Shown here: positions 1 through 64,000 of the stretch, one piece after another | Numbering within the stretch: the stretch's first letter is position 1 | Layout of the letters: every line of letters starts with the position of its first letter | NCBI GenBank assembly: GCA_963809895.1 | Contig: CAWELD010000004.1 | Span: 195,356-259,355, forward strand | Direction: 5' to 3' | Source: an uncultured Gemmatimonadales bacterium | GTDB lineage: Bacteria > Gemmatimonadota > Gemmatimonadetes > Longimicrobiales > Gaopeijiaceae | Length of the DNA stretch: 64,000 nucleotides | Position numbers and translations under genes: made by a program | The notes under the pieces: generated by a model | The model's input: only the letters and a program-made list of their open reading frames with translations | Told to the model about the DNA's origin: nothing | Database searches by the model: none

Positions 1-3000
1 CGGCCGATGAGGTTCACGTTCATGCCTGTCACGCCCAGCGATCCGAACATGCTCTGAACCGCGGACTGATCGAAGTTGTAGCGCAGCGACGCCTCGCGGA
101 TCTTCACGAAGGTGCCGTTCTCCACGAACCAGCTGGAGTTCGAGTTCACGTTGTACAGGACCTGGTAGTAGTCGATGGACTTCTTCTGCGCATCGGACTT
201 ACCGGCCTGATCCTGGTCACCGGAGCGGTTGTCCCGGTACGCGTACGCACGGGTCTGGTTGTAGATGTCCGCCCCGAATTCGCCGTCGAACAGCGTGTAG
301 AACGACAGGTTCTTCCAGCGAACCGTGTTCGACCAGCTCAGGTTGAAGTCGGGCGTCGTGTTCCCCATGAAGAGGAAGTTGCTGCCCTCGCTGTCGATGG
401 CCTTGATCGGGATGCCCCACTTGTAGCTATCCCCGTTGACCTCGGCGCTCGAGCCCCACAGGTCCTTGCTGATGCCGTCGGTGTAGCTGTTGCCCGAGCC
501 GACCCACACCAGCAGGCCGTCGTCGTTCACCTGGAACTCCGAGCAATCCGTGCCCGAGGGCAGGTCGCCACACTGGTTCGCCCAGCGCGATCCGTAGAAC
601 GTGCCCAACTCCTCGCCCTCACGGACGTAGAAGAAGCCCGTCCGGTACGGCGCGATGTCCAGCTGCGTGATCGTCTGGTGCGTCCGGTCGAAGTTCACAC
701 GGCTCGTCCAGGTGATGTCCGGACGGTCGACCAGCGCCGTCTCCACGAACGCCTCGATGGTGTTGCTCTCCAGCGTGCCGGCGTTCTGCCACTGGCTGCT
801 GAAGCCCACGTAGCCCGGCAGCGGAACCTGCAGGAGCTGGTCTTCAACGGTCGACCACGCGTACGTCACGCCCGCGTTGATCTTGTTGTAGAACACCGTC
901 TCCAGCCCCACTTCCTGCTCCGTCGACAGCTCCGGCTTCAGGAACTTGTTGCCCAGCGACACCGGCGAGATCACGCCGTTCGACACCGAGTACGTCTCGT
1001 ACTGCGCGGCGAAACGCGGACGCCCGCCGGCGGTGCCGATGGAGTAGCGCAGCTTGAACTCGTTCAGGTTGTCGAACGGCCACCACGCTTCCTGGGCCAT
1101 CCGCCACGCGCCCGAGGCGCGGTAGTACGTCTGCCAGCGCTCCTGCTCGCCGAACAGCGACGAGCCGTCGCGCCGCACCAGGAAGTCACCCACGTACTTG
1201 CCCTGATAGTCCAGGGCCGTGATGAAGAAGTAGCCTTCCGCCAACACGTCCTGGATCGAGGATCCCGCGTTGATGGAGCCCACGATGTTGTCCAGCGACG
1301 GCACGCCCTTGGCCGACAGGTTCCGGCCGTTGACGTTGAAGGCTTCCTGGTGCTGGTCCTCCAGCAGGTACCGGACCTTGGTCCGGGTCGTCAGGTCGCC
1401 GAAGGACTTGTTGAACGACGCCGTGAACGACGCATTCATGTCGTTGTCGTGCTGCTGCGACTTGCTCAAGGTTCCGTCGCCCACGCCCGACTGGTCCGAC
1501 ACGACGCCCGACGGCGTGATGTTGCTCTGCCAGTAGTTCTGCTGGTCGAGCGAGAAGTTGCCCTCGAGCTCGAACCACGAAATGGGCGACCACACCACGT
1601 TGGCGCTACCCAGGAACCGCTGACGCCAGTCACGCTGATCCTGCAGGTCCAGCAGGTAGAGCGGGTTCGCCTCCTGCGACAGCGGATCCGGACGCCAGAT
1701 GTAGCAGCCCTGTGCGCCGCACGGACCCACGTTCGCCGTCGCCGCCGAACGCTGCTGCAGGTTCGCGAACGGTGCGATGAACGCCAGGTCGTAGAACGGG
1801 CTCCCGCCCAGATCCTCCTGAGCCGACTTCGAATAGTACGTGCTCAGCGAGATGTTGACGTTGTCCAGGATCTGGTGGTCCAGGTTCAACCGGAACCCGT
1901 TCAGCTTGAAGCCCGAGTTCAGGTCCACCACGCCCGTCTCCAACTGATGCGAGAACGAGGCACGGTAGTTCGTCGAGCCCGTACGACCCTCGGCCGCCAC
2001 GTAGCCCGAGTAGAAATCGCCCGGATGGAAGAAGCGATCCACCTGATCGTACAGCGGATACGGCCACGCACCGTCCTGGAACGACTTCGCCGACACACCC
2101 CCGTTCAACACGGGGTTCGGCGGCGCGCAGTTCACGCCCAGCGGATCCAGGACCGGCTCACACACCTCACCGGTGTTCTTGTCGTAGAAGTACCGGATGT
2201 CGACGGCGTTGCCGTCGGCGTCGATGATGTCGCCGTTGGCGTTCATCGCGTACGAATGGTAGTGCGAGAACGGCGTCGAACCCTCCAGGTTCTGCTTGCC
2301 GTACTCGTTGCGCACCGTGATCCGCGCCTGGTCCACGCTCAGCCCCGAGCCACGACGCGTGCGAATCTGCACCACGCCGTTCTGGGCCCGCGATCCGTAC
2401 AGCGACGCCGCCGCTGCGCCCTTCACGATCTCCACCGACTCCACGTCCAGCGAGCTGATGTCCGCCAGCGTGTTGTCCGTGATCACACCGTCCACGATGA
2501 TCAGCGGGTTCTGTGACCCCGTGATCGTCGTCGGGCCCCGCAGCATGATGCTGCCGTCCGAGCCCGGCTGGCCGCTGCCCTTCACCACCTTCGCTCCGGG
2601 TACCTTACCGGCGATCAGACCGTCCGCGGACGGCGTCGGCACCGGCATGTCCTCGAAGTCCACCTTCTCCACCGTGAATGGCAGCTTCACCCTCGGCGTC
2701 GAGCCCGCCACTCCGGTCACCACCAGCTCCTGAAGCTTCAGGGCCGTGGATTCCATGCGGAACTCCACCGTCGTGGTCTGACCTGCCGTGACCGTCACCT
2801 CCTGCGTGACGCTCGTGTACCCGATCAGCTCCACACTCACTTCGTGCGTGCCCGCGGGTACCTGGTTCAACATGATGAATCGGCCCTGAGCGTTCGTCAG
2901 CGCACCCTGATTGAGCGCGGAGATGTACACCTGGGCCGACTCCAGAGAACGCCCGGACGTCGCATCCACGACGGTACCGGTCAGCGTCCCTGTGGCCTGG

Positions 3001-3080
3001 GCCGCTGCAGGCGCCGGCATGCCGGCTACCCATAGCGCCGCGGCCGAGGCCAGCAGCAAAAACGAACGAGAGAGTCTCAT
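1..3080 (-). CDS. SusC/RagA family TonB-linked outer membrane protein (3' end beyond left edge)
   Basis: Read manually (absent from the ORF track, no stop seen in the segments read). ATG at 3080 after GGGAGG; signal peptide MRLSRSFLLLASAAALWVAGMPAPAAAQ; CarboxypepD_reg-like GTLTGTVVD; LQELVVTG; plug motifs NPLIIVDGV and VEIVKGAAAASLYGSRAQNGVVQIRT. Confidence 0.93.
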   Translation of the reverse strand, partial: MRLSRSFLLLASAAALWVAGMPAPAAAQATGTLTGTVVDATSGRSLESAQVYISALNQGALTNAQGRFIMLNQVPAGTHEVSVELIGYTSVTQEVTVTAGQTTTVEFRMESTALKLQELVVTGVAGSTPRVKLPFTVEKVDFEDMPVPTPSADGLIAGKVPGAKVVKGSGQPGSDGSIMLRGPTTITGSQNPLIIVDGVITDNTLADISSLDVESVEIVKGAAAASLYGSRAQNGVVQIRTRRGSGLSVDQARITVRNEYGKQNLEGSTPFSHYHSYAMNANGDIIDADGNAVDIRYFYDKNTGEVCEPVLDPLGVNCAPPNPVLNGGVSAKSFQDGAWPYPLYDQVDRFFHPGDFYSGYVAAEGRTGSTNYRASFSHQLETGVVDLNSGFKLNGFRLNLDHQILDNVNISLSTYYSKSAQEDLGGSPFYDLAFIAPFANLQQRSAATANVGPCGAQGCYIWRPDPLSQEANPLYLLDLQDQRDWRQRFLGSANVVWSPISWFELEGNFSLDQQNYWQSNITPSGVVSDQSGVGDGTLSKSQQHDNDMNASFTASFNKSFGDLTTRTKVRYLLEDQHQEAFNVNGRNLSAKGVPSLDNIVGSINAGSSIQDVLAEGYFFITALDYQGKYVGDFLVRRDGSSLFGEQERWQTYYRASGAWRMAQEAWWPFDNLNEFKLRYSIGTAGGRPRFAAQYETYSVSNGVISPVSLGNKFLKPELSTEQEVGLETVFYNKINAGVTYAWSTVEDQLLQVPLPGYVGFSSQWQNAGTLESNTIEAFVETALVDRPDITWTSRVNFDRTHQTITQLDIAPYRTGFFYVREGEELGTFYGSRWANQCGDLPSGTDCSEFQVNDDGLLVWVGSGNSYTDGISKDLWGSSAEVNGDSYKWGIPIKAIDSEGSNFLFMGNTTPDFNLSWSNTVRWKNLSFYTLFDGEFGADIYNQTRAYAYRDNRSGDQDQAGKSDAQKKSIDYYQVLYNVNSNSSWFVENGTFVKIREASLRYNFDQSAVQSMFGSLGVTGMNVNLIG

Positions 3081-3411
3081 GCGACCTCCCTGTGGGGTGG
3101 ATGGTTCGGCACGCAGTCGGTCCTCACCGACCCTGCCGAGGACGAGAGGCGGGCATATCCGCGTCTCGTAACCGGAATGAAATACCACCGTGACCGGGAA
3201 ATTCGAATGCAGGGGGGACGAACGGTCGGATGCCGAGCCGAACGGTCGGCGACGAGGGACGAACGGAGACCCGAAAACATAGGGTCGACCCCGGCGGAGG
3301 ACGGGCAGCGGGGGGGCTTGCTGCTCCGCCGGGGCAACCATCCGACCTGCAGGAATGCTACCGAAGCGGATGGCTGCCAGGCAAGAGCTATCGCCCGACA
3401 GCTATCGCCTG

Positions 3412-6042
3412 TCAATCCCAGCGCAGCGTCGTGGCGGGGTTGCCTCGCGTGGCGCCGCGCACCGGAAGCCAACTGGCGATGCATGCCACCAGAGCGAGAA
3501 GGCACGCCACGATGGCGATGATTCCCGGGTCCGTGGGGCTGATCCCCCAGACCAGGCTTGCGAGGAAGCGGGCCACAGCGAGGGCACCCAGCACACCCAC
3601 GGCCAGCCCCAGCAGCACCGGCCGCATGCTCTCCACCACGATGCGCAAGGTGAGCCCGGCGCGGCCGGCTCCCAGCGCCATGCGTATGCCGACTTCCCGG
3701 GTCCGACGCGCCACGCGGTAGGACACCACGCCGTAGATCCCGAATGCCGTCAGCACCAGGGCCACCAGAGCGAACGCCGTCATGAGGAGCGCGTGGAACC
3801 GCTCCGGAGCCATGGCGGCCACCACCACCTCGTCCAGCGAGCCCAACTCGGGCTCGGGGAGTCCCGGAGCCACCTCGGCCACCACGGCCCGGATGCGCTC
3901 CATGGCCGTGCGGGTGTCGCGTGCCCGTACCAGCAGAATGGGCATGCCCGCCAGGTTCTCGGGCACCTGCGCCAGCGGCACCAACACCGTCGCCCTCGCA
4001 CCCCGTTTGAGCGAGGACTCCCGCACGTCACCGATCACCCCGACGATCTCCGCCGGCGCGACCTCGAAGGCCGGCGCCAGGTAGCGACCGCGGAAGCGCC
4101 CGATCTCCACCCGCCGCCCGAGCACCTCTCCGTCCGGGAAGTACTGCTCCGCGAACGCCTGATTGACCAGCACCACCGGTGGCGCGTCGACGCCGTCGTC
4201 ATCGGTGAACTCCCGTCCCTGGACGAGCTCGATGCCCAGCGCGGTGGCGTAGTCCGGCGCCACGGCACGCCACTCCAGGGAATGCCCCTCGTCGTCACGG
4301 CCGGGAACCGCCATGGGGAGGTTGAGGCCGCGCTCCAGAGGAAGTGTCGAGGTCGCCGACACGGACAGGATCGCCGGGTCTGCGCCCAGCCTCTCCGACA
4401 GGCGCCGTTCGAGCTCCGCCATGTCGCGCGCGTCATCGAAGGTCCCCGGCAAGCGGCTCAGCCGCGCCGTCACCACCCCCGCCGACACGAATCCCGGGTC
4501 GACCGATCGCAGCTCACGCAGCGTGCCGATGAGCACGCCCGCGCCCACCAGCAGGACCATGGACAGGCCGGCCTCCATGGCCAGCAGCATGCTGCGCCCC
4601 GCGGCTCGCGAGTTGCCGCCGGCGCGCCGCAGCTCCAACGCGCCGGAACTCCGCGAGCCCGCGATGGCGGCCCCCAGGCTGGCACCGAGGCCCGTCGCCA
4701 GGGTCACGACGCCGCTGAAGAGGAGGACGGTGCCGTTGAGCTCCAGGCGCTGGGTCCGTGGCAGGCGCTCCGGCGAGAGTGCCAGCAGCGCGTCCACCCC
4801 CCAGCGCGCCAGCAGGAATCCCCCGAGACCCGCCAGCGCGGCAAGCAGCACGCCCTCGGACACGACCTGCCTCATGATTCGTCCCCGCGAAGCGCCCAGG
4901 GCGGCACGCACCGCCATCTCCTCACGGCGGTCCGAGGCCCGAGCGAGCATGAGGTTGGCGACGTTGAGGGCCGCGATGAGGAGGACCGCGCTCACCGCCG
5001 CGAAGAGCACCCACAGCGTGCCGGCCAGGTCTCCCACGAAGAGCTCCTGATAGGTCGCGAGGCGCATGCCGCGGTCGCCCTCGGACACCAGATCCGGGTG
5101 CTGGGCGCGGAACGCCCGCGAGACACGCGCCAGGTCTTCCTGCGCCGTCTCTCGCGAGACACCTGGCCGAAGGCGCGCCAGGACCGGGTAGTTCTCGCCG
5201 GCGTCACGGGGATCCGGGTCCAGATGGAGCGGCGTCAGGAAGTCCGTGTAGTCGGCGTTCTCCGGAAAGACGAAGTCCGGGGGCAGCACGCCCACCACGG
5301 TGAACGGGTCCCCGTCCAGCCACGCGGTCCGACCCACGACCCGGGGATCCGCGCCGAAGTGATCCCTCCAGAGCGCGTCGCTCAGCACGATGACCTGCGG
5401 CCCCCCGGGCAGGTCGTCGTCGGGCGAGATGCCGGACCCCAGGGTCGGGACGTAGCCCAGGGTGGAGAGAAACGAGGCGGTTACCCGCATGCCGCGGACC
5501 CGCCCTCCCTGGCCGGCCTCACCCAGGAAGCCGCCGGTGCCCCGATAGGTCGCCACCTGCTCCAGCGTGCGCGCGTTGTCCCTCCAGTACTGGTACTGGA
5601 ATGCCGTCATGTACCCACGAAGGTCGTCGCGGCGCTCCCAGGCGAGATGCGTGAAGCGTTCCCCGGCGGGAAAGGGCAGCGGTCGCAGCACCACGGCGTC
5701 CACCACCGTGAAGATGGCGCTGGTGGCCCCGATCCCCAGCGCGAGGGTGAGGCCCGCGACCAGGGTGAAGCGGGGCGATTTGACCAGGGCGCGCGCGCCG
5801 TATCGCAGATCCTGCCCCATTCCCCGCACGCCCCCGCCCGAGGCCCCCGAGAAGCGTTCGTAGACTCCTCGTCGCAGCAGATCCCAGAGCCCCAGGAATC
5901 CCACCACCAGCCGGGCGCCCGCACCGCCGGCCTCTCGCATGCGGCCGAGGTAGAGCGCCTGCATCGCGTCGCCGTGCTTCCGCCTGAGTGCCCGCGGCAA
6001 CGCGTGGAGACCGACCCGGTACAGCCAACGCCAGATCATCAC
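3412..6042 (-). CDS. ADOP family duplicated permease (MacB/FtsX-like)
   Basis: [47 protein letters not shown], second FtsX repeat [14 protein letters not shown]; overlaps upstream PadR by 4 nt. Confidence 0.93.
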
Positions 6043-6365
6043 GCGGGCATCCCTCCGTGGCCGAGGCGCTCGCGAGCCGTGCGCGCGACGTCCTCCATGC
6101 GCTCGACGTCGGCCTTCAGCGCCTCCCGTCCCAGGGCCGTGATGCGATAGAAGCGCTCTCGCCCGCGACCGTCACCCGGTTGTTCGTCGTCCGCCAGCTC
6201 GCGGATCCAGCCCTTGGCCAGCAGCTCCTCCAGGGAGCCGTAGAGCGTCGCGGGCCACAGACGAACGGCTCCGTCGCTGAAGGCGCGCACGTCTTCCTGG
6301 ATCGAAGAGCCGTAGCGGTCGGCGGACGCAAGCGAGAGAAGGATGTGGAACCAGGGCCGCTTCAT
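6039..6365 (-). CDS. PadR family transcriptional regulator
   Basis: [32 protein letters not shown]-type wing ([12 protein letters not shown]). Confidence 0.92.
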
Positions 6366-6399
6366 GGGTCGCCTCGGGGTTCGGTGTGGCCGGACCTCG

Positions 6400-6436
6400 A
6401 TACGATATCATGACGTATACTATAAAACAATAGTAT
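6400..6436. promoter_or_regulatory. Tandem AT-rich palindromes, putative PadR operator
   Basis: ATACG-N9-CGTAT (6400-6418) overlapping ATACTAT-N6-ATAGTAT (6417-6436), 35-70 bp upstream of the PadR start, in a GC-rich background. Confidence 0.65.
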
Positions 6437-6489
6437 TGAGGATGTGCTCGAAGTGGTGCCGCTGACGACGGGCGCGTCCGACGCTCGGC

Positions 6490-7629
6490 CTAACTCCCGC
6501 CGCCCGGGAATCCCTCCGTGGGCATGCGCGGGATGATCCTCAGGGCGTTGCCGTAGTAGACCTTCCGCAGCACCTCGTCGGGCAGGTCCATCCCGTAGAG
6601 CTTCCAGAAGGCGTGGTAGTCGCGGTAGTAGTCGAAGTACTCGTCCGCGGTCTCGAACACGCGCCAGTAGTACGGATACTCGTCGGGCTGGAAGGAGTCC
6701 TTGCCGAAGAGGATGCGGTCCTGATAGCGCGTGAAGAACTCCCGCGCGAATCGCGGTTGGCGCCCCAGGTCGTAGAGGATGGCGCCCACCTCGGCGTGGA
6801 CGTTGGGGTACTTGTCGAAGAGCTCGCCGAGCTTCGCCAGGTCGTTGGCGTACCATCCCATGTGCGCCAGCACCCAGGTGGTGTTGGGATGCCTGGCCAG
6901 CATGCGCTCCCGCTCCGCCATGAGGCTGTCGAACGAGGGATAGCGGGAGCGGTCGTTGAAGCGCCGGTTGGGAAAGAGCGCCATCTCGAGCCAGCGCTCG
7001 TTGGTGTAGTCCAGCGGCTGGAAGAACTCCGCCGGATCGCCGGTGTGGATGAACACGGGAATCCCCAGGCGCGCCGCGGTCTCCCACACGACGTCCAGCT
7101 CCGGGTCGTCGAGTCTCAGCCGGCTGCCGTCCGCCTTGGTGTTGCTGAGTCCGAAGCTCTTCATGATCTCACCCACGCCCACCGCGCCGGCCCGCACGTC
7201 GGCTTCGAGCTGCCGGGCGATGCGCTCTCCCGAGCCCGGCCCCACGTTCCTCAGATCCAGCGAAGCGAAGAAGACGAAGCGGTCCTCGAAGCCCGCGGCC
7301 TTCACCGCCTCGATCTGCCGCGTCAGCCGCTCGCCCGAGCTGGGCCTGGCCTGGACCATCACCTGCAGGTTCAGCGCGTCCATGGCGTCGATGACCCGCT
7401 GGATGTTCTCCGGCGACGACAGGTCCGGGGGATGGCCATGGAAGTCCACCGCCGGGAACCTGGCGCGGGGTACCGGATGCTCCGGCACCACCAGGGTCGA
7501 GTGAGGCTTGTACTCGACGATGCTGGGCGGGGGGATGGTAGGCTGGCGCGTCTGCGACCGCGCCGCCAACGGCGCCAGGGCGAGAGCGGCGAGAGCAACG
7601 CCGACGGGAAGAGGGCTCGGGCAGCGCAT
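6490..7629 (-). CDS. Exported amidohydrolase family protein (Amidohydro_2-like)
   Basis: Signal peptide from M at 7629; DFHGH metal motif, IPVFIH, LAHMG, RILFGKD. Confidence 0.85.
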   Translation of the reverse strand: MRCPSPLPVGVALAALALAPLAARSQTRQPTIPPPSIVEYKPHSTLVVPEHPVPRARFPAVDFHGHPPDLSSPENIQRVIDAMDALNLQVMVQARPSSGERLTRQIEAVKAAGFEDRFVFFASLDLRNVGPGSGERIARQLEADVRAGAVGVGEIMKSFGLSNTKADGSRLRLDDPELDVVWETAARLGIPVFIHTGDPAEFFQPLDYTNERWLEMALFPNRRFNDRSRYPSFDSLMAERERMLARHPNTTWVLAHMGWYANDLAKLGELFDKYPNVHAEVGAILYDLGRQPRFAREFFTRYQDRILFGKDSFQPDEYPYYWRVFETADEYFDYYRDYHAFWKLYGMDLPDEVLRKVYYGNALRIIPRMPTEGFPGGGS

Positions 7630-7824
7630 GGTCGGATTCTCCGGCGGAAGGGTCGTTGGCCAAGCTGGGGACGGGGCCGCCCGACGAACAAGTGCATCGC
7701 CCCGTGATCCAGCCTGGTCAACGGACCTGGAACACCGCGTGTCGTCAGGGGTGGAGCCGAGCCGGCGGTGTTGGTCCGCCGGCTTCGGCCATTTTCGGCC
7801 AGTCCCAGCGAAAGGCAATCACGC

Positions 7825-9165
7825 ATGCGCTTGCGATACATACTCCAGGGCCTCGCCGCCCTGCTCCTCTTCGTCTCTCCCGCGGCCACCCGCGCTCAGG
7901 CCCCGAGCGGCAACGGAAGCTCGGACCGTCCCAACGTCTTCTTCGACTGCGATGGACGGAACTGCAACGACGACTACTACCGCACCGAGATCGCCTGGGT
8001 GAACTGGGTGCGTGATCGGAAGGACGCCGACGTCCATCTCATCATGACCAGCCAGACGACCGGGGCCGGCGGTCGAGAGTACCAGCTCGACTTCATCGGG
8101 GTCGGGGGATTCCAGGGCTACGAGGATCAGCTCCGCTACTCGACGCTGCCCACCGACACCGAGCGCGAGGAGCTCGACGGAATCTCGCAGGCGCTGGGCG
8201 TCGGCCTGGCCCACTTCGCCAGTGCCAACGGCTTCCGGGGGATCGTCCGCCTGGAAGGTACCGAGCCCGCGGCCGCGCAGCCGCAGACCGGCCTGGTTTC
8301 GGCCGACGAGGTCGACGATCCCTGGAACCTGTGGGTCTTCCGGGTCAACGGGAGCATGAACATCGATGGCGAGGAGACCCGCTCGACGACCCGTCTCTTC
8401 GGGGGTGTGTCGGCGAGTCGGGTCACACCCACCTGGAAAATGAACTTCGACGGCAACGCCAACTACAACCGGCGCTCCACCGACGTGGTCCCGGACGAGG
8501 GCGATCCCTACACCTTCATCGACGAGCGCACCGACTGGAGCCTCACCCAGCTCGTCGTCTATTCCATCGCCGACCACTGGTCGGTGGGATTCCGCTCCGA
8601 GGCGCGTCGCATGACGAGCGTGAACCAGGACTTCCGCTTCGAGTTCACGCCGGCGGTGGAGTACAGCTTCTTTCCGTACGACGAGGCGACGCGGCGATCG
8701 CTGACGGCCTTCTACCAGATCGGCCCGGCGTATCGGAACTACGCCGACACCACCCTCTACAACGAGACGGCCGAGACTCGCTGGGAAGAGGCGCTGGAGT
8801 TGGAGTTCTCGCAGCGCCAGACCTGGGGCGATGCCTCCATGCGGCTGCGGGCCTCGCACTTCCTCCATGATCTCGGTCTCTACAACGTCTCGCTACGCGG
8901 TGACGTCAACTTCCGCATCATCCGCGGCTTCAGCGTCAACGCGCGGGGTGACGTGGCCTGGGTGAAGGACCAGATCTACCTGGCCAAGGAAGGGGCCTCC
9001 ACCGAGGAGCAGCTCCTCGACCTGGTGCGCCGAGCCCAGAACTTCAACTACGGCATCCAGATCGGCTTCAACATCCAGTTCGGCTCCATCTTCAATAACG
9101 TGGTGAACAACCGCTTCCGCGGCGTGGGCGGCGGCGGTGGCTTCAACCGTGGCTTCGGGCGGTAA
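7825..9165 (+). CDS. Hypothetical outer membrane beta-barrel protein
   Basis: Signal peptide MRLRYILQGLAALLLFVSPAATRA; CxxxxC; amphipathic strands; ends FGSIFNNVVNNRF. Confidence 0.75.
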   Translation: MRLRYILQGLAALLLFVSPAATRAQAPSGNGSSDRPNVFFDCDGRNCNDDYYRTEIAWVNWVRDRKDADVHLIMTSQTTGAGGREYQLDFIGVGGFQGYEDQLRYSTLPTDTEREELDGISQALGVGLAHFASANGFRGIVRLEGTEPAAAQPQTGLVSADEVDDPWNLWVFRVNGSMNIDGEETRSTTRLFGGVSASRVTPTWKMNFDGNANYNRRSTDVVPDEGDPYTFIDERTDWSLTQLVVYSIADHWSVGFRSEARRMTSVNQDFRFEFTPAVEYSFFPYDEATRRSLTAFYQIGPAYRNYADTTLYNETAETRWEEALELEFSQRQTWGDASMRLRASHFLHDLGLYNVSLRGDVNFRIIRGFSVNARGDVAWVKDQIYLAKEGASTEEQLLDLVRRAQNFNYGIQIGFNIQFGSIFNNVVNNRFRGVGGGGGFNRGFGR

Positions 9166-9190
9166 CGTCGCCACGTAGGAGTCCATGTCG

Positions 9191-9240
9191 CGCCGGGAGC
9201 GCCGGCGCCGCGTTGCTCGCGACGTACGGCGCTCCTGGCG
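9191..9240 (+). terminator. GC-rich hairpin after OMP stop
   Basis: CGCCGGGAGCGCCG (9191-9204) pairs with CGGCGCTCCTGGCG (9227-9240); no U-tract. Confidence 0.35.
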
Positions 9241-9333
9241 ACGACGGGCCCCTCCTTGAGCGCGCGGGCTGGCAGGCCGAGTGGCGGCTGCGCCGCGACC
9301 CCCGCAGGGGCCGAGTTGGTGTGTTCGCCCGGC

Positions 9334-9400
9334 CCGGTCTGAGGTGCGGACCGGTCGTCGATGCGGACCGATCTGAGGTGCGGCCGTCGCTACGGTGCGA
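9334..9400. repeat. 17-bp degenerate tandem repeat (3-4 units)
   Basis: CCGGTCTGAGGTGCGGA / CCGGTCGTCGATGCGGA / CCGATCTGAGGTGCGGC / CGTCGCTACGGTGCGA. Confidence 0.65.
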
Positions 9401-9428
9401 CTGGAGGGCCTCTCATGGCCGATCCGTC

Positions 9429-9515
9429 GATTCAACTCGCTCAGCGAGTCGAACTCGACAGACCGAGAGAACGGCCGACGACCCTTTACGGATTCAACTC
9501 GCTGAGCGAGTCAAA
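9429..9515. repeat. Two 25-bp palindromic REP-like repeats, 62-bp period
   Basis: GATTCAACTCGCTCAGCGAGTCGAA (9429-9453) and GATTCAACTCGCTGAGCGAGTCAAA (9491-9515), 23/25 identical, each self-complementary. Confidence 0.8.
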
Positions 9516-9795
9516 GCGTCCAATCGCCGCTCACAGGGCCTCCAGTGGCACGTTGGCGTCGGTCGTGGAATGGCCACACGGCGTCCGGGCGGGCAGACGC
9601 GGCCTCACGGCGTCCCGGCACCCCCTGGCCGGCATCGCTTCCACCGCGTCCGGGCCACTTAGGCATCACCGTCAGGCTCGCCAGATCCCGGCGCGCGGCC
9701 CGGCACAAGCCCCACGGAACCGCGGGCATCCCAACCGGCCACCAGGCGTCCCCGCCTCCAGCCGCATGTGACTCCAACGGGGCTCGCCGCCCGGC

Positions 9796-9841
9796 TTGCA
9801 CTAAACATCTTAGTGCAATAGCTTGGACTAACCATCTTAGT
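9796..9841. promoter_or_regulatory. Tandem putative PadR operators
   Basis: Perfect TTGCACTAA-ACATC-TTAGTGCAA (9796-9818) plus ACTAA-CCATC-TTAGT (9827-9841) just upstream of PadR. Confidence 0.8.
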
Positions 9842-9868
9842 GTAAGCCTCGTCCGGAGTGCGCACGAC

Positions 9869-10204
9869 ATGCCCGAGTCCCTCGGAGTGGTCCAGGGAAC
9901 GCTGGAGCTCCTGGTCCTGAGAACGCTGGCGGCCGCCGAGCCGCTGCACGGCTTCGCCATCCTGGACTGGATCCGCGAGACCACGGACGAAGCCCTGATC
10001 GTCGAGGACGGCGCGCTCTATCCCGCGCTGCGGCGCATGGAAAAGCGGGGCTGGGTCGCCAGCGACTGGGGCGTGTCGGAAAAGGGACGCCGGGCCCGCT
10101 ACTACACGCTCACACCCTCCGGCCGCATGGCGCTCACCCGGGAGGGCGCCCGCTGGGAGAGCTACGTGCGGGCGGTGGCCAAGTTGTCGCCGGAACGGGC
10201 GTAG
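9869..10204 (+). CDS. PadR family regulator, acidobacterial subtype (TIGR03433-like)
   Basis: QGTLELLVLRTL..PLHGFAI..EDGALYPALRRME..WGVSEKGRRARYYTLT. Confidence 0.93.
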   Translation: MPESLGVVQGTLELLVLRTLAAAEPLHGFAILDWIRETTDEALIVEDGALYPALRRMEKRGWVASDWGVSEKGRRARYYTLTPSGRMALTREGARWESYVRAVAKLSPERA

Positions 10205-10216
10205 CGGGTCAGGCGC

Positions 10217-12967
10217 ATGACCGAGCGACGGGATGGAGGAAAGGGGGAGGGCGGGGCCGACCCGCGACGTGGCCCGGTGCGATGGCTGCACCGGCTGGGG
10301 ATCGCAGGGCCCGGGCCGGAGGAGTCGGCGTCTCTGGAGGTCGAGCACCACATCGCGGAGCTGGCCGACCGCCTGGTGGCGAACGAGGGTCTCGAGCCCG
10401 ACGTGGCCCGCGCCGAGGCGGAGCGTCGCTTCGGCGATTCGGGACGCTATCGGGCTTCCATGCGGCGAATGGACGCGGAGAGGATGAAGATGATGCAACG
10501 CAGCGCACGCTGGGACGTCATTCGCGAAGCGGTGGCCAACACCATCCGGACGGCTCGCCGCTACCCGGGCTTCACGCTGGGGATCGTGCTCACCCTGGCC
10601 CTGGGGATCGGTGCCAACGCCACCATGTACGGCATCGTGGACCGGCTCCTGCTGCAGCCACCCGCGCACGTGGAGAACGCGGACCGGGTGGTGCGGATCT
10701 TCGAGCAGCGGCCGTCGTTCCTGCGACAGGACGAGCTGATCACGTCGTCGGGCCTGACCTTCCCGGACTTCGAGGATCTGAAGGCCCACCGGGGGTTCGA
10801 GCAGGTGGCGGCCCTGGCTTATCCGCAGAAGATGACCGTGGGAAGCGGCCCGGGAGCCGATCGGGTCACGGTGCTGCAGGCCACCCACGCACTGTTCCCG
10901 CTGCTGGGCGTGCAGCCCCGCCTGGGCCGATTCTACGGCCCGGACGACGATCGGGTCGACGCGACGCTCACGGCGGTCATCAGCTCCGAGTACTGGAAGC
11001 GCGCGTACGGTGGGGACCCCAGCGTTCTGGGCAGCACGCTGGAGCTGTCGGGCCGACCCGCGACCATCATCGGCGTCGCGCCCTCCGACTTCACCGGCGT
11101 GGACCTGGCCCCCGTCGACGTCTGGCTGCCGCTGGTCACGTCGGACCACATCACGGGCGGCGACGACTGCCGGGCCAGCCGCGGCTGCTGGTGGATCAAG
11201 GCGGTGGCCCGCCTCCGTCCGAACCAGACGCTGGCCGCGGCCGAGGAAGAGGCCACCCGACTGCATCGCAACGGCCGGCGCGAGATGATCGATCAGGGAC
11301 GCTTTCCCGCCGAGGCGGCCATCGTCCTGGGTCCGCTGATCGCGGCCCAGGGCCCCGAGGCCTCGTCCGGAATCCCGGGTGGCGCGCTGGCTCGCCATCG
11401 TATCGCTCATCGTGCTGCTCGTCGCCTGCGCCAACGTGGCCAACCTCTTCCTCACCCGGTCCATGCGCCAACGAAGAGAGGTGGCCGTGCGCCTGGCCCT
11501 GGGCGTGTCCCGGCGCAGGCTGGTGGGGCAGCGGGTGCTGGAAGCGCTCCTCCTCTCCCTGGTGGGTGGTGTCGTGGCCGTGGTCCTGGCCCGCTGGGGT
11601 GGTGAGGTTCTGCGACGCACGCTCCTGCCGGGCGTGCTCTTTCCCGGTGGGGCCTCAACGTCCGGGCGCTGGGCTTCACCCTGGTCCTGTCGCTGGCGGC
11701 GGGGCTGCTCGCCGGTCTGGGCCCGGCTATCCAGAGCACACGCGCCGACGTCGCCACCGAACTGGGAGAAGGGGGCCGGGGCAGCTCGAGGCGTGGATCG
11801 CGCCTCCGGGCCGGCCTCATCGTCGCCCAGGCCGCCATGTCGGTCGTCCTGCTGGTGGGTGCCGGGCTGTTCGTGAAGAGCCTGGAACACATCCACGGAC
11901 TGGACCTCGGCCTCGACGTGGACCGGCTGCTGGTGGCGGGACTCGAGTTCACGTCCAGCGATCTGGAGCCCGCAGAACGGAATGGAGTGTACCGTGACGC
12001 GATGCGCGAGCTGACGAGGCTGCCGCAGGTGGAATCCGCTACAGCCACCACAGCGCCATTCCAATGGGGGATGGCTACCAGCCTCGACATCCCCGGCGTG
12101 GACTCCATCCCCACCATGCCCGGTGGGGGACCGTACTACTACGGCGTAAGCCCGGACTACTTCGCCACCGTGGGACTGGGAGTCGTACGGGGCAGGGCGC
12201 TCACGCCGTCCGACGGCGAGACCGCAGAGAAGGTCGTGGTCGTGAGTGAGACCATGGCCGACGGCATCTGGCCCGACACCGATCCTCTGGGGGCCTGCAT
12301 GGTGGTGGGCCAGGACGACGACACCTGCCGCGCGGTGGTGGGCGTCGTGCAGGACGCCGCGCGTAGCGGCTATCAGGACAGGCCTTTCATGGCGTACTAC
12401 CTGCCGCTGGCGCAGCTCACCACCGAGCAGGCATCGGGGCTGTACGTTCGGGTCCGCGGCGCTCCCGACGACGCCGTCGGCGAGGTCGCCCGCACGCTCC
12501 GATCGTTCTCGCCATTGGTGCGCTACGCCAGCGTCGAGACGCTCCAGGACCGGCTCGATCCGCAGGCCCGCTCGTGGACGCTGGGCGCTACCATGTTCAG
12601 CCTCTTCGGATTGCTGGCCCTCGTGGTGGCGGCGGTGGGCCTCTACAGCGTGCTTGCCGTCGACGTGGCCCGCCGTACGCGGGAGTTGGGGATTCGCGCC
12701 GCGCTGGGTGCCCGACGCGCGCGCTTGCTCCGGAGCGTGCTGGTCGAAGGAACGCGACTCGCGGTGTTCGGGGTGGCGCTGGGTCTACTCGCCGCCTGGA
12801 TCGCCGCACCCCGAGCCAGCGACCTCCTCTTCGAGGTGGATCCCCACGATGTCGGCACGCTGGCGGCCGTGGCGCTGGCGTTGGTCGCCGTGGCCGTGGC
12901 GGCGAGCCTGATCCCCGGAATGCGGGCCACCCGCGTGGATCCCAGCGAGGCGCTGCGGGCGGAGTAG
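10217..12967 (+). pseudogene. ADOP family duplicated permease, two frameshifts (~11369 +1, ~11650 -1; probably sequencing errors)
   Basis: Three ORF pieces join into one [16 protein letters not shown] / [21 protein letters not shown] / RRTRELGIRAALG..DPSEALRAE. Confidence 0.85.
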
Positions 12968-13065
12968 ACGACGGCGGAGCCCCGTCGACGAACGGCGCGC
13001 GTCAGAATCCTCGGCGCTCACACGTATCGATTGCACACACGAGCGTTCCGACGGAGTGTATCCCG

Positions 13066-13455
13066 ATGCGTCTTCTCCGCCTTATCTCGTTCCCGGTACT
13101 GGGCCTGGTCTTCGCCCTGGCGGGCACCGCGTGCAACGACGGCCCCGCCGAGCCCGAGGCCGGCTTCGTCTCCGTCACCCTCCAGTCGCCGAACGGCCCC
13201 GAGGGTGGCGTCGTCTTCCTGGTGAAAGGGGATGCCCCGTCGCGCATCGTGTCGCCCGGCGGCCCACTCTTCACGCGCCAGGTCGCCGACGGTACGAGGG
13301 TCGCCGTGATCCGGGATCCCGCGGGGGTTCTGGGATTTCGCATGGAGATTCCCGACGTGGGCAATCCCCCGGACGTGGAGGTCGTCGAGGTCTCGGGACC
13401 CGATGACGTGCTGCGCGCCAATCTGGATCTCTACTCCGTGGAGATCTCCCGATGA
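13066..13455 (+). CDS. Small beta-rich lipoprotein
   Basis: Lipobox-like LAGTAC after a hydrophobic stretch; ATGA overlap with the downstream protease. Confidence 0.8.
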   Translation: MRLLRLISFPVLGLVFALAGTACNDGPAEPEAGFVSVTLQSPNGPEGGVVFLVKGDAPSRIVSPGGPLFTRQVADGTRVAVIRDPAGVLGFRMEIPDVGNPPDVEVVEVSGPDDVLRANLDLYSVEISR

Positions 13456-15360
13456 GGTGGCCGCGCGTGGGTCCGGCGGGTGGCTTGGGGCTGGTGCTCC
13501 TCGCCATGGCGACGCACGGGGCGCCCGCCGCTGCGCAGTCCGCGGATTCCCTCCTCCTGGTGGAGCCGTCCCGGGCTCCCGGGGTGTTCCCGCCGGCCTC
13601 CGCACCCAGGTCCGACGGTCGCTGGAATCCGCTGGGGATCCCGAGGCTGGCCCCGCTCGCCCCGGAGCACCGAGGGCATCCGGCCTGCCCAACCCCTCCG
13701 ACGTCCTGGTGGTGCCCGCGCTCTTCTCCGACTCCGAAGAGCCGACGGCTTTTCCGGTCGGCGAGATCCGGCGCATCCTCTTCGACGGGCCCTCGCCGGG
13801 CGGCACCTTCGTGGAGTTCTATCGCGAAGCCTCGCGTGGGCTGGTCGAACCCAACGGCTTCGTCACGCCCTGGGTCCAGACCGACGTGACGCTCTTCGAG
13901 GCCTCGGGCAACGATCAGGGCCACGGCTGGGTCGGCGAGCGCATCAGGGACTACATCGTGCAGGCCATGCAGGGAGCGGACCCGTACGTGGACTTCCGCC
14001 AGTTCGACAACGACGGCCCCGACGGCATGCCCAATAGCGGCGACGACGATGGCTACGTCGACGCCTTCGTGGTGGAGTTCTCCGGAATCGCCGGAAGCTG
14101 CGGGGGCCCCGCCATCTGGCCCCATTTCAGCGCGGTGTCCGAGTCGTCCACCCAACCCGGATGGCCCACGGAGACGTGGGAGCCAACGGCCAGCCCATCC
14201 GCATCTACACCTACCTGACCGAGAGCGTGACCGACTGCGGGGGCACCGACATCCAGGGGCCCAACGTCATCGCCCACGAATACGGCCACCTGCTGGGTCT
14301 GCCCGACGTCTATCAGGCCGTCGACGGCATCGAGCCTCAGAACCGCTGGTGGAACGTGGGGTGCTTCGGGCTGATGGCCGCGGGTTCGTGGGGATGTGGC
14401 TCGGGACCGCTCCCGAACCGGTACGGCCCGGTCCACCAGTCCGTCTACATGAAAGAGCGCCTGGGGTGGATGCCCGTCGAGCAGGTGGGCCCCGTCCTGG
14501 AAACGGAGTACGTCCTGAAGCCGGCCGAGACCACGGGGCGGGGCCTCCAGATCCAGCTTCCCACGGGCGAGTTCTTCCTCCTGGAGTACCGGGTCCGGAC
14601 CGGCTTCGACGCCACGCTCCCAGCCGCCGGCGTTCTCCTCTACGAGGTGGACAACAACTTCGCGAACCGCGTCGTTCCCGAGGGGCTGCCTCCGGCCACG
14701 CGCTACCACCTCATCGAGGCCGACGGCGACCACGCCCTCCGCAAGGTGGAGGCCGATGGAGGAAACCGCGGCGTGCCCGGTGACGTGTTCGGCATCGAGG
14801 GCCACAACGGACCCTATTCCAGCGCGCCGGGCGACGTGCGCCTCATCACCCACGAGGGCACGCCTACCACCGTCACCATCCACTCCGTGACCGTGGACGG
14901 CGACGTCGCGCGCATCGTGCTGTCCACCGCGCCGACGCCCACCCTGGTGGCGTCCAACGCCGCCGCCGACGCCCGCATCCTGGAGAACGGCACGCTCGCC
15001 ACCTTCCGGCTGGCCGGGGGTGCGCAGCCCTACGACGTGACGCTGGAAGAAGGCACGGGCCTGGAGGGCACGGTGGTGATGAACGGGACCGAAGGTCAGG
15101 TCGTCGGCACGCCCTTCGCATCCGGCACGGTCCCCATCGGTCTTTCCGTCACGGACGCCCTGGGTACGCACGTCGAGCTCGGGATCGACCTCCAGGTGCT
15201 CGGCGTCGATCTGGAGCTCACCGACCTCGTGGACGCGGCGCTCCATCTGGCCCCGTCCACCGGCGAAGCGGCGCTCTTCCTGGACGGTCAGGGGAATCGC
15301 AACGGCGCGCCGGACATCGGCGACCTGCGGGCCTACCTGCGCCGCGCCGGCGGATCCTGA
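13452..15360 (+). pseudogene. M6 (immune inhibitor A-like) metalloprotease, two frameshifts (~13662, ~14170; probably sequencing errors)
   Basis: Signal peptide; DFRQFDNDGPDGMPNSGDDDGYVD; IWPH; HEYGHLLGLPD zinc motif; EFFLLEYR; C-terminal Ig-like region and dockerin-like tail. Confidence 0.85.
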
Positions 15361-15425
15361 TCCCGGCATTCTCCTCCCGAGACGCCTCTGAATCCCCCCT
15401 TCCGGGGCGGGCGCGATTCGATTAA

Positions 15426-15440
15426 TATGCAATCTGCATA
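15426..15440. promoter_or_regulatory. Putative PadR operator
   Basis: Perfect TATGCA-ATC-TGCATA 15 bp before the PadR ATG. Confidence 0.7.
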
Positions 15441-15455
15441 CAACGGAGCCGCGCC

Positions 15456-15818
15456 ATGCCCGAACCCGAAAGAGATCCCGAGTCGTTCCTGCCCCTGAAG
15501 GCGGTGGACCACCTCACGCTGCTCCTGCTCGCGCGGGAGCCGTCGTACGGCGTCCAGCTGCTGGAGCGTCTGGAGACCAGCTCCGACGGCGTGATCCGTC
15601 TCAACGCGGGATCCCTCTACCGGACGCTCGCCCAACTCGTGGACCGGGGGCTGGTAGAGCCGCTGGACGAGGTGCCCAATCCGACCGGTGTGGGGGCGCC
15701 CAGGAAGCTGTACGGCGTCACGGAGCGCGGACGGGCGGTGCTGCGGGCCGAGTCCGAGCGGCAGGCCGCATTGCTGGAGATGGCGCGCTCGCTGGACCTG
15801 GCCGAGGGCGGCGCGTGA
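15456..15818 (+). CDS. PadR family transcriptional regulator
   Basis: EPSYGVQL..NAGSLYRTLAQLVDRGLV..RKLYGVTERGR. Confidence 0.92.
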   Translation: MPEPERDPESFLPLKAVDHLTLLLLAREPSYGVQLLERLETSSDGVIRLNAGSLYRTLAQLVDRGLVEPLDEVPNPTGVGAPRKLYGVTERGRAVLRAESERQAALLEMARSLDLAEGGA

Positions 15819-18450
15819 GGGGCCCGCCTCGCCTGCTGCGGGTGCTGCTGCGCCTGTACCCCCGGCGCCACCGGGAGACGTACGGCGCCGAAATGTGGGA
15901 CGTGGTGCGCCACCGCTACCAGACCGGCCACGCGCGCGGTTGGGCGCGTGTGCGCCTCCACGCCGAGGTCGCCGCCGACCTCGTCTGGAACGCCGCGCGT
16001 CTGTGGACGACCGAGTTGGGGAGGATGACGATGGGACGGGGACGAGGAGGCTGGGGGCTCGACGTGCGCTTCGTGCTGCGGGCGCTTCGCAGGCGGCCAG
16101 GCTACACGATCACGGCACTGGCGGTTCTGGCCGGAGCCGTGGCGGTCAACGCCTCGGTGTTCAGCTACGTGCGGGGCACGCTGCTGGCCGAGCCCACGTA
16201 TCCCGGAGCCGACCGCCTCGTCATCGTGTGGGGTAGCAATCCCACCGAAGGTCAGGTCCGGGACGTCATCTCGGGCCCCGACTATCTGGACCTGGCGCGC
16301 GAGAACAGCTCTCTCGAGAGCATCGCGGCATTCCACATCGACGGCGCGGGCGTTCCGGACGCCGACGGGCATCCGCAGGTCTACGACGCCGAGACCGTGT
16401 CGGCCTCCTTCTTCCAGGTGGTTCCCGTGCAGCCGGCTCTGGGCCGCGTGTTCGATGCGCGGGAGCGGAACTCCGGCGGCGAGCGCACGGTGGTGGTGTC
16501 GTGGGCGTTCTGGCGCGACCACCTGGGGCAGGATCCGGCCTGGCTCGGACGGTCGCTGACCATCGAAGGGGAGCCCCACACCGTCATCGGCGTGTTGCCC
16601 GAGGACTTCCAGTTCCTGCTGCCGGTGGCGTTCTGGCTTCCGCTGTACGACGACGTTCTCGCGGCGGACGACCCCTCGCACATCCACTACAACGCCCTGG
16701 GCCGCATGCGCCCCGGGGTGACCGCCCAGGACGTGACCCGCGACCTTGCCGCCGTCCAGCGCAGGACCAACGAGCGGCGCGGCGGCTCTCAGGGTTGGAG
16801 CATCCTGGCCGAGCGGCTCCATGAGACCTCGGTCATGGCCATTCGGAGCATCCTGTGGACCGTGACCGGCGCCGTGGGCCTGGTGCTCCTCATCGCCCTC
16901 GTGAACCTGGCCACCCTCTTCCGCATCCGGACGCTGGGCCGCGACGACGAGCTGGGCGTGCGCCTGGCGTTGGGAGCGAGTCGCGGGCGCGTGGCACGGA
17001 TCCTGGCGCTGGAGTCGGGGGTCCTCGCTCTCTGTGGCGCGGCGTTGGGACTACTGGCCGCCCCTCTGATGCTGGCTCGGGCGCGCGAACTGCTCCCTGT
17101 CTGGGTGCCGATCCCGGACTCCGCCGCCCGCGTGCCCGTCCTTCAGGCGGTGCTGGATCCCGCCGTGGCCGGCACCTCGCTGGGCCTCGCGCTCCTCGGG
17201 GCGTTGGCCCTCACCGCTCCCGGTCTCGTGCGGGCGGTGCGGGCCCGAGGCGCCGCGCGGGGGGGCGAGGCCGGATCGGTTCCCGTGGGACCCGGTGGCT
17301 GGTGGCCGTGGAGCTGGCGCTGGCCACGGTGCTTTGCCTGGGCGCGGTGCTCACCACCCGCAGCGCGTCACGCCTGCTGGCCACGGACGTGGGCCTCCGA
17401 GATCAGGGCCTGTTGACCTTCTGGGTGGGCGACGTGTGGGACCTTCCCCGGGAGGATCAGGTCCAGTACTACCGGGACATCGTCGAGGCCGTCGAGGAGG
17501 TGCCGGGCGTGACCTCCGCCGCCCTCGTCGACTACATCCCCTTCGAAGGCGAGGACGATTTCGCCCGGGTCTACTTCCTGGACCGCTCCTTTCAGCCCGT
17601 GGAGAGCCAGCGGGAGGAGTGGCGCCGGGTGACCGACGGCCTCTTCGAGACCGCCGGCATGTCCATGCTCGCCGGCCGCTCGTTCGCATCGGGGGACTTC
17701 CAGGGCCCGCCCCGCGTGGCCGTCGTGAACCAGGCCTTCGCGCGCAAACACTACCCGCAGGGCTCCGCCGTCGGCCAGCTGATCAGCACGCATGACGAGA
17801 ACTACCGGAACCTGCGCATCGTGGGGGTGGTCTCCGACGTGCGCTCCAGGGGCCCGGCGAACCCTGCCACGCCCATGCTGTACGTGCCCAATCAGGGTAG
17901 CCCCCGCGGCACCGTGGGCATGTACGTCCGGGTCTCGGGTGCCGAGCCCATGGCGCTGGCGCCGGCTGTCCGCGATGCGGTGTGGTCCGTGGATCCCACC
18001 CAGCTCGTGGCGGACATGCTCCCCATGTCGACGCTGGTGGCGGCATGGGTCGCGATTCCCCGCGCCGTGCGCACGTTGCTCTCCTGGGTGGCGGCCCTGG
18101 CGCTGGGGCTCGCGGCCGTGGGCGTGTTCGGCGTGGTGGCCTACGCGGTGCGTGGCCGAAGGCAGGAGATCGGCGTGCGGCTGGCCCTGGGCGCATCGCC
18201 CGGGCGCCTCCGCAGAGAGGTGTTGGCCGGGGCGCTTCCCATGGTGGTCCTGGGGGTGGGAGGAGGTGTGGTCGCCGGCCTGCTCGCAGCACGCGCGGCG
18301 GGGGCGCTCCTCTACGGCGTTGCGCCGGCCGATCCGGTGTCGCTGGGGATCGCGCTGCTGGCCATGGCCACCGTCGCTCTGCTGGCGATCTGGATCCCGG
18401 CTCGGCGTGCCTCACGCATCGATCCCACGGAGGCCATCCGGGCCGATTGA
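15815..18450 (+). pseudogene. ADOP family duplicated permease, one frameshift in G7 run 17259-17265
   Basis: N-half (LYPRRHRETYGAEM..ELGVRLALGA) and C-half (WLVAVELALA..RRQEIGVRLALGA..DPTEAIRAD) are restored to one frame by adding one G. Confidence 0.85.
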
Positions 18451-18463
18451 GGGGTCGCCGTTC

Positions 18464-19135
18464 TCAGCCCCAGATCTCGAAGAACTCCACTCGCTCGCTC
18501 CCACCGGTCCGGTCCGAGCCCAGGTAGCCCAGATAGACCCTGGTGAGCTCCCGCACCCGCAGGTCGTCGGTGAGCTCGGGCAGCGCCTCGTCGAGCTCGG
18601 CCGACTCCTCGAGCTCCCGCACCGCGCTCACGATCACGGCGAGCCCCAGATCCACGGCCAGCTCCGGCTCCGGATGCGCGACGCGGGCGCGATGCCGGAG
18701 GATCAGGTCCCGAAGGTCGGCACGCAGGGCGGCGTGGAAGCGCCGGGCCAGGTCGTTGGCGCCGGGATTGCCGCGGCGCCCTTCCAGCACCCGCCGCTGC
18801 CGGGCTCCCGTGCGGTAGGCCTCCAGGAGGATCCGCACCACCGCCTCCACCAGCTCCTCCAGCTCCAGCTCGTCCCACTCCACCTGGTCGCGCGCCTCCG
18901 CCCAGTGCTCCTCGGCATCCGCCCACAGACGCTCTTCGAGATAGACCAGCAGATCCTCCTTGCCACGGAAGCGGGCGTAGAAGGATCCCACCGACGATCC
19001 GGCGAGCTCCACGATGTCGTGCACGCCGGTGTTCTCGACGCCCTTCTCGGCGATGAGCTCGAGGGCAGCCCGGACGATCAGGTTCAGAGTGCGACGCGAG
19101 CGATCCTGCTTGGGCGGGCGCAAGCGGGCGGGCAC
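18464..19135 (-). CDS. TetR/AcrR family transcriptional regulator
   Basis: PKQDRSRRT..AALELIAEKG..DIVELAGSSVGSFYARFRGKEDLL HTH. Confidence 0.93.
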   Translation of the reverse strand: MPARLRPPKQDRSRRTLNLIVRAALELIAEKGVENTGVHDIVELAGSSVGSFYARFRGKEDLLVYLEERLWADAEEHWAEARDQVEWDELELEELVEAVVRILLEAYRTGARQRRVLEGRRGNPGANDLARRFHAALRADLRDLILRHRARVAHPEPELAVDLGLAVIVSAVRELEESAELDEALPELTDDLRVRELTRVYLGYLGSDRTGGSERVEFFEIWG

Positions 19136-19288
19136 GGGGGTCCTCCGGCGGACTCGAGGGATGGCCAGCGGTCACCATAAAATCCGAAGTGCTATTCTGT
19201 TTCGCAAGGGATGTGGCTTGGCTGGGCCGCATTCCGACCATCCCTCCGGGGATCGGCCACTCGCGCCCTTGCGAGGATCCCCCTCTTC

Positions 19289-19315
19289 ACTAAGATTCTT
19301 GGGTAAGAACCTTGC
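19289..19315. promoter_or_regulatory. Degenerate tandem operator resembling the 9796 box
   Basis: ACTAAGATTCTTGG followed by GTAAGAACCTTGC; matches CTAA-N5-TT(A/G)G upstream of the other TIGR03433-type PadR. Confidence 0.55.
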
Positions 19316-19352
19316 TGGTCGTCGTCGAGGCCCCGAGCCGATTGGAGGAAAC

Positions 19353-19691
19353 GTGACCGAGAGCACCTCGCCCAACCTGATGCGGGGCACGGTGGACCTG
19401 GTGGTGCTACGGACCCTGCAGGAGGGGCCCATGCACGGATTCGCCATCGCCCGATGGATCCGCGACGGGAGCGACGACGTGGTCCAGTTCGAGGATGCCG
19501 CGCTGTACCAGTCGCTCCACCGCCTGGAGCGCAAGGCCCTGGTGGAGTCGTCGTGGGGCCGCTCGGAGAACAATCGCCGGGCTCGCTTCTACCGCCTCAC
19601 GGACCGTGGCCGCCGCCACCTGGAGCGCCAGGCGGAAGAGTTCAGGAGCTACGCCGAGGCCGTCACACGCCTGCTGGAAGGCGAGGCATAG
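19353..19691 (+). CDS. PadR family regulator, acidobacterial subtype
   Basis: GTG after GGAGGA; RGTVDLVVLRTL..PMHGFAI..EDAALYQSLHRLE..WGRSENNRRARFYRLT. Confidence 0.93.
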   Translation: MTESTSPNLMRGTVDLVVLRTLQEGPMHGFAIARWIRDGSDDVVQFEDAALYQSLHRLERKALVESSWGRSENNRRARFYRLTDRGRRHLERQAEEFRSYAEAVTRLLEGEA

Positions 19692-19723
19692 CAGGACGCT
19701 GCGCGTCCGGGGGGGACGGGACC

Positions 19724-22336
19724 ATGAACCGGCACGATGCTGGCCCGCCGTGGGGAGACGACTCCCGGCGCGAGGTGCGCGAAGAGCTGCGCTTCCACAT
19801 CCAGGAGCGCGCCCTGGAGTTGGAGGCCACGGGCCTGGACAGCGCCGAGGCCCTGCGGCGCGCCCGCGAGGAGTTCGGAGACGTCGAGGCGACCCTCCGG
19901 TACTGCCACCGTGAAGACCGCCGCCGCCTGCGGCGCCGAAGCCTGAAGCAACTCGTCTCGGGCGCCGTCACGGAGATGGTCGGTGCGCTCCGTGCGCTCA
20001 GGCGCCATCCCGCAGCCGCGCTCGGTCCGGGAGCCATCCTCGCCGCCGCCATCGCCCTCAACGCGTTGGTCTTCACGGTCGTGCGGGGCGTGCTCCTGGC
20101 TCCCCTGCCCTTCGCCGCATCCGATCGCGTGTACGTGGCCGAAGAGGTGACGGACGGAGGAGGCCTGGTGCGGGTCTCCTATCCGGTCCTCGAGGCCTGG
20201 CGTGAACAGGCCACGGGCGTCGAGGCCGTAACCGGCTACCTGGAGAACCAGTTCGTCCTGGACGACGGAGACGAGCCGCGGCACGTGCCGGGCGCCGCCG
20301 TGGCCGAGGGCTTCCTGAGCTTCCTGCAGGCACCCCTGGTCATGGGGCGGCCACTGACGCCCGACGACCACCGACCGGGAGCTCCGCGCCGGGCGCTGAT
20401 CTCGGAAGGTCTGTGGCGGAGCCAATACGGGGCTTCAGCCGACGTCCTCGAGCGCACGATCCGCCTGGACGGCGACGCCTACTCCATCGCCGGAGTGGTG
20501 CGCGACGCCGCGGGCTTTCCCGACGACGCCCGCATCTGGCTGCCCCTCGAAGCCTCGGCGCCCGGCATCATGGAGGTCGCGGGGGCCAAGATCGTGGTGG
20601 GCCTGGCCCGGCTGAGACCCGGCGTCTCCGCTAGCGCCGAAAGCCTCGAGCTGGCCCGCATCTCCGCCTCGGTAACCGGTGGCGCTCCCGACGCGGCGCT
20701 GGCTCCCTTGAAGGACCGGCTTCTCGGCGACGTGCGCACCCCCCTGCTCCTCCTCCAGGGCGCGGTGCTCCTCGTCTTGCTGGCGGCCTGTGCCAATGCC
20801 GGGGGGATGCTTCTCGCCCGCACCGTGCGGCGCCGGGCCGAGCTCGCCGTTCGCACCGCGTTGGGCGCCGGCCGGCTGCGCATCGCCGGGTCCCTCCTGC
20901 TCGAAGGGCTCGCTCTGGGGCTGGCCGCCGGCCTCGTGGGGCTCGTCGCGGCGGCCGTCCTTCTGAGGCCGACACTGGCGCTGGTGCCCGACGACCTGCC
21001 GCGGGCGGCCCACATCGCCCTCGATCCCACCGTGTCGCTGGTCGCCCTCCTTCTGGCGGCGGGCACCGGCCTTGTCACCTCCGCCGTTCCGGCCCTCACC
21101 GGCGGACGCACGCCCCCCGCGGCCCTGCTGCGCGAAGCCGGTGGCTCCACCGGCGGCACGCCGTGGCTACACCGCATGCTGGAAGGCTTGATCGTGGGGC
21201 AGGTAGCGCTGGCCGTGCTCCTGACCGTGGGCGCCGGGCTCCTCTTGAGGAGCTTCGTGGCGACCTTGCAGGAAGACCCCGGCTTCGATCCATCGCAGGT
21301 CACCGTGGTGGACGTCACGCTTCCTTCGTACCGCTATCCCGACGAGGCGGGACGGGTCGCGTTCGCCCGCACCCTCCTGGAGCGCGCCCACGAGCTTCCG
21401 GGCGCTCAGGCCGTGGCGCTGGGACGCAACCTGCCCATCTCGGGTTCCAACATGACCTCTCCCCTGGTGGTCGAGGGCGCCGCACAACCGACCTCCGCCG
21501 TCCAGCTGGCGTGGGTGAGCGCCGACTATTTCGACGTGCTCCGGCTGCCGCTGGACGAGGGAACCGGGTTCGGCCCCGACGGCGACCGCACCGACGCCAC
21601 TCCGCTCATGATCGTCGACGGCCTGGTCCACACAGCGGCCGGCCGGCCGCTGTCGGTGGGCGACCGCGCCCACTCCTTCTTCGGGAACCAGGGATTCCGG
21701 ACCGTGGTGGGAATCGCGGGAAGCGTGCGCCACGACGGGCTCCGGGCGGCGCCCACGCCCGTGGCCTACGTGCCCTTCTTCCAGGCCGGAGGCGCCGGCG
21801 GATTCTCGCTCCTGGTGCGCTCGGACGCGCCGTCAGCCGCAGTGGTGTCCGCGGCGCGGTCCCTGCTGCGCGATCTCGACCCGACGCTCCCCGTCGACGA
21901 GGTCGCGACCATGGCCTCCCGGATCCGACGGTCGGTGGCGCGACCTCGCTTCTACGCCGCGGGCCTGGGCATCTTCGGCGCCCTGGCCCTGCTGCTGGCG
22001 CTGGCGGGATGCCAGGCGGGGCTGGCCCACCGGGTGGCCGCGCGGCGGCGCGAGATGGGGCTCCGGATGGCGCTGGGCGCCTCGGGTCTCGCCGTGCGAC
22101 GGATGGTGGTTCGCCGCGGCCTGACGCTCACGGTGGCGGGTGCCCTGGTGGGCCTGGCCCTCGCCCTTCCGTCCACGCGCATCCTCCGCAGCCAGCTCTA
22201 CGGGCTGACGGCCGGCGACCCGGTCACCTACGTGGCGACGCTCGTTCTGCTGCTCCTGGCCGGAGCGGTGGCGTCCGACGTGCCGGCCCGTCGGGCCGCT
22301 CGCGTGGATCCGGTGACCACGCTCAAGGAAGGGTAG
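19724..22336 (+). CDS. ADOP family duplicated permease
   Basis: Prefix EVREELRFHI..RRAREEFG; ACANAGGMLLAR..RRAELAVRTALGA; RRREMGLRMALGA. Confidence 0.93.
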   Translation: MNRHDAGPPWGDDSRREVREELRFHIQERALELEATGLDSAEALRRAREEFGDVEATLRYCHREDRRRLRRRSLKQLVSGAVTEMVGALRALRRHPAAALGPGAILAAAIALNALVFTVVRGVLLAPLPFAASDRVYVAEEVTDGGGLVRVSYPVLEAWREQATGVEAVTGYLENQFVLDDGDEPRHVPGAAVAEGFLSFLQAPLVMGRPLTPDDHRPGAPRRALISEGLWRSQYGASADVLERTIRLDGDAYSIAGVVRDAAGFPDDARIWLPLEASAPGIMEVAGAKIVVGLARLRPGVSASAESLELARISASVTGGAPDAALAPLKDRLLGDVRTPLLLLQGAVLLVLLAACANAGGMLLARTVRRRAELAVRTALGAGRLRIAGSLLLEGLALGLAAGLVGLVAAAVLLRPTLALVPDDLPRAAHIALDPTVSLVALLLAAGTGLVTSAVPALTGGRTPPAALLREAGGSTGGTPWLHRMLEGLIVGQVALAVLLTVGAGLLLRSFVATLQEDPGFDPSQVTVVDVTLPSYRYPDEAGRVAFARTLLERAHELPGAQAVALGRNLPISGSNMTSPLVVEGAAQPTSAVQLAWVSADYFDVLRLPLDEGTGFGPDGDRTDATPLMIVDGLVHTAAGRPLSVGDRAHSFFGNQGFRTVVGIAGSVRHDGLRAAPTPVAYVPFFQAGGAGGFSLLVRSDAPSAAVVSAARSLLRDLDPTLPVDEVATMASRIRRSVARPRFYAAGLGIFGALALLLALAGCQAGLAHRVAARRREMGLRMALGASGLAVRRMVVRRGLTLTVAGALVGLALALPSTRILRSQLYGLTAGDPVTYVATLVLLLLAGAVASDVPARRAARVDPVTTLKEG

Positions 22337-22362
22337 GGGGATGGGACGAAAGGGAAGACGGA

Positions 22363-22989
22363 GTGCGCACCTTGATCGCGGGGGCGTTGCTGGCGGCGAC
22401 GCTCGCGCCCGCCGCCGTGCTCGGTCAGGAAGCCTCTCCGCTGTCGGTGTCGGTGGGGGCCGCCGCGACCCTGGCCGTGGGCGACGAGAGCGACTTTCTG
22501 GACGGTGGTATCGGGCCCTGGGCCGGGCTGACCTGGGCACCACCGAGCTCCAGTCATTTCCGGCTGGGCCTGGATGCGGCCTGGATTCCCTTCGCCGACG
22601 ACCGTGACGGACTCACCGGAGCCCGGGCCGACAACGTCGTCCTCACCGTGTTCCTGCGGCCCGAGCTGTACGCCGAGGCTGGTCCATTGCGGCCCTTCGT
22701 CGCCCTCGAGGCCGGCGCGGCCCTGGCCCACTGGCGCCTGCAGGACGCCAGCGGAAGCCGCAGCGGGTGGGAGAGCGCCGGCGCATGGGGAGGTGGCGCG
22801 GGCCTCGACGTCCAGGTGGCCGGAGGCCGGCATGCGGTCTCGCTGCGGGCCGGCGGCTGGATCGCCGACCTGGGCGAGCTGGCCCTGGGTCGAGCCCCCG
22901 ATCCGGCGAGCTCCACGAATGCTCCGGGCACCGTCGCCGTGAACATGGCGCTGCTCTCGCTCAGGCTGGGAGTCCAGATCGCGATGTAG
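22363..22989 (+). CDS. Outer membrane beta-barrel-like exported protein
   Basis: GTG start, signal peptide (LAPAAVLG-Q), LRPFV..GAA, AWGGGAGLDV, terminal strand LSLRLGVQI. Confidence 0.7.
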   Translation: MRTLIAGALLAATLAPAAVLGQEASPLSVSVGAAATLAVGDESDFLDGGIGPWAGLTWAPPSSSHFRLGLDAAWIPFADDRDGLTGARADNVVLTVFLRPELYAEAGPLRPFVALEAGAALAHWRLQDASGSRSGWESAGAWGGGAGLDVQVAGGRHAVSLRAGGWIADLGELALGRAPDPASSTNAPGTVAVNMALLSLRLGVQIAM

Positions 22990-23009
22990 ACGGGCGGGCT
23001 GCCCGCGGC

Positions 23010-24017
23010 TCACCCTCCCGCGTCCTGGAGTTGCTCCAGGATCAGGCGGTTCACCCGCTCCGGGACGCGTTCGGCGATCCAGTGGTCCACGCCCTCGATC
23101 ACCTCGAAGCGATACGGTCCGCTCACGAAATCCCGCGTAGCCTCGGCGGGGCCCCGTCCGAAGGCCGTGTCCTCGGTGGACCAGATGTACAGCGTAGGCA
23201 CCCGCACCGGGCTCGGCGCCGGCGGCGGCGCGGCGGCCCCGCCCGCGCTGGATCCTCCCCCCGATCCGCCACCGAATGCAGCCCCGTACCAGGCCAGCGC
23301 CGCGCGTAGCGCCGCGGGGTTGCCCAGAGCGTCCATGTAGACCCGCACCGCGTTCGGATCCAGGTCGCCCCAGAGCGATCGCAGATAGGCCGCATCGTCG
23401 GCCAGGAACCGCGCTTCGGCGCCGGGGGCGGCGAAGTCCGTGAAGTACGACGAGCGCCGGGCCTGGTCCGAACCCGCCTGCGCGCGGGCCGAGGACAGCG
23501 CGGCGTAGTGCGGTGTGGACAGGACGGTCAGCGTCCGCACCCGGTCCGGAAAGCGCGTGGCCACCACCCAGGCGACCGCGCCACCCCAGTCGTGTCCCAC
23601 CAGGTCGAAGCGCTCCCGACCCAACGCGTCGGCGATGGCCGCCACGTCGTCGGTCAGGTGCGTCATGGCGTAGGGTGCGACCCCGTCCGGACGCGCCCCG
23701 GGCGAATAACCGCGCTGGTCCGGCGCCACCGCCCGATAGCCGGCCGCGGCCAGCGCCCGCAGCTGGTGGCGAAACGCGAACGAGGTCTCGGGGAAGCCGT
23801 GCAGGAGCAGGACCAGCGGCCCGTCTTCGGGACCCGCGGCCCGAGCGTCGAAGACCATGGGTCCTACGGGAATCTGGATCATCTCGATCTCCTGGCGTGC
23901 GGCGGCGTCACCGATTCTGGCGCCCGGCTGCTGCGCCCCGACGAAGCCCACACCCACCCCATACCCCAGCACGAGTCCCGAAACCACGCTCGACAGCATC
24001 ATCCCACGGTCCTCCAC
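23010..24017 (-). CDS. Alpha/beta hydrolase (epoxide hydrolase-like)
   Basis: LLLHGFPE, APDQRGYS, GHDWGG nucleophile motif, C-terminal His (GVDHW). Confidence 0.92.
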   Translation of the reverse strand: MEDRGMMLSSVVSGLVLGYGVGVGFVGAQQPGARIGDAAARQEIEMIQIPVGPMVFDARAAGPEDGPLVLLLHGFPETSFAFRHQLRALAAAGYRAVAPDQRGYSPGARPDGVAPYAMTHLTDDVAAIADALGRERFDLVGHDWGGAVAWVVATRFPDRVRTLTVLSTPHYAALSSARAQAGSDQARRSSYFTDFAAPGAEARFLADDAAYLRSLWGDLDPNAVRVYMDALGNPAALRAALAWYGAAFGGGSGGGSSAGGAAAPPPAPSPVRVPTLYIWSTEDTAFGRGPAEATRDFVSGPYRFEVIEGVDHWIAERVPERVNRLILEQLQDAGG

Positions 24018-24149
24018 CGTCTCTGGACCACACGGGGCAGCGATCCCCCGAACTCCGGCTCAGTGTACGGCACGCTCGCGGTCTCCATACAGCCGATTCG
24101 GTCAACGGCGGTTTCGAGACGGTGAAGCAGGGAATCGCTCGGTGAGTCG

Positions 24150-25385
24150 TCACCCGCCGGGCCGGCCATCGGCTCTCTTCAGGTCGTACAGCTCCACCGT
24201 CTGCTCGCCCAGCGCGTCGTGTCCGAGACCCAGCATCCAGTCGCGGCCGACATCGGTGAGGTAGAGAGAGGCAGGGACGTTCACGGAGCCGACCACGGTT
24301 CCCACGCTGTCGTAGACCATCCAGCGCTGCAACTCCTCACCCGGAGCACGATACTCCTCGACCCACAGATAGCCGAGGCGATCCGCGAGCAGCCGCTCGT
24401 AGGCCGGCATGGTCTCGGGCCAGGGGGCGTCGTCGAGGCTGCGGCGCAGCCGTGGGCGGGCCTCCTCGGACGCCCGCTCGGTGGCGGCCTCGACCGCGGT
24501 CCGGATGTCGGCGTCCGTGACGGGACGGGGGGGGCGTGCCACCCGGAGGATGCGCACCAGCGCTCCTTCCGAATCGTAGGTGCGGACTTCGTAGCTGTGG
24601 GCTTCTCCTGCGTGGAAGGCGGTGGCGCCCACCGCGTACGCCGGCTCGGCAGACAGCGGAACGCGGGTGAAGCTCATCCCCTGATCCGTGATCTGGAAGT
24701 AGAGGGGACGATCCGGCAGCGTGTCCACGGCCGGCTCCAGGGTGCCTTCGGGACTCACGAGCCGGAGCGGCATGGCCGGAGCCATCAGGGTGCCACTCGC
24801 CGGATCGCCCAGCGAGCCGGCCGGGCCGCTGATCACGGCCCAGCCCGAGGCGAGCATCCCCCGCGCCGTCAGGGAGGGGCGTCCGTCCGGCGCGTACGAG
24901 CGCACCACCGTGCGCTCGGGTCCCACCATCGAGAAGCGGGCGCTGCGGGCATCGTAGAGGAGGATGGAATCCCCGGGCAGCATGCCCAGCAGGGTGAGCG
25001 ACTGGAATTCGCCCGGGCCCTGACCGCTTCGGCCCACGGACCCCGCGAACTCCCCCTCGGTGTCGAAGAACCGCAGCTCACCGGTTCCCGAGTTCGCCAC
25101 CGCGATCCCACCGTCGGGGGTGCGCACCGCCCTGGTGGCCTGATAGAACTCCTGCATCTCGTCGCCTGAAGCAGAACCGAGAACGACGATCGGGTCGGGG
25201 CTCACGCGCCACCCCGAGGGCAGCTCCGGCGGAAGCGGGCCGTAGTCGACGAGCATGATTCCGGCGCTGTCCCGCACCGCCGGTCGCCGATCGATCGCCC
25301 CGCCTTCGGTGCCGCTGCCACACGCGATCATCGCGAGCGTCAGCAGAGCGCTCGACGGCCCTCGCATTCCCGACCCTCTCCCCAT
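24150..25385 (-). CDS. 6-bladed beta-propeller/NHL-like lipoprotein
   Basis: Lipobox-like MIAC; RDSAGI; GRSGQGPGEFQS; DRLGYLWV; GHDALGEQTV. Confidence 0.8.
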   Translation of the reverse strand: MGRGSGMRGPSSALLTLAMIACGSGTEGGAIDRRPAVRDSAGIMLVDYGPLPPELPSGWRVSPDPIVVLGSASGDEMQEFYQATRAVRTPDGGIAVANSGTGELRFFDTEGEFAGSVGRSGQGPGEFQSLTLLGMLPGDSILLYDARSARFSMVGPERTVVRSYAPDGRPSLTARGMLASGWAVISGPAGSLGDPASGTLMAPAMPLRLVSPEGTLEPAVDTLPDRPLYFQITDQGMSFTRVPLSAEPAYAVGATAFHAGEAHSYEVRTYDSEGALVRILRVARPPRPVTDADIRTAVEAATERASEEARPRLRRSLDDAPWPETMPAYERLLADRLGYLWVEEYRAPGEELQRWMVYDSVGTVVGSVNVPASLYLTDVGRDWMLGLGHDALGEQTVELYDLKRADGRPGG

Positions 25386-25671
25386 GCTGCCTCCACGATG
25401 TGTTCTACGCACGTCGAAGCAAGAAAGCGACATCGAGCGCCCCGAGCAACCGCGGCCAGCGTGCGACCGGCGTTTCACGAAACGGTGCCAGAAGTCGAAA
25501 CATGTTCCACGGAACGATCATCGTCACCGAAGCCCGACGCTCCGATTCTACAAGATGCATGGCTGCAACCACTTGGGCCCACCGCTCCCGTTACCGCCGA
25601 TCCGGCACGCGCCGTGCTTCGAGAGAACGGAAGCGAACGCGATACCACCCCCCATACGCGGAGAACCTGTC

Positions 25672-25935
25672 ATGAAGAAGCCGATGATGCTCATACTTGC
25701 CTTGGCGCTGGCGGCCTGCGGCGGACAACAGAACGACGAAGGCATGAACGATTCCGACATGATGGCCGACAGCACCCAGATGGAGCAGATGGACGAGATG
25801 GCTCCCGACTCCGGCATGATGATGGAGGACACTGCGAACATGGGCGCGGATACCATGGACGCCGGTAGCATGGACGAGGGCTCGATGGACGAAGGCGGGA
25901 TGGACGACGACGGCTCGGACATGGGGAATCGGTGA
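25672..25935 (+). CDS. Methionine-rich acidic lipoprotein (MXXXX pentapeptide repeats)
   Basis: ATG after GGAGA; LAAC lipobox; 15 Met in the 72-aa mature part; MDAGS-MDEGS-MDEGG-MDDDG. Confidence 0.85.
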   Translation: MKKPMMLILALALAACGGQQNDEGMNDSDMMADSTQMEQMDEMAPDSGMMMEDTANMGADTMDAGSMDEGSMDEGGMDDDGSDMGNR

Positions 25936-26591
25936 AGAAACGCCACCACTGGATCGTCCGCGTCACGCACTGGAGCGTGGCGATCCTGCTCTTCGGGATG
26001 ATCGGCAGCGGGCTGCAGATCTACCGGGCCTATCCCCGCTTCGGGAACCGTGGAGGCCCCTACCTCCCGCAGCCGTTCCAGGACGTGGTCTTTCCGGGGT
26101 GGGCGCGCCTGGGTGGCTGGCTCGCGGGCGGCATCAACTGGCACTTCTTCCTGATGTGGCCGCTGATGCTCGCGGGCCTGACCTACCTGCTCTACATGGC
26201 CCTGTCGGGCGAGTGGAAGAAGCTCGTCTTCCGCCCCCGCGACGTGAAGCCCGCGGTGGAGATGCAGAAATACTATCTGCGACTCCGTAAGGACCATCCG
26301 CCACAGGGCAAGCACAACGCCCTGCAGAAGTTGGCGTATACGTTCATCATCCTCCTGGGCATGCTGTCGGTCGCCACCGGATGGGCCGTTTACAAACCCG
26401 TCCAGTTGCACTGGCTCACGGCGTTGTTCGGGGGATTCCAGGCGGCCCGCTACTGGCACTTCTGGGCGGTATGGCTGTTCGTGGGATTCACCGTGGTCCA
26501 CGTGGCGCTGGTGTTCCTGGCCGATCCGGCCTCGCTGCGCGCCATGATCACCGGCAGCTACCGGGGGAGGTATACGAGCGATGAGCCGTAA
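25932..26591 (+). CDS. Cytochrome b/b6 domain membrane protein
   Basis: VRVTHW, WHF, GKHNALQKLAY, ARYWHF, VVHV haem-ligand His; 4 TM segments. Confidence 0.9.
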   Translation: MKKRHHWIVRVTHWSVAILLFGMIGSGLQIYRAYPRFGNRGGPYLPQPFQDVVFPGWARLGGWLAGGINWHFFLMWPLMLAGLTYLLYMALSGEWKKLVFRPRDVKPAVEMQKYYLRLRKDHPPQGKHNALQKLAYTFIILLGMLSVATGWAVYKPVQLHWLTALFGGFQAARYWHFWAVWLFVGFTVVHVALVFLADPASLRAMITGSYRGRYTSDEP

Positions 26592-27279
26592 TCCGGGCCG
26601 GCGGGCCTTCCTGGCCAGCGGTCTCGCCACGCTGCTGGCGGCGTGCGGGTGGGACGGCGGTACCCTCCTGCGCCCCCGTCTCAAGCGGTTTTCCCGCGTC
26701 AACGACTGGCTGAGCCGAGCCCTCTTTTCCGACACGCGCCTGGCACCGAAGTACGATCCCTCGGAGCGTTCCAGCAGCTTTCCGGCGTATCACATCAGCC
26801 GCATGACACCGACGCTCGACGATCCCGCGGGATGGCGCCTGCAGGTGGGGGGCATGGTGGATCGACCCCTCGAGCTCTCGCTGGACGACCTCAGAGGCCA
26901 GCCGCCGCTGACGTACACGGTCAAGCACCACTGCGTCGAGGGATGGTCGGCCATCGCGACCTGGACCGGCGTGCCGCTGCGCACCGTGGCCGACATGGCC
27001 GGGGTGCAGCCCGGCGCGGCCTACGTTCGCTTCGACTCCTTCGACCAGGGCTACTACAACGGCTGGGACCTGGAGTCGGCGCTCCATCCCGAGACCATCC
27101 TGGCCTACCGCTTCAACGATGCCGATCTCATGCCGGATCACGGCGCGCCGCTGCGGCTGTACGCCCCGCACAAGCTGGGCTACAAGCTCACGAAGTATCT
27201 GACGCGCATCACCTTCACCGACGAGCGCCCGGGGGGCTACTGGGAGGACCAGGGCTACCCGTGGTACGGGGGCGTATGA
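26581..27279 (+). CDS. Molybdopterin-dependent oxidoreductase (sulfite oxidase/MsrP family), Tat-exported
   Basis: RRAFL Tat motif, HHCVEGWSAIATWTGV, HGAPLRL, KLGYKLTKYL, GGYWEDQGY. Confidence 0.92.
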   Translation: MSRNPGRRAFLASGLATLLAACGWDGGTLLRPRLKRFSRVNDWLSRALFSDTRLAPKYDPSERSSSFPAYHISRMTPTLDDPAGWRLQVGGMVDRPLELSLDDLRGQPPLTYTVKHHCVEGWSAIATWTGVPLRTVADMAGVQPGAAYVRFDSFDQGYYNGWDLESALHPETILAYRFNDADLMPDHGAPLRLYAPHKLGYKLTKYLTRITFTDERPGGYWEDQGYPWYGGV

Positions 27280-27569
27280 AGCCGCGGCCGAGGAACCTCG
27301 GAGATCGCATATCCGAACGCGGCGTCGGGAACCTCCCCGCGCCGAGGATATTCGCGCTCGCCCTGTCGGCCATCCTCGCCGTCGCCCCCGCGGGCTGCGA
27401 CCACGAGCAGGACATGCCGGAGCGCATGGAGATGCCCGACACGATGCCCGTGATGCGGGCGCTCGAGAACCCCTCGGCGCGGGATTCCATGTTGGACAGC
27501 ATGCCTGGAGGCGAGATGGTGCGCGGTGATTCGGCCGCCGCCATGAGGCTGCTGAAGAAGAAGATGTAG
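27276..27569 (+). CDS. Second methionine-rich putative lipoprotein
   Basis: ATGA overlap with the oxidoreductase; hydrophobic stretch then AGC; 10 Met in the 57-aa mature part. Confidence 0.65.
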   Translation: MKPRPRNLGDRISERGVGNLPAPRIFALALSAILAVAPAGCDHEQDMPERMEMPDTMPVMRALENPSARDSMLDSMPGGEMVRGDSAAAMRLLKKKM

Positions 27570-27577
27570 TCCGCCGC

Positions 27578-28033
27578 TCAGCGCCGAATCAGCACAACGC
27601 GGATCGTCATGTCGCCGAAGGTCTCCTCACCCTCGAGGCGATCTCCGTCGGACGCGAAAGGCATGTCACGGAGAAAGGTGTCCGCGTCGTGCGCCAGCGT
27701 CACCACACCGTCCTCGACGCTCCACGTCCCGGTGAGATCCTCATCCATGTCACCGCCGTCCTCATCGCCCCCGGGCACGAACAGCCGTCCCCCGGTCGTA
27801 CCGTCGTCGGCCAGTTCGAGGACGATGGAAGCGCCTTGGGCGAGCCAGTCCGTCTCGTCGTCGCCGTCAGCCGTGCTCGTGGTGAACGTGATGGCGCCGA
27901 AGGGCCCTTCGGCGGTGTAGGAGCCGGCCAGGACGGTCAGGGGCGGACCCGTGACGTCATCGGCTCGACACGCGAGCAGCGCGGACAGGGTGGTCAGACA
28001 GAGTAGGGCGGATGCAGTGGTCCAACGTCGCAT
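27578..28033 (-). CDS. Hypothetical lipoprotein (lipocalin-like beta fold possible)
   Basis: ATG after GAGGAG; LLAC lipobox; LAGSY, LTGTWSV. Confidence 0.75.
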   Translation of the reverse strand: MRRWTTASALLCLTTLSALLACRADDVTGPPLTVLAGSYTAEGPFGAITFTTSTADGDDETDWLAQGASIVLELADDGTTGGRLFVPGGDEDGGDMDEDLTGTWSVEDGVVTLAHDADTFLRDMPFASDGDRLEGEETFGDMTIRVVLIRR

Positions 28034-28207
28034 GATCCTCTCCTCGATGACTGGTATGTTCACTTGGCGGTCGGCCTTTCGTCCGCCGTCGTTCGTGCAA
28101 TGTCTCGTCGTCCACTCTTCTGACGGCCGCCGACGGGTTGTCAGAAACGGTGCGGCTGGTCCATTCCGCTGGTGAGCACACCAGGACTCGCACCTGCCAG
28201 GACTCGC

Positions 28208-30640
28208 ATGCGATACGTGTCGACTCTGCTGATTGCCATCCACGTCGGCGTGGCTGGCGTGGTGGCGCCCGCCAGGGCGCAGGAGGGCGGGCGCACGCCC
28301 CTGACCGGCGTCGTGATGGACGCCACTGACGGCTCGCCGCTGGCCGACGCGCAGGTCACCCTCATGCGGACCTCCCCTCCTCCCGTCGTGGACTCGGTCG
28401 TGCAGCGCATCGTCACGGACGCGCGCGGGACGTACCGCTTCGAACGGGTCCGTCCGGGTCGCTATCTGGTGCGCGTGGAACGGCTCGGGTATCGGACGGT
28501 GACCCTTCGCGTCGGCGGATCGAGCCGGGGATGGCCGGAGCTTTCCGTGGGCCTGCAGATCGAACCCATCAGCCTCGAACCCGTGACGGTGGTGGGGAAG
28601 GGCGAGGTGGAAATCGTGGACCGCGAGGGTGGAGTGAGCACCCTGGGACGGGTCTCGGCGGTTTTGCTACGGCAGCGGCAGGACCTGATCTCCGATGCCC
28701 GCTTGATCTCGCCCGCCGATCTGCGCGAATCCGCGAGCCTGGGCGAGCAGGACGTGTTCCGCACGATCCAGCGGCTTCCCGGAGTAGCGACCCGAGACGA
28801 CTACAGCGCCGAGCTGTGGACCCGCGGCGCCTCGTGGGGTGAGACCCGTGTCTACCTCGATGGCCTGCCGCTCTTCAATCCGCTGCACGGGTTCGGGCTG
28901 CTGTCGGGCATGAGCTACCACGGCCTGGCCACCGCCTCGTTCCATCCCGGGGCGCGCCCCGTGGACCTGCCCGAGGGCTCGGCGGGCCGCCTCGACCTGC
29001 GTTCCCGCTCCGGCATCGGCACCGGCGACCTCGATGCCGGCGTGGAGCTCAGCCTCGCTGGGGTTCACGGCTGGGGACGTGACGCCTTCCAGGACGGGCG
29101 GGGAGGATGGATGCTGGCCACGCGGCGGAGCTACGCCGATTTGGTGGCCGACCGCGTGGCGAGCAGCGACGAGGACCGGTTCCCGTACCTGTTCCAGGAC
29201 GCGCTGACACGCCTGGACGTGGACCTGGGCGAGGGCCGTCGGCTTGCAGTGACCGGACTGTGGGAGGCCGACGCCCTGGAGGACGAGATCGCCGACGTGA
29301 TCCACGGCGCCAAGGCCTCGTGGGGGAACCGCGCCGCCGGCGCGACCCTGACTTTTCCGCTGTCCCGTTTCATCGCCGAGCAGCGTGTAGGCGCCTCGCT
29401 CTACCACGCCGACGTGAAGGCCATTCCCAGCCGCTTCGACGACCAGTTCAGCGCTCCCACCGAGCCCCCGGCCCGCCACCGCGTGGCCTATCTCATTGTG
29501 GCGGGCAACCTCACGGGCACAGGCGAGACGGGCATCCGACTCGGTTACGACCTGGTGCATCAGAGCGCGAGCTACCAGGGACCGGAGCCCTGGCCCTACT
29601 CTCGCCGTCCGCCGGATCTCCTGGACGTGGATGACGAAAGCTCGCTCACGCGCCTGGGCGCCTGGGTCGAATGGCGCGGACGGCTGCTTCCATCGCTCCA
29701 GCTCGAGGGCGGGCTGCGCCTGGACGCCGGCTCCGAGGTGGAGGGGGCACGAGTCCAGGCACAACCGACCGTGCTGGCCCGGCTGGAGGTGTCTCCCGCG
29801 CTCTCACTGTCGGCTGGCGCCGGACGCTATCTGCAATACTCCCAGTCTCCGGCGTCGGTGGGGCCCCGATTCGAGCGCTCTCTCGAAGCCGGCCGCCTCT
29901 GGGTGCTGGCGGGGCCGGACCGTGAGCCCCTGGTGGCGAATATCGCGACCGTGGGCGCGGAAGCCTGGCTCGGCCCGGCCTGGATCCTGTCGATGACGGG
30001 CTACGTGCGGAGAAGCGAGGGAGTGATCCTTCCGGATCCCACTCCGGGGCTCATCGTGCAGCGCTCGCCACTGGTGACCGGGCGCACCCATGCCCGGGGC
30101 CTGGACCTCGTTCTGCGCCGACTCTCGGGCCGCGTCACCGGCTCCATCGCCTACAGCCTGGCTCGAGCCCGAGCCCACGCGAGCGGAATCGACGTTCCCG
30201 CTCCCACCGATCGGGCTCGGGTCCTGGACATCACGGCGCGCACGCAGCTCGGGCGCGGCATCGGTCTGGCCACGGCGTACACCTGGGCCTCCGGCGCCCC
30301 CTTCGCCCGCACGCTCGACCGCTGCGTGGGCGAGACCTGTCGGGCCGCCTCCTTCCTCGAAGCGCCGTTCCGCAGGCGCTCGCCGGACTACGCGAGTCTG
30401 GATCTGGTGGTGGACTGGAGCCATCGCTTCGGCGGCTGGTCGCTCGGCGGGTTCCTGCAGGCCCGCAATATCCTCGGGCACGACAACGCCGTGACCTACG
30501 AAGGCACGTCGGAGCGCTGTCTCAGCGGAGCACAGGCCAGCGAAGGAAGCTGTCCCGACGGCAGCACGCTCATCGAAGAAGACACGTTCACGCCGGGCAT
30601 TCCGACGATCCCGCTCATCGGGCTGCGGATCTCGTTCTGA
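28208..30640 (+). CDS. TonB-dependent receptor
   Basis: Signal peptide, CarboxypepD_reg-like domain, plug DVFRTIQRLPGV..YLDGLPLFNP, terminal IGLRISF. Confidence 0.9.
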   Translation: MRYVSTLLIAIHVGVAGVVAPARAQEGGRTPLTGVVMDATDGSPLADAQVTLMRTSPPPVVDSVVQRIVTDARGTYRFERVRPGRYLVRVERLGYRTVTLRVGGSSRGWPELSVGLQIEPISLEPVTVVGKGEVEIVDREGGVSTLGRVSAVLLRQRQDLISDARLISPADLRESASLGEQDVFRTIQRLPGVATRDDYSAELWTRGASWGETRVYLDGLPLFNPLHGFGLLSGMSYHGLATASFHPGARPVDLPEGSAGRLDLRSRSGIGTGDLDAGVELSLAGVHGWGRDAFQDGRGGWMLATRRSYADLVADRVASSDEDRFPYLFQDALTRLDVDLGEGRRLAVTGLWEADALEDEIADVIHGAKASWGNRAAGATLTFPLSRFIAEQRVGASLYHADVKAIPSRFDDQFSAPTEPPARHRVAYLIVAGNLTGTGETGIRLGYDLVHQSASYQGPEPWPYSRRPPDLLDVDDESSLTRLGAWVEWRGRLLPSLQLEGGLRLDAGSEVEGARVQAQPTVLARLEVSPALSLSAGAGRYLQYSQSPASVGPRFERSLEAGRLWVLAGPDREPLVANIATVGAEAWLGPAWILSMTGYVRRSEGVILPDPTPGLIVQRSPLVTGRTHARGLDLVLRRLSGRVTGSIAYSLARARAHASGIDVPAPTDRARVLDITARTQLGRGIGLATAYTWASGAPFARTLDRCVGETCRAASFLEAPFRRRSPDYASLDLVVDWSHRFGGWSLGGFLQARNILGHDNAVTYEGTSERCLSGAQASEGSCPDGSTLIEEDTFTPGIPTIPLIGLRISF

Positions 30641-30645
30641 CGATC

Positions 30646-31149
30646 ATGGCCCTGGACGCCGATGCCCTCTTCCGCCGACACCACCTGCCGCTCTTTCGGT
30701 ATCTCGTGCGCCTCTCCGGCGACGAGAGCGCCGCGCGCGACGCCGTGCAGCACGCATTCCTCAAGCTCTTGGAGTCCCCACCCAGACCCCACAACGTGCG
30801 CGCCTGGATCTACCGGGTGGCCACCAATGCGCTTCGTGAGACGAAGCGGACGGAGCAGCGGCGGGCGACGCTGCGAACCGAGCAGGCTCCCAGGATGCCC
30901 GTGGGGGATCCCCCGCCTGCGCCGGACCGCCTCGCCGAGCGGCGGCAGGCCCGGGAACAACTGCACCGCGCGCTGGGCGAGATGAGAGAGCGCGACCGCA
31001 TGCTGCTCCTGTTGCGGGCCGAAGGATTCACCCACCGCGAGATGGCCGAAGCCGTGGGAACCACCACCGGGTCCGTGGGGACCCTCATCGCTCGGGCGCT
31101 GGAGCGGCTCTCCACGATCCTCGACTCCCACGGAGGCGACGCCGCATGA
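30646..31149 (+). CDS. ECF RNA polymerase sigma factor
   Basis: ARDAVQHAFLKL, WIYRVATN, EGFTHREMAEAVGTTTGSVGTLIARA. Confidence 0.93.
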   Translation: MALDADALFRRHHLPLFRYLVRLSGDESAARDAVQHAFLKLLESPPRPHNVRAWIYRVATNALRETKRTEQRRATLRTEQAPRMPVGDPPPAPDRLAERRQAREQLHRALGEMRERDRMLLLLRAEGFTHREMAEAVGTTTGSVGTLIARALERLSTILDSHGGDAA

Positions 31150-31910
31150 CCCGCGACGCACACCTGGACGACCACGCACTCCTCCGTCTTGCGGACGGGG
31201 CCGATGCGGGCGCAGCGGCCCGGCACCTGGAGCGTTGCCCCGAGTGCCGGGCACGGCTCGACGGTCTGACGCGAGCCTCCGACCGTTTCGCCGATCTCCT
31301 GGAGCTCGCCACGCCGCTGGAGCCGGTGCCCGAATACGATGCCGCCTTCCTGCGCCGGCTTCCGGGAAACAGCGCCGGCAGCGCGGACCGTAAGAGCGTC
31401 CGCAAGCGTGGTTGGATCCTGCTGCTGGCGGCAGGCCTGGCAGCCCTGCTGATCTCGGTGTCACCCGCCGGCGCATGGCTCGCCCGACATCTGTCCCCGT
31501 TGTTCGGAGGCGCCGGAACGCGGGCAGCCAGCTCGCTCCCGGCTCCTGCGGTGGCCAGCGAGGAGTCTCCCGGTGAAAGCGAGGTCTCGGCACGCACGTC
31601 GGCTGCCGTGTTCGTGGTGCACCTCGCCGGAGACGCCCTTCCCAGCGGAGTCCGCATCCGGGTGGCCGCGGCGGGGGCAGAACCGGGTCTGGTCTCTGCG
31701 CGGCTCATGCCGGGAGGTGCCGTCGGATCCGTCCTGGTGGAGCCCGACGCCTTCCGCATCCGTGCCACCGCCCGCGACACCCTCGACGTGACGGTGCCAC
31801 CGACCGTGCGGCGGGTGCGGGTGTTCATCGATGAACGGGTCGTGGCCGAGCCCGACGCTGAAGAGCTCCGCGCGACCGGTGCATGGCTGGACTTCACCGG
31901 AGGAGCGTGA
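31146..31910 (+). CDS. Zinc-binding (ZAS) transmembrane anti-sigma factor
   Basis: HLERCPEC HxxxCxxC motif, one TM, periplasmic tail; ATGA-coupled to the sigma gene. Confidence 0.85.
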   Translation: MTRDAHLDDHALLRLADGADAGAAARHLERCPECRARLDGLTRASDRFADLLELATPLEPVPEYDAAFLRRLPGNSAGSADRKSVRKRGWILLLAAGLAALLISVSPAGAWLARHLSPLFGGAGTRAASSLPAPAVASEESPGESEVSARTSAAVFVVHLAGDALPSGVRIRVAAAGAEPGLVSARLMPGGAVGSVLVEPDAFRIRATARDTLDVTVPPTVRRVRVFIDERVVAEPDAEELRATGAWLDFTGGA

Positions 31911-31919
31911 GCGCGCGTG

Positions 31920-32726
31920 TCAGCTCACCGGTCGCACGACGGTCCAGATCCCGTCGACATGCGCGTAGAAGAGGCCCTTCAACGCGAGATGTGGCTCACC
32001 CGCTGACTCCTCGCGGATCAGCGGCCCATCATCAGCGAGGACCCGGACCAGTGGGCCGAAGGCATCGAGCCGAAGGGATCGCTCGTCCAGGGGCTCCACC
32101 GCCCAACCGGTCCGGCCCATCAACTGTGTGTACTGGGCTCTGATCGCGTCCAGGACCCCTTCGCGCCCACCCGACATCTCCCGCCACATGAGCGACGTCA
32201 GCTCCACCGCCGCCCCCGCATCGCCCCGCGAATAGGCATCGTGCAATCGCCGAACCCGCTGGACGATCGCGTCTCGCACCCCGTCGTCGACCGTGACATC
32301 CGGCAGACCCTGCCAGACCCAGGGGCGAGGGAGTGCCAGGTCCACCTCCACCGTGCGAGAAACCGTGTCTCCCACCACGTCATCCTCTACGGGCCCGACC
32401 TCGGCTAGAGTCGTCAGGCCTCCGTCCTCCACCCGCTGCACCGCTGCCGTGAAGGCCGACGGTCTCGCGTCTCGACGGGTCCAGCGGAATTCGACCGCGT
32501 TGGATCCGTCTATGGCGAACGGCGCCACCTGGATGAGGAGCGACGACTGGTCCGGAGACGCCGACGCCACGGGAATTCCGTTCACGAGCACGGTCACGGA
32601 GCGCACGGGATGCTGTACCTGAGCGACCACGGTGGGCACCCCCTGCGCCACCGCCCGCTCGGCTCCTGGCATGCTCAGCAACAGCGCCGCCAGTCCGGCG
32701 CCCCAAGGTGTCTTCCAGGTCAGCAT
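31920..32726 (-). CDS. Hypothetical exported protein
   Basis: Signal peptide (..AERAVA-Q), RBS GGAAGG, NTF2-like-looking C-terminal half. Confidence 0.7.
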   Translation of the reverse strand: MLTWKTPWGAGLAALLLSMPGAERAVAQGVPTVVAQVQHPVRSVTVLVNGIPVASASPDQSSLLIQVAPFAIDGSNAVEFRWTRRDARPSAFTAAVQRVEDGGLTTLAEVGPVEDDVVGDTVSRTVEVDLALPRPWVWQGLPDVTVDDGVRDAIVQRVRRLHDAYSRGDAGAAVELTSLMWREMSGGREGVLDAIRAQYTQLMGRTGWAVEPLDERSLRLDAFGPLVRVLADDGPLIREESAGEPHLALKGLFYAHVDGIWTVVRPVS

Positions 32727-32794
32727 CGTATCCTTCCCGTATTCGCGTCGTGACCAGTCGCCAGGCTGAAACGGTCGTCGCCGGTACGGACCGC

Positions 32795-32933
32795 CATGGT
32801 CTTCGCAGCCGTCGATGGCCGGGCCACCCGCGGGCGGCTGCGAACTCCAGGATAATCATGGTGTCCGCCGCCGGAGACCTCCGCCGTCCCCTCTGCGGCT
32901 GCAAACGACAGGATAGTCATGGTCTTCGCAGCC
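32795..32933. repeat. Alternating inverted 16-mer array forming 37-bp palindromes, 61-62 bp period
   Basis: CATGGTCTTCGCAGCC exact at 32795 and 32918, variant at 32857; inverted variants at 32836 and 32897. Confidence 0.8.
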
Positions 32934-33088
32934 AGCGTTCCCGCACGGCAGGTTTGCCCGCCCGGCCCTACGACGGCCGCGGTTCACGGCTTACGCCGGA
33001 CGCCGCATCAGCCGCGCTTGCCGGAACGCCGGCCAGACGCTAGACCCAGAGCGGAATCCTCCCCCCCTCCCTTTGACGTGGAGGAGCG

Positions 33089-34717
33089 ATGGGCATCCGC
33101 CTCGGCCCCCTGCTCTATGCCCGTGCGTCCGACAGCGGCGACGGCAGCCAGTGGTGCTTCGACGTCCGCGTTCTCACCGACCCCGGCGACCAGCCCACCC
33201 TGGAGCTGAACGGTGACGCCACCGCCGATCCCCCGGTGTCGCGCACCATGGGTCGTTTTCCCGGCCGGCCGCACCTGTGGTCCTGGCGTGTCACGGCTCG
33301 CCGCCAGGCCGCCGACACCACCCTCACCTACCGGATTCGCCTGGCCCCCGACTGGGCCCACGAGGTCGACGCCGTCGCGGTACCCGCCCTGGGTGCGCTG
33401 CCGCGGTTGAGTTGCTTCTCGTGCTCCGGGTTCGCCAAGCCCAGCGACGCCCGCGGCGTGGGGGACCCGGAGGCGGTGTGGAAGCTCATGGAGGTGCGCC
33501 ATCGGAGGGGGATTGCCGGCGGCTCCAACGACGATCCCTCGGGATACCATCTCCTCGTGGGGATGGGCGACCAGGTCTACGCCGACAGCATTCCCGCGGT
33601 GAAGGAGTTGGACGAGAAGACGCCGGCGGAGCGCAGCCGCCTGCGCCATTCCGCCACCCGCGAGGACCGGGCGATCCGCGACTACGTGGAGCTCTACGAG
33701 CGCGTGTGGTCCTACCCCGCGATCCGGGCCATGATGAGCCGCATTCCGGCGGTGCACACCTGGGACGACCACGACATCATGGACGGGTGGGGCTCCCACC
33801 ACGACGACGTCCAGAAGAATCCGGCCTATCTGGACCTGTTCAGCGCGGCCCGGCTTGTGTACACGGTCTTCCAGCTCGGTGGAGACGACGATGGCGCCAA
33901 CCCGCCGCCACCTCTCGTACGCCGCCAGGGATCGGGCTCCGGCACCGATCACTCCCTCCAGCATATCGCCTTCCGTGAGGAGAAACGCTGGCTGGACGTC
34001 ATTCTCCCGGACCAGCGCACGCACCGCACGCCCGAGCAGGTCATGTCGGAGGCGCAGTGGCAGACACTGGGCCGGGTGCTGGAGGAGTACCAGGACGCCG
34101 TCGCCACCGCCGATGCCGCGGCGGCGCCCACAGCGCCGCCCATCGCCCGCCACGTGCTCGTGGTGTCCGCCATCCCCCTGGTCTACGTGCGTTCACAGGC
34201 GGCAGCGTGGATCTTCGAGCACCTGGTGCCCGGCGTGCAGGGCCAGGAGGACGACCTGAGAGATCAGTGGCAGCACCGGGCCCACCTGGGAGAACGCGCC
34301 CGCCTGATCCACAACCTCATGGAGCTCCGACGTCGGACGGGAGCCGAGGTGACGGTGCTGTCGGGCGACGTTCACGTGGCGTCGTGGGGCAAGATCACCA
34401 GCCGCGATCCGCGTCTGGTCCGCCAGGGCGAGGTGGAGGCCACCGTGATGCAGCTCATCTCGTCGGCTATCGTCAACATCGCCCCCGGTCACACCACCGG
34501 CTGGTTCCTCGAGCAGGTGGCACGCCGGGGCCCCAGCCCGATCTCCAGCAGCGTCCAGGGAGAGCTGCTGGAGATGGAAGACGGACGGCGCATCGTGTCC
34601 GTGCGGAACTACCTGTCCGTGGCCTTCGACAACGGGGGCGACGGGGCCCTGTGGGCCGAGTGGGTCATGGAGGACGGCTTGCCCAGGCGTCAGGCCGTGA
34701 TTCACCCCCGGCCTTGA
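33089..34717 (+). CDS. PhoD-like phosphatase (alkaline phosphatase D family)
   Basis: GDQVYAD, WDDHDIMDGWGS, LSGDVH; RBS GGAGGAG; no signal peptide. Confidence 0.85.
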   Translation: MGIRLGPLLYARASDSGDGSQWCFDVRVLTDPGDQPTLELNGDATADPPVSRTMGRFPGRPHLWSWRVTARRQAADTTLTYRIRLAPDWAHEVDAVAVPALGALPRLSCFSCSGFAKPSDARGVGDPEAVWKLMEVRHRRGIAGGSNDDPSGYHLLVGMGDQVYADSIPAVKELDEKTPAERSRLRHSATREDRAIRDYVELYERVWSYPAIRAMMSRIPAVHTWDDHDIMDGWGSHHDDVQKNPAYLDLFSAARLVYTVFQLGGDDDGANPPPPLVRRQGSGSGTDHSLQHIAFREEKRWLDVILPDQRTHRTPEQVMSEAQWQTLGRVLEEYQDAVATADAAAAPTAPPIARHVLVVSAIPLVYVRSQAAAWIFEHLVPGVQGQEDDLRDQWQHRAHLGERARLIHNLMELRRRTGAEVTVLSGDVHVASWGKITSRDPRLVRQGEVEATVMQLISSAIVNIAPGHTTGWFLEQVARRGPSPISSSVQGELLEMEDGRRIVSVRNYLSVAFDNGGDGALWAEWVMEDGLPRRQAVIHPRP

Positions 34718-35330
34718 CGGCCATGTACTCCCGCAGCCCCTGTCGCAGCGTGAAGGCCCTCACGACCTGAAAGGGCGCCAGCAGCCGCTCCACCTGTGCC
34801 GGCAGGAGGGGCACCTGTGCCGGGATCGGCGGCCCCTCCGGTTTCTGGCTCACATGCTCCAGATCGGTGAGGGTGAAGCGCATGGGCTGGGCCATGGTGC
34901 GCTCCGAGGCGTCCAGCACGAGATGCAGGCGTGCGCCGGGCCCGGTCAGGAGAGCCAGGCGCTCCACCAGCGCCGGTCGCTCCTCGGGCTTCAGACGATC
35001 GAACAGGTCCCACGCCAGCACCACGTCGTAGGGCTGGCGCGGGTCCGGAGGCAGCGCCCGCAGCGCGGCCGGCCAGGCCGCGCCACGGGGCGGCTGGGGG
35101 AGCAGGTCCGCGAACCGGATGCGCCTGGCGAACCGGCTGAAGAGACGCAGGTGTGATTCGCTACCCGGCCCGAAATCCAGAACCGCGTGGCTGCGATCCT
35201 CCTTCAGCCCCGAGAAGAGCGCCGCGATACCGGGCGCTCCCCGTGCCACCACCTCGGGCGGCGCCTCCGGGCCCGGAGCGTGCTCGGGCTCCTCGGAGCG
35301 GCCTCGCCGGATCCGGTCGAGCCAATCCAC
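34665..35330 (-). CDS. Class I SAM-methyltransferase-like protein downstream of bactofilin
   Basis: VLDFGPGS motif I, YDVVLAWDLFD, LTGPGARL. Confidence 0.65.
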   Translation of the reverse strand: MDWLDRIRRGRSEEPEHAPGPEAPPEVVARGAPGIAALFSGLKEDRSHAVLDFGPGSESHLRLFSRFARRIRFADLLPQPPRGAAWPAALRALPPDPRQPYDVVLAWDLFDRLKPEERPALVERLALLTGPGARLHLVLDASERTMAQPMRFTLTDLEHVSQKPEGPPIPAQVPLLPAQVERLLAPFQVVRAFTLRQGLREYMAVKAGGESRPDAWASRPP

Positions 35331-35345
35331 CTGGGGTTCCGGGTT

Positions 35346-35972
35346 CTACGACTTGGCGGCATCCGCCGTGCTCGACGCCGCCTTCTTGTCGGACGCTGTC
35401 GAGCTCGAGGAGGAAGACGACCCGGACCCGCCCGTCGAGCCCGTCGACGCCGAGGCGCCGGACGCGCCGGACGAGGTCGATGACGATCCACCCGACGAGG
35501 AGCTGGAGGCGCTCGCCGACCCCGTCGAGCTTCCGCTCCTGGACGAGGTCCTCCGGGCCTCGGGCTCACCCATGTCCACGAGACCCCGGAAGCTGGCGCC
35601 GTCCTCCAGCACCACGCGGGGGGCGGTGATGTCACCCTGCACCTTCGCCGAGCTGCGCAGGATGACCTGCTCCTGACCCTTGAGGTCGCCCTCGACCTCG
35701 CCTTCGACGGTCACGACGCGGCCCGAGATGTTCGCCTTCACACGCCCGTCGCGGCCGACCGTGACCGACTGCTGTTGCAGATCCACGGATCCCTCGATCC
35801 GTCCCTCGATGAGGAGGTCCTCGTCACCGCTCACCTCGCCGCGGATCGTGATGGAGGGCCCGATCGTGGCCCGTCCCGAGGCTGACGACGACGGTGACCG
35901 ATGCGACTCGGGCCGGGGCGCGGCCTCGGGGCGACGCTCAGGATCGACTCCACCTTCTTCCTTCTTCCACAT
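35346..35972 (-). CDS. Bactofilin (polymer-forming cytoskeletal protein)
   Basis: ATIGPSITIRGEVSGDEDLLIEGRIEGSV..GDITAPRVVLEDGASFRGLVDM; Ser/Gly-rich tail. Confidence 0.93.
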   Translation of the reverse strand: MWKKEEGGVDPERRPEAAPRPESHRSPSSSASGRATIGPSITIRGEVSGDEDLLIEGRIEGSVDLQQQSVTVGRDGRVKANISGRVVTVEGEVEGDLKGQEQVILRSSAKVQGDITAPRVVLEDGASFRGLVDMGEPEARRTSSRSGSSTGSASASSSSSGGSSSTSSGASGASASTGSTGGSGSSSSSSSTASDKKAASSTADAAKS

Positions 35973-36037
35973 GCGCTCCCTCCTGGTGTGCTCGCTACAG
36001 GGGTCCTTTTCTTCGATGGCACATCCGGGGTCAACAA

Positions 36038-36053
36038 TGCAACAAGCCTGCCA
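36038..36053 (-). promoter_or_regulatory. Sigma54 -24/-12 promoter for bactofilin operon
   Basis: Minus strand TGGCAGGCTTGTTGCA = TGGCA..TTGCA with exact GG-N10-GC, ~65 bp upstream of the ATG. Confidence 0.6.
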
Positions 36054-36220
36054 CGCGGGAGCGGCGCCGAGGGGTGCCGGCCGAGGCCCGGCATTCGCGG
36101 CTCGGACCCCCTATTCGCGGCTCGATCGACCCCACGAAATCACGGGTTTCGCGGCCCCGTAGAAGGAACCGAGCGGCTGCCCGCGAGGGGTGGCCGCACC
36201 ACCCTCGCGGGAGTCCGCAC

Positions 36221-36823
36221 ATGCGCGCTACCACGTCTGTCATCACCCTGGCCGCACTGGCGCTGACCGCCAGCGCCTGCGGCGTCGAAGACACCACAGC
36301 CCCCCTCGGGACCGAACGCACGGAGAGCCCCGTCGCGGCCGGGCTCGTGACGCCCCCACAGAGTAATGGGGCGATGATCACCGTCGATGAGACCCCTGCC
36401 TTCTTCATCAACATCGACGCCAGGCGCGGCCTGGTGGCGATCCACGGCGCCTTCGTGCAGCTCTGCGAGGGCGACCCGTTCACCTTCGCGTCGCGCACCT
36501 GGATCACCACGCCTTCCGCGGTCCTTCAGGAGCTCGTGCGCATCAGCGCCACCGAAGAGCCCGTCGTGATCTACCGCTCCGAGACGGGCGAGGTGAGTTG
36601 CGACCTGGTTGTGTCGCCCGAAGCGCGGGTCGGCGAAGGAATGGTCCATCACGACCAGGTGCTCTCGCTGGCCAGCTTCAAGTCCACGTGGCGTGGCGAA
36701 GTAACCGCTCCGGATGGTTCGACGCATCACTATACGGAGGTCTACCAGCTCACCGGTGATCTCCACGATCCCAACAACCCGGCGCTGTGGTCCGTGAACG
36801 CGGCGAAGATCCTCGTGCACTGA
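36221..36823 (+). CDS. Hypothetical lipoprotein
   Basis: MRATTSVITLAALALTASAC lipobox; RBS GGAG. Confidence 0.75.
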   Translation: MRATTSVITLAALALTASACGVEDTTAPLGTERTESPVAAGLVTPPQSNGAMITVDETPAFFINIDARRGLVAIHGAFVQLCEGDPFTFASRTWITTPSAVLQELVRISATEEPVVIYRSETGEVSCDLVVSPEARVGEGMVHHDQVLSLASFKSTWRGEVTAPDGSTHHYTEVYQLTGDLHDPNNPALWSVNAAKILVH

Positions 36824-36938
36824 TCGGGGCGACATCGCCGGTTGTCTCGAATCGATGCACGCTGGCCCGGGGTGGTACGGGACGCGCCGCCCCGGGCACT
36901 TGCTTCGACAATCCAATCCACCCTTCCGGAGACGACTC

Positions 36939-37724
36939 GTGCGCACCGAGGACGACCTGCGTCTGCTGATCGTCGACGACGAGCCCCTGGCCCGCGAGTT
37001 TCTGCGCCTCACGGCCGAGGGCGTGGAGGGCGTCCAGATCGTGGGCGAGTGCGGCGACGGCGAGAGCGCCGTGGCGGACATCGAAGCGAAGCGCCCCGAC
37101 GTGGTGCTCCTGGACGTGCGCATGCCCGAGATGACCGGCTTCGACGTGATCCAACGGGTGGGCCCCGGGCGCATGCCGGCGGTGATCTTCGTCACGGCGC
37201 ACGAGGAGTATACGCTCCGGGCCTTCGAGGTCCACGCATTGGACTACGTGGTGAAGCCCTGTGAACCCGCGCGGGTGGTGGAAGCGTTGGAGCATGCTCG
37301 CGACCGGTTGGCCGGGCCCGAACTCACGCGCTTCGAAGAGCGGCTGGCGGCCCTCCTGAGCGGGTTGCACGGCACCCGCCCCGGACCTTCGACGCCCGGG
37401 GCCCTGCGTCTGACCATCCGCGACGGGGGGCGAGCCTACTTCGTGGCCGTCACCGACATCGACTGGATCGAGGCCGACGGCAGCGGGGTGCTTTTGCACG
37501 TGGGTGACGAGACCCACCGCATACGGGTGTCGCTCACCGGCATCCTCGACCATCTGGATCGGCGGCGGTTTACCCGGATCCACCGATCGGCCGCCGTGAA
37601 CATCGAGCGGGTGGCGGAGGTGCAGCCGTGGGGTGGGGGAGACTACGTGGCCGTCCTGAGCACCGGCGCCGAGCTGCGCGTCAGCCGAACCTACAAGGAC
37701 AATCTCTTCGCGCTGGTGCACTGA
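36939..37724 (+). CDS. LytTR family response regulator
   Basis: LIVDDEPLAR, LLDVRMP, FVTAH, DYVVKP, FTRIHRSAAVN, VSRTY. Confidence 0.95.
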   Translation: MRTEDDLRLLIVDDEPLAREFLRLTAEGVEGVQIVGECGDGESAVADIEAKRPDVVLLDVRMPEMTGFDVIQRVGPGRMPAVIFVTAHEEYTLRAFEVHALDYVVKPCEPARVVEALEHARDRLAGPELTRFEERLAALLSGLHGTRPGPSTPGALRLTIRDGGRAYFVAVTDIDWIEADGSGVLLHVGDETHRIRVSLTGILDHLDRRRFTRIHRSAAVNIERVAEVQPWGGGDYVAVLSTGAELRVSRTYKDNLFALVH

Positions 37725-37734
37725 GAACCGACGC

Positions 37735-38868
37735 TCATCCGACCAGCGCCGGCTCCTCGCGCCGCGCGGGCATGCGCGCACTGACGGTGGTCCCGACGCC
37801 CGGTGCGCTTTCGATGGACAGTCGGGCCTGGTCGCCATACGCCGTGCTCAGCCGATGCCGCGTGTTGCTCAGCCCGACTCCCTCCGTCTCAGGACCATGG
37901 ACGAACCCCGGGCCGGTGTCCCGTACCTGAAGTGCCAGAACGCCGCCCTCCAGCCGGGCGCTCACGTGGATCTCCACGCTACGCCGGACCGCGGCCACCC
38001 CGTGGCGGATCGCGTTCTCCACGATGGGCTGCAGCAGGAAGCTCGGGACCAGGACCGATCGGGCTCCGGGCTCACAGGCTATCGTGACCGAGAGACGCTC
38101 ACCGTAGCGGATCCGCTCGATGGAAAGGTAGAGCTCCAGAAGCTCGAGCTCTCGAGCCAGCGGCACCTCACGATCGAGCCCCGGATCCAGCGTACGTCGC
38201 AGCAGCTCGCCCAGACGCGCCAACATCGTGATGGCGCGGTCCGTGTCTCCGCGACGTGCCAGCGCCGACACGCCGTTGAGGGCGTTGTACAGGAAGTGGG
38301 GATTCAGCTCCGAACGCAGGGCGCTGAGGCGCGCGCGCGTCGCTTGTTCTCGCAAGCGCGCGCGATCGGCCTCGAGCTGGCTCGCCTCCAGCGTCAGTCG
38401 ATTCCGCTCCTCGTCGGCGGCCTGTAACCGCCGATTCGTCATCACCGCGGTGAGGGCTGCGGCGATAGCCGCGTACGTCACCAGATCCGACAGGAGATAG
38501 CCGGTGAGCAGGCTCCGGAATTGGGCGTCGAGACCCTGGAACCGATGCGACGAGGCGAGCCAGACCGTCACCGCGCTGAGCGCCAGATGGATCAGCACCA
38601 ACAGAGGCCCCGCCACCACGTGCAGCCAGGGCCGGCGGCGGCGGACCACCGTCTCCACCAGGGGCACCGTAGCCGCCCACAGGTACCACCAGGGCAGGTT
38701 GGCCGCCGCTGCCCGCAGCAACCCGAAGTCCGGGTCGACGGCGCGCCCCAGCCAGACGCCGCGCGCCGTTTCCAGGATTCCCAGGACCGTGGCGACGGCG
38801 AAGGCGGAACCGACGAGCGAGCCCGAACGCCGGGGCGATGGGGCGCCGGCAGCGGAAGAGTCGTTCAT
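37735..38868 (-). CDS. LytS/YehU-type sensor histidine kinase
   Basis: TM region, LRSELNPHFLYNALN, LQPIVENAIRHG, DTGPG, GVGLSN. Confidence 0.95.
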   Translation of the reverse strand: MNDSSAAGAPSPRRSGSLVGSAFAVATVLGILETARGVWLGRAVDPDFGLLRAAAANLPWWYLWAATVPLVETVVRRRRPWLHVVAGPLLVLIHLALSAVTVWLASSHRFQGLDAQFRSLLTGYLLSDLVTYAAIAAALTAVMTNRRLQAADEERNRLTLEASQLEADRARLREQATRARLSALRSELNPHFLYNALNGVSALARRGDTDRAITMLARLGELLRRTLDPGLDREVPLARELELLELYLSIERIRYGERLSVTIACEPGARSVLVPSFLLQPIVENAIRHGVAAVRRSVEIHVSARLEGGVLALQVRDTGPGFVHGPETEGVGLSNTRHRLSTAYGDQARLSIESAPGVGTTVSARMPARREEPALVG

Positions 38869-38906
38869 GCGATGAGCTACGAGAGAGCCGCGCGCACCTT
38901 GCCGAA

Positions 38907-38940
38907 ATATCGTAGTCTGATATATCATGCAGACCGATAC
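38907..38940. promoter_or_regulatory. Putative PadR operator between divergent kinase and PadR
   Basis: ATATC-N7-GATAT (38907-38923) plus weaker ATATC-N9-GATAC (38922-38940). Confidence 0.6.
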
Positions 38941-38968
38941 TTGTTCCTCTCGCGAGACGCCTGTCATC

Positions 38969-39307
38969 ATGCCCTCCGAATCGCTCACCCGACCGGCCTT
39001 CCTCATCCTCCTGGCTCTCTCCGACCGGCCACGCCACGGGCTGGGCGTGGTAGACGAGGTCGAGGCGCGCACACAGGGTGAGGTGCGCCTGGGTCCGGGC
39101 ACGCTCTACGGCACGCTCAAGCGTCTCGCCGAGTCGGGCCTCATCCGCGAGACCGTCGACGTGCCGGATCCCGACGACGACGACCCCCGGCGCCGCTACT
39201 ACCGGGTGACCCTCTCCGGTGCCGAGGCCCTGCGACTGGAGGCCGAGCGCATGCGGAGTCTCGTGCTGGTGGCGGAGCACAAGGACGTCCTGGAGCAGCG
39301 GACGTGA
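38969..39307 (+). CDS. PadR family transcriptional regulator
   Basis: FLILLALSDRPRHG..GPGTLYGTLKRL..RRRYYRVT. Confidence 0.93.
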   Translation: MPSESLTRPAFLILLALSDRPRHGLGVVDEVEARTQGEVRLGPGTLYGTLKRLAESGLIRETVDVPDPDDDDPRRRYYRVTLSGAEALRLEAERMRSLVLVAEHKDVLEQRT

Positions 39308-41982
39308 AACGGACGCCCATGCCTCGCACGGTACGGGTCCTGGTGCGGCTCTTCCTCGGCTTGTATCCGCCGGCCTTCCGCCGTGGCTGGGGTCACGCCT
39401 ACCGCGAAGCCGCGGCCGATCGGTGGGGCCGCGAGCGCGCCGCGGGTCGCGGCTTGTTCTCGTTCACCCTGTTTCTCGCGCGCGACACGCTCCGGGAGCT
39501 CCCGGCAGCCTGGACCAGGCGCGGCCAGCGCCCGCCAGGTCACCGGAAAGACCCCGGCCACGGAGCCTCCGCGTTGCGGCGCTGGCTCGAGGGACTCGTC
39601 TGGGACGCGCGCATCGCCTTTCGGGCCCTACGCAGAAGGCCCGGGCTGACCGCGCTGGTGGCCGGAACGCTGGCGCTGGGCATCGGCGCCAACGCGGCCA
39701 TCTTCGGCGTCCTCGACCGCGTGATTCTCCGACCGTTCCCGTTCCCCGGCGGCGAGCGGATGGCGTACGTGGTGGACCGGAATGTCCAGCAGGGCTTCTC
39801 CGTCGCCCCCAGTCAGGCCGAGGTGGAGGCGTGGCGGGACGGATCCCGGACCGTCGAGCGTCTGGAGGTGTTGCTGCGGAGGGCCGCAACCCTCCGGCAG
39901 GGCGACGAGGCGGTCCACGTGCCGGTAGTCGGCGTCTCCGGTGGGCTACCCGGAATGATCAGGCTCCAGCCCGTGGTGGGTCGCGCCCTCGGGCCCGCCG
40001 ATGCCGCGCCCGACGCCACGGCGGCGATCATGCTCGCCGAAGACTACTGGCGTAGCCGCTTCGGGTCGGATCCGACGGTGGTGGGCCGCACACTGACGCT
40101 CCGCGAGCAGCCCGTGGTGGTGGTAGGCGTGTGGCCCAGCGACACGCGACTCAGGTTGGATGCGCCGCCCGCGCTCTACGAAGTGCTCCCCCGCGGCCAC
40201 GAGGTCGATCGCGCGAGCTTCACCCAGGCGCTCGCGCTCCTGGCTCCCGGCGTCTCCCGAGGTCAGGTCCAGGCCGAGCTCGGCGCCATCCAGGATCGGG
40301 TACTGGCAGCCGACGGCGAAACGCCCGATGGGTGGCGACCCGCCCTGACCGTACCCAGCGACTACCTGGGCCCCGCGTTCTCGCGCGGCCTCTGGATTCT
40401 CTACGTCGGCGTGGCGCTTCTCCTGATCGCGGCCACCGCCAACGCCGCCAATCTGCTGCTGAACCGCGCCGTGGATCGGGAATCCGAGTTGGGGATCCGC
40501 CTGGCGTTGGGCGGAGGGCGGGGCCGCCTCACCCGTGTCTTCCTGCTGGAGAGCGCCATCCTGGGCATCGCCGGCGCCGCGCTCGGCATCGCCCTGGCGC
40601 GCGCCGCCGGAAGCGTCATGGCCAGCGCCGCGCCTCCCGACATCCCGTCTCGGCTCCTGGCGGGGGTCGGCGGGCGCGTGCCCGGTTACGCCCTGCTGCT
40701 GGTGGCCGGAGTGGTCGGTCTCTGCGGCCTGGTGCCGGCCCTGCACCTGCGCTCGCCCCGCATCCGCCGCCTGCTCGGGGGCCGAAACACCGCAGGCTCC
40801 GCCCGCGGACTCCTGCGCTCGGTTCTGGTGGGAGCGCAGGTGGCGCTGGCCTCCGTCCTCGTGGTGGGAGCCGTGCTCACCGTCCGCAGCCTCAAGGCGC
40901 TCTCGTCGGTCGATCCCGGCTTCGCCCTGTCCGAGCTGGTGACGGTGACCACCCGATTGCCCGAGACCCGCTACCCCACCGATGCCGATCGCGCGGAGAT
41001 GCAACGACGCATGGAGGAGGGGATCGCGGCGCTCCCCGGAGTGGTGGGCGTGGACGGCTCGGGCACCGCGCTCCTGTCCTACTCCATCTCTTCCGGAGAG
41101 CCCCGGCTCGTGGGCGACGACCGCGAGAGCTCGCCCGACCGTTGGACGGCGGTAGCGGGCGCCGAGGAAGACTTCTTCCGGGTCCTCGGGATCCCGGTGC
41201 TCGCCGGCCGGGTGTTCGAGCCCCAGGACCTCACCGACGGTGCCTCCCGGGTCGTCGTGGTCAATCGGGCCTTCGCCGAGCGCTACCCCGCCGGCGTGGT
41301 CGGGCGGGCGCTCCAGTTCGCGGGGGACACGGTTCCCTACCAGGTCGTCGGCGTCGTGGACGACGTGAAGACCTTCAGCCTTCGCGACCGGCCGGGCGGC
41401 ATCCAGGTCTATCATCCCGAGGGCCGCGGGTCGGCCGTATCCGCCTTCCTGCGCTTCAACGTACGGGTCCGCGGGGACCCCGAGCGTGTGCTCTCCGAGG
41501 CCCTGGATCGTGTCCACGCGCTGGACCCGACGCTTCCGATGCCCGAGGGCAGGACCGGCCTGGAACTCCTTCACGAAGAGACGGCCGACGAGCGCTTCCT
41601 CGCGCTCCTGCTCGCGGTCTTCGCCGCCATCTCCCTCAGCCTGGCGGTGGCGGGCGTGTACGGCGCGCTCTCGCTCCAGGTGGCGCGCCGGACCCGGGAG
41701 CTGGGCGTGCGCATGGCCCTGGGAGCGGACCGGGGCCGGGTGCTCGGCGTGGTGTTCCGGGAGGGCATGCGCCCGGTGGTCCTGGGAGCGCTCCTGGGTG
41801 GGGCAGCGGCGGCCGTGCTCGTGCGCTATGTGCGGGCGGTCCTGTACGATGTGTCGCCCGTGGACCCGGTGTCGTTCGTGACCGGCATGGCCTTGCTCCT
41901 GGCCGGGGCCGGTGTCGCGCTTCTGGTCCCCGCACGTCGCGCCACCCGGGTTCCGCCGTCGGAAGCCCTGCGCGCGGACTGA
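39304..41982 (+). CDS. ADOP family duplicated permease
   Basis: Prefix [47 protein letters not shown]. Confidence 0.93.
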   Translation: MKRTPMPRTVRVLVRLFLGLYPPAFRRGWGHAYREAAADRWGRERAAGRGLFSFTLFLARDTLRELPAAWTRRGQRPPGHRKDPGHGASALRRWLEGLVWDARIAFRALRRRPGLTALVAGTLALGIGANAAIFGVLDRVILRPFPFPGGERMAYVVDRNVQQGFSVAPSQAEVEAWRDGSRTVERLEVLLRRAATLRQGDEAVHVPVVGVSGGLPGMIRLQPVVGRALGPADAAPDATAAIMLAEDYWRSRFGSDPTVVGRTLTLREQPVVVVGVWPSDTRLRLDAPPALYEVLPRGHEVDRASFTQALALLAPGVSRGQVQAELGAIQDRVLAADGETPDGWRPALTVPSDYLGPAFSRGLWILYVGVALLLIAATANAANLLLNRAVDRESELGIRLALGGGRGRLTRVFLLESAILGIAGAALGIALARAAGSVMASAAPPDIPSRLLAGVGGRVPGYALLLVAGVVGLCGLVPALHLRSPRIRRLLGGRNTAGSARGLLRSVLVGAQVALASVLVVGAVLTVRSLKALSSVDPGFALSELVTVTTRLPETRYPTDADRAEMQRRMEEGIAALPGVVGVDGSGTALLSYSISSGEPRLVGDDRESSPDRWTAVAGAEEDFFRVLGIPVLAGRVFEPQDLTDGASRVVVVNRAFAERYPAGVVGRALQFAGDTVPYQVVGVVDDVKTFSLRDRPGGIQVYHPEGRGSAVSAFLRFNVRVRGDPERVLSEALDRVHALDPTLPMPEGRTGLELLHEETADERFLALLLAVFAAISLSLAVAGVYGALSLQVARRTRELGVRMALGADRGRVLGVVFREGMRPVVLGALLGGAAAAVLVRYVRAVLYDVSPVDPVSFVTGMALLLAGAGVALLVPARRATRVPPSEALRAD

Positions 41983-42021
41983 GAAGGGAGCGGACGGCCC
42001 GACGGCGGTCGGCGACGTGCC

Positions 42022-43335
42022 TCAGGGAACAGGTCGCCGCCGGGCCTCGGACAGCAGCCGGTCCAGCGCTTGCCGGTCGAGCCACCGTCCCGCCGCCATC
42101 ACCGCCGAGGGGTGCCGCAGGATCGAGAGGTCGACCAGCGGATTGCCGTCCACGGCCACCATGTCCGCCGCGTAGCCGGCCTGGATGCGCCCCGTCTTCA
42201 CGTCCCAGGGCAGGATCTCACCCGGAACCACCGTTGCGGCCCGCAGCGCGGCCTGGGCGCTCAGGCCCGCACGGACCAACGCATCCAGCTCGTCGTGAAG
42301 GCTGAAGCCCGGCACCATCAAGGGATTGGGAGTGTCGGTCCCCGCCATGATCGGCACGTCGCGCGCAGCGAGATCCCGAACGAGGCGACGCTGTGCCTCC
42401 ATGAACCGGACCGTCCAGGGCTGGCCTTCGACCATGCGCGGCTGCATGCCCCCGCCGCGGAGCGACGACCACCAGGCCAGGGTGGCGGAGTCCACGTAGG
42501 CCATCTCGGGCGCCTCGAAGCGGCGATCGAACGCCGAGTCGCGTGCTGCGTTCAGGACCTCCTGCACGGCAAGGGTGGGAGTGACCACCACCCCCGCCCG
42601 AGCGATGGCGTCCGCGGCATCCTCGAGCTGGTCCAGGTCCGCCAGTCCGTGGCCGAGCTGGGCCATGACGATTTTCTCCGCGTGCTCGAGACTCTGGCCG
42701 GCGGCGAGTGCGCCGGCGAGGCCGACATCGGCGGGAATGTGACCCGTGAGAGGCAGCCCCGCCTCATGTGCCACCGCCACCAGGGCCTGATAGACCGGAA
42801 CGCTCAGTCCGTCGTAGATCTTGGCGTAGTCGTATCCCTGCCCGATCATGTCACGGAGCCGCCGGGCCGCGTCGGCGGAGTCCCGGAGCAGCTCGTGCCG
42901 CACCTGAAAGGGCGTGCCGGCAAGGAGCGGAGTGGACACCAACATGCGGGGCCCCGGCAAGGCGCCCTCCGCCACGGCGTCACGCCATCGCAGCCGCGAC
43001 TCCGAACCGTTGAGATCGCGAATTCCGGTGATCCCGTTGGCCAGGAAGAGCGGCAAGTCGGTGGAGTCCATGTGGACATGCGCATCCACCAGCCCGGGGG
43101 CGAGGGTGCGTCCGCGGCCCTGGATCCTGTGTACCCAGGCGGGGAGCTCCACATCCGCCGCCGGGGCCACCTCCAGCACACGCCCCTCCGCCACCAGCAC
43201 GGTGAGCCCCGACTCGACCTGGCCACGGTCGAGGTCGAGGACGCCGAAGTCGAGGAGGGCCGTCGTGTCCGGCCTGGAGCCAGCCACCGCGGTCACCGCA
43301 AGAAGCACCCCCGCCATGAGTCCCATCGTCGTCAT
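42022..43335 (-). CDS. Amidohydrolase family protein
   Basis: APGLVDAHVH, AKIY, LTGH, SLEH, AGTDTP, GYAADMV. Confidence 0.9.
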   Translation of the reverse strand: MTTMGLMAGVLLAVTAVAGSRPDTTALLDFGVLDLDRGQVESGLTVLVAEGRVLEVAPAADVELPAWVHRIQGRGRTLAPGLVDAHVHMDSTDLPLFLANGITGIRDLNGSESRLRWRDAVAEGALPGPRMLVSTPLLAGTPFQVRHELLRDSADAARRLRDMIGQGYDYAKIYDGLSVPVYQALVAVAHEAGLPLTGHIPADVGLAGALAAGQSLEHAEKIVMAQLGHGLADLDQLEDAADAIARAGVVVTPTLAVQEVLNAARDSAFDRRFEAPEMAYVDSATLAWWSSLRGGGMQPRMVEGQPWTVRFMEAQRRLVRDLAARDVPIMAGTDTPNPLMVPGFSLHDELDALVRAGLSAQAALRAATVVPGEILPWDVKTGRIQAGYAADMVAVDGNPLVDLSILRHPSAVMAAGRWLDRQALDRLLSEARRRPVP

Positions 43336-43345
43336 CTCCCTGGTG

Positions 43346-43380
43346 CATGCCTACATCGTAATACGCACAATGTAGACATG
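43346..43380. promoter_or_regulatory. AT-rich inverted repeat, putative operator
   Basis: CATGCCTACAT-N13-ATGTAGACATG (10/11 arms) directly upstream of the amidohydrolase. Confidence 0.55.
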
Positions 43381-43500
43381 CTCGCGCGTCCCGTCCACGT
43401 CGCTCCGCCCGGTCGTGGCGTGGTCTGTAAGGGCCGACGCCGGTCTCGCGTACGGTGACACCGACGATGAAACGCTTCACCCGGGACCCTCCGAACCACC

Positions 43501-44442
43501 ATGCTCCGCCGAATCATCCTGCTCGCGTGCGTGGCCGCATGTGGCTGTGGCGGCACGGATTCCACCACCGCTCCCCCGCCTCCCACGACCGCCATCGAAA
43601 CGCCGGGCACCCACACCCGGTCGATCCAGGCCGCCGGCTTCGATCGCACCTATTCGGTCTACGTTCCCGAGGGAGTGCTGGACGGCCCCGACGCTCCGGC
43701 CATCCTCGTCCTGCACGGCAATCCCCCGGTGGACATGGCGCTGGTCACAGCCATGAACGACCTGGCCGACGAGCGGGGCTTCTACGCCGTGTACCCCCAG
43801 TCGGCCTTCGGCGAGGAGTGGGTGCACAGTTGCCGCTGCACCATCAACGGCGAGCGCGGCGTGGACGACGACGCCTACTTCGAGGCCTTGCTGACCGACC
43901 TGGCCACAGCGGTGCCCCTCGACGGTGGGCGAGCCTACGTCACGGGCTTCTCCAACGGGGGCATGATGACGTACGGGCTGGCGTGCCGCCTCGCGGACCG
44001 CTTTGCGGGCTTCGGGGCGGTGGAGGCCGGCATGTGGCGATGGTTGACCGAACACTGCACGGGCCCCGCCCCCGCGAGGATCCTCATGATCAACGGCACC
44101 GAGGATCCCTCGTTTCCCTGGGATGGGCTCCAGATCGAGACGGCCACCGGCGCGCGGCTCACGCAGATCCCCATCCTCGAGCACGTGGCGTTCTGGGCCG
44201 ACCGCAACGACTGCGCCGCGGAGCCCGAAGTGGAGTCGCTACCGGACCTCACCGACGACGGCACCACCGTTCAGCGCTGGAGCTACGTGGGCTGCGACGC
44301 CCCCACCGTCTTCTACCGCATCGAGGGCGGCGGCCACACCTGGCCGGACATGCCCGTGAACTTCTCGCCGTCGTTGGGCACCAAGAGCCGGGACATCAAC
44401 GCCAGCCGCGTGCTGGTGGATTTCTTCCTGGGTGCGCCGTGA
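43501..44442 (+). CDS. PHB depolymerase/LpqC-like esterase lipoprotein
   Basis: LVLHG, VTGFSNGGMM nucleophile, NGTEDP, EGGGHTWP. Confidence 0.9.
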   Translation: MLRRIILLACVAACGCGGTDSTTAPPPPTTAIETPGTHTRSIQAAGFDRTYSVYVPEGVLDGPDAPAILVLHGNPPVDMALVTAMNDLADERGFYAVYPQSAFGEEWVHSCRCTINGERGVDDDAYFEALLTDLATAVPLDGGRAYVTGFSNGGMMTYGLACRLADRFAGFGAVEAGMWRWLTEHCTGPAPARILMINGTEDPSFPWDGLQIETATGARLTQIPILEHVAFWADRNDCAAEPEVESLPDLTDDGTTVQRWSYVGCDAPTVFYRIEGGGHTWPDMPVNFSPSLGTKSRDINASRVLVDFFLGAP

Positions 44443-44572
44443 GCTCGAGCCGCCCGATCGGCAGCCACGGGCGAAGTCGTCGGCCCGCGCGCCCCACGGC
44501 AGAAACGTCGAGCCTCACGCGTCCAACATCGGGACGAGCGGTCGATCGACGGACGGAGGAGTGGCGTTGAAG

Positions 44573-46003
44573 ATGTGGAGACGGGCGTCGGGGGCCTTAC
44601 TGCTGTGCCTGGCGGCAGGCTGCGGGGGCGATGAGGCCACGGGACCGGTTGAACCGACGCCGAAGCCCCCCTGGCTCGAAGTCGGGTGGCTCGCTCGCGA
44701 GCCCCGCCTGCCCCCTCCCGACAGCCTGGCGCCGCCGGATACGGGCTGGCCGGAGCCCGGAGCGACGGTCACCTGGGTCGCCCACGTGTTGAACCGCGGA
44801 GACGACCCCGCGGACCAGGTCCGGTTCCGGTGGTTGCTGGATGGAATGGTCGTGGACTCCGGGCGCGCCGACCTGCCCCTGGGGGAAACCGAGATCCGTT
44901 GGCAATGGCCCTGGACGTTCGACCGCCACGAGATCTCGTTCCGGATCGATCCCGGGACCGCCATCGACGCTCGCCTGGAAGACGACTCCGTGACCGTCGT
45001 ATCCAACGCCCTGTCCGTGGGATTCTGGATCCACCGGAGCATCTACGCCTGGATGCTCCTGAGCGACCACCACGGGTTCGAGCGCCAGGCCCAGAAATGG
45101 CTGGTCGACTGGAACGCCTTGCTGGCGCGCGACAGCTGGCCCTCGTCTCCACAGGGCGTGCTCGACCGGCTGCGCCTGGACCGCGTGGTAGTGCTCCCGG
45201 ACGGTGCGGCGTATCCCACCGACGTGGACACCGACCTGGTCTGGTTCTTCCGGACCGGATCGACTGATCCCCGCTTCCTGAACGTGGGCTCGACCGAGGC
45301 TCAGCGCACGGACGAGACCATCGTGCTCCACGAGCTGCTGCACCAGCGCGGCGCCGTCGACCTCTACGCCTACGAAGTGCAGCACGACTCCCCCAACGGG
45401 AGCCACGTCGGCATCGTCGAGAACGGTGAACTGGTCGCGGGGACGCCGGCCATGCCGCTGCTGTCCGACGGCGTGACCGTGTTCAAACCGACGCTGGACG
45501 GCCTCATGGGCCGGCTGATCTACCTGCCCGACGCCCGCATCACCGAGCACACGGCGTACAGCCTCAATCTGCGCGCCGGCCTGCGCACACCCCGCTGGAA
45601 CGATGCCACCGGACCGCACGACGGATTCGCCCACGGATGGTATGCGGACTGGATCCCCGACACGACGCTGGTGCGGTTGCGCACGAACAGCGGTGAGCCT
45701 GTCGCCAACGCCCACGTCGAGATCTTCCTGGACCACGACACGTTGTTCTATCAGGACCTCTACCGAGCCGGCCCGGATAGGGAGGTGGACGCTGACGAAG
45801 ACGGGGTCTTCCGGCTCCCGGCCGACATTCTGGACGGCACCTACACCATCGACGTCGAGCCCAAGTCCTGGACCCTGATCCTGCGCGTGACCACGCTCCA
45901 GGGCCGGAGGTATGTCTTTCTCCCGGGTTACGAGTTGAACCTCCCGTATTTCAGGGGAGCCACCGAGCTCGGCCGCATCGATCTGGATACGGGCTTTCCG
46001 TAG
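44573..46003 (+). CDS. Lipoprotein with CARDB-like domain and HExxH zincin motif
   Basis: LAAGC lipobox; WVAHVLNRG Ig-like strand; VLHELLHQRGAVDLY; start could also be 44561/44567. Confidence 0.7.
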   Translation: MWRRASGALLLCLAAGCGGDEATGPVEPTPKPPWLEVGWLAREPRLPPPDSLAPPDTGWPEPGATVTWVAHVLNRGDDPADQVRFRWLLDGMVVDSGRADLPLGETEIRWQWPWTFDRHEISFRIDPGTAIDARLEDDSVTVVSNALSVGFWIHRSIYAWMLLSDHHGFERQAQKWLVDWNALLARDSWPSSPQGVLDRLRLDRVVVLPDGAAYPTDVDTDLVWFFRTGSTDPRFLNVGSTEAQRTDETIVLHELLHQRGAVDLYAYEVQHDSPNGSHVGIVENGELVAGTPAMPLLSDGVTVFKPTLDGLMGRLIYLPDARITEHTAYSLNLRAGLRTPRWNDATGPHDGFAHGWYADWIPDTTLVRLRTNSGEPVANAHVEIFLDHDTLFYQDLYRAGPDREVDADEDGVFRLPADILDGTYTIDVEPKSWTLILRVTTLQGRRYVFLPGYELNLPYFRGATELGRIDLDTGFP

Positions 46004-46041
46004 CGGATCCCCGAAGGCGGCTGAGCGCCCCCGGAAGGCCG

Positions 46042-46755
46042 TCAACCCGCCCCGAAGTGCACCATGGTCAGCGCCGGCAGCGTGTTGATGAGCGCGTGCA
46101 CGACCGCACAGGCCAGAACGTTGCGACGTGAGGCGAGATAGACACCACCCAGGATGAGGCCACCGGGCACCCCCTGGCCCAGGGCGGCCACCCAGGCGGC
46201 GCCCCAGTCTCCAGCCGAGGGCCAGTTCGGGTTCAGATACGCGTAGGGAAGGTGGTAGACTCCGAAGCAGAGTGAGGCTGCCAGCAATCCCCACAGCCGC
46301 GAGCCGGTGAGCCCCTCGAGCCGCGTCTGCAGGAATCCCCGGAAGAAGAACTCCTCGGTGAACCCCGCCGTCAGGAGCATGAGGAGAAAGACCATCGGGA
46401 TCATCCAGATGGCTCCTCCCCCGGCCAGCACGGTCCGGATCTCGGAGACGCGGTTCGAGAGCACGAGTTGAAGCGCTCCCAGGGCGAGTCCCAGGGGGAC
46501 GGCCCAGGCCAGCCCCGAGGTGAGGTTCCCGCGACGGAGTCCCACCGAGGCCAACGCCTGCCGCAGCCGTCCACCCGGCCCGGCGGGCCCGGTGCGGAGG
46601 GCGATCCCCAGCGGCAGCAGCACCAGCGTCAGCCAGTGCAGGCCCTCGGATTCCGGGCGCAGAAAGAGATAGGCGAGATAGACCGCGAAGTACGCGGGGG
46701 CGAGCCACGGGAGAGGGGTCGGGACGGGGTCCGCCGCACCGTCGCGGTCATTCAT
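46042..46755 (-). CDS. CPBP (Abi/CAAX) intramembrane glutamic endopeptidase
   Basis: TEEFFFRG, FGVYH, VVHALIN; start could be 46779. Confidence 0.92.
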   Translation of the reverse strand: MNDRDGAADPVPTPLPWLAPAYFAVYLAYLFLRPESEGLHWLTLVLLPLGIALRTGPAGPGGRLRQALASVGLRRGNLTSGLAWAVPLGLALGALQLVLSNRVSEIRTVLAGGGAIWMIPMVFLLMLLTAGFTEEFFFRGFLQTRLEGLTGSRLWGLLAASLCFGVYHLPYAYLNPNWPSAGDWGAAWVAALGQGVPGGLILGGVYLASRRNVLACAVVHALINTLPALTMVHFGAG

Positions 46756-46834
46756 GTCCACAACGCGTGCGATGTCCATGGCCCGCCCTACGGGAATCCG
46801 CGGACGAACGTGCCAACTCCAGATATCCGTTGCG

Positions 46835-46872
46835 TTACATCCGTCACCGTTATATATCGATGACGGACGTAA
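46835..46872. promoter_or_regulatory. 38-bp near-palindrome, putative tandem PadR operator
   Basis: TTACATCCGTCA-ccgttatatatcga-TGACGGACGTAA; parses as two abutting degenerate ATATC-N7-GATAT boxes. Confidence 0.7.
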
Positions 46873-46908
46873 TTTCGCCGCATGCCACCGACCCGAGCTC
46901 GCCCGACC

Positions 46909-47271
46909 ATGCCCGACCCCTCCGCTCCCGACGCGCTGCCACCGCTCACGCCCGTGGTCTTCCACATCCTGGCCGCCCTGGCCGGCGAGATCCGCCACGG
47001 ATACGCCATCGCCGGAGAAGTGGAGCGGGCCAGCGGGGGCGCCATCCACATGGGCCCGGGCACGCTGTACGGGTCGCTCCAGCGCATGCGCACCGACGGA
47101 CTGCTGACCGAGGCGGAGGACCCGGGGCGCGAAGGCATCCACGCCGAACGCCGGCGCTACTACCGTCTCACCAATCGTGGCCGGGAAGCGCTCGCGGCCG
47201 AGACGGATCGTCTGGCCCGGGCCGCAGCGCTGGGTCGAGAGGCGCTGGGCACTTCGGGGGGCGGGGGCTGA
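46909..47271 (+). CDS. PadR family transcriptional regulator
   Basis: [37 protein letters not shown]. Confidence 0.93.
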
Positions 47272-47272
47272 C

Positions 47273-49949
47273 ATGGCCCGCCGACACGAGCTCGCCGACC
47301 GGATCTACCGCGCGCTGATCCGGCTGTATCCACCGCCGTTCCGGCGCGAGTACGGCCCGGACCTGGTCCAGGCCTTCAGGGATCATGCACGCGAGGCGCG
47401 CTACCACGGCGGCGGGGGCCGACTGCGCCTGGCGGCGTGGATGGTCGCGGACCTCGGGACCTCGGTCCCACGGCAATGGCTGTCGTGGGCGCTCGGTCGC
47501 ACCAGACGACAGGGAGGTGGGGGGATGGGGATCACGATTCTGGATCTGCGCGGCGCGCTACGCTCGCTGGCACGCAGGCCCGCGTACACGCTCACCGCGG
47601 TGGGGACCCTGGCCGTGGGAATCGCCGGCGCGACCACGATCTTCAGCATCGCCGACGGCATCGTGCTCCGGCCGCTGCCGTATCCGGATGCGGACCGGCT
47701 GGTCCAGGTGGGCACGACCTTTTCGGACTGGGACGGCCTGGGATCCGTGGCCCCGGCCGAGTTCGCGGCCTGGCGCAGGGGCGTCGCCGCCTTCGAGTCC
47801 GTTGCCGCGTCCAGGATCCAGCTCCTCACCGTGCACACCGGTGACACGCCCGACGAGCTCACCGGGGCCGGCGTGTCCGGCGACTTCTTCCAGCTCATGG
47901 GTGCCCGTGCCGCGCGCGGCAGGCTCCTGGGCACGGCCGACGACGATCCCGACGCGCCGGCGACGGCGGTCCTCACCCACGGCGCGTGGCTGCGGCGTTT
48001 GGGTGCGGACGACGGGGTGCTCGGAAGCACGGTCTCCATGGACGGCACCCCCTTCACCATCGTGGGAGTCCTTCCGGCGAGCTATCGGCCCCCAGAAGCG
48101 CTCTACCAGCAGGACGTCGAGGTCTACATCCCGCTGACCCGGGTGGCCGACGACGTCTCGCCCGAGGTCTTCGACTCCTCGTTCCTGCAGGTCGTGGCCC
48201 GGCTCCGCGGAGGCATCCGTGCCGGGGTCGCCGCGGAACAGCTCCACGCCGCCGAGGACGAGCTCCTGCGCGAACGGGGCGTGCCGCCAGATGCCCGCTC
48301 CGTGGGGCTGCGGCCGTTGCAGGATCGGACCGTGGGCGAATTCGGCCACACGCTGCTGCCGTTCCTGGCCGCGGTGGGTCTGCTCCTGCTCGTGGCGTGC
48401 GCCAACGTCGCCAACCTCTCGCTGATCCGGGCCACCGAGCGGGGCCGGGAGATGGCGGTGCGAGCGGCGCTGGGCGCCGGCCGCGCCCGCGTGGTACGAC
48501 AACTCCTCACCGAGAGCCTGGTCACCGCCCTGGCCGCCGGGGCCCTGGGCGCCGCGCTGGCCTGGGGCTCCGTGGCGCTCTTCCACCGCTTCGCGCCGCC
48601 ATCGGTTCCACGAGCCGCGGAGGTGGCGGTGGATGGCCGCGTCCTCGCCTTCGGGCTCGCCGTGGCGCTCGTCACCGGCCTGCTCTTCGGCCTGGCGCCG
48701 GTGCTGCACGTCGTGCGCGCCCGCATCGGCGACGGCCTTCGGGACCGCAGCGGGCTGCAGCCTCCGGGCATGCGCCTGCGGAGCGTGCTGGTGGTGGGCG
48801 AGATCGCCTTCGCCATGGTCCTGGTCGTGGGGGGGACGCTCCTGGTGGGCTCGCTCCTCCGCCTCATGGGCACCGACCTGGGCTTCCGCCCGTCGGGTGC
48901 CGCGTACATGACGGTGATGCCCGAAGGGCCGCGATGGGACGATCCGGAGCAGCGTCTCTCCCTCTACCGCGATCTCGCGACGCGGGTGGCGGCCCTGCCC
49001 GGGGTCACCGCCGTCGGCGGCGTGAGCAACCTGCCCCTGGGCGGGCGACAGCCGCATCAACATCACCGTGGAGGGCTACACGCCGCCCTCCGATGCCGAC
49101 GCCAGCGTCAGCTATCACCGCATTCTGCCGGGATTCTTCCAGGCGGCGGGAATCCGCGTACTGGAGGGTCGAAGCCCGAGCTGGAACGAGCCCGACGCCG
49201 CGGGATCGGTCTCCGTGGTCGTGAACCGGGCCATGGCTCGCCGCTACTGGCCGGGCCAGAGCGCGCTGGGACGCCATCTGCACCTCGGCAGTTCGGGCGG
49301 GAACGCCACCTGGATGACGGTGCGCGGCGTGGTGGGCGACGTGCGCCAGGTGTCTCCGGGGATTCCGCCCGAGCCTCAGCTGTACCTGCCGTACACACGC
49401 ACGCCCTCGGGATTCCAGGTGCTGGTGGCGAGAACGGGTGGCGACCCCGCCACGCTCGTGGCTCCCATGCGCCGGATCCTCGCCGAGCTCGCACCGGACC
49501 TGCCCGCCCGCCGCAGCGGGACGCTGGCGTCGCACGTCGCGCAGAGCCTGGTCACGCCCCGCTTCTACGCGCTCATCCTGGCGACGCTGGCCGGCATGGC
49601 CCTGGTCCTGGCCCTGGTGGGGGTCTACGGCACCATGGCCTACGCCGTACGGACCCGCACCCGCGAGCTCGGCGTGCGCATGGCGTTGGGCGCGGGCCGC
49701 GGACGTGTGCGGGCGATGGTCCTGGGCCGGGGAATGCGCATGGCGGTGGCGGGTGTGGTCCTGGGCCTGCTGTTGGCCCTGGGCTGGACCCGCCTCCTGG
49801 CGAGCCTGGTCTACGGCGTCTCACCCGACGACCCCGTGACCCTGGCGGCGGCGGGCGTCGCGGTGACCGTGGCCGCCGTTCTGGCCTCGTGGATTCCCGC
49901 GATGCGGGCGACACGGGTGGATCCGGCCCGGGCTCTCAGGGCGGACTGA
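47273..49949 (+). pseudogene. ADOP family duplicated permease, one +1 frameshift at ~49044
   Basis: Prefix [31 protein letters not shown]; removing one G gives [16 protein letters not shown] continuing to [21 protein letters not shown]. Confidence 0.85.
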
Positions 49950-49960
49950 GACGCCCCGAA

Positions 49961-50632
49961 TCAGAAGACGACGCCGACCCCTGCCCTGAATTCCGACCAC
50001 CAGTCGCTGCCACAGAACGGCGTGTAGGTCGCCGCGTCGCCGCCGCAGCCCTCGAGGAAGACCCGGCGCGCTTGCCACTGGCCTACCGCCACCAGGGGCA
50101 GGGAGGCGACCGGCTTGAAAATCACCTCCCCCAGGCCGAGCACTCCGAACTGTGCGGACTTCCGCACGAACACTTTGGCGAACCGGTTCGAGACCGGCTG
50201 GTTGTCGCTGGTGCCGGTGCCTACGAGGATGCCCGGACCCACGGAGAGGCTGATCCGATCCACTGGAGTCCACGAATAGAGGGCGGATGCCGACACCGAC
50301 AGGAAGTGGTTCTCGGTGCTGATGCCCTCCGTCACACACTGAAAGTCCACCTGCGGGTTGATGCACGTCTCGCCCGTGCGCATCAACGAGCTGGTCCTGG
50401 TATCCACGCCGACCTGCACTCCCCAGGACTCGTTGACCGCGAAGGTCACGGCCGCACCCTGGAGGCCGACATTCGGGAACGCAGCGCTTCCGGAAACCCC
50501 CCGGCCCACCACCACGAAGGCGTTCTGAGCCGGGAGCGCGGCGGGCAACGTCGAGGCGACCGCGCACAGCAGGAGACTCGGGCGGCATCGGCCCCTGACG
50601 CGAGGACCTGCGGAAAGAAGCGGCGCTGACAT
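49961..50632 (-). CDS. Outer membrane beta-barrel-like exported protein
   Basis: Signal peptide (..ALPA-Q), two Cys pairs, terminal [10 protein letters not shown]. Confidence 0.7.
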
Positions 50633-50676
50633 GCTGCAGCCCCAAGAAGGAGGAGGCGGGAAGGCCTTCTGTCAGG

Positions 50677-50695
50677 TTACCACACCAAGTGTGGC
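50677..50695. promoter_or_regulatory. CCACAC-N3-GTGTGG palindrome
   Basis: TTACCACACCAAGTGTGGC between the divergent OMP and ADOP; near copy at 53114. Confidence 0.55.
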
Positions 50696-50762
50696 GACGC
50701 AACAATTCCGCATGTGATTGCGGTCATATCCGCGCCTGGGCGGGGGGCGCCAGACTTGTTGG

Positions 50763-53099
50763 ATGACCCTCCTTCGACGTGTCTTCGTGCGCTCGCCGCG
50801 CTATGCCCTCGGCGTGATCGTGACCCTGGCCCTGGCCCTGGCCGGCGTGGACGTCCTGCTGGCCGTGGCCCGGCCGGTGCTGCTGAGCCCCCTCCCGTTC
50901 CCCGATGCCGACCAGCTGTACGAGGTGCGCGTACAGAGCCCCGACGAGGTCGACGCGGGTCCGGTGTCCCATCCGGGCTTCCTGAGACTGCGAGAGGCCG
51001 CGGGCTCGGCCGCGACCCTCGGTGCGTATCGCGCCACCGACCTGACGCTCACCGGCTCCGCTGCGGCGGAGGCCGTGCCGGGTGCGGTGGTGACCTGGGG
51101 CCTGGCCGAGACCCTGGGCACCCGGTTCGTCTCGGGACGTGCCTTCACGCAGGATGAGGACGCGCCCGGGGGGCCACCCGTGGCGATCGTCAGCCATGCG
51201 CTCTGGCAGCGTCGGTTCGGCGGAGATCCCGGGGCCATCGGACGCACGCTCGAGATCGCCGGATCCACGCATGCCATCGTCGGGATCCTGGCTCCGGAGA
51301 TGACCTATCCGTCCGGTGCGGAGATCTGGGTTCCGCTCCAGAACGACGACCTGCGTCGCGGCGATGCGTTTCGCTTTCTCTCGGTCCTGGCCCGCACCGC
51401 GAGCGGCGTGGACCGGAGCGCGCTGGGCGAGGCGCTGGGTCGAATCCCCGCCAGCGACGGCTCCGTGCGTGTCCAACCGCTGGTGGAGGCGCTGCTGGGC
51501 ACCATGCGGGGACGCGTTCTGGCGCTGGGCGCGGCGGTCCTGGCCACGCTGCTCACCGCGAGCTTGAGCCTGGGCGTGCTCGCGCTGGTACGCTCGATCA
51601 CCCGCCGAGGGGACCATGTCGTGCGACTGGCACTGGGAGCGCCGCGGGGTCGCCTGGCACGCGAGGTCGTCATGGAGCTGGCCGTGTTGGGACTCGCGGC
51701 CTCGGGCGTGGCGTGGCTGATCGCCACGGGAATTCTTCGCTTCGCAGCCTCTCTGGCACCTCCGGAGTTGTTGGCCCTGGGAACGCCGCGCACGTCGTGG
51801 CCGATCCTCGCCCTCGGGGCTCTTGTCGGTGTCGGAACGGCGCTGCTCGCGTCGCTCCTGCCGTGGGCGACCCTGCCATCGTCCGAGCTGGCCGCCCACA
51901 TCCGGGCCACCGGGACCGCACGGCGCGGCGGGCGGGCGTTCTCGGTTCTGATGGCCGCGCAGACGGCCGTTTCATTGGCGCTGAGTGCAGGCGCCATGGC
52001 CTGGGCATCGTCGCTGGTCCGCGCGAGCCGGGTGGAGTTGGGATTCGAAGCGCGCGGACTCACCGAGTTTCACCTGGGCCTCGGTGGGCCCGGGTATCGG
52101 ACCGGAGGCGCCAGGGTGCGCCTGGTGGACGATCTCCGGGCACGGCTCCGCGAGTTCCCCGGCGTGACCTCGGTGGGCGTGGCCCTCGGCACGCCGCTGT
52201 CGGGCAGCCGCATGCGTACCCGCGCCACCGTCGACGGAGACACGCGCGCTGCCGGTGACGTCATGCTCCAGCCCGCGTCGCCCGATCTCGTGACGACGCT
52301 GGGGCGGACCGTGGTGGAGGGCCGGGACTTCTCCGCCGACGACGACGGCGACGGCCGGCCGGTGGCCATGGTCAGCGAGGCCGCGGCCGCGGTGTTGTGG
52401 CCCGGCGAGTCACCCCTCGGCCGGACGCTGACGCTGGAGACCGAGCCCGGCGGATCGGAGGGCGCCCGGACCGTGGTCGGAGTCGTGTCCGACGTCAGCG
52501 GCGACCTGACCGGAGCGGCGCAGGCCGAAGTGCTGGTGCCGTATGCTCAGGCTGCCATCCCCAGTGTCGCCGTGGTCGTGCGCGGAGCGAGGTCGGGCTC
52601 GCTGAGCCTGAGCGATGCGCGTCGGGTCGTCGCCGCCCTCGACCCTTCGCTGCCCGTGACCGGGTTTCGGGCCGTGGCCGAGCACAGGGCCTCGATCCTC
52701 CGTCCGCTCCGACTCCAGACGGCGATCCTGGTGGGCTTCGCAGCGCTGGCCGTGCTGCTGGTGCTCGTGAGCGTGTACGCCGTGACCGCCTCGCTGGTCG
52801 CGGATCGGCGGCGCGAGCTCGGCGTGCGCATCGCCCTCGGGTCCAGCCCGGGAGCGGTGCGCCTGGAGGTGTTGCGGTGGGGCCTGGGGCCCGTGCTCGT
52901 GGGCCTCGCGGCGGGCGGGGCGCTGGCGGTCTGGGCCACGGGCCTCATGGCGGCGGGGGCGGCGGCACCGGCGATGCACCTGTCCTGGCCCATGATCGTC
53001 CTTCCGGCGCTGGGCCTGGTGCTCCTGAGCGCGTTCTCCCTCCTCCACCCCCTGCGCACCGTTCGCGGAATCTCGGCGATCCGGGTCCTGGCGTCGTAG
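50763..53099 (+). CDS. ADOP family duplicated permease (no N-terminal prefix)
   Basis: VTLALALAG..LLSPLPFPDAD; VRLALGA; RRRELGVRIALG. Confidence 0.88.
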   Translation: MTLLRRVFVRSPRYALGVIVTLALALAGVDVLLAVARPVLLSPLPFPDADQLYEVRVQSPDEVDAGPVSHPGFLRLREAAGSAATLGAYRATDLTLTGSAAAEAVPGAVVTWGLAETLGTRFVSGRAFTQDEDAPGGPPVAIVSHALWQRRFGGDPGAIGRTLEIAGSTHAIVGILAPEMTYPSGAEIWVPLQNDDLRRGDAFRFLSVLARTASGVDRSALGEALGRIPASDGSVRVQPLVEALLGTMRGRVLALGAAVLATLLTASLSLGVLALVRSITRRGDHVVRLALGAPRGRLAREVVMELAVLGLAASGVAWLIATGILRFAASLAPPELLALGTPRTSWPILALGALVGVGTALLASLLPWATLPSSELAAHIRATGTARRGGRAFSVLMAAQTAVSLALSAGAMAWASSLVRASRVELGFEARGLTEFHLGLGGPGYRTGGARVRLVDDLRARLREFPGVTSVGVALGTPLSGSRMRTRATVDGDTRAAGDVMLQPASPDLVTTLGRTVVEGRDFSADDDGDGRPVAMVSEAAAAVLWPGESPLGRTLTLETEPGGSEGARTVVGVVSDVSGDLTGAAQAEVLVPYAQAAIPSVAVVVRGARSGSLSLSDARRVVAALDPSLPVTGFRAVAEHRASILRPLRLQTAILVGFAALAVLLVLVSVYAVTASLVADRRRELGVRIALGSSPGAVRLEVLRWGLGPVLVGLAAGGALAVWATGLMAAGAAAPAMHLSWPMIVLPALGLVLLSAFSLLHPLRTVRGISAIRVLAS

Positions 53100-53108
53100 G
53101 TCCCTCCG

Positions 53109-53137
53109 TTGAATTACCACACCAGGTGAGGTATTAT
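53109..53137 (+). promoter_or_regulatory. Sigma70-like promoter with palindrome in the spacer
   Basis: TTGAAT-N17-TATTAT; TACCACACC-A-GGTGAGGTA spans the spacer. Confidence 0.6.
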
Positions 53138-53145
53138 CGGAGGAC

Positions 53146-53619
53146 ATGGCCACCTTTCGCCTCACCGTCAACGGCTCGGTCCACGTGGTGGACGCGGAGC
53201 CGAGCACGCCCCTGCTCTGGGTGCTCCGGGACGTCCTGAACCTCACGGGCACCAAGTACGGTTGCGGCCAGGGTCTGTGCGGCGCGTGCACGGTGCACGT
53301 GGACGGCCACGCCCAGCCCTCCTGCCTGCTCCCGGTGGAGTCCGTCACGGATGCCGAGGTTCTGACTATCGAAGGGCTTTCCGACGACGGGAGCCATCCG
53401 GTGCAACGGGCCTGGATCGACCTGGCGGTCCCCCAGTGCGGATACTGCCAGGCGGGGCAGGTCATGCAGGCCGCGGCCTTCCTGGCCCGCAACGCCGATC
53501 CCTCGGATGACGACACCCGGCGGGCGATGAATCCCAACCTCTGTCGATGTGGCACCTACGGGCGGATCCTGAAGGCGGTGCGGCGCGCGGCCGAGTCGCG
53601 CCGGGGAGACGAGGGATGA
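53146..53619 (+). CDS. iorA: (2Fe-2S)-binding subunit, isoquinoline 1-oxidoreductase alpha-like
   Basis: [34 protein letters not shown]. Confidence 0.93.
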
Positions 53620-55826
53620 CGGATGGGATCACGCGCCGGCGCTTCCTGAGGATCTCCGCCACGGCCGGCGGCGGACTCCTGGTGGGCGTCGGCTTGGGGT
53701 TCCGGCGACCCGGAACCGGCGAAGGGCCCCTGCCTGCCGAGGACTGGATCGAGGCCAACGCGTTCCTGGAGATCTCGACGGAGGGCGCCATTCGCATCGG
53801 TGCTCCCGTCCCGGAGATGGGGCAGGGCGTCTCCGCGGCGCTTCCCCTGATGGTGGCCCACGAGCTCGCGGTGCCCCTGGACACCGTGACTGTATGGCGC
53901 CCGCCGGCCGACGGAAGATACGGCTCCATGGCCGCGGCGGGGAGCGATTCGGTGGTGGACTACTGGGAGCCACTGCGAGAGGCGGGGGCCGCTGCCCGCC
54001 AGGCGCTTCTGGCCGCCGGCGCCGCCCGTTGGGGGGTCGACGTGAGCGAGTGCTCCATCGACGCGGCCACGGTGCTGCATGCCGCCACGGGCCGGAGACT
54101 CGGCTACGGAAGCCTCGTGGCCGACGCCGTGGCGTTGGCGCCCACCGATGCGATCCCGCTGCCCTGGCCCCCCGGCGGAACGGCGGACCATCCCCGCGAT
54201 CCGGAGCTCGAGGGCATCGTCACCGGGCGCACCCGCTACGGCCTCGATGTTCGTCCCGAGGGATTGCTCTACGCCGTCGTGGCCCGGCCGCCGGTCGAGG
54301 GCCAACGCGTGGCCGCCTACGATGCCGACGCGGCACGATCGGTGCCCGGGGTGGTACACGTGGCCGCCATCGAGCCGTTCATGATCCAGGGACTCCGCTA
54401 CGGCCGGGTCCGGGGCGGTGTGGCGGTGGTGGCGACGTCCACCTGGGCCGCAATCCGGGGCCGGGAACGCCTGGGCATGGAATGGTCGGGTGACGTTGCC
54501 GAGCCCTCCAATGACACGGCGCTCTTCCAGCGGATGCGCGTCGTAGCGAACGAAGCGCCGGAGCGGATCGTCCGAAGCGAAGGACAGGCACGTCCGACCG
54601 TGGATCGCTGGGTCGAGCGCCGCTACGAGCTCCCCCTGGTGGCGCACGGCTGCCTCGAGCCGGTGAATTTCACCGCCCGCGTCGACGCCGACCGATGCGA
54701 CGCGCAGGGTCCGGTCCAGAATCCTCGGTTCCTGCGGGCCCTCATCGCGGCGGCCCTGGGCATGGCTCCCGAAGCCGTCGCGGTGCAGCCCACCCGCATC
54801 GGCGGAGGCTTCGGACGCCGGCTGGCCGTGGACTACGGCGTCGAGGCGGCGCTGGTAGCGCGCACGCTTCCCGGACGCTGGGTCCAGGTGGTGTGGACTC
54901 GTGAAGACGCCTTCGCCCACGACTACTTCCGTCCTCCCGCGGTCCATCGGCTTCGCGCCGGCCTGGGGCCCGGCGGCGACCTGCTGGCGTGGGAGCACCA
55001 CCTGGTCACGAGCTCGCTGGCACGCCATACGGTGGGGCCCGAAGCGCCGGAGCCGGCTATCTACGACGTCCAGGGTGCGGACTACGTCCCGCTGCACGCC
55101 CCCTGGATACGACTGGGGCACTCCTCCGTCGATGTCCCTCTCCAGCTCGGCTCGCTGCGCTCCGTGGCACACTCCTTCAACACCTTCGCCGTGTGCTCCT
55201 TTCTCGACGAGCTCGCGCAGGAGACCGGGGTCGATTCGCTGGAATTCCACCGCCGGGTCATCGGCGAGCCACGCATCCAGGACATCGGGCTGGATCTGTC
55301 GGGAAGCCGGGGCCGGGTCCGGGTGGACACAGCTCGCCTGCGACGTGTCCTGGATTCAGCCGCGGACGCAGCAGGCTGGGGGGATCCCACCCCGGAGGGA
55401 CACGGTCTGGGACTGGCGTGGAGCGTCTTCAAGGGGACGTACGCAGCCCATGTGGCCCGCGTCGAGCCCGACGAGGACGGACGGCACCGGGTGACCCGGG
55501 TGGTGGCCGCCGTCGACTGTGGCACCCTCGTGAACCCCGATGGGATCCGTGCCCAGTGCGAGGGCGCGGTCATGGACGGCTTGGCCACGGTGCTGCACTG
55601 GCGTGTGCCCTTCGAGAACGGGATGGTCGTGCCGCGGAACTTCGACGGATTCCCCCTTCTGCGAATGCGTGAAGCTCCCGACGTCGAGGTGCTGCTCCTC
55701 CCCAGCGGTGATCCTCCCACGGGCATGGGAGAGCCGCCCTATCCCTCGGTGCCTCCGGCCGTCACGGCGGCCTTCCACGCAGCCACCGGCCGTCGCCACC
55801 GCAGCCTCCCCATCCTGTCCGGGTGA
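53616..55826 (+). CDS. iorB: Xanthine dehydrogenase-family molybdopterin subunit, isoquinoline 1-oxidoreductase beta-like (Tat)
   Basis: TRRRFL Tat motif, EMGQG, GGGFGRR, VDCG..NPDG, GMGEP. Confidence 0.92.
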
Positions 55827-55827
55827 C

Positions 55828-56268
55828 TCAGGCTGTGCTGGCGGGCCGCTCCCAATCGTGCGTGCCGTTCCACGAGACGATCCAGGCGATGCGGCGCCGC
55901 TCCAGCGCTTCGACGTGATCCGCGGACACGAAGCGGCGGCCCCCTGACCACAGCCCCTTCGGATAGACGAGGACGATGTCCTCTCGCAGAAACCGGCCGA
56001 CGAAGCGCGCCACCTCCTCCATGGCCTCGCGCTCGTACCCGTCAGGGACCACGTATTGTGCCTCCAGCCACCCGGGCTCGTGGTCGTCGACGTGGAAGTG
56101 GATGTCCACGTCCCCGTCCAACCTCACCTCCACGACCAGGCGAAGGGTGCCGTACGGCCGGCGCGTCTCGCGTGCGAACGCGGCATCCCCCGACGACTCC
56201 CATCCGTCTCCTCCGTGGACCCGGAGAAGCTCGTGAAGAACGGCCGCGCGTTCCGAGTTGGACATCAT
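55828..56268 (-). CDS. Hypothetical protein
   Basis: ATG after GAGGGG; protein-like composition; fills the gap between iorB-like gene and ADOP. Confidence 0.6.
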   Translation of the reverse strand: MMSNSERAAVLHELLRVHGGDGWESSGDAAFARETRRPYGTLRLVVEVRLDGDVDIHFHVDDHEPGWLEAQYVVPDGYEREAMEEVARFVGRFLREDIVLVYPKGLWSGGRRFVSADHVEALERRRIAWIVSWNGTHDWERPASTA

Positions 56269-56428
56269 GGACCCCCTCCCTCGACGATCACTTCGCCCCC
56301 GGCAGGCCTGGTTGCCCGAGCCAGCCCGGGAGCATGCACCACCCACCCACGCGCAGAAACCGGCGCCCGGGTATCAGAAGATTCCTTCACACTTCACCTG
56401 TCGCGGGCTCCCGTCTCATCTTGAGATC

Positions 56429-58783
56429 ATGAACATCCTCCGCGTGCTCCGCCAAGCCCTGCGCTCGCTGGCTCGTCACGCAGGCACCACGCTGGTGGCG
56501 ATCCTGTCCATCGGGGTCGGCATGGGCGCGAACCTCGCGCTCCTGGGGTGGGCATGGTCCATGACCTACCAGGAGCGCGACACGCCCGGTGGTGGTCGTT
56601 TGCTCTGGGTATCCGTGATCGAGCCCGGCGATGCGGGAACGAGCGTGCTCCCGCCACCGGACGAGGCCCTCGCCCTCCTCAACGGAGGGGCGTCGTGGGA
56701 CGCGGTGGGCGCCTGGGACGGCTCGCTGGCCAGCGTCTCGGCGGCGGGCGCCACAGGTCGAGAATGGGTCCGTTGGACCACCCCGGGCTTCTTGCGGGGG
56801 ATGGGCCTCCACGCCGCTGCCGGCCGCTTCTTCGTGGCCGGCGATACGCTGCCTGCCGGCGAGCCGGTGGCCCTGGTGTCCCGGAACCGTGCGGTCGCCC
56901 GCTGGGGATCTCCTGAAGCCGCCCTGGGTGAGACGCTTCGCGTCGACGGGGTGCCGCACCGGATCGTGGGAGTCATCGGAGCCGACTGGGACGCCGGCGA
57001 GTTCGCCGTGCACCTCCCCCTGGCCGCGTCGCGGGACCGCGGCCGCCACCGCGCCCGCATGTGGGTGCATCTGCCCGAGAGTGGCCCCGACGCCAGGGCC
57101 CGGGCGAACGACGAAATCCGCGCTCGGCTCAGCACGCTGAGGACGGGAGACGGGCGCGTCGTCGGCATACGCACCGGTGGTGAGAAGGAGGTGCTCAGGA
57201 GTGGCTCCCCGATCCAGCTGCGACCCTTCTTGCTCCCGCTCGCGGTCCTCCTGCTGGCGTGCGTCAACGTAGCCACCGTGCTCCTGGCTCGCGGCGCCGC
57301 GCGGGCGCCTGCCCTGGCCACGCAGAGGATGCTCGGGGCCGGGGCGTGGCACGTGCTTCGCCCACTGCTGGCGGAGAGCGCGCTGCTGGCCACCGCATCG
57401 GCAGCGCTCGCCCTGCTCTTCGCCGAGGTGGCCTTTCGCACGATCCTGTCCCTGCCGGGTCCCGACGCCCCCCGCCTGGGGATTCCCGTGCTCCTGGCCG
57501 CGGGCGCACTCGTCCTGCTCGTCGTACTTGCCGCGGGAGCGTGGCCCGCCGCCGCAGCGCTGCGGGTGCGCGCCGGAGACCTCCTCCGCACGGCCCACAC
57601 CACCGGTACCGGAGGCCGGCCTCTGGGGCTCCGCTCGGTGCTCTTCGCCGTGGAGGCCGCGCTGGCCACGGCGCTGGTCCTCTTCGCCTGCGAGTCGGCG
57701 GGCTTCGCGCTGGCCGAGGCGCGGCGGGGCGTCGGATTCGAGCCCTCCGCCATGGCGGAGACCGATCTCGACGTGGACCAGGTGGCCGGAGGATTCCCGA
57801 CACTGGCTGCATGGGTCGACGGAATGGTGAATCGCGTCGATGTGGTGGCGGCGGGAGGCATGACGGTGCGACCGCTGACGGCTCCCGACGCCCTGGACGT
57901 GGACGGCGCACCGATCACGGTCCCGGAGCGGGCGGCGCCCCGGGCTCCGCGGCTCGCATGGATCACCCGCGATCTGAGGCGCGCACTCGGGCTGCCCCTC
58001 CTGAGGGGGCGTGACCCCACGACAGCCGAGTTCCAGGCGGGCGACCCCGTGGTGCTCATCAACGACGCGGCGGCACGGCTCCTGTTCATGGACCGGCCCA
58101 GCGCGCTGGGCGCCCGCATCGGCGTGCTCCCGCCCGGGAGCGGCGGGCGGATCACGCTCACCGTGGTGGGCATCGTCGCAGACATGCGCGACCAGCCGCT
58201 CTTCCAGGACGACGCGCCACCGGCCCTGTACACTCCCTGGCATGAGGCTGCGGGTGGCATGGCGCGCATCTACGTCCGCGGTGCGACGGCCGCCGCCGCG
58301 GAGAACGCGCTCCGTGGAGCCTTGGAGCGGAACCTCGCCGGCACCACACCGCCCCCGGTCCGATCCACGGCCGACGCGGTACGGGAGCAGACCGCCGCGC
58401 CGCGTCTCCAGGCCTGGCTCACCGGTGCGGCGGGCACCTTCGCGCTCCTGCTGGCCGCGCTGGGGTTGTTCGGCATCACCGCTCTGGTCGTGGCGGGGGA
58501 ACGTCGAGGGCTGGGGGTGCGTGCCGCCCTGGGCGCCGGGCCCCTGGCGTTGGTGGCTGTCGCGCTGCGGCGGATCGTGATCCCCGTCGCCGTGGGCGTA
58601 CTGGCCGGAGCGGGATTCCGGGCACTGCTGGCCGGGTACGCGGTCCGCGGCGCCGGTGGCATGCCGGTGCATCCCTGGCTGGTCGCGGCGGCCGTGGTCG
58701 CTGCGGCGCTGTCGGCTGCCGCCGCACCCCCACTCTGGCGCGCCGCGCACCTGGATCCGGCCCGCACCCTGCGCGAAGAATGA
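56429..58783 (+). CDS. Divergent ADOP-like duplicated permease (no N-terminal prefix)
   Basis: SIGVGMGANLAL, LACVNVATVLLAR, RRGLGVRAALGA, DPARTLREE. Confidence 0.85.
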   Translation: MNILRVLRQALRSLARHAGTTLVAILSIGVGMGANLALLGWAWSMTYQERDTPGGGRLLWVSVIEPGDAGTSVLPPPDEALALLNGGASWDAVGAWDGSLASVSAAGATGREWVRWTTPGFLRGMGLHAAAGRFFVAGDTLPAGEPVALVSRNRAVARWGSPEAALGETLRVDGVPHRIVGVIGADWDAGEFAVHLPLAASRDRGRHRARMWVHLPESGPDARARANDEIRARLSTLRTGDGRVVGIRTGGEKEVLRSGSPIQLRPFLLPLAVLLLACVNVATVLLARGAARAPALATQRMLGAGAWHVLRPLLAESALLATASAALALLFAEVAFRTILSLPGPDAPRLGIPVLLAAGALVLLVVLAAGAWPAAAALRVRAGDLLRTAHTTGTGGRPLGLRSVLFAVEAALATALVLFACESAGFALAEARRGVGFEPSAMAETDLDVDQVAGGFPTLAAWVDGMVNRVDVVAAGGMTVRPLTAPDALDVDGAPITVPERAAPRAPRLAWITRDLRRALGLPLLRGRDPTTAEFQAGDPVVLINDAAARLLFMDRPSALGARIGVLPPGSGGRITLTVVGIVADMRDQPLFQDDAPPALYTPWHEAAGGMARIYVRGATAAAAENALRGALERNLAGTTPPPVRSTADAVREQTAAPRLQAWLTGAAGTFALLLAALGLFGITALVVAGERRGLGVRAALGAGPLALVAVALRRIVIPVAVGVLAGAGFRALLAGYAVRGAGGMPVHPWLVAAAVVAAALSAAAAPPLWRAAHLDPARTLREE

Positions 58784-58798
58784 AGCACCGTCCCCCGC

Positions 58799-59467
58799 TC
58801 ACGAGCTGGTGGCGAGCGCCTCCAGTCGCGGGCCGTCGGCGATGCAGTACCGCGCCCGGCCGCGCCGCACGAGCACGCCGGTGCCCACCAACTCACCGAG
58901 GCGTCGAGCCACCACCTCGCGCACGGTGCCCAGATCCTGCGCGAGCTGTGCCTGGGTCATCCCCAGGTCGAAGTCCTCTCTCGACGAGGCTTCGGCCCGC
59001 GCCAGAAGGTGGCGTGCCAGCCGGGTCCGCACCGAGTCGGCGACGCGATCCTCCAGCCGGCCCGCCAGGACGCGCACCCGCTCCCCGAGGCTTCGCAGGA
59101 AGGTCGCCGCCAGCGCCGGATCGACCTTCATGGCCGCCATCACGCTGCTCCTGGACAACACCAGCATCCGCACCGGCGACTCCGCCACCAGCGAGGCCGG
59201 GTACAGGCCGCCGTCGAAGAGAGGGATCTCGCCGAGGGTGTCCCCACCCCGAGCCCGGTGCACCACCGTCTCGCGGCCGGCCCTGGCCCGGATCGCGCGC
59301 GCGGTCCCGGCCAGGAGAACATGCAACGACGAGGCACGGGTCCCCTGGCGCCAGATCACGCTCCCCGACGGATAGGCGCGTTCCGAGGCTCCAACCAGGA
59401 GCGCGCGGGCAGCCTCCTCCGAGAGCCCCTGGAATGACGGGATGCGCCGCAGTTCGTCGGTGGTCAT
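58799..59467 (-). CDS. Crp/Fnr family transcriptional regulator
   Basis: cNMP fold (GDTLGEIPLFDGGLYPAS), HTH TQAQLAQDLGTVREVVARRL; no FNR Cys cluster. Confidence 0.93.
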   Translation of the reverse strand: MTTDELRRIPSFQGLSEEAARALLVGASERAYPSGSVIWRQGTRASSLHVLLAGTARAIRARAGRETVVHRARGGDTLGEIPLFDGGLYPASLVAESPVRMLVLSRSSVMAAMKVDPALAATFLRSLGERVRVLAGRLEDRVADSVRTRLARHLLARAEASSREDFDLGMTQAQLAQDLGTVREVVARRLGELVGTGVLVRRGRARYCIADGPRLEALATSS

Positions 59468-59520
59468 GCTGTGATCTAGGTAGCCGCAGTCCCCTGGATC
59501 AAGTTGCGGGTGCGCTGGAC

Positions 59521-59536
59521 TGTGACCGGAGTCATA
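59521..59536. promoter_or_regulatory. CRP-type box
   Basis: TGTGA-CCGGAG-TCATA, 9/10 match to TGTGA-N6-TCACA, between Crp/Fnr and the divergent gene. Confidence 0.7.
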
Positions 59537-59615
59537 CTCCGCGGACGGCACTTCCGACGACTATCCTGCCGTCCTGCCACCCGAAAAGCCCTGAACCTTC
59601 GTCCCGGAGAGGCCC

Positions 59616-60194
59616 ATGAGAGGCATTCGTTGGATCGCGGCCCTGATCGCCGTCGTGGTCATCGTGACCACCAAGCTGGCCACCCGGTCGGCGAGCGCGA
59701 CCGACAGCCCGGCGGACAATGAGCCGACCGCGGCGGCCCAGGCGCTCCCCACCGAGATGGGACAGGCGACCTTCGCGGCCGTGGCCGAGATCGTGGCCAT
59801 GCTGGAGAGCGACCCCGACACCGACTGGTCCAAGGTCGACATCGCGGGCCTCCGCGAGCACCTGGTGGACATGAACCGGGTCATGGTCGAGGCGCAGGTG
59901 TCGCAGCGGGACGTGGAGGGCGGCGTGGAGATGACCGTGCGCGGACCGGACGACGTGCTGGACGCCGCCCGTCGCATGGTGCAGGCTCATTCGAGCATGA
60001 TGGGTCCTCAGGACGCCGCCACCCTGACCGTCGACGATCGTGGTGACGCCCTGGTCCTGACGTGGACCACCGACGACCAGGACCGGGTCGCCGAGCTGCG
60101 GGGCCTGGGCTTCTTCGGCTTCCTGGCCCGGGGCGGCCACCACCAGCGGCATCACCTCATGCTGGCCCGGGGGATGAATCCCCACGGCGGGTGA
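59616..60194 (+). CDS. Exported hypothetical protein with His-rich C-terminus
   Basis: Signal/TM; DPDTDWSKVDIAGLREHLVDM; AHSSMM; GGHHQRHH. Confidence 0.8.
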   Translation: MRGIRWIAALIAVVVIVTTKLATRSASATDSPADNEPTAAAQALPTEMGQATFAAVAEIVAMLESDPDTDWSKVDIAGLREHLVDMNRVMVEAQVSQRDVEGGVEMTVRGPDDVLDAARRMVQAHSSMMGPQDAATLTVDDRGDALVLTWTTDDQDRVAELRGLGFFGFLARGGHHQRHHLMLARGMNPHGG

Positions 60195-60397
60195 GCTGTC
60201 CGGATCCGGGACGGGGATTCCCGCAAGCGCACGGGGGGTCCCCTCCTGCCGCCGCGTACCAGGTCCCGGATGTCCCTATGTGACAAGACATTGCGCATGC
60301 TCGACCGAGGCACGGCTCCTGCAGGATAAGGCCTTTCTCTGATCCTCGCTCCGCGAGCGAGGGCACCCCACTGGCGGACACGAATGGGAGAGGCACG

Positions 60398-60979
60398 ATG
60401 AGGATGACGACGAGGACGATGTTCGGGGGCGGCACTCTCGCGATTCTGGCCCTTCTGGCGCCCGCGACGCTGCACGCCCAGGCCGCCCTGGATCAGGGGA
60501 GCCTTCAGGTCGGCGGATCCGCCAGCGTGGTCAGCACGAAGAGCTCGGGGTCCGACTCGCGCACCACGAGCCTGACGCTCGCCCCGACGGTGCTGTACTT
60601 CGCGCAGCACGGACTGGCCGTCGGCGGCACCCTCCTGCTCTCCCACACGAGCCGGGACGAGACGAGCGGTACCACGTGGTCGATCGGACCCAGCGCCGCC
60701 TACTACTTCGACACCGGTGACGAGTCGCTCCATCCCTTCGTGCAGGGCACCGTGGCCTTCGGGAAGAGCACCAGCGATGCAGACGTCGGCAATACCAGCG
60801 TCAGCTCCACTGTGAGCATGACCGAGTTCCGGGCCGATGCCGGCATCCTGAAGCTGGTCACCGGGAGCGTGGGCATCACCGTGGCGGCCTTCTACGACCG
60901 CGTGAGCTTCGGCGACGACGGCGACGGCCACAACGAAGGCATCGGCGCCACCGCCGGGTTCGCGATCTTCGTTCCCTGA
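60398..60979 (+). CDS. Outer membrane beta-barrel protein
   Basis: Signal peptide (..LHA-Q), Ser/Thr-rich loops, IGPSAAYYF, HPFVQG, terminal GFAIF. Confidence 0.8.
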   Translation: MRMTTRTMFGGGTLAILALLAPATLHAQAALDQGSLQVGGSASVVSTKSSGSDSRTTSLTLAPTVLYFAQHGLAVGGTLLLSHTSRDETSGTTWSIGPSAAYYFDTGDESLHPFVQGTVAFGKSTSDADVGNTSVSSTVSMTEFRADAGILKLVTGSVGITVAAFYDRVSFGDDGDGHNEGIGATAGFAIFVP

Positions 60980-60997
60980 GGAAGTCGGAGAGCAGAT

Positions 60998-63379
60998 ATG
61001 CCGATGCTTTTCGACGACGTACGCTTCGCGTGGCGCGCCCTGGCGCGAAACCGCGGCTTGACCGCGGCGGCCACCCTCGTCGCGGGATTGGGGCTCGGCA
61101 TCTTCACGGCGTTCTTCGGTGTCGTGAACGGCGTGCTGTATCGGCCACTCCCGTATCGGGACGCCGATGAGCTGATCCGCATCGGACAAGTGGGCGAGCG
61201 GAGTCGCGGCCCCGGCGACGCGGTGTCACCGGGCGCCGTCCAGCTCCTTCGGGAGGCATCGACGACCCTGGTGGGAGTGGCTGCCTTCCGGCGCGAGACG
61301 GCGTCCCTGCTCACGGGCACGGAGCCCGTCCGGGTGCAGGTGGCTCGGACCACTCCGGATCTCTTCGCGGTGCTGGGCGTGGGCGCCGCACTCGGTCGCA
61401 CGCTGACGACAGGCGACGACGACGCGGTCCTTCTCGCCCATGACCTGTGGGTGGGGGGCTTCGGCGCCGACTCCACCGTACTCGGCCAGAGCGTGCGCAT
61501 CGACGGTGAGCGGCACGTCGTCGTGGGGATCATGCCCGCCGACTTCGGGCTCGACCGTGGCGTCTCGCTGTACCTTCCTCTGGATCTGACCCGCGAGGCA
61601 TCGAGCGGTGGCTCCGGCACGCCGTGGTACTCGGTGATCGCACGCAGGATGCCGCGTGCGAGCATGGCGACGGTGCGCGCCGAGCTGGCCACGCTATCCG
61701 ACCGGTTGCCGGCGACGAACGACGAGCCGGCCCATCTCCAGGCGTATGCCGAGGTGGTCCCCCGTGACACCTTCTTCCGGGGACTGGAGTGGGTCCTTCT
61801 CGGCGCCGCTGGACTCCTCCTGCTCGTGACCTGCTCCAACGTCGCGGGGCTGCTGCTGGCACGCGGCGCGCGCAGGCGCCCGGAGATCGCGGTGCGCGCG
61901 GCTCTGGGGGGAAGCCGGCGGCGGATCTTCCGCCAGAGCCTTCTGGAGAGTGCGCTCCTGGCGGGAACGGCCGGTGTCGTGGCGCTGACGGCGGCCTCCT
62001 GGCTGGCCGATGTCTTCGTGAGCCTGCTTCCGGCCGGCCTTCCGTGGTGGAGCCAGGTCGATGTGCTGGATCTACGGGTTCTGGCGGTGGCGGGTCTCGG
62101 CGCCCTGGTCATCATGGCGACCGTCGGCGCCGGTCCCTCGCTGGAGGCGTCACGCGTGGATCTCCTGCGTGTGCTGGGCCTGGGAGGATCGGGCGCGACG
62201 GACGGAGTGCGGCAACGGCGGCTGCGAGACGGCGTCGTGACGCTCCAGATGACCCTGTCGTTCGTGCTGCTGGTGGCCTCGGTCCTGGTGTGGCGGAGCA
62301 CCGGGGCCCTGAATCGTCTCGATCTGGGCTGGAACGCCGAGGGCGTGCTGCGGGCTTCCGTCGCCGGCCCCGCGCTGAACGAGGAGAGCACGCGCTGGAA
62401 CGTGATGGACCGCATCAGCGAACGCGCCCGATCCCTGCCCACGGCGACCGGCGCGGCGTGGAGCGGCTTCCCGGCCGAGGTCGAGGGCGTGACTCTGAGC
62501 CGCGAAGACCGGCTCACCGCGATCGGAAGTGGCGTCTCGCTGAGCGCCCTCGGTGTACAGCGGCTGGCGGTGGACCCCACCTATTTCCGGACCTCGGGCC
62601 TCGAGCTACGCTCCGGCCGCGGCTTCGATCCGGGTGGCGCCGCGGGCGTCGTGCTGGGCGAGACGCTCGCCCACACCCTGTGGCCCGACGGCTCGGCCGT
62701 CGGCGAGACCCTCCGTCTCGGCACCCTGTCGTTCGAGGTCCTGGGTGTCGTGTCCGACCCGCTCGAGATGCTCGGCGGGCGCGACGGTCTTCGCGCCGTG
62801 CGTCGCCCACACCTCTACCTGCCCATGCACCTGGCGAGCCCGACGTCGCTGGATCTTCGCGTCGCCGCCGCAGACCCCGCGGCGCTGTCCGGAGCCCTGC
62901 GCGAGCTGGCGGCCGAGGTGGACCCCACCGTCACGCTCTCCGGTGTGGAGACCGGGTGGGAGCGGGCGCTGGGCAACCAGCTGGTCGTGAACCGCTTCCT
63001 GTCGTCGCTGCTGGGCGCGCTGGCCGCCATGGGCATTCTCCTGTCGTCCATCGGCCTCTACGGACTGATCGCCTACTCCATCACCTTACGGACCCGCGAG
63101 ATCGGCATCCGCTCGGCGCTGGGCGCCGAGCCTGCCCGCATCGTGCGCACGGTACTCCGGGGAGCCGTGACGCTTCTGGTCGCGGCCCTCGCCTGTGGCG
63201 GCCTGCTCGCGGCACTCGGTTCCCTGGCGGTCGGTGGATTCCTGTACGGAATCCGCCTGTTCGATCCCGCGACATGGCTGGGCGCTGCCTCGCTGCTGGG
63301 TGCCGTGACGATCGTCGCGGCCGCACATCCCGTGCGTCGCGCGCTGGCGGTGGACCCGGCAGACGCTCTGCGAAGCTGA
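60998..63379 (+). CDS. ADOP family duplicated permease (no N-terminal prefix)
   Basis: Starts at DDVRFAWRAL; TCSNVAGLLLAR..EIAVRAALG; RTREIGIRSALG. Confidence 0.9.
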   Translation: MPMLFDDVRFAWRALARNRGLTAAATLVAGLGLGIFTAFFGVVNGVLYRPLPYRDADELIRIGQVGERSRGPGDAVSPGAVQLLREASTTLVGVAAFRRETASLLTGTEPVRVQVARTTPDLFAVLGVGAALGRTLTTGDDDAVLLAHDLWVGGFGADSTVLGQSVRIDGERHVVVGIMPADFGLDRGVSLYLPLDLTREASSGGSGTPWYSVIARRMPRASMATVRAELATLSDRLPATNDEPAHLQAYAEVVPRDTFFRGLEWVLLGAAGLLLLVTCSNVAGLLLARGARRRPEIAVRAALGGSRRRIFRQSLLESALLAGTAGVVALTAASWLADVFVSLLPAGLPWWSQVDVLDLRVLAVAGLGALVIMATVGAGPSLEASRVDLLRVLGLGGSGATDGVRQRRLRDGVVTLQMTLSFVLLVASVLVWRSTGALNRLDLGWNAEGVLRASVAGPALNEESTRWNVMDRISERARSLPTATGAAWSGFPAEVEGVTLSREDRLTAIGSGVSLSALGVQRLAVDPTYFRTSGLELRSGRGFDPGGAAGVVLGETLAHTLWPDGSAVGETLRLGTLSFEVLGVVSDPLEMLGGRDGLRAVRRPHLYLPMHLASPTSLDLRVAAADPAALSGALRELAAEVDPTVTLSGVETGWERALGNQLVVNRFLSSLLGALAAMGILLSSIGLYGLIAYSITLRTREIGIRSALGAEPARIVRTVLRGAVTLLVAALACGGLLAALGSLAVGGFLYGIRLFDPATWLGAASLLGAVTIVAAAHPVRRALAVDPADALRS

Positions 63380-63391
63380 GGCGCACCCCCG

Positions 63392-64000
63392 CTACCGCTC
63401 CGCCCGTAGCGCCCGGATCGGGTCGGCCCGGGTCGCGCCCCTGGCCGACATCCAGGCCGCCGCCGCGGCCACCGCGGCGAACACCAGGGCGCTGCCTCCG
63501 AACGCTGCGGGGTCCACGCCGCCGACCCGGTAGAGATTGCCGTTCAGGAAGCGGCTCAGGGGAATCGCGAGGACCAGGCCGAGTCCCAGGCCCAGGACCA
63601 CAGCGGCCAGGATCTCACGCATCACCAGCCCCATCAGGCGCCCACCCGTGGCGCCCAGCGCCACCCGGATGCCCATCTCCTGCATGCGGCGGCGCACGGC
63701 GAAGGTCACCACCGCATAGATGCCCAGGGCGGCCAGGAAGACCGACCCCAACGCCAGTGCGCCCAGGAACAGCGCGGCCAGGCGCGGGCCCGAGAGGCTG
63801 GCGCCCATCCGGTCCGCCAGAGTCCCCAGCGCGTCCACCGAAAGCGATGGCTCCACCTCCTGAAGCGTGCCGCGCATGGTCTGGGCCACCGAGCCGGCGT
63901 CGCCACGTCCGCGGGCGACGAAGGTCACCGCCGACGGCGGGATCTGCGTCAGGGACAAGTACATGAGCGACGTGGGTGCCTCACCCAGGGAGCGCACCTT
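63392..64000 (-). CDS. ADOP/FtsX-type permease, C-terminal part (5' end beyond right edge)
   Basis: LGIYAVVTFAVRRRMQEMGIRVALGA..DPIRALRAE. Confidence 0.88.
   Translation of the reverse strand, partial: KVRSLGEAPTSLMYLSLTQIPPSAVTFVARGRGDAGSVAQTMRGTLQEVEPSLSVDALGTLADRMGASLSGPRLAALFLGALALGSVFLAALGIYAVVTFAVRRRMQEMGIRVALGATGGRLMGLVMREILAAVVLGLGLGLVLAIPLSRFLNGNLYRVGGVDPAAFGGSALVFAAVAAAAAWMSARGATRADPIRALRAER

Follow-up and report, generated by a model that had tools for sequence, protein, structure and literature searches.

Why should a bacterium place permeases of the ADOP family directly behind small PadR regulators, and what is the extra N-terminal segment that these permeases carry? The question is raised by a 64,000-nucleotide stretch of an uncultured Gemmatimonadales genome (hereafter the window), whose six PadR genes and nine complete ADOP genes were confirmed at the coordinates of the initial annotation (Table 1). 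That annotation proposed that the segment, here called the head, docks the cognate PadR, and that the permease acts as a sensor of a periplasmic ligand. ADOPs belong to the largest gene expansions in Acidobacteria and related bacteria of soil and sediment that still lack an explanation.

Table 1. Features of the window, numbered from its first nucleotide
Feature	Position	Strand	Basis
PadR, class B	6039..6365	-	PF03551 42.6 bits; under TIGR03433 cut-off; clade B
Candidate operator, imperfect inverted repeat of ATA-N13-TAT type, upstream of PadR 6365	6417..6436	-	putative
Intact ADOP, type-B head 5812-6042	3412..6042	-	TIGR03434 772 bits; start overlaps PadR stop (GTGA)
Internal in-frame ATG (5820-5818) and SD-like site, 3 codons before core	5818..5835	-	duplex -9.3 kcal/mol
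Candidate operator palindrome CTAA-N5-TTAG, two copies, upstream of PadR 9869	9799..9842	+	putative
PadR, class A	9869..10204	+	TIGR03433 121.6 bits
ADOP, type-A head 10217-10528	10217..12967	+	perm_prefix_1 26.1 bits, under cut-off 30
Candidate operator palindrome upstream of PadR 15456	15426..15440	+	putative
PadR, class B	15456..15818	+	PadR profiles (43-60 bits to TIGR03433); clade B
ADOP, type-B head 15815-16060, start overlaps PadR stop	15815..18450	+	one frameshift near 17250-17300
Internal SD and in-frame ATG (16031), 10 codons before core	16019..16033	+	duplex -11.4 kcal/mol
PadR, class A; candidate operator 19292-19313	19353..19691	+	TIGR03433 121.5 bits
Intact ADOP, type-A head 19724-19972, linker without internal ATG	19724..22336	+	TIGR03434 650 bits; perm_prefix_1 49.7 bits; HAAS 19.3 bits (under cut-off)
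PadR, class B; candidate operator 38907-38923	38969..39307	+	PadR profiles; clade B
Intact ADOP, type-B head 39304-39603, start overlaps PadR stop, linker without internal ATG	39304..41982	+	TIGR03434 638 bits
Candidate operator inverted repeat upstream of PadR 46909	46843..46864	+	putative
PadR, class B, chain used for complex model	46909..47271	+	PadR profiles
Type-B head, three helices (2-16, 21-45, 47-73), predicted PadR-binding domain	47273..47500	+	structure prediction
Internal SD (GGAGGT, 47513-47518) and in-frame ATG (47525), 6 codons before core	47513..47527	+	duplex -16.1 kcal/mol
ADOP, type-B head, one-base frameshift at 49042-49046	47273..49949	+	
Headless ADOP, no PadR	50763..53099	+	TIGR03434 494 bits, under cut-off
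Headless ADOP, no PadR	56429..58783	+	TIGR03434 327 bits, under cut-off
Headless ADOP, no PadR, ATG 6 codons before anchor	60998..63379	+	TIGR03434 581 bits, under cut-off

Families of regulators, permeases and heads

Among the window PadRs, membership of TIGR03433 (cut-off 101.8 bits) holds for the two class-A proteins (121.6 and 121.5 bits) but not for the four class-B proteins, which reach 43-60 bits and belong to PF03551. All complete window ADOPs contain two MacB_PCD + FtsX repeats; the three intact headed ones exceed the TIGR03434 cut-off of 622 bits (638-772), and the headless (327-581) and frameshifted ones fall below it. The type-A head is perm_prefix_1 (NF038403, cut-off 30 bits), with 49.7 bits for the head of ADOP 19724 and 26.1 bits, just under the cut-off, for that of 10217. 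The type-C head is perm_prefix_2 (NF038404, cut-off 35 bits); in a scan of 15 of the 27 in-frame type-C heads, 12 matched at E up to 1, the best at 58.5 bits. The Pfam HAAS model (PF22564, cut-off 27 bits) weakly matched 2 of 31 type-A heads, the best at 19.3 bits and below the cut-off.

Type B accounts for 39 of the 97 heads in the genome and four of the six in the window. None of 55 type-B heads matched an NCBIfam model, perm_prefix_1 and perm_prefix_2 included, and Pfam gave no consistent match; this type, which has no curated model, matches 13,792 clusters. Profile comparison links it to type C (hhalign 81-87%); no such similarity connects type A with types B, C or D (hhalign 0.2-3.6%). 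The type-B alignment has no conserved GxP kink, though three helices are predicted. A fold search with the heads (HAAS comparison: 2O3L, DUF1048) returned generic helical matches only, neither head has a sequence relative among solved structures, and a single-sequence homolog search with one type-B head retrieved only the query itself. A separate search for related loci returned four.

Pairing of heads and PadRs

In the window a head is present in all six ADOPs directly behind a PadR, its motifs follow the PadR subtype as originally described, and the three ADOPs without PadR (50763, 56429 and 60998) start within six codons of the D-x-R anchor. The heads measure 77, 104, 82, 83, 100 and 90 aa, slightly longer than the ~70-95 aa first given. 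The genome holds 124 ADOPs, counted after 4 of 128 anchor matches (two single-repeat MacB-like, two truncated) had been dropped. All 88 ADOPs preceded by a PadR are headed (86 in frame, 2 frameshifted; three labels were set by eye and that of C4_88475 is weak). The remaining 36 comprise 27 headless and 9 headed ADOPs, and the claim that the prefix occurs only on PadR-coupled permeases was to that extent too strict (88/0 vs 9/27, Fisher p 7e-20, with paralogs that are not independent). Five of these nine have a PadR of the same class directly downstream, two stand second in tandem behind a same-class pair, and two lack a same-class PadR within 4.5 kb. In all, 95 of 97 headed ADOPs lie in a PadR locus of their own class by the HAAS-PadR dyad criterion of a stand-alone PadR neighbour.

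The pairing follows a four-class code. Across the genome four PadR clades correspond to four head types, with no cross-class pair; the two types distinguished initially left out classes C and D. Five-fold cross-validation assigned 83 of 86 heads to the clade of their own PadR, none to another class, and left three unassigned. At loci in other genomes (after removal of duplicates, G000 loci and anchors lying over 330 aa inside a frame; PadR loci without ADOP in reach, 12 in one set and 5 in another, kept apart) the class matched in 169 of 171, with no mismatch and two frameshifted. Such matching could be mostly linkage, because adjacent genes are co-inherited. In operons with swapped gene order, where PadR lies downstream, the class is kept in all five (C, C, B, B, A; about 0.003 from class frequency).

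PadR stop and ADOP start codons overlap in 57 of 83 pairs. Heads have been reshuffled across permease lineages: on a body tree from which 16 broken bodies were excluded, head types change 50 times, compared with 61 +- 2.7 in shuffles. They also occur on non-ADOP proteins behind same-class PadRs (TMEM260-like and small TM proteins) and on sugar transferase, Clp_N and beta-propeller proteins.

Upstream of the PadR genes, a TAT/ATA dyad is found in 20 of 37 class-B cases vs 3 of 55 others, and ACA.TGT in 10 of 26 class-C cases vs 0 of 66 others, both motifs having been picked on the same data. No operator consensus was found upstream of class-A PadRs, the class motifs are missing upstream of four of the five order-swapped operons, and no sigma-70-type promoter was found at 46600-47700.

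Three of the six headed window ADOPs (10217, 15815 and 47273) are frameshifted in this assembly, 10217 twice between about 11270 and 11800; its internal ATGs lie at 10484-10495 (SD -5.4 to -8.6). Two other studies each contribute one contig without the extra base at 49042-49046 (depth about 3); this break is therefore either strain-specific or an assembly error. One RNA run yielded short contigs over PadR 46909 and its ADOP; these were not used as evidence because the library may contain DNA and contigs are blind to starts.

Predicted complex and covariation

The complex model of a type-B head with PadR 46909 scored 0.68, against 0.02 for the best control, the calibrated mark being reached by 116 of 157 solved pairs and 2 of 215 mismatched pairs; it covers one type-B pair, with custom alignments, a 2:2 set-up unlike the calibration and controls without a non-cognate PadR. 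The runs share at least 98% of contacts, with partner pLDDT of at least 83. The predicted interface comprises PadR residues 31-35, 47-62 and 80-83, including Y32, Y54 and the wing arginines, which by motif comparison correspond to Tyr20, Tyr42 and Lys67 of B. subtilis PadR. These form the DNA hot spot of that protein in the part of the published account considered here (PMC5728393). The model thus predicts that the type-B head covers the DNA-recognition helix and wing of PadR.

Inter-protein covariation, a check suggested at the outset, lends modest support: over 108 pairs, the interface contains 8 of the top 25 couplings, where shuffles give 1.0 (p 0.005). For the 53 pairs withheld from the model the mean interface Z is 0.145 vs 0.007 +- 0.034, and the top-25 count on held-out pairs is not significant (2 vs 0.7, p 0.15). 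Interface conservation was rejected as support, since head interface columns are no more conserved than the remainder (p 0.58). Mirror evolution at the level of paralogs was also rejected, the within-class test giving a partial r of -0.01 for type B and about 0.2 for A and C, not above PadR vs body. The docking proposal is supported at class level, by class matching through order swaps, a passing complex model and covariation, but specificity for the individual paralog appears weak or absent.

An internal start behind the head

At the junction of head and body lies a feature absent from the initial annotation. Of 94 headed genes that are in frame, 56 have an in-frame ATG preceded by a strong Shine-Dalgarno (SD) sequence at the position where headless ADOPs start; out of the same 94, 11 control windows give 1-7 and the out-of-frame counts are 3 and 4. 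The most frequent position of the ATG is codon -6, which is also that of headless genes. Selection acts here on the nucleotides themselves: the observed SD duplex value is -10.2 vs -7.3 +- 0.27 in synonymous shuffles, the SD zone uses GGC for 3 of 84 Gly and AGG for 23 of 45 Arg, GAGG occurs in all three frames with SD-ATG spacing peaking at 7 nt, and a strong internal SD is seen only where an ATG follows. Folding of the mRNA is weak (-8.4), like that of true starts (-9.75), with -15.1 at core ATGs.

The internal start is absent in 38 of the 94 genes, four of which have a GTG/TTG alternative, and the ATG is absent in two of the six headed window genes. It is present in 35 of 48 loci of same-order relatives (mostly type B), in 10 of 23 type-C loci and in 3 of 29 canonical, top-scoring type-A loci of relatives (absent in 26). 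Two Acidobacteria genomes lack it at 20 of 26 loci; the synonymous test in a more distant same-phylum set was not significant (p 0.12). Judged from sequence, about six in ten headed genes would make a headless permease besides the long form.

The ATPase question

The 'orphan' in the definition of ADOPs refers to the lack of an adjacent ATPase gene, and the 64,000 nucleotides indeed contain no ABC ATPase frame. The conclusion drawn from this, that the permease is a sensor, was rejected: the genome has an OEP-HlyD-ATPase-ADOP-ATPase operon with a headless ADOP, and headed ADOPs retain, in 83 of 85 bodies, a motif that we take to be the ATPase-coupling helix. An ABC ATPase lies within 3 kb of 4 of the 124 ADOPs, in a clear operon once. 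Given this operon and the retained motif, an ATPase shared in trans is plausible for the headed ADOPs.

Proposed mechanism and alternatives

On balance we lean toward a class-matched, swappable PadR-head cassette, in which the head is a membrane-tethered anti-repressor acting on the recognition helix and the junction SD and ATG probably yield a headless permease as well. PadR, bound to the upstream palindrome, would repress the operon that encodes it. Exposure of the head would follow when the permease changes conformation in response to envelope stress or a periplasmic substrate, probably with an ATPase shared in trans as the driving force. The head would then capture PadR and derepress the operon; the headless isoform would supply more permease without more anti-repressor and so damp the positive feedback. 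A periplasmic ligand is here pure conjecture. More tentatively, and with doubts outweighing confidence, several families of helical heads (including the uncurated one, with over 13,000 clusters) may all be membrane-tethered anti-repressors, each masking the recognition helix of its own PadR class, and in this lineage each gene may be a dual-start switch yielding a headless permease and a sensor that bears the anti-repressor, so that about 100 swappable cassettes would wire about 100 type VII ABC bodies as feedback-damped envelope sensors.

The same binding could also switch in the opposite direction, with PadR stored by the head at the membrane until a signal releases it, in an anti-sigma-like manner. 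The stop/start overlaps, which suggest near 1:1 synthesis of PadR and ADOP, fit this arrangement, as do the 'release or reconfiguration' permitted for HAAS in the part of Ravi et al. considered (PMC11237479) and the release stated in the Lipocone preprint. We regard it as unlikely, however, as two Listeria PadRs with HAAS/DUF1700 partners in their operons, LstR and LltR, show 100-150-fold repression in normal growth in the sections of the report considered (PMC6624303), which places PadR on DNA at rest in Listeria. There is also a small chance that the junction SD and ATG are an unused relic of the fusion of PadR-head cassettes to complete headless genes, as the scattering of heads over the body tree, the ATG peak at codon -6 and the patchiness of the internal start across lineages would suggest; but the internal SD (median -11.5) is stronger than that of headless-gene starts (-6.3), the bodies are about 32% identical, so that unselected synonymous sites should have decayed, and codon bias, low folding and the dependence of the SD on an ATG also speak against a relic.

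It is rather improbable that these are plain type VII ABC permeases with a shared ATPase, in which PadR itself senses a small molecule, the head serves at the membrane surface or in folding, and the class match reflects linkage. The ATPase operon and the coupling motif agree with this reading, as do the basic charge of B, C and D heads (net +7 to +9), the amphipathic first helix of type B and the PDB relatives of the class-B PadR, which are small PadR-family proteins, presumably including the ligand-binding LmrR; against it stand the class kept in all five order-swapped operons, the movement of heads with PadR onto unrelated proteins, and the complex model and covariation. Very improbable, finally, is removal of the head by a protease, with the junction SD as a ribosome pause site aiding the loading of PadR on the nascent head. 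The linker is flexible and Gly-rich, and internal SD-like sites can pause ribosomes, but strong SDs are confined to sites that have an in-frame ATG about 7 nt further on, and combinations of SD and ATG out of frame do not rise above background.

Comparison with known systems

The nearest relative of the proposed cassette is the HAAS-PadR dyad of Ravi et al. 2024 (PMC11237479), where, in the part considered, sequestration is already in print as a prediction. Both systems place a small PadR ahead of a helical N-terminal domain on a duplicated MacB/FtsX permease or other membrane proteins, and membrane-to-DNA signalling is proposed for both; the type-A architecture is listed there as HAAS. The published model, as given in that part, relies on a GxP groove together with a conformational relay that is left unspecified, whereas the class code, the occlusion of the recognition helix and the internal start are features of the present analysis. 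The supplement or web app of that paper could class heads of type B or C as HAAS. The dyad is a proposed alternative to two-component systems with no stated binding mode, for which our analysis offers residues and a competitive mechanism, and it widens the system to head families outside HAAS.

Among curated families, perm_prefix_1 and perm_prefix_2 equal the type-A and type-C heads, and type B matches neither. TIGR03434 and TIGR03433 describe the permease body and the class-A PadR; the former begins at the body and omits the head, and the latter accepts class A alone. A complete OEP-HlyD-ATPase operon in this genome includes one headless ADOP. If true, the internal start would account for the fact that the curated ADOP model, like many gene calls, begins downstream of the head. 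In Listeria, the LstR-Lmo0421 and LltR-Lmo0600 pairs likewise have a PadR that represses its own operon encoding a HAAS/DUF1700 membrane protein, but as single copies compared with about 100 paralogs here, and without an inducer in the portion of the paper considered (Hauf et al. 2019, PMC6624303).

In the literature outside subscription papers we found no paper that deals with ADOP function, with an internal start in ADOPs or with a head bound to the recognition helix of PadR. One gene giving a long form and a short form without the N-terminal interaction domain has precedents in CheA L/S, SpaO L/S and CcmM58/35, as far as the source considered describes them (PMC13515050). The present case differs in that the signal, read from the DNA alone, recurs in a paralog family and would strip a repressor-binding head off a membrane protein; if true, these would be rare programmed isoforms that set the anti-repressor dose of a membrane protein. 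What would go beyond the published HAAS idea is the modelled placement of the type-B head on the recognition helix and wing of PadR, together with the predicted internal start.

Pairing of heads with PadR regulators

In the window, which has a G+C content of 70%, each of the six PadR genes is followed immediately by a duplicated MacB/FtsX permease of the ADOP type; three further complete ADOPs lack a PadR. The initial annotation had described a prefix that is present only on the coupled permeases and follows the type of the regulator. This holds within the window: in the six coupled ADOPs, 77-104 residues precede the D-x-R anchor at which the permease body begins, whereas the three uncoupled ones start at the anchor or at most 6 codons from it. 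Both class-A PadRs pass TIGR03433, and the prefixes (heads) of their partners score 49.7 and 26.1 bits against perm_prefix_1 (cut-off 30). The other four PadRs fall below TIGR03433 and are paired with a P..FR..YG (type-B) head, a family for which profile scans matched 0 of 55 members in NCBIfam and gave no consistent hit in Pfam. Three headed ADOPs are frameshifted in the window assembly, one break being missing from the contigs of two other studies; since 16 of 124 ADOP bodies are broken genome-wide, assembly error is the likely cause.

Across the genome, 124 ADOP N-termini and 104 PadR-like frames were found, the latter forming four clades (A, 24; B, 39; C, 28; D, 6) and a small A-like group. 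Head profiles trained by PadR clade placed 83 of 86 held-out heads in the correct clade and none in a wrong one, which bears out genome-wide the match of prefix type to regulator; the three unassigned heads were labelled by eye, one of them weakly. Every one of the 88 ADOPs that follow a PadR is headed, in 2 cases out of frame, but exclusivity is not quite strict beyond the window, as 9 of the 36 ADOPs without an upstream PadR also have a head and 27 are headless. Five of these nine have a PadR directly downstream, of matching class in every case, with 2.4 kb between PadR and head, and this weakens the objection that neighbouring DNA merely travels together. In other genomes, at loci reached via their PadRs, 169 of 171 head-PadR pairs match and 2 are frameshifted; these genomes are related and the profiles were trained on the window's own genome.

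Type C corresponds to perm_prefix_2 and is related to type B (hhalign 81-87%), and hhalign detected no relation of type A to either. Class D is marked by SGTVYP in the PadR and W..EW.AEL in the head. The type-B profile matched 13,792 clusters at E <=0.001, with an ADOP body following the head in 62 of the best 150; among 93 scanned, sugar-transferase, Clp_N, propeller and GNVR domains occur on others, and in relatives the head also occurs on TMEM260-like proteins downstream of class-B PadRs. On a tree of 108 intact ADOP bodies the head class changes 50 times, as compared to 61 when shuffled, so PadR and head shift between bodies as one cassette.

Features located in the window, in its genome (G000, with contigs C1, C3, C4 and C10) and in relatives (loci L173 and L177)
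Feature	Location	Remark
Window neighbours	3-3341 (-), 28172-30640 (+), 33089-34717 (+), 36855-37724 (+), 53547-55826 (+)	Two TonB-dependent receptors, PhoD-like phosphatase, LytTR response regulator, molybdopterin-binding oxidoreductase subunit
Tenth ADOP	window 63392-64000 (-)	C-terminal part only, cut at contig end
Type-B head on TMEM260-like O-mannosyltransferase	L173:632-1831 (-); L177:1449-2648 (+)	Behind class-B PadR
Type-A head on non-ADOP multi-pass membrane protein	G000:C3:1851664-1853466; C1:14378-15223	Preceded by A-like PadRs
Class-D-like loci	G000:C10:94522, C10:99769, C3:836095	Three more in PadR clade D, e.g. C3:3557861, C10:534800
Type-C headed ADOPs	G000:C4:74850; C3:826701	No class-C PadR within 4.5 kb; may act on PadRs in trans or have lost theirs
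Class-C PadR, then type-C head	G000:C3:3309688-3310571	Frame stops after ~89 more residues; no ADOP body
Two near-identical PadR-ADOP pairs	G000:C1:219-3255; C3:1860059-1863095	Separate contigs; recent duplication or strain mixing in assembly
Full efflux-type operon (L273)	G000:C3:756574-764642	Sole such case among 124 ADOPs

Predicted head-PadR complex

PadR 46909 of the window was modelled with its own type-B head, encoded at 47273-47500, two copies each, from 55-row alignments. The complex scored 0.68 and the best of three controls 0.02; solved pairs reach the tool's mark in 116 of 157 cases and mismatched ones in 2 of 215, counts that are only rough for this set-up. At least 98% of contacts agree between runs, with partner pLDDT of at least 83, and no solved relative of the type-B head was found by sequence. 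Head helices 2 and 3 are placed over PadR residues 31-35, 47-62 and 80-83. By motif comparison, this interface includes the equivalents of Tyr20, Tyr42 and Lys67, which in B. subtilis PadR are reported to make up the DNA hot spot (PMC5728393), so head binding would, in this model, compete with the operator for PadR. The candidate operator for this PadR is the palindrome at 46843-46864. A motif at the start of the recognition helix varies with class, [28 protein letters not shown], as do the upstream dyads for B and C.

Of the top 25 couplings from covariation over 108 type-B pairs, 8 fall within the modelled interface, where 1.0 would be expected (p 0.005). In the 53 pairs withheld from the model the mean interface signal holds, and the top-25 interface count is not significant. 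Head interface columns are no more conserved than the remaining head columns. Docking of each head on its cognate PadR, as earlier proposed, is thus favoured by model and covariation at the level of the type-B class, but not at that of paralogs, where within-class distances of head and PadR mirror each other no more than those of the body.

Permease body and ATPase supply

No ABC ATPase is encoded within the 64-kb window, as the initial annotation had noted; its step from there to a sensor role is not sustained, as a gene with no ATPase beside it need not be a sensor alone. At least one copy of a motif that we take to be the ATPase-coupling helix is kept in 83 of 85 headed bodies. The efflux-type operon L273 encodes an outer-membrane factor, an HlyD-type adaptor, an ABC ATPase, one headless ADOP and a second ATPase, followed by an apparent response regulator and kinase (by eye), and is a candidate source of shared partners. 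In a phylum sample, such an ATPase adjoins 7 of the best 30 ADOP loci. Taken together, these observations make an ATPase shared in trans plausible. Within headed bodies, divergence is greatest in the periplasmic domains (27% vs 37-38%).

Predicted internal start at the head-body junction

Of the 94 headed genes that are in frame, 56 have an in-frame ATG with a Shine-Dalgarno (SD) duplex of <=-6 kcal/mol (consensus anti-SD) within 18 codons upstream of the body (A 13/25, B 25/37, C 13/27, D 5/5; 4 of 6 in the window), as compared to 1-7 of 94 in eleven control windows and 3 and 4 of 94 in the two other frames. The position of this ATG peaks at codon -6, where headless genes begin. The signal resides in the nucleotides, because the duplex is stronger than under synonymous reshuffling (-10.2 vs -7.3 +- 0.27), the SD zone avoids the common GGC and favours the rare AGG, GAGG occurs in all three frames, and SD-ATG spacing peaks at 7 bases. 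The mRNA around these ATGs folds as weakly as it does at genuine starts, and a strong SD site is missing from linkers that have no ATG.

The internal-start signal is strong within this lineage and patchy elsewhere. Same-order relatives have it at 35 of 48 loci (mostly type B) and 10 of 23 type-C loci, but among the 29 type-A loci with the top scores just 3 have it; a more distant set has it in 12 of 38, where the synonymous test is not significant, and two Acidobacteria genomes in 6 of 26 (controls 0-5% in both). In the type-A linkers of these Acidobacteria (L035-L063, L153) the Met is often at codon -12 (7/19), not -6, and the synonymous test gives p 0.02.

The main rival explanation is that the junction start is a relic of cassette fusion, a start left behind where a head joined a formerly headless gene. 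Against this, the internal SD sites are stronger than the genuine starts of headless genes. As the fusion is kept in frame in 94 of 97 cases, both headed and headless forms are expected from the same gene.

Proposed mechanism and relation to known systems

At rest, PadR most likely holds its own operon repressed, as reported for Listeria PadRs with HAAS partners (PMC6624303). Once exposed by a change in the permease, the head would mask the PadR recognition helix and switch the operon on. Overlap of the PadR stop with the ADOP start (57/83) would couple the supply of the head to that of PadR; extra permease with no extra anti-repressor would come from the second start. We infer the ligand, the direction of the switch and the isoform ratio.

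The literature search returned no paper on recognition-helix masking or a junction start in these genes. Proteoforms from internal starts are described for single genes (PMC13515050). Membrane-to-DNA signalling by a HAAS-PadR dyad was already proposed by Ravi et al. 2024 (PMC11237479), who list the PadR-head-ADOP architecture, and a 2025 preprint (10.1101/2025.01.14.632903) describes the dyad as letting go of the PadR it has bound. The feature is therefore real and the kind of system already known; what would be new on top of the known dyad is the modelled masking of the recognition helix and the predicted junction start, both of which are testable.
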